32,000 nucleotides of DNA from Sulfolobus acidocaldarius DSM 639 (GTDB lineage: Archaea > Thermoproteota > Thermoprotei_A > Sulfolobales > Sulfolobaceae), in assembly GCF_000012285.1 (NCBI RefSeq), contig NC_007181.1, positions 270,001-302,000 of the forward strand, in the 5' to 3' direction. Both the position numbers and the translations under genes were made by a program. This document shows positions 1 to 32,000 of the stretch, one piece after another; position 1 is the first letter of the stretch, and the number at the start of each line of letters is the position of its first letter. The notes beneath the pieces are model-generated. The model saw only the letters and a list, made by a program, of their open reading frames with translations. It ran no database searches and was not told where the DNA came from.

Positions 1-1
1 A

Positions 2-802
2 AAGTACAAAGTAGTTACTGACAGGGGAAGTATTAGTGGAAGCAAGGTTGTTTTAGCTGAAGGAGTTAATGCGTTAATTTCCATGGGAATGAAAATTAGA
101 CCTGATCTAGAGCCTGAACATTCAGTTCAAGCTGTAAAGGAAGTATACAATTTGAATAAGGACGAAATAAATAAGAGGTTAGGATTTAAGAGCGATGAAG
201 AGGGTTCCAGCTGGAGAATATTTGGCACTAACCCAGTTCCTTATGCTGGATTCCTTTACACATACAAGGACGCTATTGCAATAGGTGTAGGTATTCCAAT
301 GTCTATACTAATAAAGAAGAAGATCTCTCCTTACACAGTATTGGATGAACTTAAAGAGAGACTAGGAATTAATGAACTTGTTAAAGGCGGGTCTCTTAGG
401 GAGTATTCTGCAAAAGTCATACCAGAACAGGGATTCCCTTCATATAGAGCCTGTTCTGGTAAAATATACCTCGCAGGTGACTCCATAGGTTTAATTAACG
501 CATTAACATTCAATGGCATAGGACCGGCAGTTATTTCTGGATCTATAGCAGGTAAAGCGGCTCTAGAGGGATATGAGTGTTTCAAGTACGAAGAAGAGCT
601 TATGAAAGACAAGGAGATTAAAGGAGTTGTAAAGGCTAGACCTCTGATACAAGAGTTAACTAAGGAAGAGAACTTGAACTATTATGTAAACTTCCTGGGG
701 GATGCACTTCATTCATGGGCTTATGGTTCCCTTTCCCTTAATTTAGATATGCCCAGACTTATTAAACACTTAATGTTAGGTATGGGGGTGTTAAAAGCAT
801 GA
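2..802 (+). CDS. fixC: FAD-dependent ETF-quinone oxidoreductase FixC-like, C-terminal part (5' end outside window)
   Basis: The frame is open from position 2 (KYKVVTDRGSISGSKVVLAEGVNALISMGM...) and continues into the 239-aa track ORF. The sequence resembles the FixC/geranylgeranyl-reductase flavoprotein family. A 4-nt ATGA overlap (799-802) joins it to a FixX-type ferredoxin gene. Confidence 0.65.
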   Translation, partial: KYKVVTDRGSISGSKVVLAEGVNALISMGMKIRPDLEPEHSVQAVKEVYNLNKDEINKRLGFKSDEEGSSWRIFGTNPVPYAGFLYTYKDAIAIGVGIPMSILIKKKISPYTVLDELKERLGINELVKGGSLREYSAKVIPEQGFPSYRACSGKIYLAGDSIGLINALTFNGIGPAVISGSIAGKAALEGYECFKYEEELMKDKEIKGVVKARPLIQELTKEENLNYYVNFLGDALHSWAYGSLSLNLDMPRLIKHLMLGMGVLKA

Positions 803-1089
803 GAATTGAGGAAAGGTTATATACTTTAAGATATAAGAGAGACGAAAAACCACACTTATCAATAATTGAGCCCAATAAGTGTCAAAAGTGTGCTGAAATT
901 AATGGAGTACCTGAACCATGTATCGTTGTTTGCCCAGCAAATGTGTACTCATGGGTAGACAACAATAGAATAGTAGTATCCTATGAGAACTGTGTTGAGT
1001 GCGGAGCCTGTAGAATAGCATGTCCATTCGATAATATTTCCTGGAAGTATCCAAGATATGGTCTCGGAGTAGCATTTAGATATGGGTAA
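799..1089 (+). CDS. fixX: FixX-type ferredoxin-like protein
   Basis: 96 aa. It has Cys motifs CQKC...CIVVCP and CVECGACRIACP, and the size and C-terminus (YPRYGLGVAFRYG) are typical of FixX. It is translationally coupled to fixC. Confidence 0.8.
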   Translation: MRIEERLYTLRYKRDEKPHLSIIEPNKCQKCAEINGVPEPCIVVCPANVYSWVDNNRIVVSYENCVECGACRIACPFDNISWKYPRYGLGVAFRYG

Positions 1090-1191
1090 CAACGAGATAT
1101 AAAAGACAAGTTTAATGATGTTTTTATTTAATTTATTTTAAACGTTCTAACCCCTTTGCTTTAAAACTAATATTTTATTCCTCTACGCGTT

Positions 1192-1959
1192 TTAGAGATC
1201 GATTCTTTCGGGGTGAGTATACACATTAAAGCTATTCCCTCTGACAAAACCAACAAGTGTTGCACCTGCGTCCTCTGCAATTTCTATAGCTTTACTCGTT
1301 GGTGCTGAAATACCGCTTATAATCGGAATTCCTGCTTTTATTGCCTTACTTACAATTTCATAACCTATTCTACCACTAACCTGAAGTATACCTTCAGTGA
1401 AAGGAAGTCGCCTCTTGTGGATTAAACTTCCTATTATCTTATCAACAGCGTTATGTCTCCCTACGTCTTCATATATACTTATTAATTCTCCACTAAGTGT
1501 AAACAGAGCAGCTGCGTGTAAACCACCAGTAATATTAAATACTCCCTGATTACTCCTCAGTTTCTCAGGAAGGGAAATAATAACCTCATTACTGGTCTTT
1601 GCGTCAGATTTTAGTAATTCAATAGCATTAAGAAAGCCTCTACCACAGATTCCACAACTAGAGTTAATAACAAAATTTCTCGTCTCTACAAATTTACCAT
1701 TGGTTAGCCTTACATGTATTTCGTTATCAGATAGCATACTGATTTCTTCAACATCCCTTAAACTATTAATGTAATCCTCGTAATAGAGAAACCCTAACGT
1801 GAGCTCTAAGTCATTACCAGGAGTCCTCATTATTATGGCTAAATTTTTTTCGTTTACAAAAATTTGAAGGGGCTCCTCAACAGCCACAAAATCCTCGGAA
1901 CTGGCTCTGTAACCGTCCTTAACCTTACTGATCTTGACTTTCCTTATTTGCACTACCAA
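1192..1959 (-). CDS. fdhD: formate dehydrogenase accessory sulfurtransferase FdhD
   Basis: 255 aa with the family motifs SSCGICG and GRHNAVDKIIG. It is the last gene of the fdhA-DUF1641-fdhD operon and overlaps the DUF1641 gene by 35 nt. Confidence 0.85.
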   Translation of the reverse strand: MVVQIRKVKISKVKDGYRASSEDFVAVEEPLQIFVNEKNLAIIMRTPGNDLELTLGFLYYEDYINSLRDVEEISMLSDNEIHVRLTNGKFVETRNFVINSSCGICGRGFLNAIELLKSDAKTSNEVIISLPEKLRSNQGVFNITGGLHAAALFTLSGELISIYEDVGRHNAVDKIIGSLIHKRRLPFTEGILQVSGRIGYEIVSKAIKAGIPIISGISAPTSKAIEIAEDAGATLVGFVRGNSFNVYTHPERIDL

Positions 1960-2290
1960 TCGCCTTTAATAATTTCAACAACAAGTATAAGCCTCTCCTA
2001 ACATCAGGGTCATTAAGCTCTCTCACAATTTCGCTTAATTTTATGTCCTTTACCTCCTCCTTACCTGCAAGTATAGAGTAAATTTCATTTACATTCCTTA
2101 TGAGCATGGAATTCTGTTCAGCTAAGAATGTTAAGTTTTCATCAAATTTCATGAGGACGCCATTCAGAAACTGCAATATACCTGTTTTATGAAGAGCATT
2201 TATCAACTTTAGGAATTGCTCTAATGCCTCTCTGCTCTCAGTCAATTCCTCAATTAATCTGTCAAAGGTTTGAATTCCTCCCTCTTCCAT
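1925..2290 (-). CDS. DUF1641-family protein (formate dehydrogenase associated)
   Basis: 121 aa with a helical N-terminus (ALHKTGILQFLNGVL) and the C-terminal motif LNDPDVRRGLYLLLKLLKAIG typical of DUF1641. It lies between fdhA and fdhD and overlaps both. Confidence 0.7.
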   Translation of the reverse strand: MEEGGIQTFDRLIEELTESREALEQFLKLINALHKTGILQFLNGVLMKFDENLTFLAEQNSMLIRNVNEIYSILAGKEEVKDIKLSEIVRELNDPDVRRGLYLLLKLLKAIGSANKESQDQ

Positions 2291-5190
2291 TTTTCCTCCA
2301 CCTGTATCCCTATTTGTTTTTTCCTCTCTTTTGTATGATACCTCCAGTTGTATGTAGGTAATGGATTATCTGTTTTGCTCCCTTCTTGCAGCCTTTCTAT
2401 AATAACAGGTGTATCCTTATACCCTGGAGTTCCACTGCCCTTATCTATTATTGGGGCAGTTAAGATGTTTACTCCCTTAGAAGGGTCTGAAGCGTATAAT
2501 GGTATAAATATCTCATCACCCTGAACCCTATCTGTTACTAGTGCTCTAGCCCTAATCTCTCCACCAAACTTCGATTTTACCATTATGAGATCTCCCGTAT
2601 TGATAGAGTACTTCTGAGCTAATTCTTTAGAGACCTCCACAAAAGTTTCAGGTACTCTCCCTGTGAGCCCGGCTACCCTCCTCGTCATATTACCAACATG
2701 GAAGTGCTCTAACACTCTTCCGCTATTTAGGGTTATCTTGTGAATTTCGTCTCTCATTTCAACTGGCTCAATCTCTAAAGGATACATTATAGCTTTACCA
2801 TCTGGAGTCTCAAATTTTTCAGTGTAAAGCAGAGGTGTGTCTCTTTCTTCATAAACTGGCCACAGCAGACTATTGAAGCCCTCTAATTTAGCGTAAGTCA
2901 CTCCACTAAATATGGGACATAGTTTAGCCACTTCATCCATTATATCTGAGGGATGTTTATAATTCCAGTTTGCCCCCATAGCATTAGCTATCATCTGTAT
3001 TATTTCCCAATCTGCTTTTGCTTCTCCAATAGGCTCCATTGCCTTGTAGAACCTCTGTATTCTCCTTTCAGTGTTTACAAATGTTCCGTCCTTTTCCAGA
3101 TTGGAAGCAACAGGTAGGACAACGTCAGCTAACTTAGCAGTTTCTGTCATGAACATGTCTTGCACTACGACAAAGTCAGCCTCCTCTAATGCTTTTCTGG
3201 TCAGAGGAGTACCACAGTCCACCATCACAGTGTCCTCTCCTATAATGTACAACCCGTGTATTTTACCTTCAAGAACTCCTTCAATCATCTGAGGAATTTG
3301 AAGACCGGGTTTTTCATTAAGTTTAGCCTTCCAGTTCTCTTCGAATTTTTTAATTACTCCCTCTTCAAACTTCTGATATCCTGGGAAATAGTTCGGTAAG
3401 CAGCCGAAATCACTAACACCTTGAACATTGTTATGACCCCTCATTGGGTAAGCCCCTGTGCCTGGTCTGCCATAATTACCAGTTAACAGTAAAAGATTAG
3501 ATATCATAGTTGATGTGTCAGCTCCGTTTACGTGTTGGGTAATCCCCATTCCCCAAAGAACAACTACGTTCTTAGCGTTGTGTATAAGTTCAGCTAGCTT
3601 AATTATTTGCTCCTTCGGCACGCCCGTTACAGATTCAACATAATCCAAGTTGAAACCTTCAATAGACTCCTTGAACTTCTCAAACCCATTCACACGATTC
3701 CTTATGAATTCCTTGTCCTCCCATCCGTTATCCAAAATGTATTTTGCTACGCCTGCGAGTATGATTGCGTCATTTCCTGGTTTTGATTTAATGAATAAGT
3801 CAGCCCACTCAGCTATTTCATGCCTTCTCACATCGATTACAGCAATTTTAGCTCCTCTTATCTTCTTTGCCCTCTTTACTTTACTGCCTATGACAGGGTG
3901 ACTCTCTGTGGTGTTATGACCAATCACAACAATTAGGTCGGCACTCTCAATATCCCTTATGGTTCCAGAGTCTGCTCCAAAGCCCACTGTCCTCCATAAT
4001 CCAACAGTTGCAGGAGCTTGGCAATACCTAGCAGAGTTGTCCACATTATTAGTTCCTAACACAGCTCTTGCGAATTTTTGGGCTAGATAAGCCTCTTCAT
4101 TACTCATTTTGTCTGACGCGATGACGCCTATAGCATCTGGACCGTATTTTTCTTTTATTTCTTTAAATTTCCTCGAAATAAGTGAGATAGCTTCTTCCCA
4201 CGTAGCCTCCCTGAACTTATCTCCCTCCCTTATCAAGGGTTTGGTGAGTCTATCTGGACTATTTACGAAATCCCACCCAAACTTTCCTTTAACACATGTA
4301 AGTATTCCATTTGCAGGAGACTCCGGTTTTGGTTCTATTTTTAATATTTTTCTTCCCTTAGTCCACACTTCGAACGAACATCCAACACCGCAATAAGTAC
4401 AAACTGTCTTCGTCCTTTTTATCTGAGTTTCCCTAGCCTTAGACTCCAATTCACTGAAAGTCATGAGCAGAGAAAAGTTGTCCTCTGCTTTCCCAATAGC
4501 CTCTATAGCTTTTCTCTTCAGATCCTTGTTTATCCAGGTAAAGAACCCTGCTTCACCTAGCATGCTCTTCTCCATCAATGCATTCACTGGACATACTGTT
4601 ACACAAGTCCCACAGTTAACACAGGAGGAATTTCCTATGGGATTGCCATTATCCCAGACTACTCTAGGTGGGTTTAAATTCCAATCGATCCAGATTACTT
4701 CATTTACAGCAAAATCTTGGCAAGCCTCAACACACCTACCGCATAGAATACATTGTGAAGGGTCATAAGTATAAAAAGGACCAGTATCATCTAAAGCATA
4801 TCCCTTATCCACATACTTCTGGGAGTTTATATTTAGCTTAATTACTGCTTCATGAAGCTCACAATCTCCATTATTATTTTCACAAATAGTACAGTACAAC
4901 TTGTGATATCGAAGTATTCTACTGACTGCAGTCTTCCTAGCATTTAATGCTCTAGGAGAATTAACGTTAATTGACATCCCTTCTACTGCCTTAATTGCAC
5001 ATGATCTAACAAGTTTACCGTTAACTTCCACTATACACGTATCACAACTTTGTATAGGTGTTAGACCAGTGTTGTAACATACATGAGGTACATAGAACCC
5101 TTTTTCCATAAGAGCTAAAGCTAGGCTTAATTCTGTATTCAGTTCCACCTCTTTACCATCAACTTTAACCCTTACGGAACCCATATTCAA
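2254..5190 (-). CDS. fdhA: formate dehydrogenase alpha subunit (molybdopterin oxidoreductase with NuoG-like Fe-S N-terminus), Cys-type
   Basis: 978 aa. The N-terminus has a 2Fe-2S pattern (CYNTGLTPIQSCDTCIVEVNGKLVRSC) and an H-x3-C-x2-C-x5-C site (HKLYCTICENNNGDC). Two ferredoxin motifs follow (CILCGRCVEAC, CVNCGTCVTVCP), then the MopB cluster CTYCGVGCSF. The active-site region ARYCQAP has Cys and there is no in-frame TGA. Confidence 0.9.
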   Translation of the reverse strand: MNMGSVRVKVDGKEVELNTELSLALALMEKGFYVPHVCYNTGLTPIQSCDTCIVEVNGKLVRSCAIKAVEGMSINVNSPRALNARKTAVSRILRYHKLYCTICENNNGDCELHEAVIKLNINSQKYVDKGYALDDTGPFYTYDPSQCILCGRCVEACQDFAVNEVIWIDWNLNPPRVVWDNGNPIGNSSCVNCGTCVTVCPVNALMEKSMLGEAGFFTWINKDLKRKAIEAIGKAEDNFSLLMTFSELESKARETQIKRTKTVCTYCGVGCSFEVWTKGRKILKIEPKPESPANGILTCVKGKFGWDFVNSPDRLTKPLIREGDKFREATWEEAISLISRKFKEIKEKYGPDAIGVIASDKMSNEEAYLAQKFARAVLGTNNVDNSARYCQAPATVGLWRTVGFGADSGTIRDIESADLIVVIGHNTTESHPVIGSKVKRAKKIRGAKIAVIDVRRHEIAEWADLFIKSKPGNDAIILAGVAKYILDNGWEDKEFIRNRVNGFEKFKESIEGFNLDYVESVTGVPKEQIIKLAELIHNAKNVVVLWGMGITQHVNGADTSTMISNLLLLTGNYGRPGTGAYPMRGHNNVQGVSDFGCLPNYFPGYQKFEEGVIKKFEENWKAKLNEKPGLQIPQMIEGVLEGKIHGLYIIGEDTVMVDCGTPLTRKALEEADFVVVQDMFMTETAKLADVVLPVASNLEKDGTFVNTERRIQRFYKAMEPIGEAKADWEIIQMIANAMGANWNYKHPSDIMDEVAKLCPIFSGVTYAKLEGFNSLLWPVYEERDTPLLYTEKFETPDGKAIMYPLEIEPVEMRDEIHKITLNSGRVLEHFHVGNMTRRVAGLTGRVPETFVEVSKELAQKYSINTGDLIMVKSKFGGEIRARALVTDRVQGDEIFIPLYASDPSKGVNILTAPIIDKGSGTPGYKDTPVIIERLQEGSKTDNPLPTYNWRYHTKERKKQIGIQVEEKWKREEFKPLTD

Positions 5191-5395
5191 TAATATAAAG
5201 TTGCGAAAGTTATATTCCTATTGCTAATACTGTGGTAAAATTATTAAGAAAACCACGATAATAATTTTGTGTATTGATAATTATTTCGTTAATATGATTA
5301 AAATTCAGTCGATTTAAATTAAAATATTCTTAGGTACTTCTTAGTCATTTTCATTCTAGGAATCTTTTGCTCGTAAAGATAGTATTAAGGTGAAT

Positions 5396-6538
5396 TTAGG
5401 ATAACCAAAGTTTAGTTTCCTTCCTCTCTATATGGTCTATTATCCATGAAAGATTAACAGGATAGAACTTAGTTACATCGACTCCCACATTGATAGTTTT
5501 TAACTCTCCATTTACAAAAGGAAATTCTCTTAGCCTATTATTATGCACATGCCCATGAATATTCCAGACATTTCCTTGAGGACTAGGCTTATGGGTCAAC
5601 AGAAAGTCATATCCAGCGAAATTAAAGTACATGCTCTCTGGACCTACGCCTGGGACATCATGATTACCTTGTATGAAAACCTTGTTTCCCCTGAGCAAAC
5701 TCGTATATTCTTTCAGTTTCTTGTGGTTAATAGAGAAATCTCCCAATATGTAAACGGTGTCGTTGGGGGAAACAACTTCATTCCACCTCCTGATTATGAA
5801 GTCGTCCATTTCCTTTACTTCTATAAAAGGTCTAGAACAATACTTAATAATATTTTTATGACCAAAATGAGTATCCGCAACGAACCAAATATTCTCCCTC
5901 ATTGACATATTATCGATATTAACCTTCAGGAATTTCTCCCTATATGCCTTAAAGGTTTTTGACAGATATCTCTTGGATAGAGCTTGTTTCCTGACAAGGA
6001 GACTCTTCGTCGCAGTATCGTATTCTGCGACTATCTTACTATTTCCTAGCAAACAAATTCTTAAGGCAACTCCAGGATAGAGGAATTGCTTCAATCTTTC
6101 AAACTTATCAGTTTTTTCTATCTCCTTTAGTTCTTTTTCTGTAGTTCCAAAACTTATTGCTGCATGAAACCACAAACTTTCAGAGAATTTTTCCTTGCCT
6201 CGTTCAATCTTTATTAATGGCTTAAGCCTCTGGTATAGTTCCCTCTGAAGGGCTACTAATTCCATAGAAGGGCTAATGTTAAAAGCAAGCACTAGACCCT
6301 TAGAACCTCTCTTTATACTGATTCCATCAAACAAAAACCTTAGATCCTCATACTTTCCTGCAACATCAGATATAATCTGAGAAATTTCACTGATTTTCAC
6401 CAGAGGTTTAGGCTTAAATGAGTAAATTAGGGTTATATGAGGTATCTTATGAGTATTGTGTAAATGGAACCTGAATTTACGAAGGAATTGTTTCAACCTA
6501 TGCTTCTCCAACACTGGTCTAATCTCTATAAGATACAT
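5396..6538 (-). CDS. two-domain protein: N-terminal 2H-phosphoesterase-like (LigT-like) domain fused to a C-terminal calcineurin-like metallophosphoesterase
   Basis: The N-terminal half has one canonical HxT motif (PHITLIY) and a degenerate second one (FHAAIS). The C-terminal half has the metallophosphoesterase signature series ADTHFGH ... ILGDFS ... GNHD ... HGHVHNN. Confidence 0.6.
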   Translation of the reverse strand: MYLIEIRPVLEKHRLKQFLRKFRFHLHNTHKIPHITLIYSFKPKPLVKISEISQIISDVAGKYEDLRFLFDGISIKRGSKGLVLAFNISPSMELVALQRELYQRLKPLIKIERGKEKFSESLWFHAAISFGTTEKELKEIEKTDKFERLKQFLYPGVALRICLLGNSKIVAEYDTATKSLLVRKQALSKRYLSKTFKAYREKFLKVNIDNMSMRENIWFVADTHFGHKNIIKYCSRPFIEVKEMDDFIIRRWNEVVSPNDTVYILGDFSINHKKLKEYTSLLRGNKVFIQGNHDVPGVGPESMYFNFAGYDFLLTHKPSPQGNVWNIHGHVHNNRLREFPFVNGELKTINVGVDVTKFYPVNLSWIIDHIERKETKLWLS

Positions 6539-6695
6539 GCGTTATTTCATTACTTCTATTGTAGAGAAGGATATATAAAGATTATGACTCCAATAGTGTT
6601 CTATATATGTAAGTAATCAAGACGATACACTAACTCCATTAAACTTGGCGTCCACGAAGAAAATTTTTAATCTAATACTCTAGTAATATTATAGT

Positions 6696-6938
6696 ATGAG
6701 AGTAGTAACAATAAAAGTAAATGATGATATTAATGAAGTAGCGGAAGAGATGATTAGATTGGGTATAGCTAGATCGAAAAACGAAGCCTTCAACATAATG
6801 ATCCGTAAAGGGTTGAACGAGGTTAAAAGAATTGTAGACAAGAGGAAAAAAGTTAATGAACTAGTTGAAAGATGGCAAAGAGAGGGCTTACCTATAGAGT
6901 TACCTAACTCAAACAAGATAATAGCTGACAGGGAATGA
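6696..6938 (+). CDS. vapB: VapB-like antitoxin (small DNA-binding protein)
   Basis: 80 aa. It sits immediately upstream of a PIN-domain gene with a 4-nt ATGA overlap. The N-terminus (MRVVTIKVNDDINEVAEEMIRLG) is consistent with a ribbon-helix-helix or AbrB-like antitoxin. Confidence 0.55.
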   Translation: MRVVTIKVNDDINEVAEEMIRLGIARSKNEAFNIMIRKGLNEVKRIVDKRKKVNELVERWQREGLPIELPNSNKIIADRE

Positions 6939-7333
6939 GATACTACATAGATACGAGTGTACTTATAGCATACGTTAATGAAAAAGACCCTAACCATGAG
7001 CTTTCCCTTATGGTCGTTCCAAAGGAAGGAGAGAGGATAATAAGTGATATAGTTGAACTTGAGTTATATTCTGTTTTCTCTAGAACTCTAAAACTGAGTG
7101 AAGAAGAGTTGGACGCTCTAGTAAATTATACCGTATTAAAGGGAAACTGTAAAAAGGAGGAACTGGACTTCAATAAACTCTTTGAAACCGCTAAATCCTT
7201 AGCAAACATAACAAAACTAAAATCTTTAGACCTGCTTCATTTATCTGCAAGTATCTTGTTAAACTGTGAGCTTATCACACTAGATAAAGAACTGGAAAAC
7301 GCAAGGAACAAAATATCGTCCTATCTTCCCTAA
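6935..7333 (+). CDS. vapC: PIN-domain ribonuclease toxin VapC
   Basis: 132 aa. The N-terminus YYIDTSVLIAYV carries the first PIN acidic residue, with later acidic positions at DLLHLSAS and LITLDKEL. It is coupled to the upstream small ORF. Confidence 0.75.
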   Translation: MRYYIDTSVLIAYVNEKDPNHELSLMVVPKEGERIISDIVELELYSVFSRTLKLSEEELDALVNYTVLKGNCKKEELDFNKLFETAKSLANITKLKSLDLLHLSASILLNCELITLDKELENARNKISSYLP

Positions 7334-7459
7334 AGTCTCTTTAACGGAGACGAGATGACTAAAATTAATTAATTTATTGTACAAGTTGTAAGATTATTCA
7401 TCTAGCCATCTTAATTTTCATCACGAATTTTAGTTCGATTAATCTTCTTTACTTAATGT

Positions 7460-8311
7460 TTACAAGAGCAAATTTCTGTAGATTATATAAATTGCCACAA
7501 CTATCAGGACAACTCCAAATACTTTCCTAAGAGTGCTTCTTGGTGATTTTGACGCGAGTAGAGTACCTATATACCCACCGCCTACTCCGCCTGCCAAGAG
7601 AATTAGGGACAAGATATAGTCAATTTCACCATAAGATGCGTACGTCAATGCAGTTGAAAGCCCGAAGGTTCCTACAGAGATGAGTGATGTGCCAATAGCT
7701 GAAATGATACTCATAGAGGTACTAAAGAGTAATGCAGGAACTATAAGAAATCCCCCTCCTATACCTAGAAATCCAGAGGCTAGACCGACCAAAAAGCCTG
7801 TGTATATTATCCTAATGTTAATACGGTCTTTTGATTTTACCACACCAGTATCACCACTACCTTTTGTCTCATTTGATCCCTCCTTGCACTTGCTCTTAAT
7901 CATCCTTAAACCAATTAAAATCATCACTATCCCGAACATTATGAGAATAAGATTCCCTGTGGTGAGGTAACCGAAATACGCACCCAATATCGAGCCTATA
8001 ACACCTGGAATGGTAAATACGACTCCCTCGAAAACTTTAACATTCCCTTTCCTCCAGTGAATAAATGAATTAATGTATGCATTTAAACCCACTGCTAGTG
8101 CTGAGGTTCCTAAAACTAAGTGGGTTATGTTAGAATAGTTACCAAAGCTGGAAGAGTCATTACCTAAACCTACAAAGTATAATAATAGGGGAACTGCGAG
8201 TATTGACCCGCCCCCTCCTATAAGACCTAAAATAAGCCCAATAATGAAGCCAGAGACCACTACGAGGACATATTGTATGAGTGTTAATTCCACCTCAGTA
8301 TACGGAGTCAT
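7460..8311 (-). CDS. TauE/SafE (DUF81) family anion permease, putative sulfite exporter
   Basis: 283 aa polytopic membrane protein with duplicated Gly-rich motifs GGGGSILAVPLLLYF and GIGGGFLIVPALLF, typical of TauE/SafE. It lies directly downstream of hdrB2 on the same strand. Confidence 0.8.
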   Translation of the reverse strand: MTPYTEVELTLIQYVLVVVSGFIIGLILGLIGGGGSILAVPLLLYFVGLGNDSSSFGNYSNITHLVLGTSALAVGLNAYINSFIHWRKGNVKVFEGVVFTIPGVIGSILGAYFGYLTTGNLILIMFGIVMILIGLRMIKSKCKEGSNETKGSGDTGVVKSKDRINIRIIYTGFLVGLASGFLGIGGGFLIVPALLFSTSMSIISAIGTSLISVGTFGLSTALTYASYGEIDYILSLILLAGGVGGGYIGTLLASKSPRSTLRKVFGVVLIVVAIYIIYRNLLL

Positions 8312-8370
8312 AATATACTTTATATCAAATAAGATAAAAAAACTTAAGTTATAAAAAAGTAATGATTCGT

Positions 8371-9282
8371 TTACATGTATCTCTTTAACACTGACATAGG
8401 GTTAGTTATATTAGCTACTAATAGGGTTTCCTCAGGGCTATGACCAAAGGCAAAAGCTAGGAGTTGTGAAAAGTAGGCTAAAGGCATTTCTAAATCTTTT
8501 CCATACTTTTCAGCAATCTTTCTCATATTTGTCTCAATGGCTACATGACCCAATGGACAATCGGTAACTAAAACCTCTGCACCATTCCTTCTAGCCTCCT
8601 TTAATATTCTAGCCTCAAGGTGCATAGCCACCTCTACGTCGGAATATACATGTGGACCTCCACAACACATAGTCTTAGCTTCAAATGGAACAACTTCAGC
8701 GCCTATAGCCTTAAGTATCTCGTCCATAAAGAATGGTCTCTCCGGGTCGTCCTTCAGTGGAGCCATACCCGTGAGTAAGTATTGCTTGGGTCTCGAATAT
8801 AGGCATCCATAATATGGAGCAACCTTCAGTCCTGTCAATGGTCTCTTGACCTTCGCCTTGACTCCCTCTATTCCTACAGTATTATATACGTATTCAACTG
8901 CGTGAATTAACATAAGTTTAAGATCATACTTGACCGTACCCATCTTCTCTAAATAATTATTAGCCTTCTCTCTGACCTTAGGATATTTTGACATGTAGTA
9001 TTGAGCCCTTGATAGGGAGTAGTGACAGCCCGGACAGGCAGAAACTACTGCGTCTGCACCCATCTCTCTAGCTAAAGAGAGATTTCTAGCAGGTAATAAT
9101 AGACCAGCCATAGTGTTTACATTCTTTACCTCCAAAGCTCCACAACAATTGTAGTCCTCAATTCTGTCTAAAGGTATTCCTAGATCTTGTGCCACTAACT
9201 TAAGTGAAACCTCATATGTCTTTCCTAAACCGTCTAATGCACAACCTGGGTAAAAGGCTATTTTACCATATGGATTACTCAT
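8371..9282 (-). CDS. hdrB2: sulfur-oxidising heterodisulfide reductase-like subunit HdrB2
   Basis: 303 aa with two CCG-type Cys-rich domains (FYPGC...YNCCGA and YYGC...TMCCGGPH). An ATGA overlap (9279-9282) joins it to hdrC2. Confidence 0.9.
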
Positions 9283-9971
9283 TCAGGAACCACCTCCTCT
9301 TTCATTGCTTCCTCTAATACCTCCTTGATTTTATCCCAATTTTTCACTCTATTGGGTTTTAGGACATCACCGACTAGTTTACCTTTCAACATTGCAGCAC
9401 CAATCGATATTAAGTCCTTTATACCTAAGGTAACCATTCCTGCTTTCGATGCAGCCATTCCCAATGTTAACTCTGATATCCTACCTCCATTTCTCATAAC
9501 TGTCTCCAGGAAGAGTTCATCAAATATAGTTCCAGGATCCTTTTTAACTAAGTTATGCTTTAAGAAGTAATTATGTATCGAGTGAACGACCTCTTCTACC
9601 ATGACTCCTTTAGGACATCTATGGGTACATTTTTGACATGAGACACATCTCCATAGCGAATCCTGTAGTTGGATCAAAGCTTGCTTGTCCCCTTTTCTCG
9701 CTAAATCAATAAACTTCCTCGGTCCAAAATCTGGGTCGTATTCTCTCATAGTACAACCGGAAGTGCATGTACCACATTGCCAACAAGCACTTATTGTCAC
9801 TCCCTCTAAGGTATTTGCAACTTCGTCCCATATACTGGGGTCATAGCCAGTCTGAGTTGTTTCTACCATAAATGCATTCCATGTTCCGTCTACCTCCACT
9901 CCGTCAACTATTACTTTCTCTTTTTGAATAACTCCCTTTACTATAGGTTTTTCAGATTCAGGAATTGGCAA
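9279..9971 (-). CDS. hdrC2: heterodisulfide reductase-like subunit HdrC2 (2x[4Fe-4S])
   Basis: 230 aa with two ferredoxin-type motifs, [11 protein letters not shown] and [12 protein letters not shown]. It sits between the hyp gene and hdrB2. Confidence 0.9.
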
Positions 9972-10641
9972 CTTTTATCACCTTAAGAAAGGATTTTAAC
10001 CCTAAAACCATAGCTGTAGTAGAGAGATGAGGAGGATAGAGACCTCCTCCCTTTCTATCCACAGCTAAAAGGGTTGCATAATCAACATAACGCACGTATG
10101 CATATACCAAAAAAATAGAAGTTGAAAAATAATTATTAGTGTCCAGACCGAAAACTGATAAGATCTCTCTAAGCTCCTTCAGAGCCTCAAAATAATCATC
10201 CTTACTGTTAAGCTTTACATTGTCCATTAGTACATATGTAATTGAACCTGTGTTCTTCTTATCATTCCAGATCCACCTAGTCCATAAAGGATATTGTTCA
10301 GGCTCCAAGAAATGAATTATCTCCCTAGCCATATCCAATATATCCTCAGGTTCTTCACTTACCAGGGAGGAAAACAGCTTTAACCTCTCTGAGTAATCTA
10401 AACTTGTATCTTTCAATTTATTGTAAGCTTCCCTTATTCTACCTATTCCATTCTTTTCCAAAACATAATTAAAGTGTTTCCTAGCATAAAACACACTATC
10501 GAATAATTGTCTAACATCGTGCTCAGAATTTATGTTCAGTGATCTAAGGAACTTGGTCTTCTCCTCCATAGCCATTATTATCGCTTTTAACGATTCTTTC
10601 GGATTTAATTTTGCGGTGTTTGTAACCTCCTTGGCTAACAT
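9958..10641 (-). CDS. conserved hypothetical protein of hdr-like clusters (hyp)
   Basis: 227 aa with no recognisable cofactor motif. It occupies the position between hdrA and hdrC2 that a conserved hypothetical gene holds in described sHdr clusters. It overlaps hdrC2 by 14 nt. Confidence 0.65.
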
Positions 10642-10684
10642 ACCATTGTATATATCTCTAACGTAATCTACGCTCAGTAACTTG

Positions 10685-11782
10685 CTAATGATGTATCACC
10701 TGTTGCATCTTACCAAAATTAGACTCCTCCCAAACACCACTGGTAACATATTGATATGCCTTTAAAGCTGCTGCATAGCCCTCAGTTATTGAGTCCGATA
10801 TCCCCTTAGGTCCTGTTATTGCTCCAGCTAAGAATACACCTTTTCTCGTGGACTGTACGGGCAACCTGTCGGGATCAAGAGGTTTCACAAAACCGTGTTC
10901 CTCTAGCTCGAGACCAAGAACTTTAGCTACTTGCTTGGATCCTAAACCTAACTCCATTCCGTTAGCTAATATAACCATATCATATGGTACAACTAATGCC
11001 CTGTTCAAATTCATTGTATCTTCTCCCTTTATTATTACGGTATCATTAGGACCTCTCATGAATTCAGAAATCCTACCTCTTATGAACCCAACCCTGTAAT
11101 CCAATTGTGCCTTCCAATACAGCTTATCCTCCATAAGTCCATATGTCCTTATATCCATGTAATAGATGTGGACAATTGCATCAGGTATTCTCTGCTTTAT
11201 CTCCATTGCCTGTTTAATTGATATTGCACAACAGACTCTCGAGCAGTAAGTATTCCCAACAGTAGCATCTCTGGAACCAACACATAATAATATTGCTACT
11301 CTTTTTGGAGGTGTACCTTTTGTAGTGACCAGTTTGTTCTCGTGGAGCATACCCTCTATATCAGATATCTGGTATATGTTGGGAATCAATCCATACCCAT
11401 ACTCGTACTTCCTCCTAGAGTCAAAATGCTCAAACCCTGAGGCGGCTATTATTGCATTAACCTTCTCGGTCTTTAGGTTTCCCTTCTTATCCTTTATACC
11501 AACCTCGAATCCATCAGAAACGTTTTTCATATTCTCAATTATACTCTCTGTTAGAACTCTTACATTACCATTCTCTTCTACACTTTTCACTAGAGGGTCA
11601 AGAACCTCAGATGCAGGTCTTAATTCAGGAAATAGAAGACTGTATTTCAACTTTTTAGGCGTACCGCCGAGATAGGACTCCCTCTCCACTAATATTAAAT
11701 CAACTCCCATTCTACTTAATTCCTTAGCTGCTGAGAGACCCGCTGGTCCTGCTCCAACAACCAGAACCGATTTATTCACCAT
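10685..11782 (-). CDS. hdrA: heterodisulfide reductase-like flavoprotein HdrA (short sHdrA type)
   Basis: 365 aa. It has the FAD dinucleotide fold VLVVGAGPAGLSAA and the HdrA Fe-S signature LCVGSRD...YCSRVCC. Confidence 0.9.
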   Translation of the reverse strand: MVNKSVLVVGAGPAGLSAAKELSRMGVDLILVERESYLGGTPKKLKYSLLFPELRPASEVLDPLVKSVEENGNVRVLTESIIENMKNVSDGFEVGIKDKKGNLKTEKVNAIIAASGFEHFDSRRKYEYGYGLIPNIYQISDIEGMLHENKLVTTKGTPPKRVAILLCVGSRDATVGNTYCSRVCCAISIKQAMEIKQRIPDAIVHIYYMDIRTYGLMEDKLYWKAQLDYRVGFIRGRISEFMRGPNDTVIIKGEDTMNLNRALVVPYDMVILANGMELGLGSKQVAKVLGLELEEHGFVKPLDPDRLPVQSTRKGVFLAGAITGPKGISDSITEGYAAALKAYQYVTSGVWEESNFGKMQQVIHH

Positions 11783-11836
11783 CTTTCCACCTTATGATAT
11801 AAAGTTAAATAAAATTTTAAATAAAAACTTTTGTTA

Positions 11837-13153
11837 TTACTTTTGCTGGGACTTATACCATTTAACTCTATCAGGCAGTGTCAGATAGAAGTCAATTTTT
11901 CTATGTTTTGGATATAGGTATTGGGTTTCTTCCTTTCCTTCCCTTAAATCGTGTAAGTACTGCAGGAACTTCTCTTTGTGGTCATCAACTGGTACACCTA
12001 TTTTCCTCAAAAATCCCTCCACGTCCGTTGCATGCCAATGTATCTGGGCAATAGTATAGGGATCAGCTCCCATAGCAAGAGCGACAAACTGCGCATCTGC
12101 TAATACTGGTAAATTATAATTGACTCCATGTGCCTTACCTACCCACTGACTCTTATCTAAAGTTGTCACACATCCTGTATCAGAGGTTACGAAGACATCT
12201 GCATGACCCTCCTCTACAGCAGGTATAACTTTCTTGAATAAAGCAAAGCTTCTGGTAAACTCCCTTTCAGTCAAAATATGTCTGAAACCAAATCCACAGC
12301 AATCCCACCACGTAGAATAATCTACTAATTTGGCACCTAGATTCTTTACTGTGCCTGAAGGAGCTGCAGGTCTTCTTCCCTGGTAAACTTCAGGGTCATA
12401 TATTGTATCCTCTGGTACTAACTTGTAGATATGGCATGGTGTGTGGACAGCAGCCTTGACTCCCTCTAGGTTATATTTCTTTTGCTGTGCAGCTTTCTTG
12501 CTCATAACATACATCCATTCTGAGTAGTGGACTACTTCCTCTGGTACAACTATATCCATGTCTAGTTTTCTCATTATTGGTCTCAGTTTCTCCCTTATTT
12601 CACTGTGTAGTATTATCATGTTCCTCATTTCCTTATAGTGCCCAAACGAGGTACCACAATGTATTAGAGGGAAATAGTCTGTTTCATAAGCCCTCCACAT
12701 ATTTCTAACATAAACACCTGCTAATGCGACAGGATTAGACGCACCAGATGCGTGATAGTTCCAACCTGTACATGAAGTCTGATGAGGTTCGTCTAAATAA
12801 TCAATCTCAAGTTTATTCATGATCCAAAAGACTGAGGTCGGGTAACCAGGGATATGACCACACTGACCACAGCTTTTATGATGCCATAACTTTGTTGTCG
12901 GAATCTTTTTAGGAAGACCATTTAAGGACTGATATTCTACAGGGTTATACATGGGTTTAACGTGATGGACTAGTATCTCACCCTTATCCTCCAGCTTATA
13001 TAACTCCTCCTTAACGTGCTGGAGACCATGAGGTGTACTGTACTTGTAAATTATCCTCTGATAGACATCCTCCCAATCCACCTGGTCAGCCATAGGAAAT
13101 GCTTCCTTTATAGCCTCGTCAAGCTTCTTCTCCTGCTCTTTATTCATACTCAT
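11837..13153 (-). CDS. hdrB1: heterodisulfide reductase-like subunit HdrB1
   Basis: 438 aa. It is Cys-rich, with CGQCGH and the CCG-type motif WWDCCGFGFRH. It is the first gene of the hdrB1-A-hyp-C2-B2 operon and has a palindromic TATA-like box about 24 nt upstream. Confidence 0.85.
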   Translation of the reverse strand: MSMNKEQEKKLDEAIKEAFPMADQVDWEDVYQRIIYKYSTPHGLQHVKEELYKLEDKGEILVHHVKPMYNPVEYQSLNGLPKKIPTTKLWHHKSCGQCGHIPGYPTSVFWIMNKLEIDYLDEPHQTSCTGWNYHASGASNPVALAGVYVRNMWRAYETDYFPLIHCGTSFGHYKEMRNMIILHSEIREKLRPIMRKLDMDIVVPEEVVHYSEWMYVMSKKAAQQKKYNLEGVKAAVHTPCHIYKLVPEDTIYDPEVYQGRRPAAPSGTVKNLGAKLVDYSTWWDCCGFGFRHILTEREFTRSFALFKKVIPAVEEGHADVFVTSDTGCVTTLDKSQWVGKAHGVNYNLPVLADAQFVALAMGADPYTIAQIHWHATDVEGFLRKIGVPVDDHKEKFLQYLHDLREGKEETQYLYPKHRKIDFYLTLPDRVKWYKSQQK

Positions 13154-13170
13154 ATTTGAGACACCTTTGT

Positions 13171-13185
13171 TATTTATAAAATATT
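13171..13185 (-). promoter_or_regulatory. TATA-like box for hdrB1-hdrA-hyp-hdrC2-hdrB2 operon
   Basis: The sequence tatttataaaatatt contains the palindromic tttataaa (13173-13180), centred about 24 nt upstream of the hdrB1 ATG (13153). The spacing fits a leaderless archaeal mRNA. Confidence 0.4.
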
Positions 13186-13642
13186 AATAAAAATATAAAA
13201 ACTTTTCCTAAAGCTATTTTGCCCAGAAACTTGACTCAATTGGAAAGCGCCCGTGTTTTTAGTAGCTATGGTAGTATTTTTGAAGTAAACTGAATAAAAT
13301 ACTTTCAATAAAATAGGTAATAATAATTAAATCATTAAGGTATTTCTCTGTGTAGTAAGTAATCACCGCTTTACCGCAACTTTTTAAGATAAAAAGAAAT
13401 AATCTAATTATTCACTAAACTTGTTAAACTTGCACAAATTGACTGGTAAACGTAAATTAGGTCTTAAATTAAATTAAAAAAGTATTACATTTTCAAAAAC
13501 AACATAAACTGTCTTTTTATTTTTTAAATTTCCTACAAGTAGATTCCAGAACCGTAAATGATATTAAGTTAATACGTACATTATAAAATTATTAAGCACA
13601 CTTTGTACAGCCTTTATAAAAAATTTATTAATCACAATTTAC

Positions 13643-13658
13643 CATATATATATAAAAG
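13643..13658 (+). promoter_or_regulatory. TATA-like box for tusA-like/SQR-like operon
   Basis: The sequence catatatatataaaag ends 12 nt before the GTG at 13670. The spacing is roughly, not perfectly, that expected for a leaderless transcript. Confidence 0.3.
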
Positions 13659-13669
13659 GTGACCCAAAG

Positions 13670-13903
13670 GTGAGCAGTCTGAGAATATACAAAGAACTAG
13701 ACTTAACCAGTTCCTCATGTGCAGGACCAATTGGTGAACTCTCAGGTGTGATAGATGAGCTTCAAGATGGTGAAGCTGTTAAAGTAATATTGGGAGATGA
13801 GGCGACAAAAAAAGACATAACATTATGGGCGAAGAGAAGGGGAGTTAAGATAGTAAAAGAAGAACAGGAAGGGAGTAAGCACATATTATTCATAACTAAA
13901 TGA
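13670..13903 (+). CDS. TusA-like sulfur carrier paralogue with variant active-site motif (CAGP instead of CPxP)
   Basis: 77 aa with a GTG start. It aligns along its length with the canonical TusA in this window (LDLTSSSCAGPIGEL vs LDARGMYCPGPVLET; DITLWAKRRG vs DIEAWARRTG). Confidence 0.6.
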   Translation: MSSLRIYKELDLTSSSCAGPIGELSGVIDELQDGEAVKVILGDEATKKDITLWAKRRGVKIVKEEQEGSKHILFITK

Positions 13904-13915
13904 GGTGATTATGGT

Positions 13916-15073
13916 TTGGCTAAAAGGATAATTGTAGCAGGAGGAAATATAGGAGGCACAATAATAGCAAATAGGCTAGCCCAAAAATTAGACCATGAAC
14001 TTCATAAAGGAGAAGTGGAAATTGTAGTTCTAAACAAGAACGACGATCATATTTACTACCCCGGACAATTGTTATTAGCCTATGGTCTTGAGACTCCACC
14101 AGAATTAATGAAAAAAGAAAGCGAGCTACTGGACCATAGAATTAAGTTTATACACGGTGAGAAAGGGACTATAACAAAATTTGACCCAGCGAACCACTCT
14201 GTAGTAACTGCAGATGGTGTTTCACACAGTTACGACTACTTAGTGATAACAACCGGAGTAGAGTACAGTTGGGATGAGATACCAGGCTATAGGGCTGGAT
14301 CAGTTAACTTTTATGAATATGAAGATGCCCTGAAGATGAGAGAAGCACTAAACAATTTCCAGGGAGGAACAATCGTAGTTAATACAGCAAGATTACCCCA
14401 CAGATGCCCTGTTGCACCCTTAGAGAACACATTAGTCCTTGATGATTACTTAAGAAAGAGGGGAATAAGGGACAAGACTAAAATTATTTACACATACCCA
14501 GTTCAGGGAGTGTTTGGAAGACCAATAACTAACAAATTCATGCTAAAGTTATTTGAAGAGAGAGGTATTGAAGTGCATTCACCATTCACTGTAACAAATG
14601 TAAACCCAACTGAGAAGATAATTGAGTCTCAAGAAGGAGGTAAGCTGAAGTACGATCTGCTAATTGCAATTCCACCAAATATGGGAGCAAAAGTCGTAGG
14701 AGATTCAGGATTGGGTGACAGGAGGAGATGGCTACCAACTGATAAGTTCACCCTGAGAATGAAAGACCATTCTAATGTATATGTAATGGGAGATGCTACC
14801 GATTTACCCGTATCTAAGGCAGGCTCCACTGCAGACTTTGAATCTTATGTCGTATCCCATAACATAGCGAACGACATTAAAGGTAATTTAGGTATGAAGC
14901 ACTACGGAGGAGATGTACTCTGTTATATAGCAACTGGAACTGATCAAGCAACCTACATTAGGTTTAGTTATACCATGAACGAGAGTCCTCCACCCCCATC
15001 CTACATCCACTGGTGGGGGAAGATAATGTACAATAAATTATACTGGACTGTAACAGCCAAGGCAGTGGTATAA
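13916..15073 (+). CDS. sulfide:quinone oxidoreductase-like FAD-dependent pyridine nucleotide-disulfide oxidoreductase
   Basis: 385 aa with a TTG start 7 nt after a perfect GAGGTGAT Shine-Dalgarno site. The N-terminal FAD fold is [15 protein letters not shown]. Cys residues sit in SQR-like contexts ([22 protein letters not shown]). Confidence 0.7.
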
Positions 15074-15074
15074 A

Positions 15075-15455
15075 ATGAAACTAGGGATAATAGTGGGTAC
15101 TAATGAGAGATCAAGGTTAACATATGCAGCAATGAACTCTGTAATATCCTCATCTATGGGAGACGAAGTATTCGTATTCTTGACAATGGATTCAGTAAGG
15201 GCTTTCACAAAAAACCCTGAAGTTAAAGACTCAGATGTTTCATCAAAAACAATGGTTGAAAAGAAAGATGAGGACTTTACAGGGCTCTTCAAAAAGGCAA
15301 AGAAGAGCGGAAAGGTGAAGATTTATGCTTGCTCTTACGCCAGCAAGCTGTTTAACTATAGTAAAGCAGATTACAATGACCTTGTAGACGAAATAGCGGG
15401 AATAACTACGTTCATGATGGATGTAGAAGGGGGACAAGTTATCTCAGTGTGGTGA
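15075..15455 (+). CDS. DsrE3-like DsrE/DsrF-family sulfurtransferase paralogue
   Basis: 126 aa and colinear with DsrE3A in this window (KLGIIVGTNE.. vs KLSIIVFSGT..; KIYACSYASKLF vs KVYACSTTMEFF; C-terminus DVEGGQVISVW vs RAEGGITLFI). The Cys is conserved. It starts 1 nt after the SQR-like stop. Confidence 0.65.
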   Translation: MKLGIIVGTNERSRLTYAAMNSVISSSMGDEVFVFLTMDSVRAFTKNPEVKDSDVSSKTMVEKKDEDFTGLFKKAKKSGKVKIYACSYASKLFNYSKADYNDLVDEIAGITTFMMDVEGGQVISVW

Positions 15456-15460
15456 AGGTA

Positions 15461-16381
15461 ATGCAAGACCTAAATCTAGATAAGATTTTTTCTAAATTAG
15501 ACCAAAAGAGAATTGATGCACTATCTGAATTGGTAGAACTGACACCAACACTAACTGAATTACTTAAGAAACTTGATGAGTTGAAAGAATCAGGAACATT
15601 GGACGCATTAATAAATTATGCGTATATAGGGAAAACAATGAAGGATATGCTAAACGATGATGCTCTTCAAAACCTCAGCAACACGGTCTCCAGTCTATTA
15701 GAGCTTACTAAGGTTCTGTCAAGACCTGATACATTCCATAATACTATGAGGTTAATGAACAATATAGACGCATTGGCTGATGTTACAAGTAAATTGAGGA
15801 CCATGAAAGAGGATGGAACACTAGATGTACTTATGAACACTGCCTACACCATTAGAACATTCAGAGACATGCTCAATGATGAAGCTCTAGCCAACATTTC
15901 AAGGTATACGTCCAACCTGTTAGAGATTTTGAGGGAAATGGATGATAACTCAGTAAGATCGTTGAAGAGCATATTAAGAAGGGCTAAGACCATAGACGGC
16001 TTAATGGTCAGATTAGAAGAACTTGAAAACTCAGGAGCATTAGATGTGTTATTAAACCTAGCCTATGCAGGGAAAACAATGAAGGATATGCTAAACGATG
16101 ATGCGTTAGCTGAGATAGGGAAATATCTCTCACAGTTCCTAGAGGCTTATCCAAGAGTTATGGGATTACTAAATAGTGTGACAGATGGAAACGGTCTCGT
16201 CTCGAGAATGATGAATGCAATGAAATCAGAGGACGTTAGAAAGGCTTTAGAATCTCCTCCCAAAGTGTCTATTAGTGGTTTGATTAAGCAGTTATCAGAC
16301 CCTGAGGTACAAGTAGGTCTTGGAGTATTATTCTCGGTAATTAAAGCGATAGGAAAAGAATTCTCAAGTCATAACAAGTAA
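15461..16381 (+). CDS. DUF1641-family protein with three tandem ~72-aa helical repeats
   Basis: The ATG at 15461 is preceded by GGTGA (15451-15455); the track ORF begins at a GTG at 15449. There are three repeats of the type L(K/E)ESGTLDALINYAYIGKTMKDMLNDDAL. The C-terminal DUF1641 motif is LSDPEVQVGLGVLFSVIKAIG. Confidence 0.7.
   Translation: MQDLNLDKIFSKLDQKRIDALSELVELTPTLTELLKKLDELKESGTLDALINYAYIGKTMKDMLNDDALQNLSNTVSSLLELTKVLSRPDTFHNTMRLMNNIDALADVTSKLRTMKEDGTLDVLMNTAYTIRTFRDMLNDEALANISRYTSNLLEILREMDDNSVRSLKSILRRAKTIDGLMVRLEELENSGALDVLLNLAYAGKTMKDMLNDDALAEIGKYLSQFLEAYPRVMGLLNSVTDGNGLVSRMMNAMKSEDVRKALESPPKVSISGLIKQLSDPEVQVGLGVLFSVIKAIGKEFSSHNK
15628..15663 (+). repeat. 36-nt perfect direct repeat, copy 1 (intragenic, in-frame)
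   Basis: The sequence agggaaaacaatgaaggatatgctaaacgatgatgc is identical to 16069-16104, which is 441 nt (147 codons) downstream. It encodes GKTMKDMLNDDA in repeat units 1 and 3 of the DUF1641 protein. Confidence 0.9.
16069..16104 (+). repeat. 36-nt perfect direct repeat, copy 2
   Basis: Identical to 15628-15663 by direct reading of the sequence. Confidence 0.9.
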
Positions 16382-16401
16382 TTTTTATTTTATTATTTTT
16401 T
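16382..16401 (+). terminator. T-rich archaeal terminator candidate after the DUF1641-repeat gene
   Basis: The sequence tttttattttattatttttt begins immediately after the TAA stop at 16381, in a convergent intergenic region. Confidence 0.35.
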
Positions 16402-16553
16402 AGTATCATTTTATCAGATATTAGATAAATGCCATGTAAATTTCTACTTCTTATCTCCTTATTCAGCTCTTTTAAACACAGTGAGGATTTGGAGAGATAA
16501 TCTCAGCACATGTGTAAAAATAATATAATGGGGTTCTAGTATATACAAAAAAT

Positions 16554-17405
16554 TTACAAATCTAGCCAGCTATCAGGTAGTTCGTCTTCGTTGAGCTCTC
16601 CTTTTTCCCATTTCTCCTTTAGTTCCTCTAACTGTTGCTTTCTCTCCTCGTATATATCCATAATCATGTCGTAAAGGTCCTTATCCACGTTCTTAAGAGA
16701 ATCAAGAACTCCAGATTCAATAAAGATTGTCATTAACTCTACCGCAGTCTGTAATGATGTATGCCAACCTACATCAGACCTTTGTAGTAAATCCACTGGT
16801 ATTGCCTTTCTATAGATATCCATGTTCTCAGACTCCTCTAGGGCTCTTGGCCCCCAGTCAGGGAAAGCCTCAGGTTGAATCATATTAGGTGTTACTTGAT
16901 TCCCTGTGGTTATTACTGTAAGCAAAACTCTTCTGTAAGGAGCAAGCACTTCCTTAGCTGATGGTAAAGCAAATTTTACTGCATATTCTCTCAGCAACAT
17001 TATCAAACCCGCAATTTCATTATTAAATGGGCATCTCATTGAGCACGTATAACACTGTACACAAGCCCAGACTTTCTTATTGGTGAATTCCCAAATCTTA
17101 TCGACAGAATCCCTCATCATATACTGAATCATTTCCCTTGGTCCAAAATCGTAAAACTTGGCTGCAGGACAGCCTGAGGTACATACTCCACAGTTTAAGC
17201 AACCCCTCAAATATTCATTAAATCTGAAATCGCTTTTCACAGCTTCCCAAAATCTAATTGCTGCTTCTCTCTCATCAGGTTTCAAATTGCTCATTAGATT
17301 CCTCTCTTCCTCAGCTACTGCTCCTTGTACCTCATATGACATATCCAAGTATCTAGGGTCGTCGGGTAAAGGCGGAGTTATAGTTTTAGCTGCCATCAAA
17401 TTCAC
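16554..17405 (-). CDS. hdrC1: heterodisulfide reductase-like subunit HdrC1 (2x[4Fe-4S])
   Basis: 283 aa from the GTG at 17405; an alternative ATG at 17396 gives 280 aa. Ferredoxin-type motifs are CLNCGVCTSGCP and CVQCYTCSMRCP. Confidence 0.85.
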   Translation of the reverse strand: MNLMAAKTITPPLPDDPRYLDMSYEVQGAVAEEERNLMSNLKPDEREAAIRFWEAVKSDFRFNEYLRGCLNCGVCTSGCPAAKFYDFGPREMIQYMMRDSVDKIWEFTNKKVWACVQCYTCSMRCPFNNEIAGLIMLLREYAVKFALPSAKEVLAPYRRVLLTVITTGNQVTPNMIQPEAFPDWGPRALEESENMDIYRKAIPVDLLQRSDVGWHTSLQTAVELMTIFIESGVLDSLKNVDKDLYDMIMDIYEERKQQLEELKEKWEKGELNEDELPDSWLDL

Positions 17406-17470
17406 ACAAATAAATAATATAAGAAGGGTACTTATAAATTTTTATTATAATAAAAAAAATTGAACTTTAC

Positions 17471-17713
17471 TTATTTCATTCTCTTGATAAGTATTCTAGT
17501 TGCATCTCCTTGTTGCTGGATATCTAGGATTTGATGACCTGTCCTCCTTGCCCAAGCCTCAATATCAGGTTTTGCAGCTGGGTCTGTTGCTAATACTTCT
17601 AATACTTCACCGACTTGTATCTGCTTTATAGCCTTAGCTGTCTCTAGAACGGGTCCAGGGCAATACATTCCCCTTGCATCAAGGGTTTTTGATATTTTTG
17701 CTTCTTGAGTCAC
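17471..17713 (-). CDS. tusA: sulfur carrier protein TusA
   Basis: 80 aa with a GTG start preceded by GGTGA. It has the canonical motif LDARGMYCPGPVLET and follows dsrE3A after an 11-nt gap. Confidence 0.9.
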   Translation of the reverse strand: MTQEAKISKTLDARGMYCPGPVLETAKAIKQIQVGEVLEVLATDPAAKPDIEAWARRTGHQILDIQQQGDATRILIKRMK

Positions 17714-17724
17714 TTTCTCTCACC

Positions 17725-18156
17725 TTAGATAAATAATGTAATTCCACCCTCAGCCCTATCTAAAAAAGTTGCCGCACCTACCACATCATCAACAAATTCC
17801 GCTAAATCCTCCCTCTTTACGCCAAAGAACTCCATTGTAGTTGAGCATGCGTACACTTTAACTTCGCCAACTTCTTTAGCTTGCTGAACTAATTGATGCC
17901 ACATGGGATACTTCATCTCTTGCATTCTCTGCATCATTATAGGTCCCATTTGCTCATAGTTCTTGTCTATCTGTGGGGGTTGTTGGCTGTGAATACTCCT
18001 CTTGGTAATTGACTGTAAACCCCAGAAGGTGAAGAACAGGTTAACCTCATAACCACCTGCAGCTGCTGCAGAAGATAAGATTCCTACTGGCATGAGCTTG
18101 TCTATTGTTCCTGAGAACACTATTATAGATAGTTTTTTCTTCTTTTCTTCTCCCAT
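17725..18156 (-). CDS. dsrE3A: DsrE3A-type sulfurtransferase
   Basis: 143 aa of the DsrE/DsrF family. The conserved Cys lies in VKVYACSTTMEF. GGTGA sits 5 nt upstream of the ATG. The dsrE3A-tusA-hdrC1 order matches the Metallosphaera-type arrangement as I recall it. Confidence 0.8.
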   Translation of the reverse strand: MGEEKKKKLSIIVFSGTIDKLMPVGILSSAAAAGGYEVNLFFTFWGLQSITKRSIHSQQPPQIDKNYEQMGPIMMQRMQEMKYPMWHQLVQQAKEVGEVKVYACSTTMEFFGVKREDLAEFVDDVVGAATFLDRAEGGITLFI

Positions 18157-18259
18157 TTTTTCACCAAATATTATTTTTGTTTTTGTTGTATATAACTTTT
18201 GAACTTAATTGCAAGCTCTACAAATTATGAATAAAGTAACAAAAACTTAAATAAGTACA

Positions 18260-18271
18260 AAAATATATAAT
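18260..18271 (+). promoter_or_regulatory. TATA-like box for dsrE2 operon
   Basis: The sequence aaaatatataat is centred about 26 nt upstream of the ATG at 18292, consistent with a leaderless archaeal transcript. Confidence 0.35.
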
Positions 18272-18291
18272 TCAATAAGAGGTAGTCAAGT

Positions 18292-18693
18292 ATGGAACAG
18301 GCTCAATCTGAGTCTCAGGCTGAGGAACAGAAAAAGAAAATCCTGATAGTTGTTACTCACGGACCAGACGATATTGACAGAACATATGCACCCTTATTTA
18401 TGGCTTCAATATCCGCCTCAATGGAGTACGAAACTTCAGTGTTCTTTATGATAAAAGGACCAAAACTATTGGATAAGAAGTGGCAAGAAGAGGAGAGAAG
18501 AAAGGGAGGTAATCCATTCATTAGGTTCTTCGACATGGCAAAAGAAAATGGTGTTAAAATGTACGTATGCGTGCAAAGTCTAAAAGATATGTGCCATATG
18601 AATGAGAGTGACATAGTAGATGGAGTTGAAATAGTAGGAGGATCAACACTAATAGATTTAACAATGGATGCTGACAGATCTCTATTCTTCTGA
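18292..18693 (+). CDS. dsrE2: DsrE2-like (soluble DsrE2B-type) DsrE-family protein
   Basis: 133 aa of the DsrE/DsrF family ([12 protein letters not shown]...; Cys in [11 protein letters not shown]). It is divergent from dsrE3A-tusA-hdrC1. No transmembrane segment is evident. Confidence 0.7.
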
Positions 18694-18699
18694 TCAATC

Positions 18700-20034
18700 A
18701 TGGAATATGATGTAGTGGTAGTAGGAGGAGGAACTGCAGGATATATTGCAGGAAGTATATTAGCAAGGAAAGGTAAAAAGGTACTGGTAACGGAGAGGGA
18801 AAGATTTGGAGGAGTTTGCGTAAATTACGGCTGTGTCCCAAGTATATTTTTTTATGATGTAACCTATTTTCTAAACAGAGGAAAGGAAATAGGAAATTAT
18901 CTTGGTATCGAGATAGAGACAAAGGAAAGCAAAAGATTTTTCCTAAGGAGAGACGAGCTTGTTTCTTACCTATCAGACGCAGGTAAAAGGCTGATAGAAA
19001 ATGCAGGTGGAGACACTGAGATTGGTGAAACAAGGATATTAACAAATAATAGGGTTAAAGTAAATGGTAAGGAAATTGACTTTAAGAGAATAATTATAGC
19101 CTCTGGTACAAAACCATTGAAACCTGAAATACAGGGTATAGAGAATGCAATAAGTGAAGATGAAGCAGTCAGACTGAACTATATACCTAGTTCTGTAGTT
19201 ATAATTGGTGGAGGATTTGCAGGCATAGAGTTAGCCCAATACTTTTCTCGACTAAACTCGAATGTCACATTAATCACCAGAGGAAAAATCCTCAGGACAT
19301 TTCCTGAAGATGCAGTTAACTTTTTGAGACAGTCTTTAGAATTTGACGGTGTAAAGTTAATTGAAAACACAAGAGTCACTAATATCTCGAAAAGGATAGT
19401 TGAAACAAATAAGGGAAATTTTGAGGGAGAAGTTGTAGTGTATGCGACGGGGAGAGAACCAGATTTACCAAAGGGAATTGAGAATATTAAAGTAATCACA
19501 GGTAAAAACGGAGTAATAACCAATGAAAGGCTTAGGGCTGGAGAAAATGTTTATGCAGTAGGAGACGTGGTAGATAAAGCGAATAAGACTGCGCATTCAG
19601 CCATGCTTGATGCCATCATATGCTCTATGGATATTCTTGGTATAGCTCATGCTAACGTAAAAGGTATTAAAATACCCAGAGTGCTTTACACAGACCCTCA
19701 AATAGGTGTCATAGGTGATATAAATGACGCAGTGAAGTTCGGATATTTCCCATTTAATGCATCAACCAGAGCGATAATTAGTGGAAACAGAGAAGGATAT
19801 GTGAAGATAGGAATAAACGAGAAAAATGAGATAGTTTTTGGGGAGGTCATTGGAGAAAAGGCAGAGGAGTTGATAAATATATTAACGTTGGCTGTGAACA
19901 GTAAAATGACCGTGGAACAACTTTCACTAATTCCCTTCGTTCATCCTTCTTTATCTGAAGCCATATTAAATTCAGCAAAGAGTTTTTTTGACCTAGACGT
20001 TGATAGATATAAGGAGAATAATGACTTTAAATGA
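18700..20034 (+). CDS. class I pyridine nucleotide-disulfide oxidoreductase (dihydrolipoamide dehydrogenase / glutathione reductase family)
   Basis: 444 aa. It has an FAD fold (YDVVVVGGGTAGY), the redox-active disulfide GGVCVNYGCVPS (Cys40/Cys45), a second dinucleotide fold (VVIIGGGFAGIE) and the C-terminal His-Glu motif FVHPSLSEA. The strand after the second fold reads VTLITRGKILRTF (R-x4-R, as in glutathione reductase) rather than the DLD-type acidic residue. It starts 6 nt after the dsrE2 stop. Confidence 0.8.
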   Translation: MEYDVVVVGGGTAGYIAGSILARKGKKVLVTERERFGGVCVNYGCVPSIFFYDVTYFLNRGKEIGNYLGIEIETKESKRFFLRRDELVSYLSDAGKRLIENAGGDTEIGETRILTNNRVKVNGKEIDFKRIIIASGTKPLKPEIQGIENAISEDEAVRLNYIPSSVVIIGGGFAGIELAQYFSRLNSNVTLITRGKILRTFPEDAVNFLRQSLEFDGVKLIENTRVTNISKRIVETNKGNFEGEVVVYATGREPDLPKGIENIKVITGKNGVITNERLRAGENVYAVGDVVDKANKTAHSAMLDAIICSMDILGIAHANVKGIKIPRVLYTDPQIGVIGDINDAVKFGYFPFNASTRAIISGNREGYVKIGINEKNEIVFGEVIGEKAEELINILTLAVNSKMTVEQLSLIPFVHPSLSEAILNSAKSFFDLDVDRYKENNDFK

Positions 20035-20362
20035 TTATATTAGAAAAAGAGGGCTCTCATTAGTCACAGACGGTAACACAAAGAAGATCCTTCTTGACGA
20101 TTATGAAATAAGAATAGAAGAGAGAAGAGTTATATTGCCTATACCCTTACCAACTGGAAAAGAGACTCTAGACGATCTCTTATCCATGGGAATAAAATAC
20201 GCTAGAGCCTCAAGAATATCTCAATTACTAGGCTCACCTTTGGAGTACTCAATTGAAGGAAATACTGTGTTTGTCATAAAGAAGTTTGAAAGCGAGAAGA
20301 GTCTTGAAGATTCACTTATTAAGGCATTAGACGGAATAGAGGGATTGAGGTACTTCTTATGA
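20021..20362 (+). CDS. hypothetical protein
   Basis: 113 aa from the ATG at 20021, which is preceded by aaggag; the track ORF starts at a TTG at 20000. It overlaps the 3' end of the upstream reductase gene and is ATGA-coupled to the downstream thioredoxin-fold gene. No recognisable motifs. Confidence 0.4.
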   Translation: MTLNDYIRKRGLSLVTDGNTKKILLDDYEIRIEERRVILPIPLPTGKETLDDLLSMGIKYARASRISQLLGSPLEYSIEGNTVFVIKKFESEKSLEDSLIKALDGIEGLRYFL

Positions 20363-20910
20363 GTTACGATAATATAATTAGAGAATACACAAGGGCAATT
20401 AAATCAAATATCACAATATATTATTGTGACGGAGAGGAGTTAATCAACTATCTGAAGGATGTGGTAGTAACTAAGCAATTGGAGGAGTGCCAAAAGCCTC
20501 TCATTAAGGTTCAAAAGGACAATAGAACATACTTTACTTATTATGGTATACCCACCGCCAATGAGTTATGGCCCTTTTTAAATGCACTAGCGAGAATATC
20601 TAATGATATAGTTCAACTCGACCAAAAGGAGATTGAATTAGCAAAAGGGATTAGAGGAAATATTAAACTATTTGTAACTCCAGATTGTACTAAATGCCCA
20701 ATAACCGCAGAATTTCTTTACCAGTTAGTTCAGATTAATCCAGACGTAACCCTAGAGATCTTTGACGTAACCGAGTATGAATACGAGAAGGAAAAATACA
20801 GGGTCTTAAGTGTACCAAAGATTGTATTCAACGAGAGGACTGAGATTCCTGGAGGGTTTCCTAGTACTATCATCCTCAAGATGATGATAAAAGCTCTTGA
20901 GAAGACATAA
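20359..20910 (+). CDS. thioredoxin-fold protein, PDO/glutaredoxin-like, single C-terminal CxxC (CTKC)
   Basis: 183 aa. The C-terminal half (IKLFVTPDCTKCPITAEFL ... LSVPKIVFN ... IPGGFP) resembles a thioredoxin-like domain. The N-terminal half is of similar length without CxxC, recalling the two-unit architecture of archaeal protein disulfide oxidoreductases. TGAGGT precedes the ATG. Confidence 0.6.
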   Translation: MSYDNIIREYTRAIKSNITIYYCDGEELINYLKDVVVTKQLEECQKPLIKVQKDNRTYFTYYGIPTANELWPFLNALARISNDIVQLDQKEIELAKGIRGNIKLFVTPDCTKCPITAEFLYQLVQINPDVTLEIFDVTEYEYEKEKYRVLSVPKIVFNERTEIPGGFPSTIILKMMIKALEKT

Positions 20911-21247
20911 CCCTTACCCCAAGATCTAACGCTTTCTTTTTAACGTCATCATTATCAGTTACAAGAAGGGCATTTAGCTCTACAGCAACCATTATCGCCT
21001 CGGACTCATAATCTGGTATACCTTCAATCTTAGGTGGTTTATGTGAAAAGGATCTCACTATTGCACCGTTATCCAATGCAATGTCTATGTTTACATGATT
21101 TCTCAACGCAAATGAAACTCCTAAAGTAGTGATTATTAGTTTATTTTCCCTGCCAAGGGACTTAAGGATTTCTTCTAATTTCTGAAAGGAGCTAGGTGAT
21201 ATAACTACATACATATATACTATATTCTCTAAGTGGGATTTATACAT
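20876..21247 (-). CDS. hypothetical protein, weak PIN-like (DUF3368/COG2405-like) resemblance
   Basis: 123 aa; the start could instead be the internal Met at 21214. The C-terminal segment YESEAIMVAVELNALLVTDNDDVKKKALDLGVRV resembles PIN-like nucleic-acid-binding proteins, but the N-terminal acidic residue is not evident. It is the last gene in the slpl-lipS operon direction. Confidence 0.3.
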   Translation of the reverse strand: MYKSHLENIVYMYVVISPSSFQKLEEILKSLGRENKLIITTLGVSFALRNHVNIDIALDNGAIVRSFSHKPPKIEGIPDYESEAIMVAVELNALLVTDNDDVKKKALDLGVRVMSSQELLSSS

Positions 21248-21258
21248 TCACTACCTAT

Positions 21259-22092
21259 TTAGTGATTAAAACCTTTAAGAATTACACTTCGCAAGTCTAT
21301 TAAGTCTCCCTCTTCCATCGCTGTTGACGAAAAGAACCTAATATAGGGGAATCCTCCGTAAGATAGTACCACCTCCATGAACGCTTTCCCACAGATTGGT
21401 TTATTTTCCAAAACCTTGAATGACGAATCAAATTCCCAATTTCTTATAAGTCCTCTTTTACCCTCAAAAATAGCGTAATTCTTCCTTTTCCTGTAAATTT
21501 TACCTAGATGTATACCGAAAAGCGATATTGGTTCTTTATAACCACCTATAAGACCACCGTAACAAGCATATGGAATACTGGCATTAAGCAGACCGCCACA
21601 GCATCCCAATCCTCTAAATTTTCCTGCCTGGGCATAATCCTCTATCATAACGTCAAAATAATCTCTAGTCTTAACCTTTATAATTCCTCTTAATGACTCC
21701 CTATACATACTTATTTTAGGGAATGAAATTCTAACGCCCTCGATATGAGCATGAGGAAAATCTCCTCCTGTGTAGGGTGTTAGAATAAATTCGCCTAAAG
21801 GTTGACCCTCTTTCACATATTCTCCCTTTTCTGTGAAGGGTCTTACGTGAAGGATTTTAACCATGTTACCATTGCTTTGCCTTATAAGTATCACGTAATC
21901 ATAGTCCACTTCAGCAAACCTGTTTGGTCTTCCAACTCTAATTTTCTCTGTATCTATCACTTCTCCTTCCACAGGAGAGTAGAAGGTGTGAAAATCTGGA
22001 GAAGAGACATCAATAGCTTTGGCTCTCACATGGGATGGAAAACCGCTAGAGAAAAAACTGACTAGTGAACCAGTAGGAATATACATGGACAT
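21259..22092 (-). CDS. M23/LytM-like (duplicated hybrid motif) domain protein with uncharacterised Cys-rich C-terminal domain
   Basis: 277 aa. The N-terminus reads HVRAKAIDVSSPDFHTFYSPVEGEVID ... KILHVRPFTEKGEYVKEGQPLGEF ... FPHAHIEG, which parallels the M23 pattern H..D / aP.dG.V / H...V.vG..V..Gq.iG / HLHFE. The C-terminal half contains GLGCCGGLLNASIPYACYGG. Its start codon directly abuts the stop of the upstream radical-SAM gene (TAGATG). Confidence 0.5.
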   Translation of the reverse strand: MSMYIPTGSLVSFFSSGFPSHVRAKAIDVSSPDFHTFYSPVEGEVIDTEKIRVGRPNRFAEVDYDYVILIRQSNGNMVKILHVRPFTEKGEYVKEGQPLGEFILTPYTGGDFPHAHIEGVRISFPKISMYRESLRGIIKVKTRDYFDVMIEDYAQAGKFRGLGCCGGLLNASIPYACYGGLIGGYKEPISLFGIHLGKIYRKRKNYAIFEGKRGLIRNWEFDSSFKVLENKPICGKAFMEVVLSYGGFPYIRFFSSTAMEEGDLIDLRSVILKGFNH

Positions 22093-23148
22093 CTAATTCA
22101 ACAATTTTTTGATTAGGACCTCTAGCTTACTCTGTTTTATTGCCTTTCTAGTGACTTCAAGGTCAGGATATAGTGGAATATTCTTCAGTACACCACCAGG
22201 TCTTTCATTTGAGTAAGGTCTGTTACAACCTGGACAACCACTGGTCATAAATGCGGGAGCTAACTCCTCAACAGTGAGATCACTAGGAATTTCTATATCC
22301 ACTAGCTTACCTTCCTCATTAAATTTAAATGAGTCATATTTCACTAAATCATTCTCTATAAGCCATCTGGAAACTTGCATCCTTCGATAAACGTCTATTG
22401 GTACTGGTTTTCTCTTTTCCATAGGAGTACCACTTTCAGGATAAAATGCGAACAGTGATATTTTGGCTCCTCTGGAATGGGCGTACCACATAAGATGTAT
22501 AGCATCCCTTTCAGTTTCTCCTAAACCTACAATCAAGTGAATACCAGCGTTCTTCTTGCCAAAAACCTCTACAGCCTCATCTATTGCCTGAATGTATCTA
22601 TCCCATGAATGCATGCTCCTAACCAGTTTCCCCCTAACCTGGTCAAAAAGTTCCTTATTAGCTGCATCAATTGCCACATCTATCATATTAGCTCCAGCCC
22701 TCTTCATTTCAATCATATGCCTCTTATACGTATAAGTTGCTGTAACTAGTTCTGATATCTGTAATTCTATTCCAGCCTCTCTAATTCTCCTTGTAATCTC
22801 TATGGCATCAGGAGAAGCTCTAGGATGAGCCAACTGACCTACACATATTCTTTGAAGACCGTATCTAATGTCGCCTTGTCTATCCTTTATTCTCTTGATG
22901 ACCTCATCTAAAGGTCTCAAAGGCCATTCTACCCTTATCAATGTCTTACACTCTGGACCCTGTGCGACCTCCCTTGCTTGTCCACAGTAAGAGCAATTTG
23001 CCTTACAACCGTCTGGATAGTATTGGAGTAGGTTAATGGTTGTATTTAGAACGTTGTTAAAAAATACTCCCGGAGAGAATCCTAGGACTATGTCTGCACC
23101 GAAGCTTAATCTCACCCAATCAGGACTTGAAACTAAACGAAGAGTCAT
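22093..23148 (-). CDS. BioB-like radical SAM protein, LipS1/LipS2-type lipoyl synthase component
   Basis: The radical-SAM motif is CKANCSYCGQA, with the BioB-like LIVGLGETERD and C-terminal Cys SGCPGCN. The preferred start is the ATG at 23148 (MTLRLVSS...), which forms an ATGA overlap with the upstream gene; the track ORF extends to 23190. I cannot tell LipS1 from LipS2 by eye. Confidence 0.8.
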   Translation of the reverse strand: MTLRLVSSPDWVRLSFGADIVLGFSPGVFFNNVLNTTINLLQYYPDGCKANCSYCGQAREVAQGPECKTLIRVEWPLRPLDEVIKRIKDRQGDIRYGLQRICVGQLAHPRASPDAIEITRRIREAGIELQISELVTATYTYKRHMIEMKRAGANMIDVAIDAANKELFDQVRGKLVRSMHSWDRYIQAIDEAVEVFGKKNAGIHLIVGLGETERDAIHLMWYAHSRGAKISLFAFYPESGTPMEKRKPVPIDVYRRMQVSRWLIENDLVKYDSFKFNEEGKLVDIEIPSDLTVEELAPAFMTSGCPGCNRPYSNERPGGVLKNIPLYPDLEVTRKAIKQSKLEVLIKKLLN

Positions 23149-24050
23149 GAAACACCACCTGAAATTATATCGAGAACAACATTTCCGCAACAGGCATTAC
23201 TAAGAAAAACTTTTCTCTTTGACATTGCATACTCATATGTTTCCTCCTCAGGGAATGCGATTGCATCTATATCGTAGTCCACAGCAAACGTCTCCACCTT
23301 TACATAATCTTTACCTCGCGGTCGTGCACAGCCCAGGTTTATAGGTATATTACTAAATGTATCCCTAGCAAATCTTAGGGCAGTAATGAGTTCCTCAGGA
23401 GATGGCTGGTTTCCATTGTACATGGGTGTCCCAAGTAATGGCATTAACCCAACAATAATTATGGCGTCCGGTTCAACCTCTTTTAGTAATCTTATAGCCT
23501 CTAAATCACCTTTGATACCTTTTGTACTTAGACCAACTATGACATGAGGCACTATCTTAATTCCAGCCTGTTTAAGATATTTAAAGGAGTTCAGATAATC
23601 GTCTACCGTAAATGGTTGCCTCAGAACTTCTTTAATAGTTGTGTTATCTGAGACCATATCAAGTAAAGCCACCTTAACACCAGCTTCCTTGAGCTTAACT
23701 GCTATATCTTGGCTCCTTACCACCCCGGTATGGGCTATGATTGTAAGCTTATCCGCGTACTTGGAAATAACGTGTCCGTATTTCCATAAAGGAACGTCTC
23801 CTCTGATCGTAGAGCCACCTGAGAGTATTATCCCCTTATCTCCTGCCTTAACAGCTCTTTCTAGTTCCCTTGTGAGCTTCTCTTCACTAGACCCATCTAT
23901 CATAGTCTCTAAAACCCTTCTACCACAATGTTTACAATTAAAGGCACAATATTTACCTGTGACAGAAATGGACTTCCATCCATTACTAGAAGAGATAAAA
24001 TCAGTCTCATACCTTTTCAAATTAGGAGCGTAAATAAACAGTGGTCTCAT
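23145..24050 (-). CDS. radical SAM protein, LipS1/LipS2-type lipoyl synthase component
   Basis: The radical-SAM motif is CAFNCKHCGRR, with extra Cys at NLGCARP and SNACCGN. The preferred start is the ATG at 24050 (MRPLFIYAP...), which forms an ATGA overlap with the ligase gene stop; the track ORF extends to 24122. Confidence 0.8.
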   Translation of the reverse strand: MRPLFIYAPNLKRYETDFISSSNGWKSISVTGKYCAFNCKHCGRRVLETMIDGSSEEKLTRELERAVKAGDKGIILSGGSTIRGDVPLWKYGHVISKYADKLTIIAHTGVVRSQDIAVKLKEAGVKVALLDMVSDNTTIKEVLRQPFTVDDYLNSFKYLKQAGIKIVPHVIVGLSTKGIKGDLEAIRLLKEVEPDAIIIVGLMPLLGTPMYNGNQPSPEELITALRFARDTFSNIPINLGCARPRGKDYVKVETFAVDYDIDAIAFPEEETYEYAMSKRKVFLSNACCGNVVLDIISGGVS

Positions 24051-25081
24051 TTTAACGCCTCCTTCATTAAGTTTATTAGATCTTCTTGCGTAATCCCCAA
24101 TATCTTTACATTCTTGTACCATTCCTTGATCTCATTATCTATATCCTCTACTCTACTCCATTTCAGCCTTGCCTCTAAGTCATAGATTGCAGTCCTAGGT
24201 TCCACAAAGAAGTCTCCTGTAATAAGCACAGACTGAATTAGATTCTCTCCAGCCAATTTAATCTGCACTTTTACTAGACCTCCAGGGAGCTTCCTTTCTA
24301 AATACCTAATGTTGTCACCCTCTAACGGCTTTCTCATACCGAATATCCACTCAGGGGATGAGTACTTCCTAGCCAACCTATTTATGGTCTCAGTTTCTTC
24401 CTTATGGTAAGTAGATTCTTTTAACTCAACTCCCAAGGCTTCAGAAAATCCCTCCTTGGCTATTTTTATTAAGTCCACCATATCTATACTAGAAGTTAAC
24501 TCCTTGTTAATCCATGTTAATCTGTCCTTAAAGTCCTTAGACAGTTTATCCTTTAATTTCTCAGATGTCAACTTAAGCACTGATACCATTGCATCGACAT
24601 CAAAGTCTAAGAGAATTGTACCAGTGACACCCATATATCTTCCCTCCGAGAATGCACCTATCCCAGATATTTTTCTCCCTTTAATTTCTACATCATTTTT
24701 TGGTCTGAAATTTGCACTTATACCTAATTTTCCCAGTGTCCTTATTACACCCTCTGCACCTAGTCTCATGGCATTATCTGGAGTCTCTCCCAGGAGACTT
24801 TTGTCTGCATAAATTTCCCATCCTAATTGCCACGGTCCCATTATTATAGTCCCGCCTCCTGTGGGTCTCCTACCAACATCCCAATTCTTACGGCGCACTT
24901 CCTCTAGATTTACCTCCTGCTCAACTGTTTGATGATATCCTATTAGGACAGCTGGAGGGTCAAATATGACGAACCTGAGCACAGGACTACTTCCAGAGGC
25001 TACAGATAACAGAAGTGCTTCCTCGCCTGCAAGAATATAGTCTTGACTATTTCTTTCGACAATAAATCTGAATTCTCTCAT
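24047..25081 (-). CDS. lipoate-protein ligase, fused LplA+LplB type (sLpl(AB)-like)
   Basis: 344 aa. LplA-family motifs are RRPTGGGTIIMGP and GRKISGIGAF (catalytic Lys context), followed by a C-terminal accessory domain in the same polypeptide. It is the first gene of the operon with the two radical-SAM genes. Confidence 0.85.
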   Translation of the reverse strand: MREFRFIVERNSQDYILAGEEALLLSVASGSSPVLRFVIFDPPAVLIGYHQTVEQEVNLEEVRRKNWDVGRRPTGGGTIIMGPWQLGWEIYADKSLLGETPDNAMRLGAEGVIRTLGKLGISANFRPKNDVEIKGRKISGIGAFSEGRYMGVTGTILLDFDVDAMVSVLKLTSEKLKDKLSKDFKDRLTWINKELTSSIDMVDLIKIAKEGFSEALGVELKESTYHKEETETINRLARKYSSPEWIFGMRKPLEGDNIRYLERKLPGGLVKVQIKLAGENLIQSVLITGDFFVEPRTAIYDLEARLKWSRVEDIDNEIKEWYKNVKILGITQEDLINLMKEALK

Positions 25082-25102
25082 TAATATTTGCTTTAGTTTA
25101 GT

Positions 25103-25113
25103 AAATATAAAAA
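25103..25113 (-). promoter_or_regulatory. TATA-like box for slpl-lipS operon
   Basis: An A/T box (aaatataaaaa on the plus strand) is centred about 27 nt upstream of the ATG at 25081, consistent with a leaderless transcript. Confidence 0.35.
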
Positions 25114-25234
25114 TCTATCCTTAAAATCTTTTCAAAAGAAAAAGTAAGTTGTAAGAAATTATTAAGTTTTTAAGAAATGCGGTTTTACACCAAGTTCAGG
25201 TGAAATTATAAGGGGAATTTGAGATAAAAATACC

Positions 25235-25402
25235 ATGAAAGTGGTTTGCCCTGTGTGTAACAGGCTTTTTGAAGCTGAATGCACACCATATAGACAATCT
25301 CACCAAGAAATTTTATACTATTTTGATACTGAAATATGTATGTTAGCGTTCCTTAAGGAACCAGAGAGATTTGTGTATAAGTGCAGAAAAGAGGAAACCT
25401 AG
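25235..25402 (+). CDS. small YHS/TRASH-like Cys-rich protein (55 aa), not in supplied ORF track
   Basis: Hand translation gives MKVVCPVCNRLFEAECTPYRQSHQEILYYFDTEICMLAFLKEPERFVYKCRKEET. The CPVC start and the YFDTEIC..F..PERF tail resemble YHS/TRASH metal-binding domains. A TATA-like aaattataag lies about 27 nt upstream of the ATG. Confidence 0.4.
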   Translation: MKVVCPVCNRLFEAECTPYRQSHQEILYYFDTEICMLAFLKEPERFVYKCRKEET

Positions 25403-25432
25403 TAAAAATCAAAGATGCCTAACAGTCATAGA

Positions 25433-25783
25433 TCAGTACCATAAACCCCTCTTCATACTATCTAACTTGGTATATAGAGCTATCTGGAGGTATCTAAATA
25501 CCTCAATTGTAAATTTAACTGCAGTGTCTTCATCATAGGAATTTAATTTAGAAATGAGCTCTGTTATCATCCTACTCATATCGTTCATAGTGGTCTTCTC
25601 CATATCGTATTGGTTCAACTGAAGAATCTCGAGTATTTCGCTTTTAGTCTTAGCCTGTTTTAGCCTTTGATATATCTTGATTACGACTCCCTCTTTCTCT
25701 TTTCCAAAAAGAGCATCTTGAGGATTCCTGAGCCATCTAGCATAGGTAGCTGCTAACCTCTTTGCCTCATTCTCTATGGACAT
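25433..25783 (-). CDS. hypothetical protein
   Basis: 116-aa ORF, predicted helical, with no recognisable motif. It lies 19 nt downstream of the 164-aa ORF on the same strand. Confidence 0.4.
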   Translation of the reverse strand: MSIENEAKRLAATYARWLRNPQDALFGKEKEGVVIKIYQRLKQAKTKSEILEILQLNQYDMEKTTMNDMSRMITELISKLNSYDEDTAVKFTIEVFRYLQIALYTKLDSMKRGLWY

Positions 25784-25802
25784 GATTTTATTTTCATCAC
25801 AG

Positions 25803-26297
25803 TTAAATAAAAATTTTCAATCTCTTCAACGAGCCTAGTGCGCTTAGCAGGTCATTTGACATAATAAAAGGGGAATATTTAGAGCAATCATAGTATCTGT
25901 TCACACAAACTACTTTTATCCTTGAATCAAAAAACCTGGCTGAAAGTAAATCTAGGGGCGAAGAACCAATCATAACGACGTCTAAGGGATCCCATTCAGT
26001 TATTTTAAATAAGATCTCAAAAGGCTCCTTCGAAGGCTTCGTTTTTCCAGTATTCGAAACTACATACAATGGGCTTACATTTATCCTCTTAAGCAATTCA
26101 TCTGTTGTGACAGAATCGTAGGGGGATAAAACTGCAAGCTTGTCCTTAACTTGTTCGTACAATGTATGCCAGTCCTCATAAACCTCATAAGTTATAGGTA
26201 AGCTCATAGTACGTTCTCCCTTGTAGACTTTGTATAGGTGATCTGTTAGGTCGATCTTCAGTATTACGCCGTCTAACCAAACTGCAAAATGTACCAT
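25803..26297 (-). CDS. hypothetical protein, weak HAD-like resemblance with nucleophile Asp missing
   Basis: 164 aa. The N-terminal FAVWLDGVIL compares with HAD motif I (FDxDGTL), with the first Asp replaced. The later VVMIGSSPLDLLSA compares with the GDSxxD motif. It is divergent from lbpA across only 39 bp. Confidence 0.35.
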   Translation of the reverse strand: MVHFAVWLDGVILKIDLTDHLYKVYKGERTMSLPITYEVYEDWHTLYEQVKDKLAVLSPYDSVTTDELLKRINVSPLYVVSNTGKTKPSKEPFEILFKITEWDPLDVVMIGSSPLDLLSARFFDSRIKVVCVNRYYDCSKYSPFIMSNDLLSALGSLKRLKIFI

Positions 26298-26336
26298 AGC
26301 TAGGTTTATAAATTATTTTTATGATTTAAAAAGTGT

Positions 26337-26777
26337 ATGAAAATTTCATTTTTCAATTTCCCAGACGATCTATTGTATGAACCTGAGAGACATGTGTGGA
26401 TTAAGGTCGAGGAAAATAAGGTTGTAAGTGTGGGCATGACCGATCTAGGGCAGTACCTTGCAGGAAAGATATTCCAAGTGTCTGTCCCTAGAAGGGTAGG
26501 AGAAAGGGTCAACAATAGAACCATACTGTTCTCAGTAGAAAGTGCAAAGTGGATAGGAAAAATAAGATTGCAAATAGAAGGTGAGGTGGTAGATATTAAT
26601 GAACGGGTTATAAAAAACCCATCAATAATTAATGAAGATCCATATGGAAGTTGGATTATTAAAGTCTCAGTTACTGACGTAGATCTTGTTAAGAGAGCAT
26701 TTAAGAACATACAAGATTGTAGAAGCCAATTTGAGGAGGAAGCAAATAGGATTGTGTCATGGAAAAATAGTTCCTGA
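26337..26777 (+). CDS. lbpA: GcvH-like lipoate-binding protein LbpA (copy 1)
   Basis: 146 aa with a GcvH fold signature: VGMTDLGQ, the lipoyl-Lys context VESAKWIG (Lys71, codon 26547-26549), EGEVVDINE and EDPYGSWIIKV. Confidence 0.85.
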   Translation: MKISFFNFPDDLLYEPERHVWIKVEENKVVSVGMTDLGQYLAGKIFQVSVPRRVGERVNNRTILFSVESAKWIGKIRLQIEGEVVDINERVIKNPSIINEDPYGSWIIKVSVTDVDLVKRAFKNIQDCRSQFEEEANRIVSWKNSS

Positions 26778-26890
26778 AGAGAGTCCTCAGAGTCCATTTA
26801 GTTTAGCTGGTAGAATACAGATTTATGTTGATGCAGATAATATAATAAAATAAAAAAGCCATTCATATTTTCTTTAAGGTAAATTTTATT

Positions 26891-26902
26891 TATTTAAATT
26901 TA
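26891..26902 (+). promoter_or_regulatory. TATA-like box for second lbpA
   Basis: The sequence tatttaaattta is centred about 27 nt upstream of the ATG at 26924, which suggests lbpA copy 2 has its own leaderless promoter. Confidence 0.35.
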
Positions 26903-26923
26903 GAGATATAGTATAGACCTATT

Positions 26924-27373
26924 ATGGTAGTAGAAGCTAATTGTGAAATCCCAGAAAACCTATACTATTATATTGATGGAAAGAACACAGTGTGGGTGAA
27001 AATAGAGGGAAGTGATATTGCGGTAGTTGGTATAACGGATTTAGCACAAACCATGGCAGGGAAAATTGTGAAGATAAGGATAAAGAAGAAAGGTATAAAA
27101 GTAGAGAGGGGAAGACCTGTAGCAACTCTAGAGAGCGGGAAATGGGCTGGACCAGTGCCTGCACCAGTTTCCGGTGAGGTAGTGGATTCCAACTCAGAAG
27201 TTGAAAAAAGCCCTGTGATCTTAAACAGAGATCCTTATGGTCAAGGATGGATCGCAAAGATTAAAATTAGTAACCAGGAGGAAGTTAAGCAATTATTAAC
27301 AGGACAGCAAGCTATACAAAAACTCAAGGAGATTATAACCTCAGAGAAATTAACATGTAAGAGGCTACAGTAA
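26924..27373 (+). CDS. lbpA: GcvH-like lipoate-binding protein LbpA (copy 2)
   Basis: 149 aa with VGITDLAQ, the lipoyl-Lys context LESGKWAGPVPAPVSGEVV (Lys73, codon 27140-27142) and RDPYGQGWIAKI. Its stop overlaps the start of the next ligase gene by 1 nt (TAATG). Confidence 0.9.
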   Translation: MVVEANCEIPENLYYYIDGKNTVWVKIEGSDIAVVGITDLAQTMAGKIVKIRIKKKGIKVERGRPVATLESGKWAGPVPAPVSGEVVDSNSEVEKSPVILNRDPYGQGWIAKIKISNQEEVKQLLTGQQAIQKLKEIITSEKLTCKRLQ

Positions 27374-28470
27374 TGGGAGACTGGAGATATGTCTCCTTAC
27401 CTCCCCAAGACGGCTATCATATGATAACTTCGTTTGTTGCTGTAGCAGATTACGTTAACAAGAACGGGAAAAATACCTTAATGACGTTCTATGCCAGGAC
27501 TCCATTCATCAACGTCGGTGTACATCAAGAGGTCTGGTTGGAAGTAGATCTTGAATGTGCTAAGCAGAATAACATTACTGTTGTGAGAAGAGACATAGGT
27601 GGCGGAACAGTGGTAATTACCCCAGGTGAGCATGATTATTTTATAGTAGTTAGAGCTGAAGAAGTTCCAAGAAATCCCTCTCAGTTATACGAGAAATTCT
27701 TAACACCAGTGGTTAACGTCCTGAAATCCTATGGTCTTAACGCAAACTTAAGGGATCAGGATATAGTAGTAAACGGAAAGAAAATAAGTGGTAATGGTGC
27801 ATCAACGTTTGGCAACGCAGTGGTCATAACGGGAAATATCCTTTTTCAGTTAGATGTTGATACTATGACAAGGTGCATAAAAGTACCCTCAGAGAAGTTC
27901 AGAGATAAAATGGCAAAGGACATAAGGGATTGGTTAACGTCCCTAGAGAGAGAGTTAGGATATGTGCCACCAAGGGAGGAAATTGAGAAGAAGTTGAAGG
28001 ATGAATTTGAGAGGTCATTAGGCATAAAATTTGAGGACTCAAGGTTGACTAGGGAAGAGATCGAATTGTGGGAATCGTTAGCTAAAGAAAAAGCTAATGA
28101 GGAGTGGATCTACTATAAGGACAATAGACATCCTGATTTACATTCAGAGAGGTGTGTTAAGATCTCCTCATCAGTTGCAATTTGTCACATTGATTATAAA
28201 GCCAGAAAATTGTTAAGGATAACAATGAGAATAGTGGAAAAAAAGGTTGATGAGATATCTATATCAGGAGACTTCTTTGTCATGAATCCTAAGAACTTTC
28301 TAGAGAAACTAGAGGAGAGCCTTAGAGGAGTAGAGGTTAATAATATTAACAGTGTGGTGCGGAGAATATTTGAAACTGAAAAGCCTGTTATATTTGGATT
28401 TTCAGAAAATGATTTAATCAATGCTATACAGGAGATACTCAATAAACCTGAAGTTCAAGAAGTCATTTAG
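27373..28470 (+). CDS. second lipoate-protein ligase paralogue (fused LplA+LplB type)
   Basis: 365 aa with LplA-family motifs RRDIGGGTVVITPG and GKKISGNGAS plus a C-terminal accessory domain. It is translationally coupled to lbpA copy 2. Confidence 0.8.
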   Translation: MGDWRYVSLPPQDGYHMITSFVAVADYVNKNGKNTLMTFYARTPFINVGVHQEVWLEVDLECAKQNNITVVRRDIGGGTVVITPGEHDYFIVVRAEEVPRNPSQLYEKFLTPVVNVLKSYGLNANLRDQDIVVNGKKISGNGASTFGNAVVITGNILFQLDVDTMTRCIKVPSEKFRDKMAKDIRDWLTSLERELGYVPPREEIEKKLKDEFERSLGIKFEDSRLTREEIELWESLAKEKANEEWIYYKDNRHPDLHSERCVKISSSVAICHIDYKARKLLRITMRIVEKKVDEISISGDFFVMNPKNFLEKLEESLRGVEVNNINSVVRRIFETEKPVIFGFSENDLINAIQEILNKPEVQEVI

Positions 28471-28664
28471 AGTTTCTTTATTTGTATCTCTCTACATCTA
28501 GCAAGACACTCTGAGATACTTATAAATTTCCAGTTCGGTGACCTGCTACTGGCTGTAAGACAGTCTTTTACACATTCCTCATTAGATGTTTGTTGCTCCA
28601 TAATTAAAAATAAACAAAAACAAAAAAGAAAAATTTTTCTCCCTATGATAAAAGAATAAATTAA

Positions 28665-29114
28665 ATGACAAAGGAAAGGGTAAATCAATTAGAGTTAGAG
28701 GTCGAAGCAATTGTTGAAGTCGATGGAAAGGAATATAAAGTGGTAACAGTTCCTACAGCTGAGGAATACACAGGTTTTCCTCCCTCATGGGAGTTTGTGA
28801 AAGCTAATATGTTAAAATGGAAACCTTACTTTAAAGCAAAAATGCTAAATTTTAATGGTCAATTAATCCCCGCGTTAGAAAACGTCTTACTGAATATGGA
28901 GGAGAATATGTATGAGTTTTTACTCGACATATACTATACCTTTAAGGTAAACAGACCCTCTATTGAAACAAATATTAGTACAGTAATCACAAGACAAATA
29001 GAAAGGCTTGAAGAAAAATTGAACAGAACCTTCAACGAGAAAGAGAGGACTGATCTTTACATAAAATATGGTATAGAGGCAGCTATCCTTAAGGATATAG
29101 GTGTAATAAATTGA
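28665..29114 (+). CDS. hypothetical protein
   Basis: 149-aa ORF with no recognisable motif. It overlaps the downstream OsmC-family gene by 4 nt. Confidence 0.4.
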   Translation: MTKERVNQLELEVEAIVEVDGKEYKVVTVPTAEEYTGFPPSWEFVKANMLKWKPYFKAKMLNFNGQLIPALENVLLNMEENMYEFLLDIYYTFKVNRPSIETNISTVITRQIERLEEKLNRTFNEKERTDLYIKYGIEAAILKDIGVIN

Positions 29115-29536
29115 CAATAATCACATTTACGGCTGAAGGAGAATTTTCGGGGGATAAGGTAACTATAACAATAATGGACGATCAAATTCTAGAAGTTGGA
29201 ACTTTAGGCTCCAATTATGTTAAACCTGAGGAACTATGTCTAGCTTCAGCGTTGTCATGTCTTATACTAACAGTTAATTACATTGCAAAGGAGAAAGGGG
29301 TAGACGTGAAAGGGATAGAGGGTTATATAGAGGGAAAGTTAGATCCTGATGGATTTCAAGGTAAAAACAGTGTACCACCAGGCTTGCTCGAAGTCAATTA
29401 CCATATCTCAGTTAAGTCTAATGATACCAAGATTAATGAGGTTATAGAGGAGGCTGAAAGGAGGTGCCCCATGAAAGATACATTGACAAGAGGAATAAAA
29501 GTGAATATAAGGTGGAAAATAGAAGAGACTAATTGA
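29111..29536 (+). CDS. OsmC/Ohr-family peroxiredoxin-like protein
   Basis: 141 aa with a TTG start 8 nt after AGGTG. The two conserved Cys contexts of the family are present: PEELCLASALSCLILTV and RCPMKDTL. Confidence 0.75.
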   Translation: MTIITFTAEGEFSGDKVTITIMDDQILEVGTLGSNYVKPEELCLASALSCLILTVNYIAKEKGVDVKGIEGYIEGKLDPDGFQGKNSVPPGLLEVNYHISVKSNDTKINEVIEEAERRCPMKDTLTRGIKVNIRWKIEETN

Positions 29537-29570
29537 AAATGAGGTTTAACTCAGAGAGGGGGGATTAAAC

Positions 29571-29894
29571 ATGTCTGAGCTACTAAAACCTGGTGAAAGG
29601 GAAAGAAATGAAATTATTGCTTACATTCAAGTACTGCTAGACTATTTGAATGATTTCATTAGCAAACATAGAAGTGAACTAATTAAACTTGGGGTTATGA
29701 GTAGGTTACTTAAAAATATCTCATTTATATCTATGCATAAATATAGCCCCGAAATATACATGGGAGAATATTGGGATGAAATAGTTAGTGTTATGAATAC
29801 CTTGAAAAAAGACCCCCAACTAGAGAAAGAGATAGTAGAGATGAACGATATATTAGAGAAAATAAGTGAGTTACGAAAGTCGTTCTTACAGTAG
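29571..29894 (+). CDS. hypothetical protein
   Basis: 107-aa helical ORF, last in the 28665-29894 co-directional set. No recognisable motif. Confidence 0.4.
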   Translation: MSELLKPGERERNEIIAYIQVLLDYLNDFISKHRSELIKLGVMSRLLKNISFISMHKYSPEIYMGEYWDEIVSVMNTLKKDPQLEKEIVEMNDILEKISELRKSFLQ

Positions 29895-30073
29895 AAATTT
29901 AAAAATAGTAAACCTCTTAAAATGTTTTTTCTGAGATTGTAAGCTCAAATCAAAAGTATATCTGTTAACCATGAAATTATACTAAAAAATACGGGTAAGT
30001 ATAAACTAGAAATTAAAAATATTTCAATCCAATTGTTTTCCTCTGGTCAAGAGGTAGCCAACAGCCTTACTCT

Positions 30074-30883
30074 TCAGAACGGAGAGGAGGTAGACTCTGG
30101 GCTCTGCTTCATTGTTTTAAATTCATAATCATATATTATCATGACATCTGAATCCTTATCAACCTCTCTGGCGCCATTAATATACTTCTTAGCTCCTTCC
30201 ACATTATCAGCATAACAAACAGTTATTCCAGCATAACCATCAGTAAATTGCCACAATTTACATTCCTGTAAAACGGGTGATATGTCCTCAATTCTCTTAG
30301 AGAACATGGAGAATATAACTATGTCTGCCCTTCCTAGATTAATTTCTGGCACTATCAAAATCATCCCTCTGAATCTCATATGCCTGATATGTTTTTCTAT
30401 AACTCTAGTGTTGATGCCTAACTTTTTAGAAATTTCCGAAGAAGCTAGCCTAGGGTCTTCCTTCAACATTTCAACAATCTTCTTATCTAAACTTGAGGGT
30501 TTGAGCTTATACTGAACAGGTAAATAAGTTAACACAGGATCTCCCAGTTCCTTACGCATATACTCTATCCTATCCTTTAACTCAGTTTGACTTGAACCAT
30601 ATATGCCGTAGACATTAAGCCATTCTAGACATCTTAGCTTAAAGGAAATCCAATCAGCGTCTATCTCCTTGTAATTCTTAAAGGCAATATACAGTTGATA
30701 TTGACCATAAAAGTTAGGGTTAATATATAACTTAAATCCCTTTAAAATATTGCTATCTATAAGTTTTCGGAACCTATAATTTAAACTTGCAGGCGTCAAG
30801 TTAAGCAGACTTGCTATTCTTCTCTGTGATATTCTGCCATCTTTGAGAAAAAATGAAAGAATTCTCTTATCTACTATATCCAT
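30074..30883 (-). CDS. Lrp/AsnC-type transcriptional regulator with two winged-HTH modules
   Basis: 269 aa with two AsnC-type HTH segments: DIVDKRILSFFLKDGRISQRRIASLLNLTPASLNYRFRKL and LDKKIVEMLKEDPRLASSEISKKLGINTRVIEKHIRHM. Confidence 0.8.
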   Translation of the reverse strand: MDIVDKRILSFFLKDGRISQRRIASLLNLTPASLNYRFRKLIDSNILKGFKLYINPNFYGQYQLYIAFKNYKEIDADWISFKLRCLEWLNVYGIYGSSQTELKDRIEYMRKELGDPVLTYLPVQYKLKPSSLDKKIVEMLKEDPRLASSEISKKLGINTRVIEKHIRHMRFRGMILIVPEINLGRADIVIFSMFSKRIEDISPVLQECKLWQFTDGYAGITVCYADNVEGAKKYINGAREVDKDSDVMIIYDYEFKTMKQSPESTSSPF

Positions 30884-30887
30884 GGAA

Positions 30888-31091
30888 TCACACTTTCTTA
30901 ATGTTTTGTTTTATCTTTTCTGCTACGTCTGATGGAATTTCTTTCATACCGTGGGCAGTCTTAGCATGGACCTTCAGTATTTCTAGCACTTCCTGTTCAG
31001 AGGACGCATTCTTTACTTCAAATCCACAGTTCATTCCTACGCTACTACAACTAAATTCGTACTTCTTCTTCTTGCCAAATCCAAATACCAT
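30888..31091 (-). CDS. DUF1059-family small protein
   Basis: 67 aa reading YEFSCSSVGMNCGFEVKNASSEQEVLEILKVHAKTAHGM, which matches the DUF1059 pattern (C..G.dC.fe ... H....HG). It lies 4 nt upstream of the Lrp-type gene on the same strand. Confidence 0.7.
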   Translation of the reverse strand: MVFGFGKKKKYEFSCSSVGMNCGFEVKNASSEQEVLEILKVHAKTAHGMKEIPSDVAEKIKQNIKKV

Positions 31092-31186
31092 ATATTATAA
31101 TTCCGTGAAAGATATATTTATTAATTCATTAAAACTATTCAAACGCCTCTATATATATTTAAAAAACTAATGTTATGTGATAGTAA

Positions 31187-31546
31187 ATGGTAAAGTACAC
31201 CTTCAAATGTGCGGATGTAGGAATGGACTGCGGATTCGAAATAGTTAATGCTGGAAGTGAAGACGAACTGTTAGAAGCACTTAAATCCCACGCAAAAATG
31301 TCACATGGACTAACATCAATACCACCTGATCTAGTAAACAAAATAAAGCAAAACATAAAGAAGAGCGGAAAATACTATTTCGCCTGTAGCAGTGTTGGAA
31401 TGGACTGCGGATTTGAAATAAAGGCAGCATCTTCAGAACAAGAGTTATTAGAAGAGCTCATGGCTCATGCAAAGATGTCACACGGACTAACATCAATACC
31501 ACAAGATACCCTAAACAAGATAAAACAAAATATCAAAGTAATGTAA
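31187..31546 (+). CDS. tandem double DUF1059-domain protein
   Basis: 119 aa with two copies of the module: YTFKCADVGMDCGFEIVNAGSEDELLEALKSHAKMSHGLTSIPPDLVNKIKQNIKK and YYFACSSVGMDCGFEIKAASSEQELLEELMAHAKMSHGLTSIPQDTLNKIKQNIK. The copies are also similar at DNA level (ggaatggactgcggatt[c/t]gaaata; atgtcaca[t/c]ggactaacatcaataccac). Confidence 0.7.
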   Translation: MVKYTFKCADVGMDCGFEIVNAGSEDELLEALKSHAKMSHGLTSIPPDLVNKIKQNIKKSGKYYFACSSVGMDCGFEIKAASSEQELLEELMAHAKMSHGLTSIPQDTLNKIKQNIKVM

Positions 31547-31550
31547 GAAG

Positions 31551-31567
31551 TTTTTTATTCTTTTTTA
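31551..31567 (+). terminator. T-rich terminator candidate
   Basis: The sequence ttttttattctttttta lies 5 nt after the TAA stop at 31546. Confidence 0.3.
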
Positions 31568-31628
31568 CCTTATATTCAATAGAATAAATATACACTCTCG
31601 GAAGTGACTATTGGTTCTCGAACTATAT

Positions 31629-32000
31629 TTATACATGGAAGAATTCAGGTTTAAATATCATAACGTAAAACAAAAAGAGTGTAACGAGTATGTAGAGTAC
31701 AGATACAAACCTCATCCTCCTTCTGAACTCAACTAGTCCCCTATAAGTAAGTCTATAGTGGTAAAATTCCAAGAAAAGGAGGAAGGGAGATATAATAAAG
31801 GCATAATAAGCCCACTTGGGAAATCCTAACTCCATCCACATATAAGCTCCCGATAAAGCGATAACAAACAAGGATATGATCTCGATAAAAACTAACTTTC
31901 TATAGGCTACCAGTATTCGTGAATCTGATAATTTCATAAATTCAATGAGATAATAAGCTCCAGTACTAAGACCAGCCCATCCTATAACTCCTAGCAAGTG
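31629..32000 (-). CDS. membrane protein, 5' end possibly outside window
   Basis: Several hydrophobic helices are present (e.g. FIEIISLFVIALSGAYMWM, YAFIISPFLLFL, VSVLYILVTLFLFYVMIF). The track start at 31997 is a TTG, and the frame stays open to the window edge. Confidence 0.4.
   Translation of the reverse strand, partial: HLLGVIGWAGLSTGAYYLIEFMKLSDSRILVAYRKLVFIEIISLFVIALSGAYMWMELGFPKWAYYAFIISPFLLFLEFYHYRLTYRGLVEFRRRMRFVSVLYILVTLFLFYVMIFKPEFFHV

Follow-up and report, generated by a model that had tools for sequence, protein, structure and literature searches.

Why should a 20-kb region of the Sulfolobus acidocaldarius chromosome (positions 8371-28470 of the window, the whole 32-kb stretch of DNA analysed) bring together genes for Hdr-like sulfur oxidation, sulfur carriers, and lipoate-binding and lipoate-making proteins? 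The region extends from the stop codon of hdrB2 (8371) to that of the second LplA gene (28470), and its gene families were assigned by profile searches against Pfam and NCBIfam. All the gene classes named in an earlier, sequence-only reading (hdr, tusA, dsrE, GcvH-like, LplA, and radical-SAM) were found where that reading had placed them, and, in agreement with it, gcvT/gcvP, E2, lipA/lipB, sox, dsrAB, and mvh were all not found in the window. The locus is very probably the S. acidocaldarius copy of the type I sHdr-LbpA sulfur-oxidising pathway, arranged in the scattered 'Group II' fashion that is typical of Sulfolobaceae; Cao et al. (2018, PMC6067878) described this layout, of which Liu et al. 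(2014, PMC4175335) had given the first outline. As had been anticipated, the main finding is already known: this is a published Hdr-like sulfur-oxidation system, covered by these two papers and by Tanabe et al. (2023, PMC10332631; 2024, PMC11094781). The genes have not come together by chance, since their synteny is shared by 12 related Sulfolobaceae loci; the synteny comparison proposed earlier showed it to hold for core and accessory genes in Metallosphaera, Saccharolobus, Stygiolobus, Aramenus, Acidianus, and MAGs.

The hdr genes all lie on the minus strand. The sHdrB2 protein (8371..9282, 303 aa) has two CC motifs and two CCG domains (Pfam, 1.9e-26, two stretches), and in NCBIfam it scores best against the methanogen HdrB (167 bits, cut-off 345). 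The sHdrC2 protein (9279..9971, 230 aa) contains a 4Fe-4S dicluster domain (Pfam Fer4_8/9/7) with eight cysteines in two ferredoxin motifs CxxCxxCxxxC. For the conserved 'hyp' protein, sHdrH (9958..10641, 227 aa), no family was found in Pfam or NCBIfam, and its gene is kept at the same position in 12 of 12 related loci (44-59% identity). The flavoprotein sHdrA (10685..11782, 365 aa), with an FAD motif and four cysteines for one [4Fe-4S] cluster, aligns from end to end with the Hyphomicrobium denitrificans sHdrA (6TJR; 1.5e-75), whereas its alignment with the 650-aa methanogen HdrA is limited to residues ~100-344; the N-terminal, inserted-ferredoxin, and C-terminal domains of the latter are missing, and the score against the methanogen HdrA models of NCBIfam is 247 bits (cut-off 1100). 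The sHdrB1 protein (11837..13153, 438 aa; Pfam CCG, 2.7e-7; 119 bits to the NCBIfam HdrB, cut-off 450) is 81-88% identical to its orthologues in related loci, and sHdrC1 (16554..17405, 283 aa), a protein with a 4Fe-4S dicluster domain, Pfam Fer4 families, and two CxxCxxCxxxC motifs (75 bits to the NCBIfam HdrC, cut-off 270), shows 80-86% identity in 10 genomes. Methanogen equivalog scores of 57-247 bits against cut-offs of 160-1400 set the Hdr-like proteins apart from methanogen HdrABC. The Hdr subunits, as well as LipS1, LipS2, and the dihydrolipoamide dehydrogenase (DLD)-like protein considered below, fall short of the curated NCBIfam cut-offs and are subfamily-level matches and not equivalogs. 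The proposal that many parts occur as paralogue pairs holds for the sHdr subunits (B1/B2 and C1/C2), but the second TusA and DsrE4 belong to a separate mobile module of four genes.

The sulfur relay is encoded next to hdrC1. TusA (17471..17713, minus strand, 80 aa; Pfam TusA, 8e-27) carries Cys18 in a CPGP motif, and DsrE3A (18292..18693, plus strand, 133 aa; Pfam DsrE family) carries the C-X7-C motif Cys93-X7-Cys101. The residue numbers of these catalytic cysteines are those of the characterised Metallosphaera cuprina proteins, in which Cys18 of TusA is essential (PMC4175335). DsrE3A matches SSO1125 (PDB 3MC3, 5.6e-78), and DsrE2B (17725..18156, minus strand, 143 aa; Pfam DsrE family) matches S. 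solfataricus SSO1126 (PDB 2QS7, 1e-86), which Liu et al. (2014, PMC4175335) named DsrE3A and DsrE2B, respectively. Rather than the two DsrE3-like genes counted earlier, the locus holds three DsrE-family genes, encoding DsrE3A, DsrE2B, and DsrE4.

In the predicted pathway, DsrE3A (Cys93/Cys101) and TusA (Cys18) would take up thiosulfonate or sulfane sulfur, with transfer from DsrE3A to TusA, both steps being established in M. cuprina. By homology and bacterial genetics, the TusA-bound sulfur would then reach a cytoplasmic iron-sulfur flavoprotein complex, sHdrAA'B1B2C1C2, which together with lipoylated LbpA would oxidise it to sulfite. The DLD-like enzyme encoded beside dsrE3A presumably re-oxidises dihydrolipoyl-LbpA and reduces NAD+. 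Experiments in Thermococcus kodakarensis and in bacteria suggest that the fused Lpl(AB) ligases attach octanoate or lipoate to both LbpA proteins, whose maturation would be completed by LipS1/LipS2 through insertion of two sulfurs. The tusA/SQR-like/dsrE4/DUF1641 module between hdrB1 and hdrC1 may oxidise sulfide or carrier-bound sulfane sulfur, and its electrons would enter the quinone pool. Finally, the sulfite product may be exported by a TauE/SafE-type exporter (7460..8311, minus strand; Pfam TauE, 2e-48), whose gene lies 59 nt 3' of hdrB2 on the same strand, just outside 8371-28470; TauE after hdrB2 was not found in the related loci that extend that far.

Induction on sulfur, an expectation of the sequence-only reading, has been published: of all sulfur genes, those for HDR alone were up-regulated in each of the four Sulfolobaceae examined, among them S. 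acidocaldarius MW001, where elemental sulfur raised their expression (PMC11323534). However, S. acidocaldarius is a heterotroph that has served as a non-oxidising chassis without sor, tqo, or a canonical sqr, to which others added sor, tqo, and sqr so as to engineer sulfur oxidation (PMC11323534); the same parts may therefore serve detoxification or homeostasis of reactive sulfane sulfur and tetrathionate in this organism, and not dissimilatory, energy-conserving oxidation. The conserved neighbours of the locus, which include OsmC and thioredoxin-like genes, agree with such a protective role. On the other hand, the strong lithotrophs Metallosphaera and Acidianus keep the same gene set at 75-88% identity, and the induction of the HDR genes by sulfur (PMC11323534) also speaks for oxidation. 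Detoxification and electron harvesting can, moreover, coexist, and we consider the exclusively protective role a real possibility, albeit not the probable one.

LbpA_a (26337..26777, plus strand, 146 aa; Pfam GCV_H, 3e-28; one Cys) and LbpA_b (26924..27373, plus strand, 149 aa; GCV_H, 7.3e-42) carry the lipoyl-lysine in ESAKW and ESGKW, respectively, a common ES-x-K-W context, and the lipoyl-lysine of LbpA_b aligns with that of the Thermus and pea H-proteins. Fused lipoate:protein ligases Lpl(AB), each with the Pfam domains LplA-B_cat and Lip_prot_lig_C, are encoded by copy a (24047..25081, minus strand; LplA-B_cat 1e-38; NCBIfam LplB domain at residues 263-343), which shares an operon with lipS1/lipS2, and by copy b (27373..28470, plus strand; 2e-36), the start of which overlaps the LbpA_b stop. 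The BioB-like radical-SAM genes had been taken for LipS-type genes, and the best NCBIfam matches agree, ~200 bits above BioB: LipS2 for 22093..23190 (minus strand; CKANCSYC motif, Pfam Radical_SAM; 2.4e-71, 241 bits, cut-off 270; 44 bits to BioB), and LipS1 for 23145..24122 (minus strand; CAFNCKHC motif, Pfam Radical_SAM; 8.4e-59, 199 bits, cut-off 230).

These genes could instead encode glycine-cleavage H proteins and a general lipoylation machinery that merely lie near hdr. Both LbpA proteins bear the annotation glycine cleavage H protein (LbpA_a is 100% identical to the protein annotated as S. acidocaldarius GcvH), their top PDB matches are all H-proteins, with canonical GcvH as the best solved relatives at about 40% identity, and, according to the literature, LipA or LipS1/S2 is usually the sole lipoyl synthase of an archaeon. 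Sequence alone does not separate LbpA from canonical GcvH, and the deep LbpA/GcvH nodes were likewise unresolved in Cao et al. (2018, PMC6067878). Nevertheless, LbpA_b has an N-terminal Cys7 and a C-terminal Cys145, consistent with the terminal cysteines that Cao et al. (PMC6067878) reported for LbpA and not for GcvH. The gene context is shdr/lplA/lipS and never gcvPT, with gcvT/gcvP not found within the 32 kb, and the LbpA_b-LplA_b pair is kept just 3' of hdrB2 in two relatives (loci L006 and L009), directly so in L009. In addition, homologues of LbpA_a were found in Sulfolobaceae only, and the two lipoate-binding genes were lost at the point where the sulfur-inhibited Sulfodiicoccus lineage branched off (PMC11323534). 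A general lipoylation role is thus unlikely.

The idea that a methanogen-type heterodisulfide reductase forms an electron-bifurcating complex with the formate-dehydrogenase-like enzyme encoded 3 kb upstream of the range, i.e. 3 kb from hdrB2 (978 aa), draws on this proximity and on best-named NCBIfam matches to CoB-CoM heterodisulfide reductase subunits, but is effectively refuted by Hdr scores far under every equivalog cut-off, by the sHdr-like architecture of HdrA, and by the formate dehydrogenase itself, which is ForC-type (1181 bits to Bacillus subtilis YjgC), comes with a ForE-like DUF1641 partner and an FdhD of its own, is set off from hdr by toxin-antitoxin genes, and shows no synteny with hdr in relatives; with mvhADG not found in the window, methanogen-type Hdr partners are absent, as had been stated.

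Several genes of the range (type III SQR-like, DUF1641, DLD-like, and thioredoxin-like) had been left unnamed. The DLD-like flavoprotein (18700..20034, plus strand, 444 aa; Pfam Pyr_redox_2 and Pyr_redox_dim) has a CVNYGC redox disulfide and lipoamide_DH as its best NCBIfam match (282 bits, cut-off 409), and its gene adjoins dsrE3A in 10 related loci. Between it and a thioredoxin or protein-disulfide-oxidoreductase-like gene (20359..20910, plus strand, 183 aa; CTKC; Pfam Thioredoxin_17, 1.9e-41, and Thioredoxin_3) lies a conserved hypothetical gene (20000..20362, plus strand, 113-120 aa) that corresponds to Mcup_0679 (PMC4175335) and had no family match in Pfam or NCBIfam; both are syntenic in 11 related loci. 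A small PIN-like neighbour (20876..21247, minus strand, 123 aa; weak Pfam PIN_5 match, 8e-4) is syntenic in 10. Near LbpA_a, a hypothetical protein for which profile searches found no family (25433..25783, minus strand, 116 aa) has orthologues in four loci, and a HAD-like hydrolase gene (25803..26297, minus strand, 164 aa; weak Pfam HAD_2 match, 2.7e-4) is divergent from LbpA_a, the pair being kept in three loci.

Two unexplained gene sets inside the locus look worth following up: DUF8155 in the lipoate operon and the SQR/DUF1641 cassette. DUF8155 (21259..22092, minus strand, 277 aa; precomputed PF26482) is, according to its AF2 model (pLDDT 94.8), predicted to be an M23-fold protein: Foldseek matches to the model are LECT2, SpoIIQ, LytM, and LasA, and an N-terminal M23/LytM-like domain with conserved His/Asp precedes a C-terminal beta domain that carries an invariant-like GCCGG. 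It occurs in Sulfolobaceae and uncultured archaea, and in seven loci its gene follows lplA-lipS1-lipS2 as a conserved fourth member of the operon.

The second tusA gene is part of a distinct conserved module, tusA/type III SQR-like/dsrE4/DUF1641, which here separates hdrC1 from hdrB1, whereas these two genes adjoin in 12 related loci. All four genes lie on the plus strand. This TusA (13670..13903, 77 aa; Pfam TusA, 9.9e-16), whose Cys17 stands in a CAGP context, has orthologues immediately 5' of the SQR-like gene in five loci. The SQR-like flavoprotein (13916..15073, 385 aa; 345 bits to the NCBIfam SQR_III, cut-off 525) has redox cysteines C164 and C336 and an invariant C-terminal tail; its best PDB match is human SQOR (1e-30), with both catalytic cysteines aligned. 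DsrE4 (15075..15455, 126 aa; Cys86; Pfam DsrE, 1.2e-10) is encoded 3' of the SQR gene, the position that defines the DsrE4 group in Liu et al. (2014, PMC4175335). The DUF1641 protein (15449..16381, 310 aa; Pfam DUF1641, 1.1e-15 at residues 265-303), whose gene contains the DNA repeat D1, consists of three ~73-aa helical repeats and a C-terminal DUF1641 head domain, and is 50% identical to a cassette-type orthologue vs 22-24% to a paralogue of the hdr-cluster type. The SQR-like tail type and the presence of a downstream DUF1641 gene correspond exactly (31/31 loci against 0/24), which points to an Ndh-Ncp-like quinone-conduit complex.

Open reading frames taken from a six-frame listing of the whole window were scanned against Pfam and NCBIfam. 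The scans recovered a continuous set of sHdr, TusA, DsrE, GcvH-like, LplA and LipS genes, and the supercluster that the sequence-only reading had placed at 8371-28470 is real, its limits being exactly the stop codons of hdrB2 and of the second lipoate ligase gene. Rfam and tRNA scans found no RNA genes in the window. On the minus strand, hdrB2 (8371-9282, two CCG motifs), hdrC2 (9279-9971, two CxxCxxCxxxC motifs), a 227-aa gene without a family match (hyp, 9958-10641), hdrA (10685-11782, 365 aa, four Cys) and hdrB1 (11837-13153) form the unbroken order B1-A-hyp-C2-B2, from which hdrC1 (16554-17405, also minus strand, two CxxCxxCxxxC motifs) is displaced by 3.4 kb. With the conserved hypothetical gene counted as H, all six of sHdrA, B1, B2, C1, C2 and H are present according to Pfam and NCBIfam. 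Neither an HdrB3 fusion nor etfAB-emo lies within the cluster; since etfAB-emo is absent and C2 and B2 are separate genes, the Hdr of the window is, as judged from its sequence, a type I sHdr in the terms of Tanabe 2024 (PMC11094781).

A methanogen-type Hdr, working with the formate dehydrogenase encoded nearby, has to be weighed against this assignment, as the HdrABC-MvhAGD and HdrABC-FdhAB systems of methanogens share with the window a core of CCG-domain HdrB, ferredoxin-like HdrC and HdrA with FAD and [4Fe-4S]. Unlike those systems, the window has an HdrA of half the size and duplicated HdrB and HdrC, and Pfam and NCBIfam scans of the window detected no mvh genes; Mvh or F420-Fdh partners of Hdr are lacking. 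The proteins score far under the cut-offs of the NCBIfam methanogen equivalogs: 247 bits vs 1100 for HdrA, 167 vs 345 and 119 vs 450 for HdrB, and 75 vs 270 and 57 vs 160 for HdrC. Residues 4-343 of HdrA align with residues 2-337 of its best solved relative, the sHdrA of Hyphomicrobium denitrificans (6TJR, 1.5e-75); the methanogen HdrA (~650 aa) aligns with it over residues ~100-344 only. The dehydrogenase is itself of a different kind: window 1192-5190 is a ForCE-type formate:quinone oxidoreductase operon and not a methanogen-type Hdr partner, comprising on the minus strand the genes for ForC (2254-5190, 978 aa, matching B. subtilis YjgC over its full length with 1181 bits), a ForE-like DUF1641 protein (1925-2290, 121 aa) and FdhD (1192-1959). 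The operon lies upstream in the window and is not syntenic with hdr in other loci. The sub-cut-off scores, the match of HdrA to 6TJR and the ForC type of the dehydrogenase rule out the methanogen-type alternative, as the sequence-only reading had expected, and the sHdr genes are linked with lbpA and tusA/dsrE genes within 20 kb, a linkage kept in the relatives.

The features by which the sulfur relay of Metallosphaera cuprina is recognized are all found in the window. Of the DsrE-family genes, that at 18292-18693 corresponds to S. solfataricus SSO1125 (PDB 3MC3, 5.6e-78) and that at 17725-18156 (minus strand) to SSO1126 (PDB 2QS7, 1e-86), the proteins named DsrE3A and DsrE2B, respectively, by Liu 2014 (PMC4175335). 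DsrE3A has Cys93-X7-Cys101 and adjoins dld, and DsrE2B together with TusA (17471-17713, minus strand, CPxP Cys18) lies directly upstream of hdrC1; in M. cuprina C93 and C101 of DsrE3A and C18 of TusA were the residues found to matter (Liu 2014, PMC4175335). The dsrE3A gene is divergent from dsrE2B-tusA-hdrC1 and heads a group with the dihydrolipoamide-dehydrogenase-like gene dld (18700-20034), a small hypothetical gene (hyp120, 20000-20362) and a thioredoxin-like gene (20359-20910), beyond which lies a PIN-like gene (20876-21247). A further DsrE-family gene (15075-15455, plus strand, 126 aa) begins 2 nt past an SQR-like gene and by position fits the DsrE4 group, which is defined by its place downstream of a sulfide:quinone oxidoreductase gene (Liu 2014, PMC4175335). 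An identical 126-aa protein is encoded on the 2.225-Mb chromosome CP046615.1, where the order of the genes agrees with that of the window. In place of the two DsrE3-like genes proposed earlier, the orthologues of known structure and the position after the SQR-like gene give three DsrE genes: DsrE3A, DsrE2B and DsrE4.

The two GcvH-like genes, LbpA_a (26337-26777, plus strand) and LbpA_b (26924-27373), match Pfam GCV_H with 3e-28 and 7e-42, respectively. The LbpA_b lysine aligns with the lipoyl-lysine of the Thermus and pea H-proteins, and LbpA_a carries the identical ES-x-K-W context. The best PDB relatives of both are all canonical GcvH, from which they are not separable by sequence. Two additional Cys, one close to each terminus and both lacking in GcvH, have been proposed as the LbpA criterion, from which some archaeal LbpAs are excepted, and the deep nodes for archaeal LbpA are without support (Cao 2018, PMC6067878); LbpA_b has Cys7 and Cys145, and LbpA_a has only Cys128. 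It is the context that marks both proteins as LbpA. Pfam and NCBIfam scans (GDC-P, GCV_T) found neither gcvP nor gcvT in the 32 kb, which bears out the absence noted before; LbpA_b begins a tight pair with a ligase gene that lies just downstream of hdrB2 in two related loci (L006 and L009, directly so in L009), and LbpA orthologues adjoin lplA, hdrB2 or lipS genes in L006, L009 and L015-L017. A 163-aa antisense reading frame over the whole of LbpA_a (26306-26797, minus strand) is most likely spurious, since the plus-strand GcvH-like reading has the Pfam match and is 100% identical to a protein annotated in S. acidocaldarius.

Both lipoate ligases, LplA_a (24047-25081) and LplA_b (27373-28470), are fused, with LplA-B_cat and Lip_prot_lig_C / NCBIfam LplB in one chain. 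LplA_a belongs to a minus-strand group with LipS1, LipS2 and a DUF8155 protein (21259-25081), separated from LbpA_a by a hypothetical gene (hyp116, 25433-25783) and a HAD-like gene (25803-26297). The best NCBIfam models of the radical-SAM pair, both with CxxxCxxC, are LipS2 at 241 bits and LipS1 at 199 bits; BioB reaches only 36-44 bits. Since these scores are under the curated cut-offs (LipS1 199 vs 230, LipS2 241 vs 270), the two proteins form a divergent subfamily. As in Thermococcus kodakarensis, two BioB-related radical-SAM proteins, there jointly the lipoyl synthase, adjoin a lipoate ligase; the T. kodakarensis ligase is bipartite (Lpl-N/Lpl-C), whereas that of the window is fused, and the window operon differs also in its sub-cut-off LipS proteins and its extra DUF8155 gene. 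Two related loci hold a second divergent LipS1/LipS2-like pair (L007 19253-20766 and L008 19598-20790, 23-40% identity) ~4 kb past hdrB2, which is relevant to the question of a dedicated route formed by the lipoate genes linked to hdr.

A scan with HdrC1, taking one genome per species, yielded ten Sulfolobaceae loci at 80-86% identity; further loci, from Metallosphaera, Acidianus brierleyi and Saccharolobus, came from look-ups of DUF8155 orthologues, and the window proteins were mapped onto all loci. The synteny comparison revealed a conserved block of dld-hyp-trx (with the PIN-like gene), dsrE3A, and dsrE2B-tusA-hdrC1-hdrB1-hdrA-hyp-hdrC2-hdrB2, together with three others: lplA-lipS1-lipS2-DUF8155, LbpA_a with the HAD-like gene, and LbpA_b-LplA_b with hyp149-OsmC. 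Core and accessory blocks are conserved across the Sulfolobaceae loci, so that hyp120, the thioredoxin-like and PIN-like genes, hyp116, the HAD-like gene and hyp149/OsmC belong to a conserved neighbourhood and are not random inserts. The M. cuprina version has been described, with dld (Mcup_0680), a hypothetical gene (0679), thioredoxin (0678), and H-protein-like and lipoate genes, in a report whose comparative figure takes in S. acidocaldarius (Liu 2014, PMC4175335), and in archaea that have a type I sHdr the shdr genes are often linked to tusA, dsrE3A and dsrE4 (Tanabe 2024, PMC11094781). The window agrees with M. cuprina (PMC4175335) in the genes, order and strands of dld-hyp-trx, dsrE3A and dsrE2B-tusA-hdrC1, with identical Cys numbering, and in having lplA-lipS1-lipS2-DUF8155 and LbpA with the HAD-like gene nearby. 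It differs in adding a TauE gene after hdrB2 and in the location of a tusA/SQR-like/dsrE4/DUF1641 cassette, which in M. cuprina lies elsewhere, near tqo (Mcup_1722-1724), and in the window between hdrC1 and hdrB1. Unlike the window, Metallosphaera and Saccharolobus carry Hist_deacetyl (HDAC-like) and 417-419-aa DUF1641 genes between DUF8155 and the PIN-like/trx/dld block (L015 10788-13031, L017 10776-13046); with the cassette type, the product of the latter gene shares no more than 22-24% identity.

The bacterial type I shdr-lbpA clusters of Hyphomicrobium denitrificans and Thioalkalivibrio (Cao 2018, Koch & Dahl 2018, Tanabe 2023/2024) likewise contain shdrC1B1AHC2B2, LbpA, fused sLpl(AB), LipS1/LipS2 and TusA. 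They differ in being a single operon ('Group I') with DsrE3C/Rhd442 and LipT and without a linked dld, whereas the archaeal window has several transcription units, DsrE3A/DsrE2B/DsrE4, dld-hyp-trx and DUF8155, and no LipT. Hdr type, relay Cys, lipoyl-Lys and synteny together support the earlier view of the locus as an sHdr-LbpA system of sulfur oxidation. Gene identities, synteny and the co-variation of the SQR-like tail with its DUF1641 partner are shown by the analysis. We infer that the sHdr complex of the window oxidizes protein-bound sulfane sulfur to sulfite, and in the same way all catalytic steps, the formation of the complex, the path of the electrons and what the system does for the physiology of the heterotroph S. 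acidocaldarius. In kind the system is known already, as it is in Sulfolobaceae and essentially in S. acidocaldarius; the judgement 'described rather than novel' was correct, as the pathway, the relay, the lipoate genes and the scattered Sulfolobaceae layout have been published (Liu 2014, Cao 2018, Tanabe 2024). This main finding adds nothing new, and its value is that of a well-annotated reference in a model organism. As S. acidocaldarius is genetically tractable, the substrate of sHdr and the conserved hypothetical genes are open to knock-outs, and there is the question of the electron exit, by LbpA and the DLD-like enzyme to NAD+ vs to quinone. There is some merit in the suggestion of using the locus as a template in the search for missing components, in that the comparison picks the SQR-like/DUF1641 pair and DUF8155 as candidates; of more interest than the main finding are DUF8155 and the match between the SQR-like tail and DUF1641.

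The cassette consists of plus-strand genes for TusA (13670-13903), the SQR-like flavoprotein (13916-15073), DsrE4 and a 310-aa DUF1641 protein (15449-16381). The hdrC1 and hdrB1 genes are adjacent in 12/12 related loci covering the junction, and only in this genome are they split by the cassette (window 13154-16553), 3.4 kb apart. The cassette is found again in S. tengchongensis, Sulfurisphaera and A. brierleyi, at genomic sites that are unrelated and in many cases have a rhodanese gene close by. No convincing insertion scars flank the cassette, and the short AT-rich matches around it (19 nt, 84%) are no evidence for insertion by a mobile element. AT-rich TATA-like elements can be read upstream of both hdrB1 and the cassette tusA, so that the hdr genes are split into at least two transcription units.

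The best NCBIfam match of the flavoprotein is the type III SQR model, a model of the selenoprotein subtype, at 345 bits vs a cut-off of 525; among solved structures human SQOR is the closest (1e-30), and the two catalytic Cys align. Among 26 homologues from archaea and bacteria, C164, C336 and the residues K369, Y372, N373, Y376 and W377 of the C-terminal tail are invariant. The cassette DUF1641 protein has a C-terminal DUF1641 head domain (Pfam 1.1e-15) and three tandem repeats of ~73 aa (DNA repeats at 15585, 15807 and 16026). The region before the head domain varies widely, other Sulfolobaceae orthologues being 370-374 aa and bacterial partners 119-298 aa. The DUF1641 proteins HucM, ForE and Ncp/YjlC scaffold an oxidoreductase, bind it to the membrane and carry quinone via a hydrophobic tube, and a special C-terminus is the part by which the Ndh of B. 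subtilis attaches to Ncp (2026, PMC13524794). Searching the 310-aa protein against the PDB with phmmer gave nothing significant (ForE1 E 0.13); a profile of SQR-adjacent DUF1641 proteins matched Ncp/YjlC best (3.6e-6), then ForE1 (1.3e-3) and HucM (3.3e-3).

Scanning metagenomes with the alignment of SQR-like proteins yielded 80 loci (37-67% identity), whose tails and neighbours were sorted with purpose-built HMMs, the tail counts being restricted to loci with at least 700 nt downstream. A DUF1641 gene directly follows the flavoprotein gene in 31/31 loci with the window-type tail YN[KRQ]xYW..A[RK]G (class A) and in 0/24 with the other tail, N[KR]xYWxxVPxG (class B). TusA is directly upstream in 32 of 37 class A loci, and a DsrE gene is upstream in the same number (32/37). 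The pairing is repeated in 6/6 genome contexts, including Sulfobacillus and a Conexivisphaerales MAG, and the Sulfobacillus partner, BXT84_01950, was reported to be 2.2-fold up on sulfide concentrate. Many metagenome loci run in frame from the SQR-like gene into DUF1641 across one stop, as would be expected of selenocysteine read-through; the stops, however, mix TGA, TAA and TAG and are followed within 8-22 nt by a Met start, so that these are simply tightly packed genes. That spacing between the SQR-like stop and the DUF1641 start holds in most of the 39 metagenome loci having such a gene.

The pairing of SQR-like flavoprotein and DUF1641 protein is good comparative evidence for a physical complex that would pass electrons to quinone, and the match of tail type to DUF1641 presence suggests that the DUF1641 quinone-conduit complexes include a fourth class, in sulfur metabolism. 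In such a complex, similar to Ndh-Ncp, ForCE or Huc, the DUF1641 tube would scaffold the flavoprotein and bring quinone to it, and sulfide or sulfane sulfur bound to TusA/DsrE would be oxidized away from the membrane. The location of the module inside the shdr operon in S. acidocaldarius is a hint that the sHdr relay may have an outlet to quinone; Metallosphaera and Saccharolobus have instead, within the hdr supercluster, the distinct DUF1641 gene of 417 aa. If true, the quinone-conduit principle would extend to sulfur oxidation and to archaea; Ndh-Ncp has been reported in Bacillota only (PMC13524794). Likeness to B. subtilis Ndh-Ncp (YjlD-YjlC), ForCE and Huc (PMC13524794) is confined to the cassette: a flavoprotein gene of the NDH-2/SQR superfamily stands directly upstream of the DUF1641 gene, and the class A tail, which co-varies with the partner, resembles the C-terminus by which Ndh of clade C1 binds Ncp. 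Unlike Ndh, the cassette enzyme is type III SQR-like with two redox Cys, not an NADH dehydrogenase, and it comes with TusA and DsrE; the archaeal complex is predicted from sequence, and its DUF1641 partner has 3-4 extra helical repeats.

Comparable to the cassette are an operon of Methylacidiphilum fumariolicum SolV, type III SQR-TusA-DsrE2 (PMC10205796), and the type III SQR of Caldivirga maquilingensis: there a type III SQR with the two canonical Cys is encoded together with TusA and a DsrE protein and is induced by sulfide. They differ in that the reports mention no DUF1641 partner; according to the titles of its reports (PMC3570593, PMC6944315), the Caldivirga enzyme binds membranes on its own. 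No paper on a link between DUF1641 and SQR was found in the searchable literature. In the Conexivisphaerales MAG (L019 7241-10669) the module, in the order tusA-SQR-like-dsrE-DUF1641, adjoins ATP sulfurylase and APS reductase genes, which suggests a link to sulfite oxidation via APS. With the ForCE operon and the SQR-like cassette, two different DUF1641 partner systems occur in one window.

The 277-aa DUF8155 protein encoded after lipS2 has a weak Pfam M23 match (1.3e-4). A word-index search gave 39 clusters, all named ones being from Sulfolobaceae or Sulfolobales-type archaea, and in an exhaustive profile search only four DUF8155 representatives were at or below 1e-30. An AF2 model built from the word-index alignment has a pLDDT of 94.8, and its N-terminal ~100-190 residues match the M23/LytM fold in Foldseek (LECT2, SpoIIQ, pseudoalterin, LasA and LytM); the fold occurs here in archaea without peptidoglycan. 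M23 zinc peptidases have an H..D, H and HxH pattern, which the DUF8155 residues H21, D28, H82, H114 and H116, each at least 90% conserved, resemble.

DUF8155 is the fourth gene after lplA-lipS1-lipS2 in 6/6 related genomes with the region visible (L004, L007, L008, L015, L016 and L017). In one of the four profile-search representatives, from an uncultured organism (L100), it again follows a radical-SAM gene, between two LplA genes and adjoining a GcvH-like gene. A distant relative, P0180, has no lipoate context, so that the lipoate link is limited to the closer DUF8155 subfamily. It is reasonable to suppose that DUF8155 takes part in assembling or turning over lipoate, and it may be the fourth component of the archaeal Lpl(AB)-LipS1/LipS2 operon, where it could act as an amidase or scaffold on the lipoyl- or octanoyl-lysine arm. 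No mention of DUF8155 was found in the literature. Taken jointly, we regard the SQR-like/DUF1641 pair and DUF8155 only tentatively, at somewhat less than even chances, as undescribed components.

The TauE/SafE gene (7460-8311, minus strand) follows hdrB2 on its strand at a distance of 59 nt, may be co-transcribed with it, and is absent after hdrB2 in the related Sulfolobaceae loci that extend past that gene. A sulfite exporter gene behind that of a presumed sulfite-making enzyme is suggestive. Between tauE and the ForCE operon are a 380-aa fusion of 2'-5' RNA ligase-like and metallophosphoesterase-like parts (in 5396-7333), a VapB-like gene (6696-6938) and a PIN/VapC gene (6935-7333). Downstream of the locus lie hyp149, OsmC and hyp107, the first two conserved beside LbpA_b-LplA_b in the relatives, and at the right edge (30074-31546) a regulator of 269 aa that contains two winged-helix domains of the Lrp/AsnC type, and a protein of two DUF1059 copies. 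The left edge (83-1089, plus strand) holds ETF-QO-like pieces, a weak ubiquinone-binding match followed by a Fer4_ETF_QO ferredoxin-like reading frame.

Follow-up and report, generated by a model that had tools for sequence, protein, structure and literature searches.

A predicted sulfide:quinone oxidoreductase operon with two sulfur carriers and a triple-repeat helical membrane plugin protein inside the hdr gene cluster of Sulfolobus acidocaldarius

Proteins with a DUF1641 domain, now named HMP ('helical membrane plugin'), are known from three solved systems, HucM, ForE and YjlC/Ncp, as tetrameric quinone-conducting tubes. In the Ndh-YjlC (Ncp) complex of Bacillus subtilis, a DUF1641/HMP gene adjoins the gene for a flavoprotein quinone reductase that has two Rossmann domains and lacks transmembrane helices, and the tetrameric tube transports quinone and docks the enzyme via the C-terminal helix of the enzyme (PMC13524794, PMC13433803). 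The authors of that work inferred that the HMP protein YjlC was recruited from an ancestor associated with sulfide:quinone oxidoreductase (SQR) (PMC13524794, PMC13433803), and most HMP genes adjoin SQR genes according to papers of 2025-2026. In ForCE (ForC/ForE) and Huc (HucM), the quinone link also depends on the HMP subunit, and ForE is required for menaquinone binding and activity; the catalytic partner in these two systems is a molybdoenzyme or a [NiFe] hydrogenase, rather than an SQR, and no sulfur relay is involved.

SQR genes accompanied by genes for sulfur carriers have been described as well. The TusA-SQR-DsrE4 cluster of Metallosphaera cuprina (Mcup_1722-1724; Liu et al. 2014, PMC4175335) has the same gene content and order as the locus analyzed here, and the type III SQR-TusA-DsrE operon of Methylacidiphilum fumariolicum SolV (PMC10205796) presents a similar gene context, although in both organisms the cluster lies outside the hdr cluster, unlike in Sulfolobus acidocaldarius. 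The searched text of both reports gives these clusters as TusA, SQR and DsrE and does not mention a DUF1641/HMP gene. An earlier note on this stretch of DNA did not recognize the module as characterized and regarded the role of DUF1641 beside flavoprotein oxidoreductases as obscure; in fact, the TusA-SQR-DsrE4 module was already known from 2014, the Methylacidiphilum operon from 2023 and the SQR-HMP adjacency from 2025-2026, and the function of HMP proteins is now known for three other quinone-linked enzymes.

Here, we report the analysis of a 32,000-nt window of the S. acidocaldarius DSM 639 genome, in which gene coordinates of published tables correspond to window coordinates plus 270000. 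The ORF list and a domain search identify four tightly packed plus-strand genes, saci_0330-0333, at 13670-16381, encoding, in this order, a TusA-like carrier, an SQR-like flavoprotein, a DsrE protein and a triple-repeat DUF1641 protein (Table 1). The reading frames, the non-ATG starts and the Shine-Dalgarno sites (including GAGGTGA before 13916) reported in the earlier note were all confirmed, as were the short distances between the genes: 12 nt, 1 nt between the SQR stop codon and the start of saci_0332, and a 7-nt overlap if saci_0333 starts at the GTG of the longest ORF. The public annotation and the alignment of homologs indicate that translation of saci_0333 likely begins at ATG 15461 instead, which turns the overlap into a 5-nt gap. 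A published RNA-seq-based statement assigns saci_0330-0333 to one operon with a single transcript, in line with the earlier note, and gives saci_0330 a transcript leader with a 6-nt Shine-Dalgarno motif. The sequence TTTATAAAAAAT upstream of this gene is a candidate TATA-like promoter element, and the T-rich tract behind saci_0333 is likely an archaeal terminator.

Table 1. Features of the SQR module of S. acidocaldarius and its hdr flanks (window coordinates)
Feature	Coordinates	Strand	Details
hdrB1 (saci_0329)	11837..13153	-	left flank; parted from hdrC1 by the SQR module
Promoter/leader region	13614..13662	+	TATA-like TTTATAAAAAAT at ~13614-13625; Shine-Dalgarno AGGTGA at 13657-13662; GTG start downstream
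SQR-linked TusA-family sulfur carrier (saci_0330)	13670..13903	+	GTG start; 77 aa; PF01206
Predicted type III-like SQR (saci_0331)	13916..15073	+	TTG start; 385 aa; Pyr_redox_2 and FCSD_central
Putative DsrE4-group sulfur transferase (saci_0332)	15075..15455	+	ATG start; 126 aa; DsrE PF02635; single Cys86
HMP (DUF1641) predicted scaffold protein (saci_0333)	15449..16381	+	GTG start; 310 aa
Three tandem helical repeats of saci_0333	15548..16162	+	~73 aa each; aa 34-91, 109-167, 181-238
C-terminal HMP/DUF1641 domain of saci_0333	16241..16357	+	aa 265-303; PF07849
T-rich tract	16382..16405	+	3' of the saci_0333 stop codon; sequence read
hdrC1 (saci_0334)	16554..17405	-	right flank; convergent with the SQR module

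The operon separates hdrB1 from hdrC1, as the earlier note had described. The hdr cluster is truly split here, because four further loci from archaea have their hdrC and hdrB homologs side by side and the standard order in the literature is hdrC1B1A-hyp-hdrC2B2; hdrB1 needs a promoter of its own within 13154-13669. A gene for a TauE/SafE family protein, annotated as a sulfite exporter, is also present in the hdr locus of S. acidocaldarius.

As judged from its sequence and its structural model, saci_0331 is an SQR and not an NDH-2, because the family assignments, the conserved Cys164 and Cys336 and the match of the AF2 model to human SQOR all agree. The only strong NCBIfam match, spanning the whole length of the protein, is to NF049943, 'type III SQR, selenoprotein subtype' (E 4e-103), with a score of 345 bits that falls below the cut-off of 525 set for this exception model; the tentative designation type III-like relies on this best match and on a gene context that matches the type III SQR operon of Methylacidiphilum. 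Among sequences in the PDB, the best matches are SQOR (1e-30), FCSD (2e-22) and the A. ambivalens SQR (9e-22), and a Foldseek comparison of the AF2 model (pLDDT 93) gave TM scores of 0.89-0.90 for human SQOR and 0.87 for the Aquifex SQR, versus 0.75-0.77 for NDH-2. The cysteine pair noticed in the earlier note is retained throughout an 18-sequence alignment and in 83 of the 83 locus proteins compared. In the alignment with human SQOR, both residues fall into the regions of its catalytic cysteines, and the first is embedded in the SQR-type context P-x-(K/R)-C-x-x-A-P; in published work on type III SQRs, the catalytic cysteines are numbered Cys159/Cys339.

It is highly improbable that the flavoprotein is, instead, an NAD(P)H-dependent member of the superfamily, either an NDH-2 or an enzyme that reduces carrier-bound persulfide or polysulfide, rather than a sulfide oxidase. 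The superfamily is the same, there are weak PDB matches to NDH-2, including YjlD (E 6e-7), and the best-studied flavoprotein-HMP complex does contain an NDH-2. The top sequence and structure matches, however, are all to SQR or FCSD, the SQR Cys pair is invariant, the protein does not cluster with NDH-2, and pairs of NDH-2 and HMP genes occur only in Bacillales according to a published survey.

In its fold and its catalytic Cys pair, saci_0331 agrees with the characterized SQRs, namely, human SQOR (type II) and the enzymes from A. ambivalens (type V), Aquifex and A. ferrooxidans (type I), and Caldivirga (type III), the last being the one archaeal type III SQR studied biochemically. Compared with these enzymes, saci_0331 lacks the third conserved Cys used for covalent FAD attachment, and no such residue was found in the 18-sequence family alignment. 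The first FAD-binding motif reads GGNIGG or GGNIAG in saci_0331 and its closest relatives, whereas the family consensus is GGGIGG; this G11N change departs from the canonical GxGxxG and counts against a sulfide-oxidizing SQR. The C-terminus is short by comparison with the characterized SQRs: throughout the family, it ends about 50 residues past the second Cys and carries a conserved helix, HWWxKLxYNKxYW, which in saci_0331 is the single C-terminal helix (363-380), amphipathic and rich in aromatic residues, within a tail of net charge +2. A further difference lies in the partners: the presumed sulfur acceptors of saci_0331 are dedicated proteins encoded in its own operon, which also supplies an HMP protein.

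The product of saci_0333 matches PF07849 with E 1e-15 and 57.6 bits, versus a Pfam cut-off of 21, and NCBI names its homologs 'helical membrane plugin domain-containing protein'. A profile built from 17 homologs retrieved, as its best two PDB matches, ForE1 (8rqz, E 1.2e-3) and HucM (7uus_Q, E 0.015); YjlC was not detected in the PDB by this profile. On this profile evidence, saci_0333 is homologous to the structurally solved HMP members ForE and HucM, which have an HMP domain at the C-terminus; residues 33-187 of HucM align to the last repeat and the plug of the saci_0333 family profile. With three copies of a helical repeat ahead of the plug, saci_0333 greatly exceeds ForE1 (186 aa) and HucM (188 aa) in length. 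This triple repeat, recorded in the earlier note, is real: the copies recur with a period of 73-74 aa, are 32-40% identical over 72 aa and share the core motif SG(A/T)LD...Y..K...DMLNDDA, and at the DNA level, three 79-nt copies are spaced by 222 and 219 nt, with copies 1 and 3 being 81% identical. We know of no report of tandem tube-type repeats in solved HMP proteins. Across homologs, the number of repeats ranges from 1 to 5. For the variation between 2 and 5 repeats, which occurs even within one species, no earlier report was found in the literature. The AF2 monomer of saci_0333 is all-helical with a pLDDT of 36 and is unusable.

The pair saci_0331/saci_0333 has in common with Ndh-YjlC the C-terminal helix of the enzyme, acidic helical segments in the scaffold and a basic plug. 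The net charges of the three repeats are -3, +1 and -5, two of the three being acidic, and the C-terminal segment (aa 256-310) carries +2; together with the positive SQR tail, this is the polarity described for YjlC/Ndh. The putative Sulfolobus complex differs in its enzyme, which is predicted to be a Cys-pair SQR instead of an NADH oxidase, in the three tandem tube-type repeats of the scaffold, in the presence of two sulfur carriers in the same operon, and in its archaeal host with caldariellaquinone. No typical hydrophobic 19-residue window indicative of a transmembrane helix was found in any of the four operon proteins. We propose an HMP tube for this system because the four proteins lack transmembrane helices and the end helix of the SQR is short and strongly conserved.

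A different arrangement, with the SQR binding the membrane through its own C-terminal helix and the HMP protein performing another task, such as holding polysulfide or S8, regulation or mere stabilization, appears quite unlikely to us. It would fit the amphipathic, aromatic-rich character that this helix has retained and the membrane binding that the Caldivirga type III SQR itself is reported to show. Furthermore, the HMP protein diverges fast, with 47-56% identity where the SQRs are 83-87% identical, and is free to change in length, and SQR family members without an HMP gene exist in Chloroflexota and in one Nitrososphaeria MAG; the HMP protein is therefore not obligatory for the SQR fold. 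In precisely these two HMP-less lineages, however, the C-terminal HWW/HWF-K motif is absent, and the HMP gene lies directly downstream of the SQR gene in 67 of 73 loci. Moreover, the HMP protein serves as quinone conduit and enzyme scaffold in all three solved systems, and docking in YjlC/Ndh relies on exactly the helix with which monotopic enzymes contact the membrane.

The two small proteins of the operon are predicted sulfur carriers. saci_0330 matches TusA (PF01206) with E 1e-15 and 57.8 bits and has a single cysteine, Cys17, in the motif C-A-G-P, not C-P-x-P. The same variant is found in its Metallosphaera ortholog, and among 67 SQR-adjacent TusA proteins, 64 have Cys-x-G-P (CPGP in 49, CAGP in 10, CSGP in 3 and CTGP in 2), with the remaining 3 not matching the pattern. 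In saci_0332, Cys86 belongs to the motif YACS, and the corresponding column is Cys in 55 of 55 in-module DsrE proteins; TusA and DsrE4 of the operon contain one cysteine each, the SQR contains two, and the HMP protein is free of Cys. The earlier note took the TusA-like and DsrE-like proteins for second copies of the hdr-linked tusA and dsrE3A. They are, instead, orthologs of a separate SQR-linked set: saci_0330 shares 57% identity with the TusA of like gene context in Metallosphaera versus 36% with the hdr-linked TusA, and saci_0332 shares 55% identity with the DsrE whose gene follows SQR in Metallosphaera versus 29% with the protein at 17725-18156. BLAST yielded no match between saci_0332 and the C-X7-C DsrE. 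Rather than DsrE3, as the earlier note had it, saci_0332 fits the DsrE4 group, whose defining trait is a gene position downstream of SQR and whose prototype is Mcup_1724 (Liu et al. 2014, PMC4175335), an assignment made from gene position and pairwise identities.

We surveyed 80 loci across archaeal and bacterial phyla, with denominators that vary by gene (68-80), and found that SQR, DsrE and HMP genes recur together, the co-occurrence that the earlier note had suggested looking for. TusA is encoded directly upstream of SQR in 61 of 75 loci, DsrE is part of the module in 46 of 68, and the full four-gene set is present in 40 of 68; one Metallosphaera locus, for example, encodes TusA, SQR, DsrE and HMP proteins of 79, 384, 125 and 300 aa. 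The four genes represent the TusA, SQR, DsrE and HMP families, and their cysteines and neighborhood are conserved. Normally, the module is free-standing. Among 11 Sulfolobaceae loci, only that of S. acidocaldarius lies inside the hdr cluster, and the other 10 are not near hdr. Across the whole survey, hdrB and hdrC lie within 10 kb of the module in 19 of 80 loci, and in many Alphaproteobacteria, hdr genes are located directly upstream on the same strand.

When S. acidocaldarius receives S0, transcripts of every operon and hdr gene increase, by factors of 1.4 to 4.3; these changes do not carry the authors' flag for significance. In A. brierleyi, an SQR paralog next to DUF1641 and SirA genes rises 3.2-fold on S0 (P 7e-6), and in Methylacidiphilum, expression of the type III SQR-TusA-DsrE operon goes up with H2S (PMC10205796). 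The earlier note had envisaged that the operon might be absent from other hdr loci and not be co-expressed with hdr genes; this is not the case, because the module is shdr-adjacent in 19 of 80 loci and its transcripts move with those of hdr on sulfur.

On balance, the reading that we regard as somewhat better than even is that the operon encodes a cytoplasmic sulfide-oxidizing unit, consisting of a type III-like SQR with an HMP partner, in which quinone would be carried by the tube and the carriers TusA and DsrE4 would pass persulfide to sHdr. H2S would attack the Cys164/Cys336 redox center, with two electrons moving via FAD to caldariellaquinone. By analogy with HucM, ForE and YjlC/Ncp, saci_0333 would form a tetrameric tube whose C-terminal plug touches the membrane, whose hydrophobic lumen carries quinone/quinol and whose acidic helical repeats dock the C-terminal helix of the SQR. 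Human SQOR hands its sulfane sulfur to an acceptor thiol and does not release polysulfide. In S. acidocaldarius, the sulfane sulfur on the SQR would likewise end up as a persulfide on the cysteine of DsrE4, of TusA or of both, rather than being freed as polysulfide, and this protein persulfide would then be delivered to the surrounding sHdr system. We infer the SQR-HMP complex itself, the sulfur transfer from SQR to DsrE4 and TusA, and the delivery of persulfide to sHdr; the idea of a feeder to sHdr is plausible.

The unit could also be self-contained, detoxifying sulfide or sulfane sulfur, with DsrE4 and TusA only sequestering sulfur, no hand-over to sHdr and a position within hdr that reflects a functionless rearrangement. 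We consider this rather improbable, although several observations favor it. Modules that stand apart from hdr are present in S. tengchongensis, S. islandicus, Sulfurisphaera, Metallosphaera, Aramenus and A. brierleyi; the type III SQR of Methylacidiphilum has been read as an S0-producing detoxification enzyme (PMC10205796); and the role proposed for DsrE4 in the literature is detoxification rather than feeding sHdr. Sulfur oxidation does not support growth of S. acidocaldarius; even so, published work picked the lead gene, saci_0330, as encoding an abundant protein, and saci_0331 is highly transcribed in heterotrophic culture. Conversely, linkage to shdr recurs in distant lineages, in the 19 loci mentioned above, where the module often follows shdr immediately and in the same orientation, and published surveys find archaeal shdr clusters to be often linked with dsrE4. 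In addition, even sequestered sulfane sulfur has to be disposed of, and no sulfane-oxidizing system other than sHdr is encoded nearby.

A more speculative extension, in our estimate unlikely, is that the archaeal SQR-linked HMP protein is a tube of adjustable length, in which each 73-aa module (2 to 5) would equal one ring such as single-module HMP proteins form. One triple-repeat HMP tetramer could, in that case, dock several SQR rings, possibly 12 enzymes, and changes in repeat number, found even among strains of a single species, would tune the sulfide-oxidizing capacity per membrane contact point. Combined with DsrE4 and TusA, such a tube would constitute a soluble sulfide-to-persulfide assembly feeding sHdr in a host that reviews list as being without SQR. 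The same window also contains a ForCE-like gene pair at 2254-5190 and 1925-2290.

The product of saci_0331, the second gene of a four-gene module embedded in the hdr cluster, is, as judged from sequence and structure matches and a cysteine pair, a sulfide quinone reductase (SQR). In the PDB its sequence is matched best by human SQOR (1e-30), FCSD and the A. ambivalens SQR, with NDH-2 first appearing at 6e-7, and its AF2 model (pLDDT 93) gives TM values of 0.89-0.90 for SQOR, 0.87 for the Aquifex SQR, 0.82 for FCSD and 0.75-0.77 for NDH-2. In the alignment with SQOR, Cys164 and Cys336 fall in the regions of its catalytic cysteines and, among the matches listed, both are kept in 83 of 83 relatives from the surveyed loci; a search of the relatives for a third conserved cysteine found none. 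The grouping with NADH dehydrogenases lacking the cysteine pair that the earlier note had considered was not borne out, the matches being SQOR-like and both cysteines present, and a non-sulfide flavoenzyme is an unlikely identity for this protein. By NCBIfam match and gene context alone, the enzyme can be called type III-like: its sole strong match, "type III sulfide quinone reductase, selenoprotein subtype", spans the full length with an E value of 4e-103 but does not reach the cut-off set for this specialised model. Every family member among the matches listed has a conserved C-terminal helix, HWWxKLxYNKxYW (residues 363-380 in the saci_0331 model), the protein stopping about 50 residues past the second cysteine. 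The first FAD-binding motif of saci_0331 reads GGNIGG, not GxGxxG; this G11N substitution is common to saci_0331, S. tengchongensis, Sulfurisphaera and A. brierleyi, the remaining family having GGGIGG.

Two recent reviews single out S. acidocaldarius as the one member of the Sulfolobales that lacks an SQR homologue, one of them having used the type V A. ambivalens enzyme as the comparison for genomes. The module corrects these statements: saci_0331 shows that this species does have a type III-like SQR, which the two surveys missed.

The four-gene operon reported in the earlier note between hdrB1 and hdrC1, on the plus strand at 13670-16381, was recovered with all its ORFs, domains, Shine-Dalgarno sites and flanks as described (see table). 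AGGTGA precedes the start of saci_0330 and GAGGTGA that of saci_0331, and a T-rich tract lies 3' of the last stop codon. The intergenic distances are 12 nt, 1 nt and then a 7-nt overlap, which becomes a 5-nt gap, with no overlap, if saci_0333 starts at the ATG at 15461 favoured by public annotation and homologue alignment. The coordinates of Saci_0329 to Saci_0336 in a published transcriptome table equal those of the window plus 270000, so the window is from S. acidocaldarius DSM 639 and the module genes are saci_0330-0333. Cluster mates sharing at least 90% identity carry the annotation S. acidocaldarius SUSAZ. Published work reports a 6-nt Shine-Dalgarno motif in the transcript leader of saci_0330-0333, picked saci_0330 because its product is among proteins "of notable abundance", and gives unknown function for three of the four products; the statement made there that these genes share a single transcript lends experimental support to their operon status.

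Features of the module, its surroundings and a second HMP system (window coordinates), with the published response to S0
Feature	Coordinates	Strand	Remarks	S0 fold change	P
FdhD	1192-1959	-	after 121-aa DUF1641 protein gene		
DUF1641 protein, 121 aa	1925-2290	-	PF07849, E 1e-13; PDB match ForE1, E 5e-5		
FdsA/ForC-like molybdopterin formate dehydrogenase, 978 aa	2254-5190	-	first gene of second HMP system		
TauE/SafE family gene	7460-8311	-	annotated sulfite exporter; PF01925, E 2e-48		
hdrB2	8371-9282				
hdrA (saci_0328)				2.5	0.001
hdrB1 (saci_0329)	11837-13153	-	one flank of module	1.5	0.058
Spacer hdrB1/module	13154-13669		516 bp		
19-nt direct repeat	13615-13633 / 16544-16562		imperfect, 84% identical		
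saci_0330, TusA-like, 77 aa	13670 onward	+	GTG start; Pfam TusA, above threshold	4.3	0.003
saci_0331, SQR, 385 aa	13916 onward	+	TTG start; Pfam Pyr_redox_2 and FCSD_central, above threshold	1.8	0.045
First FAD-binding motif of saci_0331	13940-13957		residues 9-14		
saci_0332, DsrE, 126 aa	15075 onward	+	ATG start; Pfam DsrE, above threshold	1.4	0.38
saci_0333, HMP, 310 aa	15449 onward	+	GTG start; Pfam DUF1641 at residues 265-303, above threshold	1.5	0.15
Repeats of saci_0333	15548-16162				
hdrC1 (saci_0334)	16554-17405	-	other flank of module	1.6	0.046
dsrE adjoining tusA-hdrC1	17725-18156	-	one Cys		
dsrE preceding dihydrolipoamide-dehydrogenase-like gene	18292-18693	+	Cys93-X7-Cys101		

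Farther out lie hdrA, a hypothetical gene, hdrC2, hdrB2 and the TauE/SafE family gene on one side, and tusA, the two dsrE genes, the dihydrolipoamide-dehydrogenase-like gene and lipoate-related genes on the opposite side. The TauE/SafE gene is directly downstream of hdrB2, a position that fits sulfite as the product of the sHdr (sulfur-oxidising heterodisulfide reductase-like) pathway. The spacer between hdrB1 and the divergently oriented module is very AT-rich and has no ORF of more than 44 aa; since the split leaves hdrB1 without an upstream hdrC1, it must carry the promoters of both units. An Rfam scan of 13000-16700 returned no match, and a sigma-70 promoter and intrinsic-terminator scan, with models not applicable to an archaeon, returned fewer matches than shuffled sequence. 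The module is also flanked by an imperfect direct repeat (TATAAAAAATTTATTAATC / TACAAAAAATTTACAAATC), whose second copy runs into the end of hdrC1. The repeat may be a trace of the rearrangement, but in such AT-rich sequence it is probably due to chance and we do not take it as evidence of insertion.

Module-type SQR genes were surveyed in one genome per species at no fewer than 80 loci, a sample rather than a census, from archaea (Sulfolobaceae, Marsarchaeota, Thermoplasmata, Thaumarchaeota and Geoglobus) and bacteria (Bacillota, Nitrospirota, Alpha-, Beta- and Gammaproteobacteria, Gemmatimonadota, Chloroflexota and Actinomycetes). HMMs made from the window proteins were run on all ORFs, and only loci with enough flanking sequence were counted. 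Among the matches listed, a DUF1641 protein, now named HMP ("helical membrane plugin") in Pfam and NCBI, is encoded directly downstream of the SQR at 67 of 73 loci, TusA directly upstream at 61 of 75, and DsrE inside the module at 46 of 68, the HMMs not separating the bacterial DsrE subgroups; iterated HMMs for three DsrE types converged on one protein set. The full four-gene set is present at 40 of the 68 loci listed, usually in the order TusA-SQR-DsrE-HMP in archaea and DsrE-TusA-SQR-HMP in bacteria. The only lineages lacking HMP among the matches listed are Chloroflexota (surveyed loci L072, L074, L080 and L054) and one Nitrososphaeria MAG (L070); all keep TusA upstream of the SQR, and L070 also keeps DsrE. 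The C-terminal helix of their SQRs lacks the HWW/HWF-K motif that is present in all HMP-linked members listed and, with two HMP-less lineages only, a tie between motif and HMP is suggestive. An SQR that binds the membrane by itself, with the HMP protein in another role, strikes us as improbable.

The earlier note had treated the role of DUF1641 beside flavoprotein oxidoreductases as unknown; that role has in fact been established for HucM, ForE and YjlC/Ncp, which form tetrameric tubes. These act as scaffolds for a soluble oxidoreductase, reach the membrane with a C-terminal plug and have a hydrophobic lumen through which quinone passes. ForE is needed for menaquinone binding and activity, and in Ndh-YjlC the enzyme docks through its own C-terminal helix (PMC13524794, PMC13433803). 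The solved structures of HMP-scaffolded quinone reductases comprise a hydrogenase, a formate dehydrogenase and an NADH dehydrogenase. The most frequent HMP partner, and the ancestral one, has been inferred to be SQR, and one paper names Broc et al. 2025 as the source of the SQR-HMP proposal. The link is thus already known as gene context, and the literature searched yielded no experimental study of an SQR-HMP complex.

When saci_0333 and 16 homologues are combined into a profile, the top two PDB matches are ForE1 (E 1.2e-3) and HucM (E 0.015), with HucM residues 33-187 aligning to the last repeat and the plug. The three repeats of saci_0333 have net charges of -3, +1 and -5, two of them acidic, and the plug and the SQR tail are each +2, the same polarity as that described for YjlC/Ndh (PMC13524794, PMC13433803). 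NCBIfam matches of saci_0333 to MurU and a short-chain dehydrogenase fell far under the cut-off with no matching stretch and were taken as spurious; its AF2 monomer (pLDDT 36, pTM 0.21) was unusable.

The number of repeats in SQR-linked HMP proteins ranges from one to five across taxa. Proteins with two to five repeats, almost all archaeal, group by length at about 228, 300, 374 and 446 aa, corresponding to 2, 3, 4 and 5 copies of a 73-aa repeat, and most bacterial SQR-linked HMP proteins, of about 173 aa, have one detectable copy. The HucM alignment suggests that one repeat with the plug already makes up a full minimal HMP protein; that extra repeats add docking rings for the SQR is speculation. 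In S. islandicus, in which most strains have a 374-aa HMP, one locus with identical neighbours encodes 446 aa in one strain (L087, 4001-5341) and 302 aa in another (L088, 4001-4909), so repeat number is polymorphic within a species. Repeats 1 and 3 of saci_0333 are 81% identical over 79 nt of DNA, which would favour recombination between repeats. We found no earlier report of repeat-number variation in HMP proteins in the literature searched.

The two putative carriers were described in the earlier note as second copies of the hdr-linked pair; both are closer to the SQR-linked set of Metallosphaera. saci_0330 shares 57% identity with the TusA encoded ahead of an SQR in Metallosphaera and 36% with the hdr-linked TusA of the window, and saci_0332 is 55% identical to the DsrE following the Metallosphaera SQR and 29% to the DsrE adjoining tusA-hdrC1, with no BLAST match to the other DsrE of the window. 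On these identities, saci_0330 and saci_0332 are an SQR-linked carrier set, and saci_0332 fits DsrE4, the group that Liu et al. define by a place downstream of SQR (PMC4175335), rather than the DsrE3-like label first given to it. Under the Liu et al. 2014 criteria (PMC4175335), the dsrE3A label applied to the gene adjoining tusA-hdrC1, which occupies the DsrE2B position, was probably swapped with that of its neighbour, whose cysteines and location match the DsrE3A definition. saci_0330 and saci_0332 have one cysteine each, the SQR two and saci_0333 none, and at other loci the DsrE inside the module likewise keeps the carrier cysteine. In saci_0330 the TusA motif is C-A-G-P, a lineage variant seen in 10 of 67 SQR-adjacent TusA proteins among the matches listed. 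A ZSWIM4-8_C Pfam match of saci_0332, far under the cut-off and with no matching stretch, was taken as spurious. The description of the operon in the earlier note holds, and its proposal of a persulfide feeder for sHdr is supported in part, without the second copies and the DsrE3 label.

The operon also occurs near hdr genes elsewhere: homologues of hdrB and hdrC lie within 10 kb of the module at 19 of 80 loci among the matches listed. Marsarchaeota, Thermoprotei and Thermoplasmata are among them, as are many Alphaproteobacteria, where the shdr operon is directly upstream on the same strand. A published survey likewise found archaeal type I shdr clusters to be often linked with dsrE4. The module lies away from hdr in S. 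tengchongensis, two S. islandicus strains, Sulfurisphaera, Metallosphaera, Aramenus, A. brierleyi and three further Sulfolobaceae loci. The arrangement of the window is common to all 24 contigs examined that carry the exact saci_0331 SQR, and of the Sulfolobaceae loci sampled, S. acidocaldarius alone showed the split between hdrC1 and hdrB1; looser linkage of module and shdr recurs across lineages. With the unlinked loci on one side and the recurrent linkage on the other, we regard it as possible, at rather low probability, that the module serves detoxification only.

In the published comparison of S. acidocaldarius with and without S0, all seven module and hdr genes listed in the table are up, none marked significant by the authors, and the transcript level of saci_0331 is high (logCPM 12.2), close to that of hdrB1. 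An A. brierleyi SQR paralogue adjoining DUF1641 and "SirA" (TusA) genes is up 3.2-fold (P 7e-6, marked significant), that paper listing "sqr-alt", "sirA" and "dsrE" as sulfur-responsive, and in Methylacidiphilum, H2S raises expression of a type III SQR-TusA-DsrE operon 1.7-fold (PMC10205796).

The module is a well-placed member of kinds already described, namely type III SQRs accompanied by TusA and DsrE4, and quinone reductases associated with an HMP protein. From the observed family identities, cysteines and gene neighbourhood, we infer an SQR-HMP complex, sulfur transfer to the carriers and hand-over to sHdr. The SQR would oxidise H2S at Cys164/Cys336 and reduce quinone, with an HMP tetramer offering a route to membrane caldariellaquinone and a surface on which the C-terminal helix of the SQR docks; the sulfane sulfur would be taken up by DsrE4 and TusA as protein persulfide, which in S. 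acidocaldarius would go on to sHdr. A reverse, sulfur-reducing role of the SQR is rejected on thermodynamic grounds, the S0/H2S couple having a far lower potential than the quinone. On balance, we find the whole chain somewhat probable, with higher confidence in the SQR plus HMP scaffold and lower confidence in delivery to sHdr. saci_0330-0333 offers a candidate SQR-HMP complex in a genetically tractable archaeon, and the co-encoded TusA and DsrE4 make testable both the fate of SQR sulfane sulfur and the sulfur route to sHdr, a long-open question.

A second HMP system in the window, at 1192-5190 on the minus strand, mirrors the ForCE pair of B. subtilis.

Follow-up and report, generated by a model that had tools for sequence, protein, structure and literature searches.

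The closest described counterparts of the locus studied here are Mcup_0681-0678 of Metallosphaera cuprina and Sso1125-1120 of Saccharolobus solfataricus, orthologous operons that diverge from dsrE2B-tusA-hdr genes. Liu 2014 (PMC4175335) named the four M. cuprina genes dsrE3A, "putative dihydrolipoamide dehydrogenase", hypothetical protein and "putative thioredoxin", and stated that two electrons are required for DsrE3A to release thiosulfate from TusA-thiosulfonate. A route from LbpA via the dihydrolipoamide dehydrogenase (DLD) to NAD+ was put forward both there and in Cao 2018 (PMC6067878), which regards the flavoprotein as a "bona fide" DLD, describes LbpA as genetically essential to bacterial sHdr sulfur oxidation, and lists no such reductase gene in bacterial sHdr clusters. 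As summarised in PMC7820114, Limauro 2014 reported that Sso1120 interacts with the DLD-like Sso1123, a pair that PMC7820114 likens to the Lpd relay of Mycobacterium tuberculosis. The gene cluster, the lipoamide dehydrogenase route and the thioredoxin-like partner are therefore already published, and the link from LbpA to pyridine nucleotides with a CTKC protein as partner, which a preliminary description of this DNA had suggested, is not new.

An operon shared with Metallosphaera and Saccharolobus

The window, a 32,000-nucleotide stretch of the Sulfolobus acidocaldarius genome, is an sHdr-LbpA sulfur-oxidation supercluster that contains the Sulfolobaceae dsrE3A-"dld"-hyp-pdo operon flanking the sHdr-LbpA sulfur-oxidation genes. 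Its features, in window coordinates, are:

17471-17713, reverse strand: tusA, 80 aa, final gene of the divergent dsrE2B-tusA-hdrC2 arm (Pfam TusA, E 8e-27)
17725-18156, reverse strand: dsrE2B, 143 aa, divergent from the operon (Pfam DrsE_2, E 2.6e-26; PDB 2QS7, E 1e-86)
18157-18291, no strand: AT-rich divergent intergenic region of 135 bp, from reading the sequence
18292-18693, forward strand: dsrE3A, 133 aa, operon gene 1 (Pfam DsrE, E 9e-24; PDB 3MC3, SSO1125, DsrE3A, E 5.6e-78)
18700-20034, forward strand: DLD-family flavoprotein disulfide reductase, 444 aa, of a Sulfolobaceae sHdr-linked clade (Pfam Pyr_redox_2, Pyr_redox, Pyr_redox_dim)
18817-18846, forward strand: redox-active CVNYGC (residues 40-45; C40, C45), then VPSI, in which Ile49 replaces the conserved Lys
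19264-19302, forward strand: coenzyme-specificity loop VTLITRGKILRTF (residues 189-201; T193, R194, R199), placed by alignment with Lpd and Gor
19942-19959, forward strand: HPSLSE (residues 415-420), with the His415/Glu420 acid-base dyad kept
20021-20362, forward strand: gene for a 113-aa protein (hyp), without a Pfam or NCBIfam match
20359-20910, forward strand: atypical PDO-like protein, 183 aa, Sso1120 orthologue (Pfam Thioredoxin_17, E 1.9e-41, and Thioredoxin_3)
26337-27373, forward strand: two lbpA genes in tandem, 146 aa and 149 aa (PF01597 at 142.5 and 98.6 bits; GcvH-like by Pfam and NCBIfam)
29111-29536, forward strand: osmC-like gene (Pfam OsmC, E 1.3e-20)

The four co-directional genes form one operon, spaced just as the preliminary description had it: 6 nt (18694-18699) separate the first two, the second and third share 14 nt (20021-20034), and the last two overlap by an ATGA (20359-20362). 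Its name for the first gene, dsrE2, was wrong. The match to PDB 3MC3 and the retention of Cys93 and Cys101 identify the product as DsrE3A, a thiosulfonate/sulfur carrier, and the true DsrE2B is encoded by the divergent gene at 17725-18156, whose structural match 2QS7 is DsrE2B by name in PMC11094781. Judging from the sequence, the intergenic region presumably carries the promoters of both arms, with A/T-rich boxes lying about 20-45 nt 5' of the dsrE3A ATG. Elsewhere in the window, an SQR-type four-gene operon sits between hdrB1 and hdrC2. The tandem LbpA proteins are candidate lipoyl substrates of the reductase, and the osmC-like product may be a lipoyl-dependent peroxidase whose gene travels with the cluster.

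DsrE3A and the PDO-like protein have their structural matches in the Sso system (3MC3 and 4MNN), and we found no essential difference from the Mcup and Sso operons, so that S. acidocaldarius has the same system. The order tusA and dsrE2B on one side, and dsrE3A, reductase, hyp and pdo on the other, is kept in 18 of the 18 related loci compared, in all of which tusA adjoins dsrE2B; dsrE3A also lies immediately 5' of the reductase gene in four further, divergent loci. The end coordinate of hyp coincides with the start of the PDO gene nearly everywhere, making this pair translationally coupled.

The reductase gene is present in 44 of 47 Sulfolobaceae genomes and sHdrB in 43, and all 43 genomes with sHdrB carry the reductase; the absence from related hdr loci that the preliminary description had named as a threat to its reading was thus not found. 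No reductase was detected in the other families of the order, for which 132 genomes were searched. One 98% complete genome (G090) is without the reductase, sHdr, OsmC and the hyp-PDO pair, and keeps GcvT/glycine cleavage and an NAD-type paralogue. OsmC likewise occurs in 43 of the 47 genomes, the four without it being the four without sHdrB; its gene usually lies 1-8 kb from lbpA, and in genome G161 a divergent reductase homologue forms part of an osmC-unknown-reductase string. The 113-aa protein was found in 40 of 47 genomes. Genus g64 (represented by the 99% complete G174) and G164 (83% complete) retain the reductase, with no hyp or PDO orthologue found. Identities across genera are 42-66% for the reductase, hyp and PDO, 80-89% for HdrB, 84-90% for DsrE3A, and mostly about 80-90% for DsrE2B and TusA (TusA down to 74%).

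Family placement and motifs of the flavoprotein

The reductase retains the three FDR domains, and its closest solved relatives are E3 enzymes at approximately 30% identity (E 4e-46). With E3s such as E. coli Lpd and Thermus thermophilus 2EQ6/2EQ7 it shares the fold, the domain order, the CxxxxC disulfide and a C-terminal His-Glu dyad contributed by the partner subunit. The NCBIfam DLD model TIGR01350 (lipoamide_DH) is still its best family match, but the score of 281.8 bits stays below the cut-off of 408.8; against the GR and TGR models the protein falls far under the cut-offs. In the phylogeny, the reductase forms its own clade (SH-aLRT 100%), separate from both the E. coli/Bacillus DLD group and GR. 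This clade is narrow and confined to Sulfolobaceae: among 1.84 billion representatives, only four 50%-identity clusters score above 440 bits, and the next scores 312. Judged by sequence, the 444-aa flavoprotein is a DLD-family derivative and a separate, lineage-restricted enzyme, not a canonical E3, and we found no mention of this in the accessible literature on the operon.

The preliminary description credited the enzyme with the full catalytic set. CVNYGC, two dinucleotide folds (GGGTAG at residues 9-14 and GGGFAG at residues 170-175) and HPSLSE are indeed present, with H415, P416, S417 and E420 invariant in 35 orthologues, but the lysine after the disulfide is Ile49. All 27 members of the clade carry Ile or Val where nearly all relatives have this lysine as part of GC[IV]PSK. 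Of 62 family members outside the clade, 59 keep it, as do 145 of the 146 next library representatives. Its loss suggests that the chemistry may depart from that of a classical E3. HPSLSE is followed by an acidic tail, F[FY]xLDVDR[FY]K, that is conserved and free of cysteine in the 35 orthologues and also sets the enzyme apart from E3s.

Where the second Rossmann strand ends, the reductase has Thr-Arg in place of the Glu-x of E3s. T193, R194 and R199 align with E203, M204 and P210 of E. coli Lpd (VVE203-M-FDQVI-P210) and with Val, Arg and Arg of E. coli Gor (LFV-R-KHAPL-R), and a non-acidic plus basic pair, [TSA][RK], is found in 24 of 26 clade rows, bearing out, at alignment level, the earlier reading of an NADPH-type loop without the acidic residue. 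An acidic residue at the Glu203 position is missing from 34 of 35 orthologues. The Arg-x4-Arg pattern then attributed to glutathione reductase holds for the two aligned positions but not for the spacing, since glutathione reductase proper has R-x5-R and the target reaches the same positions via a one-residue deletion; the R-x4-R spacing is presumably that of mammalian TrxR. Nor is the second Arg clade-wide: 24 of 35 orthologues have R or K and others S, P, Q or E. S. acidocaldarius has both loop arginines, while Saccharolobus- and Metallosphaera-labelled sequences are among the 11 without a second basic residue. Exchanges at exactly these positions in E. coli GR and Lpd, by Scrutton in 1990 and Bocanegra in 1993, are said to switch coenzyme preference. 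The gate residue of the clade, GGG[Y/F]AG, differs from that of E3s and resembles the Tyr of NADPH enzymes described in PMC10535113. The enzyme thus shares with GR and high-Mr TrxR two arginines at the aligned 2'-phosphate-binding positions, preceded by an aromatic gate, while it lies outside the GR clade and has no C-terminal redox centre. A paralogue that keeps the canonical VVE and CIPSK motifs occurs in the same genome and in all five related genomes tested. In g64, Glu replaces Arg194, a secondary change since g64 is nested inside the clade. From these features, the reductase most likely prefers NADP(H) over NAD(H), although loop motifs are imperfect coenzyme predictors and the missing second basic residue in 11 of 35 orthologues also weighs against this reading.

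The CTKC protein is orthologous to Sso1120, known as the "atypical PDO" (PDB 4MNN, E 1.6e-77), and its AF2 model has a mean pLDDT of 92.9. CTKC (residues 110-113, nt 20686-20697) lies in the C-terminal of two Trx-fold units and is, as first described, the only CxxC; the protein nevertheless has two more invariant cysteines, C23 and C44, in the N-terminal unit, along with invariant C110, C113 and cis-Pro P153. C23 occupies the beta1-alpha1 junction, the expected place of the active site in a Trx fold. In contrast, the classical PDOs (PfPDO 1A8L, 1J08, 2YWM), matched at about 1e-22, have two CxxC motifs, and TIGR02187 is reached at only 80 bits against a cut-off of 185. The arrangement of two tandem Trx folds with CxxC and cis-Pro in the second resembles the AhpF N-terminal domain, matched at 1e-3. 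The 113-aa protein has no Pfam, NCBIfam or PDB sequence match and no conserved cysteines. Its AF2 model is alpha/beta (mean pLDDT 90.5), with T3S-chaperone-like best Foldseek matches (TM ~0.45; VIA-align Z <=6.4) and protein-language-model matches to the CesT/SycN/YbjN clan (0.84-0.88), so it possibly adopts a CesT/YbjN-like adaptor fold.

Possible electron relays

We tentatively favour a reading, with somewhat less than an even chance of being right, in which the reductase works with NADP(H) in a dithiol relay, with lipoyl-LbpA, the PDO-like protein or both as its partners. Here we infer the coenzyme, the substrates, the direction and all protein contacts. The Cys40/Cys45 disulfide and FAD would exchange two electrons with a dithiol on a flexible arm, the lipoyl-lysine of LbpA, with His415'/Glu420' as the acid-base pair and hydride exchange between flavin and NADP(H). 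As sHdr oxidises sulfane sulfur, LbpA would be reduced, and the enzyme would re-oxidise dihydrolipoyl-LbpA to yield NADPH; without sulfur oxidation, it could run in reverse from NADPH to LbpA. The PDO-like protein, co-made with the adaptor-like protein, would be a second dithiol station of the same relay, reduced by the enzyme directly or with the lipoyl arm as intermediary; its task would be to bring DsrE3A/TusA back from disulfide, persulfide or thiosulfonate states. The M. tuberculosis Lpd-DlaT-AhpD-AhpC relay likewise places a DLD-family enzyme, a lipoyl protein and a CxxC protein in series and passes pyridine-nucleotide electrons to a thiol-dependent acceptor. Its putative counterpart here would differ in using a two-Trx-fold PDO instead of AhpD, GcvH-like LbpA instead of an E2, and probably NADPH.

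Several observations argue against this dithiol relay. The reductase gene shares its operon with dsrE3A and PDO, whereas lbpA lies about 6 kb off in separate units, and the reductase, hyp and PDO diverge more than DsrE3A, DsrE2B, TusA and HdrB, which favours an accessory over a core energy-conserving role. Bacterial sHdr clusters lack such a gene (PMC6067878). The departure from classical E3 chemistry that Ile49 may bring also counts against it. An alternative, which we consider somewhat unlikely, is a split thioredoxin-reductase/AhpF-like system: NADPH would reduce the CTKC of PDO through the flavoprotein, the 113-aa protein would act as a docking adaptor, LbpA would be no substrate, and PDO would reduce oxidised DsrE3A (Cys93/Cys101) or free thiosulfate or sulfide from TusA/DsrE3A adducts. 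The conserved operon, the dsrE3A adjacency in divergent loci and the coupling of hyp to PDO agree with it, as do the co-occurrence of the basic loop with hyp-PDO (the genus without the pair carries Glu), the homology of PDO to classical PDOs and the AhpF N-terminal domain, which are flavoprotein reductase substrates, the Sso1120-Sso1123 interaction as summarised in PMC7820114, and the two electrons needed for thiosulfate release (PMC4175335). Against it, DLD-type active sites are buried, and enzymes of this kind that reduce proteins or metal ions have a C-terminal Cys/Sec pair, which the tail here lacks. Retention of the reductase where hyp and PDO were not found points to a PDO-independent job, and this model leaves unexplained why the gene is lost together with LbpA-dependent sHdr and OsmC.

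The same chemistry as in the dithiol relay could instead run reductively for protection rather than energy or NADPH gain, from NADPH through the flavoprotein and lipoyl-LbpA to an OsmC-type peroxidase and/or PDO; we judge this antioxidant/reactive-sulfur defence unlikely. The distribution of OsmC, its proximity to lbpA and the string in G161 are consistent with it, NADPH is the common reductant for thiol defence, and GcvH-like proteins have been proposed as OsmC donors (preprint 10.64898/2026.10.01.755906). Sso1120-1135 were induced 12-34x on phenol, which the authors read as oxidative-stress defence, but Sso1120 reportedly does not work with Sulfolobus peroxiredoxins (PMC7820114), and the essentiality of LbpA for bacterial sHdr sulfur oxidation also speaks for another purpose. 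Co-occurrence cannot separate this defence from the dithiol relay because all parts travel together. S. acidocaldarius is not known to grow by sulfur oxidation, and its retention of the whole set counts for defence and against the dithiol relay. Least probable, indeed very unlikely, is the annotated NAD+-dependent DLD (E3/L-protein), which would act in glycine cleavage and on any lipoyl protein, its place next to hdr being a matter of chance or convenience. The best family match, the nearest structures, the "bona fide" label of PMC6067878 and the presence of GcvT/H/P in the genome, with no DLD gene beside them, suit it. The sub-cut-off score, the absence of both Glu203 and the conserved Lys, the paralogues with both canonical features, and G090, which has glycine cleavage and such a paralogue without the target and sHdr, do not. 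A role as E3 of a 2-oxoacid dehydrogenase complex, foreseen as an objection in the preliminary description, also finds no E2 acyltransferase in the complete S. acidocaldarius genome.

Annotations generally take the enzyme for an ordinary lipoamide dehydrogenase, yet it looks NADPH-adapted and is without a normally invariant Lys. The 3-hydroxypropionate/4-hydroxybutyrate cycle of Sulfolobales uses up NADPH, and the reductase may couple the sulfur oxidation or thiol repair of these archaea to the NADPH pool.

Gene content of the sHdr-LbpA supercluster

The window (G+C content of 37%) sits at 270,001-302,000 of the single-contig 2,225,959-bp genome, and its Pfam annotation identifies it as an archaeal-type sHdr-LbpA sulfur-oxidation supercluster. 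The type I archaeal set is complete, consisting of hdrC1B1A-hyp-hdrC2B2 with lbpA and the sLpl, LipS1 and LipS2 genes nearby, as judged from matches to CCG, Fer4, an HdrA-like flavoprotein, two GcvH-like, two LplA-like and two radical-SAM genes. The Pfam-annotated features of the window are as follows:

TauE gene
hdrB, hdrC, a hypothetical gene, hdrA and a second hdrB-like gene
tusA/SQR-like/dsrE/DUF1641 operon, inserted in the supercluster
hdrC, then tusA (17471-17713), then dsrE2B (17725-18156), all on the (-) strand
target operon on the (+) strand: dsrE3A (18292-18693), reductase (18700-20034, 444 aa), hypothetical gene (20021-20362, 113 aa) and PDO gene (20359-20910, 183 aa)
M23-like gene, two radical-SAM genes and one LplA-like gene, on the (-) strand
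two tandem GcvH-like lbpA genes (26337-27373, +), a second LplA-like gene and an OsmC-like gene (29111-29536, +)

On re-reading the sequence, the four ORFs of the target operon, their spacings and every motif quoted in the preliminary description were reproduced exactly. The first gene had been misnamed dsrE2 and is in fact dsrE3A: its 133-aa product matches PDB 3MC3 (SSO1125) with an E value of 5.6e-78 and carries both DsrE3A cysteines, Cys93 and Cys101. Its orthology to SSO1125/Mcup_0681 holds, and the gene order agrees with that of Liu et al. 2014. The divergent 143-aa neighbour matches PDB 2QS7 (E 1e-86); by name, 3MC3 is DsrE3A and 2QS7 is DsrE2B (PMC11094781). One metagenomic protein, P0016 (566 aa, from a 2094-nt contig), reads in frame through DsrE3A into the reductase with the stop codon changed to Trp (...FFWPNMEYD...). 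Because the 6-nt spacer leaves both genes in the same frame, one substitution is enough to fuse them. We dropped P0016 as Rosetta-stone evidence, since this stop-to-Trp read-through is known from one sequence on one 2-kb contig and could stem from an error or from faulty gene calling.

The end of the operon is marked by a convergent 123-aa ORF (20876-21247, -) with a weak PIN_5 match (E 8e-4), which overlaps the 3' end of the PDO gene by 35 nt. Approximately 6 kb upstream of the window (G000:C1:263558-263806 of the same genome; L037:4558-4806, +), LplA-like, radical-SAM (LipA-like) and second LplA/LipB-like genes surround a gene for a free-standing lipoyl-domain protein of 82 aa; together they make up a third lipoylation set, and the protein is a possible fourth lipoyl acceptor in this E2-less genome.

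Family placement and active site of the flavoprotein

The reductase has the architecture of a class I flavoprotein disulfide reductase, with FAD, NAD(P) and dimerisation domains (Pyr_redox_2, 160 bits; Pyr_redox, 74 bits; Pyr_redox_dim, 64 bits), and shares 97% identity with a protein that carries the label Sulfolobus acidocaldarius SUSAZ. The CxxxxC disulfide (C40, C45) and the His-Glu dyad (H415, E420) are invariant in 35 orthologues. Its top NCBIfam match is lipoamide_DH (TIGR01350), but the score of 281.8 bits stays below the equivalog cut-off of 408.8, and the MerA, GR and TGR models score lower still. A maximum-likelihood tree was built from 89 family members by a quick search under LG+G4, with SH-aLRT as the sole support measure, rows biased to the best matches of the query and weak deep nodes. 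In it, the sHdr-linked reductases form a 100%-supported clade on a stem of 0.51, separate from the GR clade (100% support). At the weaker deep nodes of this tree, the clade lies outside the E. coli Lpd/Bacillus DLD group, with a long-branched S. acidocaldarius paralogue as its sister (90%). When 1.84 billion 50%-identity representatives were searched exhaustively with a profile, only four clusters scored above 440 bits, below which the scores drop to 312 bits and then continue through ordinary relatives. The 444-aa flavoprotein is, on these sequence criteria, not a canonical E3.

Model scores, missing C-terminal cysteines and tree position rule out GR, MerA, high-Mr TrxR, RclA, SthA and CoA-disulfide reductase. 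For glutathione reductase, NF004776 gave 204.8 against 480 and TIGR01424 198 against 606, in addition to the separate GR clade. Mercuric reductase was rejected because the tail lacks the C-terminal Cys-Cys pair and the MerA model scores 227 against 454, and high-Mr thioredoxin reductase because the C-terminus, ...FFDLDVDRYKENNDFK, contains no Cys and the TGR model scores 108 against 476.

The coenzyme loop argues for NADP(H) rather than NAD(H), lending sequence-level support to the NADPH reading of the preliminary description. Thr193, followed by Arg194, aligns with Glu203 of E. coli Lpd, the acidic residue that selects NAD and closes the second Rossmann β-strand; 34 of 35 orthologues lack an acidic residue there. 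When VVE203-M-FDQVI-P210 of Lpd, LFV-R-KHAPL-R of Gor and LIT193-R194-GKIL-R199 of the target are aligned, R194 and R199 match both Arg positions of E. coli Gor once a one-residue deletion between them is allowed for, and by homology they probably bind the 2'-phosphate of NADPH. Swaps at these positions by Scrutton/Perham and by Bocanegra et al. reportedly inverted which coenzyme GR and Lpd prefer. Of the 26 clade rows, 24 have [T/S/A][R/K] as the first pair. The second basic residue is R/K in 24/35 orthologues and S, P, Q or E in, for example, Saccharolobus- and Metallosphaera-labelled ones.

The claim that the full catalytic set is kept was overstated. In this family, a conserved Lys after the redox disulfide (GC[IV]PSK) pairs with a conserved Glu near flavin N5. 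The Glu is retained as E177, whereas the Lys is replaced by Ile49. This position is Ile/Val in all 27 clade members and Lys in 59/62 other rows; among the library representatives, the four top clusters carry Ile here, and of the 146 that follow, 145 carry Lys. Where GR and TrxR have their tyrosine gate, the function of which is described in PMC10535113, Tyr/Phe occurs in 21/26 clade rows, and a Cys-free acidic tail, F[FY]xLDVDR[FY]K, follows HPSLSE throughout the clade.

Two other group-1 paralogues are present in the genome. The first, encoded beside an ArsR-type regulator gene, is a true MerA (592 bits), and the second is a 427-aa DLD-like protein with canonical CIPSK and VVE-K motifs:

G000:C1:106078-107289 (L002:1474-2757), (-) strand: 427-aa DLD-like paralogue, neighbours aldo-keto reductase and ThiC

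This paralogue, conserved in 5/5 related genomes tested, scores 273.7 with TIGR01350 (cut-off 408.8), so that neither DLD-like protein of the genome reaches the DLD equivalog threshold. The genes for GcvT, GcvH and GcvPA/PB lie at 1.179-1.183 Mb with no adjacent DLD. G090, a 98%-complete genome without sHdr, lacks the target reductase, the hypothetical protein, the PDO orthologue and OsmC. It retains GcvT together with an orthologue (56% identity) of the NAD-type paralogue. Given this pattern and the NAD-type motifs, the 427-aa protein is the likelier L-protein of glycine cleavage; the housekeeping role fits it better, while the target goes with sHdr and is unlikely to serve as L-protein.

Candidate partner proteins and conservation of the locus

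The fourth operon gene encodes an orthologue of the "atypical PDO" of PDB 4MNN (E 1.6e-77), with Pfam matches to Thioredoxin_17 and Thioredoxin_3 and a TIGR02187 score of 80.2 bits against a cut-off of 185. It contains two tandem thioredoxin folds, and its AF2 model (pLDDT 92.9) resolves two β-α-β Trx-fold units. The protein had been described as carrying a single CxxC, which is correct in that CTKC (110-113) is the only one, rather than one per fold; that description left out C23 and C44 in the N-terminal unit, which are also invariant. CTKC and the cis-Pro P153 belong to the second unit, an arrangement that recurs in the N-terminal domain of AhpF and in the second unit of a classical PDO. 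C23 is located at the β1-α1 junction of the first unit, the usual place of a Trx-fold active site (C-[KD]-[AG]-[EDS]). For C23 and C44, a structural disulfide and a monothiol/persulfide site are both conceivable.

The 113-aa protein contains no conserved Cys and has no match in Pfam or NCBIfam, and a profile search of its family against PDB sequences gave nothing below E 0.48. Its model (pLDDT 90.5) is α-β4-α-β2-α; the fold criterion used for a T3S chaperone/YbjN-like protein is α-β-β-β-α-β-β-α. Foldseek (probability 0.97-1.0, TM 0.4-0.5, approximately 0.45) and a protein-language-model search (scores of 0.84-0.88) both point weakly to the CesT/SycN/YbjN chaperone-like clan, and the Z scores in an unbiased all-against-representatives structural search (VIA-align) were at most 6.4, within the noise range of the tool. 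We treat the CesT/YbjN-like assignment as a lead only because the sequence searches and the unbiased structural search gave no match, and with low confidence we suggest that the protein might be a non-redox adaptor. Complex prediction for the 183-aa PDO with the 113-aa protein gave a median of 0.02 against a mark of 0.32, which weighs neither way on binding.

The reductase was found in 44 and sHdrB in 43 of 47 Sulfolobaceae species genomes, and the reductase in 0/132 genomes from other families of the order. In the survey of related hdr loci that had been proposed earlier, the gene was thus not absent. Neither gene was found in G090 or in two genomes of very low completeness, and one genome (G164, 83% complete) has the reductase with sHdrB not found. 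Because the genomes are close kin, this near-universal co-occurrence carries little statistical weight, and the informative case is the joint absence in G090. The OsmC-like gene, present in 43/47 genomes, is absent from exactly the four without sHdrB and usually lies 1-8 kb from lbpA. In the window it comes after lbpA2 and the second ligase gene, and its start is overlapped by a 149-aa ORF (28665-29114, +) with no match in Pfam.

The arrangement of tusA and dsrE2B diverging from dsrE3A, reductase, hypothetical gene and PDO gene is complete in 18/18 loci from 8 genera, and in four further, more divergent loci dsrE3A is immediately upstream of the reductase. The rate contrast within a single locus is sharp (L011-L027): between genera, DsrE3A, DsrE2B and HdrB keep about 80-90% identity, as TusA mostly does (lowest 74%), whereas the three downstream operon products, reductase, hypothetical protein and PDO, show 42-66% identity. 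The genes for the last two are translationally coupled almost everywhere and remain paired in genus g59, where they are detached from the reductase. Genus g64 (loci L028 and L030) keeps the dsrE3A-reductase pair, which lies approximately 240 kb from hdr in G174, and no orthologue of the hypothetical protein or the PDO was found in either of its genomes (G174, 99% complete; G175, 87%). Its loop reads T-E for T-R (VTL[VL]TE...), with Glu replacing Arg194. This change is secondary, since the g64 sequences nest inside the clade, and its co-variation with the absence of these two proteins is suggestive only, because it represents one evolutionary event. The most divergent reductase homologue (37% identity, T-H-G-E loop, CIRTGC), in genome G161 (L029, C1:930648-937940), is not beside dsrE3A and belongs to a string of osmC (5419-5865, -), a gene for a 213-aa unknown (4362-5003, -) and the reductase gene (2992-4293, -).

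Candidate substrates and role of the reductase

Earlier publications already cover the operon, its connection to LbpA and the Trx-like partner. The operon with Mcup_0681 (DsrE3A) was described by Liu et al. 2014 (PMC4175335), and Cao et al. 2018 restated this account with the archaeal gene as a "bona fide" dihydrolipoamide dehydrogenase (PMC6067878). Electron exit from sHdr-LbpA is a proposal in the literature, where the archaeal exit is placed at a "bona fide" NAD+-dependent E3. As summarised in PMC7820114, Limauro et al. 2014 named Sso1120, the orthologue of our PDO, an "atypical protein disulfide oxidoreductase" that does not work with Sulfolobus peroxiredoxins and interacts with the putative DLD Sso1123; the genes Sso1120-1135 are given there as induced 12-34-fold on phenol. 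The reading of this "DLD" as a distinct, narrowly distributed variant is one that we did not find in the operon literature consulted, Limauro et al. 2014 being represented by its summary in PMC7820114; coenzyme and partner data for Sso1123/Sso1120 may already be reported in that study. The features suggesting a distinct variant are the NADP-type loop, the lost active-site Lys, the conserved acidic tail and the co-variation with the hypothetical protein and PDO.

Mechanistically, FAD, Cys40/Cys45 and His415'/Glu420' would support a reversible two-electron exchange between pyridine nucleotide and a dithiol, for which genomic evidence provides three candidate partners: lipoyl-LbpA, the CTKC of the PDO, and Cys93/Cys101 of DsrE3A. 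DLD-type active sites are accessed via swinging arms or C-terminal redox tails, and because the tail is Cys-free here, our tentative preference is for lipoyl-LbpA as direct substrate and for the PDO as a possible second station. Ranked second, and rather doubtful, is a TrxR/AhpF-like system in which the reductase would act directly on the PDO to serve DsrE3A/TusA. The same relay might also run reductively for defence with OsmC, a reading that we place third and consider unlikely. It is kept alive by the co-distribution of OsmC and sHdrB, the proximity to lbpA, the osmC-unknown-reductase string of G161, and a preprint (10.64898/2026.10.01.755906) in which OsmC/Ohr proteins are cited as lipoyl-dependent peroxidases with GcvH-like proteins as proposed donors; the OsmC-like protein may accordingly be a lipoyl-LbpA-dependent peroxidase. 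An ordinary NAD-dependent E3 ranks last and is improbable. The preliminary description had named the E3 of a 2-oxoacid dehydrogenase complex encoded elsewhere as the case against its proposal, and we reject this role, since the 100%-complete genome has no match to the E2 acyltransferase domain (PF00198) and no E1, the sole Transket_pyr match being a split transketolase in an aromatic amino-acid operon.

A further reading is, taken as a whole, one we hold to be somewhat improbable. Here the flavoprotein would be the founding member of a Sulfolobaceae-specific disulfide reductase type, not a lipoamide dehydrogenase; it would have a site for NADPH, and the Lys-to-Ile change would have remodelled its flavin pocket. 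It would either work in a three-protein machine with a CesT/YbjN-like adaptor and the single-CxxC PDO, reducing thiosulfonate or persulfide on DsrE3A/TusA-bound sulfur, or pass sulfur-derived electrons straight to NADPH for the 3-hydroxypropionate/4-hydroxybutyrate cycle. The latter, if true, would answer how lithoautotrophic Sulfolobales gain NADPH without reverse electron flow.

The signatures described here, namely T193/R194/R199, Ile49, the acidic tail at the C-terminus and the naturally occurring Glu loop of genus g64, are open to mutational and kinetic tests, and they caution against carrying the annotation "dihydrolipoamide dehydrogenase, EC 1.8.1.4" over to this clade. Should the enzyme prove specific for NADP(H) and altered in mechanism, the NADPH-consuming carbon-fixation cycle of Sulfolobales could be supplied directly by sulfur oxidation, and a dedicated thiol-reset or defence module for the sulfur carriers could consist of the enzyme, the PDO and the adaptor-like protein.

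Follow-up and report, generated by a model that had tools for sequence, protein, structure and literature searches.

How is lipoate assembled at a locus of Sulfolobus acidocaldarius DSM 639 at which a lipoate ligase gene and two radical-SAM genes lie close to genes for lipoate-binding proteins, and which genes take part? We addressed this question in a window of 32,000 nucleotides, the whole stretch of DNA analysed. The locus context comprises hdrC1B1A-hyp-C2B2, dsrE3, dsrE, an lpd-like gene, two lbpA genes, and a TauE gene. Our analysis indicates, with high confidence, that the locus is a Sulfolobaceae lipoate-assembly operon within an sHdr-LbpA sulfur-oxidising cluster, and that the operon consists of four genes, which would work by the steps proposed below. 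The features on which this conclusion is based are listed in Table 1.

Table 1. Features of the lipoate-assembly locus (positions are those of the window)
Feature	Length (aa)	Position	Strand	Basis
Fourth operon gene, DUF8155 (PF26482)	277	21259..22092	-	Start abuts lipS2 stop; Pfam family
lipS2, radical-SAM lipoyl synthase subunit	351	22093..23148	-	NCBIfam profile, ligands, orthology
lipS1, radical-SAM lipoyl synthase subunit	301	23145..24050	-	NCBIfam profile, ligands, orthology
Fused Lpl(AB)-type lipoate/octanoate:protein ligase	344	24047..25081	-	Pfam and NCBIfam domains, orthology
TATA-like box TTTTTATAT		25105..25113	-	Direct reading; centre approximately 27 nt upstream of ligase ATG
lbpA-type GcvH-like lipoate-binding protein 1, K71 in VESAKW	146	26337..26777	+	Pfam GCV_H 3e-28
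lbpA-type lipoate-binding protein 2, K73 in LESGKW	149	26924..27373	+	Pfam GCV_H 7e-42
Second fused Lpl(AB)-type ligase	365	27373..28470	+	Pfam LplA-B_cat 2e-36 plus Lip_prot_lig_C

A sequence-only reading of this DNA had linked the ligase and radical-SAM genes by ATGA overlaps at 24047-24050 and 23145-23148, assuming shorter starts than those of the longest ORFs, and direct reading of the minus strand confirmed both overlaps. The ligase ORF ends in ...GCG TTA AAA TGA (TGA at 24049-24047), and the overlapping lipS1 ATG (24050-24048) opens a protein that begins with MRPLFIY and contains the CAFNCKHCG motif further downstream. The lipS1 ORF in turn ends in ...GGT GTT TCA TGA (TGA at 23147-23145), which is overlapped by the lipS2 ATG (23148-23146), opening MTLRLVSS with the CKANCSYCG motif downstream. 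These starts yield proteins of 301 and 351 aa for LipS1 and LipS2, whereas the longest ORFs would give 325 and 365 aa. We favour them because three lines of evidence agree: the genes called independently on Logan SRR17206298_970, a public contig of identical sequence (344, 301, 351, and 277 aa), the 4-nt overlaps of the M. sedula orthologues (coordinates in the S5 Table of Tanabe et al., PMC10332631), and the conservation of the junctions. Of the 11 Sulfolobales loci compared, 10 have an intact ligase-lipS1 junction, which reads ATGA in 7 and GTGA in 3, with M-R-P after each, and the lipS1-lipS2 junction is ATGA in 5, with a spacer of 0-1 nt in most of the remaining loci.

The operon extent of 22093-25081 given by the sequence-only reading leaves out one gene. 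Immediately after lipS2 lies a fourth gene (21259-22092), whose ATG directly abuts the lipS2 stop codon (TAGATG, read as TAG ATG). At the other end of the operon, the position of the TATA-like box fits a leaderless archaeal operon transcript; its putative promoter role is assigned from general knowledge of Sulfolobus promoter geometry. The promoter scan used was of bacterial type and is not relevant to archaea. A single leaderless transcript starting from this box near 25108 would encode all four proteins, and the start/stop overlaps would couple the translation of the four genes.

Both radical-SAM proteins match LipS profiles over their full length. LipS1 scored 199.7 bits against NCBIfam LipS1 (NF053742, model positions 5-268 of 268) versus 36.3 bits against BioB, and LipS2 scored 240.7 bits against NCBIfam LipS2 (NF053743, positions 1-292 of 292) versus 43.7 bits. 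The NCBI equivalog cut-offs of 230 bits (LipS1) and 270 bits (LipS2) were not reached, and for LipS1 the shortfall reflects the divergence of the Sulfolobales clade. The LipS1 orthologues were assigned as LipS1 by Tanabe et al.'s own HMM (PMC10332631). LipS1 and LipS2 of the present locus share 66 and 75% identity, respectively, with Acd1 proteins, and the same Acd1 proteins are listed as LipS1 and LipS2 by Tanabe et al. 2023 (PMC10332631).

The cluster ligands yielded a consistent picture. The radical-SAM motif CX3CX2C of LipS1 (C35-x3-C39-x2-C42; Pfam Radical_SAM, 4e-13) is found in all 30 homologues, and its three cysteines together with the auxiliary ligands H169, C241, and C287-C288 are kept in 29-30 of the 30. 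Counted from the first radical-SAM cysteine, C241 lies at +206, C287/C288 at +252/+253, and H169 at +134; the corresponding ligands of Tk-LipS1 (C230, C276, C277, and H159) lie at +203, +249/+250, and +132 (PMC9585515). For LipS2, all 28 homologues keep the CX3CX2C motif (C48/C52/C55), C102, and C305-x2-C308, and 22 of them also keep H204; the auxiliary ligands of Tk-LipS2 are C85, C276-x2-C279, and H178 (PMC9585515). The conservation samples comprised 28-30 homologues, of which 16-18 are from outside Sulfolobales. The ligands of both T. kodakarensis proteins were defined by mutagenesis (PMC9585515), and the ligand spacing in LipS1 and LipS2 matches these experimentally mapped positions. LipS1 contains only six cysteines (35, 39, 42, 241, 287, and 288), and LipS2 contains seven (48, 52, 55, 67, 102, 305, and 308).

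The assignment of the radical-SAM pair as a two-component LipS1/LipS2 lipoyl synthase, as proposed in the sequence-only reading, is therefore supported at the level of sequence: the LipS profiles score far above BioB, the ligands are present, and the orthologues are published. By homology to the T. kodakarensis enzymes, LipS2 would act first, its radical-SAM [4Fe-4S] cluster abstracting a hydrogen at C8 and the sulfur coming from a sacrificial auxiliary [4Fe-4S] cluster on C102, C305, C308, and probably H204. LipS1 would then insert sulfur at C6 from an auxiliary cluster on C241, C287, C288, and H169, completing the dithiolane.

The ligase that would precede these steps contains a clear catalytic domain (Pfam LplA-B_cat, 1e-38, 133.8 bits, residues 17-212), within a polypeptide that also carries a GRKISG motif. 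Its C-terminal domain was detected by both Pfam (Lip_prot_lig_C, residues 261-338, 23.4 bits, just under the GA of 24) and NCBIfam (LplB NF053749, residues 263-343, 53 bits versus a cut-off of 65). These concordant matches are marginal, and the predicted combination of an LplA catalytic domain and an LplB-type C-terminal domain in one polypeptide bears out the earlier description of a fused ligase with that qualification. The protein is orthologous to Acd1 LplA_735 and M. sedula LplA_1635, both of which Tanabe S5 places in lipS clusters (PMC10332631). By homology, this Lpl(AB) ligase would use ATP to activate free octanoate or lipoate; its targets would be the LbpA proteins encoded nearby, acylated at their lipoyl-lysine, and possibly other lipoyl domains. 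Lipoate-binding protein 1 is a likely substrate of the operon, and 9 of the 11 Sulfolobales loci keep its gene upstream of the ligase operon. Lipoate-binding protein 2 has an N-terminal C7 and a C-terminal C145; conserved terminal cysteines are typical of LbpA according to Cao et al. 2018 (PMC6067878).

The second ligase gene, at 27373-28470, had been overlooked in the earlier reading. Its start overlaps the lbpA2 stop (TAATG, read at the junction), its product is 31% identical to the operon ligase, and it is orthologous to the sHdr-linked LplA_711 of Acd1 (Tanabe S5).

A survey of all larger ORFs of the window with Pfam and NCBIfam detected no other radical-SAM gene and no LipA, LipB, or LipT-like flavoprotein, and the N-terminal Cx4Cx5C motif of LipA is present in neither LipS1 nor LipS2. 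Two earlier statements, that the window holds no LipA-type gene and that no LipT-like flavoprotein lies beside the lipS genes, thus stand. The only flavoproteins of the window are of the HdrA-like, SQR/FCSD-like, and Lpd-like types, and none adjoins lipS. Because LipT occurs in just 17% of the archaea having LipS1/S2 (Tanabe et al. 2023, PMC10332631), its absence is the rule in archaea. A general low-potential carrier, such as ferredoxin, would probably supply the electrons. LipA is present in S. acidocaldarius, which we count against our best explanation of the locus.

Two other explanations of the three-gene core need to be considered. In one, the radical-SAM genes encode BioB-type or BioB-like enzymes, the name that older annotations would give them, and the ligase is an unrelated salvage-only enzyme. 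BioB indeed gave the second-best NCBIfam matches, weak as they are, and sequence comparison with PDB gives HydE and a biotin synthase as the best matches (E values of approximately 1e-4 and 3e-3). However, the LipS1/LipS2 bit scores are 5-6 times those of BioB, the LipS-specific auxiliary ligands are conserved (a C-terminal CC in one protein and CxxC in the other), the genes overlap that of a lipoate ligase and adjoin those of lipoate-binding proteins, and their orthologues have already been published as LipS1 and LipS2. Both BioB scores are far below the TIGR00433 cut-off of 225 bits. We consider this explanation very improbable and effectively refuted. The other explanation concerns the target range and is a good deal closer, falling somewhat short of an even chance: the operon would be a general lipoyl synthase system for GcvH and 2-oxoacid dehydrogenase E2, and the second ligase would be the LbpA-specific enzyme, translationally coupled to lbpA2. 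This is consistent with the presence of two paralogous fused ligases of 31% identity, the second of which overlaps the lbpA2 stop, and with the finding that the ligase-lipS1-lipS2-DUF8155 block is present even where the lbpA2-ligaseB pair lies outside the flanks. In addition, no LipA or LipB is listed for M. sedula and Acd1 in Tanabe S5, and therefore LipS1/S2 must lipoylate all targets in these organisms. On the other hand, the operon lies inside the sHdr/lbpA cluster, beside lbpA1 in the same 9 of 11 Sulfolobales loci, and the bacterial sLpl(AB) ligases from such clusters are LbpA-specific (PMC6067878).

The fourth gene encodes a protein with an N-terminal M23/LytM-fold domain (approximately residues 1-125) and a C-terminal beta-rich domain with a GLGCCGG motif. 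Its AF2 model (pLDDT 91.9) matched M23 proteins in Foldseek at a probability of 1.0, the top matches including the non-catalytic M23-fold proteins SpoIIQ and LECT2, and its C-terminal domain had no fold match in PDB. Among 37 diverse family members, H21, D28, H82, and H116 are invariant and H114 is nearly so; H114-A-H116 constitutes the HxH motif, H82 is the central His, and D28 aligns with Asp39, a zinc ligand in LECT2. In the first motif, the spacing is H-x6-D instead of the canonical HxxxD, and the metal role of H21 is putative. The Pfam M23 (PF01551) score of 22.5 bits is below the gathering score of 28.7, and the CC motif of the Sulfolobales proteins is not kept in the family at large. 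The best named match is 64% identical, the exact sequence occurs in one Logan assembly only, and our literature search found no paper that mentions this gene.

The genomic distribution of DUF8155 was informative. In all 11 Sulfolobales loci, the gene directly follows lipS2, with its start -11 to +4 nt from the lipS2 stop. Distant relatives, of which a representative search yielded 178 and a profile search 285, have named sources in Halobacteria, Asgard archaea, Thermoplasmata, and Sulfolobales. Half of the metagenome loci analysed (40 of 80) contain lplA/lplB and/or lipS1/lipS2 in the flanks, in at least six gene orders and in some cases with lplA-DUF8155 overlaps of 7-8 nt, and in two haloarchaea DUF8155 lies 55 nt from a divergent gene with an LplA catalytic domain. 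An unbiased clustering of neighbours within 4 kb at 88 non-Sulfolobales loci recovered LplA at 42, LipS1 at 22, and LipS2 at 16, the next family occurring at 7. In at least four archaeal lineages, lplA, lipS1, and lipS2 are accompanied by this conserved protein, whose putative metallohydrolase-type site is intact.

We infer a functional link between DUF8155 and lipoylation from comparative genomics; what follows on its chemistry is speculation. DUF8155 would be a cytoplasmic M23-fold zinc-dependent amide hydrolase partnering the ligase, with its putative metal/catalytic His and Asp residues invariant across archaeal phyla, and most likely it would clear lipoyl-lysines of incorrect or unproductive acyl groups or free lipoate/octanoate for re-ligation. 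It might be an amidase, either one acting on acyl-lysine to edit lipoyl domains that are mis-acylated or one salvaging lipoate or octanoate for use by the ligase, or it might provide the 'unknown amidotransferase' or octanoyl-supply function, a gap in archaea pointed out by Tanabe et al. (PMC10332631). Since the T. kodakarensis ligase and LipS1/LipS2 suffice for lipoyl formation in vitro (PMC9585515), DUF8155 is not needed for the core chemistry. The same in vitro result is consistent with another explanation, that DUF8155 is a mere syntenic neighbour whose function is unrelated to lipoate assembly. In that case, it could be a peptidase of the cytoplasm or, like SpoIIQ, EnvC, or LECT2, an M23-like binding module that is not catalytic. 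The non-catalytic proteins among its top Foldseek matches point in this direction, as does the finding that approximately half of the DUF8155-family loci, several with 8-kb flanks, have no lipoylation gene nearby. However, the linkage outlasts repeated gene-order rearrangement in Sulfolobales, haloarchaea, Thermoplasmata, and uncultured lineages, the recurrent neighbours are lipoylation genes only, and several lineages show coupling of the DUF8155 start to the stop of lipS2 or lplA. Furthermore, the His/Asp set is usually lost when M23 domains degenerate but is invariant in DUF8155. We regard the syntenic-neighbour explanation as rather unlikely. That DUF8155 is an unrecognised, widely conserved component of archaeal lipoylation, an M23-fold metalloenzyme partnering the LplA-type ligase and, where present, LipS1/LipS2, appears to us to have about an even chance of being correct.

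The novelty implied for the three-gene operon by the sequence-only reading did not hold, as the arrangement has already been published for Sulfolobaceae (PMC6067878, PMC10332631). The locus shows the 'Group II' Sulfolobaceae hdr-lbpA-maturation layout described by Cao et al. 2018 (PMC6067878), and orthologous operons are known from M. sedula (CP000682.1_1633-1635) and Acd1 (APJY01000001.1_735-737; Tanabe S5, PMC10332631). The published 'Group II' operons share the same neighbours and the same second sHdr-linked ligase and differ by lineage-level divergence only; across the 11 Sulfolobales loci, amino acid identities are 62-69% for the ligase, 60-74% for LipS1, and 75-82% for LipS2. The three-gene core is one more, somewhat divergent Sulfolobaceae case of a LipA-independent pathway established by both genetics and biochemistry and matters little by itself. 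What is new here is the DUF8155 gene, which is joined to the operon, travels with lipoylation genes across many archaea, and has no entry in the published 'Group II' operon tables (PMC10332631). Archaea have no ACP, and their octanoyl supply and the need for editing, salvage, or amidotransfer have been raised as open in archaeal lipoylation (PMC10332631). DUF8155 is a concrete, testable candidate for this open part of archaeal lipoate metabolism, and its role is accessible to genetics in Sulfolobales and haloarchaea, for which genetic systems exist.

With the sLpl(AB)-LipS1-LipS2 pathway (PMC6067878, PMC9585515, PMC10332631), the locus shares the same three enzymes, domain architecture, cluster ligands, and sHdr/lbpA linkage, as well as start/stop overlaps (GTGA and ATGA in H. 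denitrificans). The gene order here is ligase-lipS1-lipS2, whereas it is lipS1-slpl(AB)-lipT-lipS2 in Proteobacteria and lipS2-lplA-lplB-lipS1 in many archaea, and the present locus lacks lipT, lipX, and lipY and has the DUF8155 gene in addition. The canonical LipB/LipA or LipM/LipA route leads to the same end product, and in both systems radical-SAM sulfur insertion draws on a sacrificial auxiliary [4Fe-4S] cluster. However, LipA works as a single enzyme, which carries Cx4Cx5C and RSSY motifs and acts at C6 first, whereas the present system has two enzymes without these motifs and would, by homology, act at C8 first; the octanoyl group is attached by an ATP-dependent ligase here and by an ACP-dependent transferase in the LipB/LipM route.

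The LipT of bacterial lipS clusters is an FAD oxidoreductase and has no counterpart in the window. Bacterial LipX (GATase1-like) is an accessory gene product with a hydrolase/amidase-type fold, coupled to the ligase through an slpl(AB)-lipX ATGA overlap. DUF8155 holds a similar position in archaea, an analogy that is positional only, with no sequence or fold relationship. The fold of its N-terminal domain is that of the M23 family (LytM, lysostaphin, LECT2, and SpoIIQ), with which it has the HxH, Asp, and central His in common. Unlike this family, DUF8155 is cytoplasmic and archaeal, occurs in hosts without peptidoglycan, has H-x6-D in place of HxxxD, scores below the Pfam gathering threshold, and carries an extra C-terminal domain with no PDB fold match. 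The genomic partner of DUF8155 is also different, being a lipoate ligase instead of cell-wall genes.

The ligase gene and the two radical-SAM genes downstream of it are linked by short overlaps on the minus strand. Reading of this strand yielded the two ATGA overlaps exactly as they had been proposed from the sequence alone: at 24047-24050, the TGA of the ligase gene (24049-24047) shares bases with an ATG at 24050-24048, and at 23145-23148, the TGA of lipS1 (23147-23145) shares bases with an ATG at 23148-23146. Initiation at these ATGs gives radical-SAM proteins of 301 and 351 aa, compared with 325 and 365 aa for the longest ORFs. The shorter starts, which the sequence-only reading had preferred, are backed by three independent lines of evidence. 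On a 17-kb public contig with the same gene order and an identical DUF8155 protein (Logan SRR17206298_970), another pipeline called proteins of 344, 301, 351 and 277 aa. The coordinates of the Metallosphaera sedula orthologues give a 4-nt overlap at both junctions (S5 Table of Tanabe et al. 2023, PMC10332631). Finally, the junctions are conserved among the 11 comparison loci fetched from Sulfolobales (Sulfolobales loci): of the 10 intact ligase/lipS1 junctions, seven read ATGA and three GTGA, with Met-Arg-Pro following each, and the lipS1/lipS2 junction is ATGA in five loci, with a 0-1 nt spacer in most of the remaining ones. The three-gene overlap arrangement is real and conserved, and we infer that the genes are transcribed together from a TATA-like box, the centre of which precedes the ligase ATG by ~27 nt. 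The promoter/terminator scan used a bacterial sigma-70 model, which is uninformative for an archaeon. The three genes originally assigned to the operon thus stand, but the limit set at 22093 does not, because a fourth gene, encoding a DUF8155 (PF26482) protein, starts with the base that immediately follows the lipS2 stop codon (TAG ATG) and had been overlooked.

Coordinates of the features identified in the window
Feature	Coordinates	Strand	Remarks
978-aa molybdopterin oxidoreductase, then DUF1641 protein and FdhD	1192-5190	minus	oxidoreductase formate-dehydrogenase-like, with N-terminal 2Fe-2S and 4Fe-4S domains
TauE gene, hdrB2, hdrC2, hypothetical gene, hdrA, hdrB1	7460-13153		
SQR/FCSD-like flavoprotein and DsrE protein	13916-15455		
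Second DUF1641 protein	15449-16381		beside the SQR/FCSD-like flavoprotein and DsrE
hdrC1, dsrE3, dsrE			within the sHdr cluster
Dihydrolipoamide-dehydrogenase-like (Lpd) gene, 444 aa	18700-20034	plus	followed by hypothetical and thioredoxin-fold genes; trio spans 18700-20910
Small PIN-like ORF	20876-21247	minus	11 nt downstream of the DUF8155 gene
DUF8155 gene, 277 aa	21259-22092	minus	
Second radical-SAM ORF (lipS2)	22093 (stop end)-23148 (overlap start)	minus	ORF calling and sequence reading
First radical-SAM ORF (lipS1)	23145 (stop end)-24050 (overlap start)	minus	ORF calling and sequence reading
Ligase ORF, 344 aa	24047-25081	minus	ORF calling
HAD-like hydrolase (164 aa) and family-less 116-aa protein	25433-26297	minus	between lbpA1 and the ligase operon
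GcvH-like lipoate-binding proteins (lbpA1, lbpA2)	26337-26777 and 26924-27373	plus	expected lipoyl-lysine motifs
Second fused Lpl(AB)-type ligase	27373-28470	plus	ATG overlaps lbpA2 stop (TAATG)
Lrp/AsnC-type double-wHTH regulator	30074-30883		
Protein with two tandem DUF1059 domains (E 9e-50)	31187-31546	plus	near the Lrp/AsnC-type regulator

The operon ligase matches the LplA/B catalytic domain (Pfam, 1e-38), and both Pfam and NCBIfam match an LplB-type domain at its C terminus (residues 261-343), marginally under their cut-offs. The best profiles for the first and second radical-SAM proteins are NCBIfam LipS1 (199.7 bits) and LipS2 (240.7 bits), respectively, and BioB is far weaker for both (36 and 44 bits). 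The LipS1 and LipS2 scores are both under the NCBI equivalog cut-offs, which we read as clade divergence. In Thermococcus kodakarensis, the cluster ligands defined by mutagenesis are C230, C276, C277 and H159 in LipS1 and C85, C276, C279 and H178 in LipS2, and LipS2 acts first at C8, followed by LipS1 at C6 (Neti et al. 2022, PMC9585515). At matching offsets, the window proteins contain C241, C287, C288 and H169 (LipS1) and C102, C305-x2-C308 and H204 (LipS2), positions that are kept across 28-30 collected homologues, the majority of them from outside Sulfolobales (H204 in 22 of 28). The Cx4Cx5C motif of LipA is absent from both proteins. Furthermore, they share 66% (LipS1) and 75% (LipS2) identity with the proteins of strain Acd1 that were entered by coordinates as LipS1 and LipS2 by Tanabe et al. 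2023 (PMC10332631). The profiles, ligand offsets and Acd1 orthology therefore support the LipS1/LipS2 interpretation made initially. A sequence search found no solved structure of LipS1 or LipS2.

The window, whose GC content is ~37%, is a typical Sulfolobaceae sHdr cluster. Family profiles found no LipA, LipB or LipT-like gene in it, in agreement with the earlier statements that the window lacks a LipA-type gene and that no obvious LipT-like flavoprotein lies beside the lipS genes. The second ligase shares 31% identity with the operon ligase, and, of the Sulfolobales loci, only some (L001 and L006) include the lbpA2-second ligase pair in their flanks. The Lpd-like gene, the link of which has already been noted in the literature, forms a trio with genes for a 120-aa hypothetical protein and a two-domain thioredoxin-fold protein (Thioredoxin_17 and Thioredoxin_3). 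This trio adjoins dsrE/dsrE3/hdrC1 in four of the 11 Sulfolobales loci, and a further two contain all three genes with Lpd separated from the other two; the thioredoxin-like member may have a bearing on the redox cycling of LbpA. The HAD-like hydrolase/116-aa protein pair is likewise found between lbpA1 and the ligase operon in seven of the 11 loci. The PIN-like ORF, which is on the same strand as the DUF8155 gene and the likely true start of which is internal (MYVVISP...), preceded by an AT-rich stretch, is probably not an operon member, because its homologue lies 2-3 kb farther away in other Sulfolobales loci.

The DUF8155 gene directly follows lipS2 in all 11 Sulfolobales loci, starting -11 to +4 nt from the lipS2 stop. 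Its close homologues (39 clusters, 44-64% identity) are Sulfolobales or unassigned metagenome sequences labelled as hypothetical, as DUF8155/PF26482 or, in three cases, with an automatic M23/peptidoglycan-peptidase name. The best named matches are from a Saccharolobus sp. MAG and Sulfolobus tengchongensis (64%), followed by Sulfolobus sp. B5 (63%), and the exact DUF8155 protein is known only from one Logan assembly (SRR17206298). The AlphaFold model is confident (pLDDT 91.9), and its N-terminal ~125 residues match the M23/LytM fold in Foldseek with a probability of 1.0, including SpoIIQ, pseudoalterin, LytM, LECT2 and ShyA. In a profile-to-PDB alignment, D28 and H114/H116 align with the LECT2 zinc-site residues Asp39 and H118/H120. 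A separate model of the C-terminal half (pLDDT 85) gave no PDB fold match. More distantly, an exhaustive HMM search found 178 relatives of ~300 aa and a profile search found 285, the named sources being Halobacteria, Asgard archaea, Thermoplasmata and Sulfolobales. Among 37 diverse members (mean column identity of 28%), S16, H21, D28, G43, H82, G100 and H116 are invariant and H114 and E118 nearly so; these residues would form the M23 catalytic set, except for the first motif, H-x6-D.

Beyond Sulfolobales, the family is repeatedly found near lipoylation genes. A hot-spring metagenome contig (L012, JGI 3300010938) carries lpl, a split lipS1, lipS2 and DUF8155 (with a 4-nt overlap), adjoined by a second ligase gene and gcvH. 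The split in this lipS1 homologue, upstream of lipS2-DUF8155 (5984-6944; 224 + 102 aa in the contig calls and 229 + 121 aa in ours), is due to a frameshift, pseudogenisation or misassembly. On another contig, DUF8155 is 1 kb from rSAM-rSAM-lplA-lplB; in a Thermoplasmata genome, gcvH and a LipS1-like gene are within 5.4 kb; and in two haloarchaea, a divergent LplA-catalytic-domain gene is 55 nt away, a link taken from precomputed Pfam labels, the short gene being missed by our own ligase HMM. No lipoylation link was found at the Lokiarchaeote, Promethearchaeote and one other locus. A metagenome scan with an alignment narrower than that of 37 sequences gave 272 relatives, and 80 loci were kept; our ORF calling and HMMs placed lplA/lplB and/or lipS1/lipS2 in the flanks of half of them (40 of 80), with six or more different gene orders, some of which have lplA and DUF8155 overlapping by 7-8 nt. 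When 99 genomic and metagenomic loci were clustered at 60% identity, 16 of the 27 clusters were linked, the haloarchaeal pair being counted. Unbiased ORF clustering within 4 kb in 88 non-Sulfolobales loci ranked LplA (42), LipS1 (22) and LipS2 (16) as the most frequent neighbours, with the next family at seven. A lipoylation gene would be expected by chance in no more than a few percent of 16-kb windows from a 2-3 Mb genome, a background that is our estimate and not a computed value. Linkage that survives rearrangement, with the ligase as the commonest partner, is a classic signature of functional coupling. Loci without lipS/lpl neighbours have a geranylgeranyl-reductase-like FAD protein adjacent or within ~4 kb (L014, 6268-9429; L013, 13129-14211), joined by a flavodoxin-like gene at the Lokiarchaeote locus, and the Thermoplasmata locus has a similar FAD protein; the recurrence could reflect a LipT-like link or be coincidental.

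In the pathway proposed here, the ligase, LipS2 and LipS1 would perform the steps known from their characterised homologues, and electrons might be supplied by ferredoxin, a guess from general archaeal physiology. We consider a functional tie between DUF8155 and lipoylation to be reasonably likely, although the T. kodakarensis ligase and LipS1/S2 function in vitro without it and about half of the family loci are unlinked to lipoylation genes. The fold, invariant residues and neighbourhood suggest a metal-dependent amide hydrolase assisting the ligase, which could edit mis-acylated lipoyl-lysines, analogous to the type II thioesterases of carrier-protein systems, or alternatively free lipoate or octanoate for re-ligation. 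This predicted chemistry is rather doubtful, and the atypical first M23 motif is a further point against the proposal.

Other roles were considered for DUF8155. Donation of Fe-S or persulfide via GLGCCGG, regenerating the LipS auxiliary clusters, is disfavoured as a common function because this motif is not kept beyond Sulfolobales; the CC pair is confined to that order and is lost in one member (P0039). A lipoyl-carrier role was rejected, K79 being replaced by Arg in many relatives. Our literature search returned no mention of DUF8155 and no relevant paper on M23 proteins with lipoate ligase or lipoyl synthase in archaea, which is not proof of their absence from all literature. Neither 'peptidase' nor 'hypothetical' occurs in the main text of Tanabe et al. 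2023 (PMC10332631).

The locus belongs to a system already published and is unexceptional within it. In the Sulfolobaceae layout described by Cao et al. 2018 (PMC6067878), two radical-SAM genes and one for an LplA-like ligase lie close to hdr and lbpA, and Tanabe et al. 2023 (PMC10332631) demonstrated the sLpl(AB)-LipS1/S2 pathway genetically and biochemically. Their table gives the M. sedula and Acd1 orthologues of the operon, together with the second sHdr-linked ligase, and lists neither LipA nor LipB for these two strains. S. acidocaldarius, by contrast, has LipA. The electron donor had been noted as open at this locus; the gap exists, but it is a known general one and not a trait of the locus, because LipT is encoded by only 17% of LipS1/S2-containing archaea (Tanabe et al. 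2023, PMC10332631). The remaining interest therefore lies in the fourth gene, DUF8155. Bacterial clusters contain a translationally coupled gene, lipX, that encodes a protein with a hydrolase fold (GATase1-like) (Tanabe et al. 2023, PMC10332631), and its likeness to DUF8155 is positional only.
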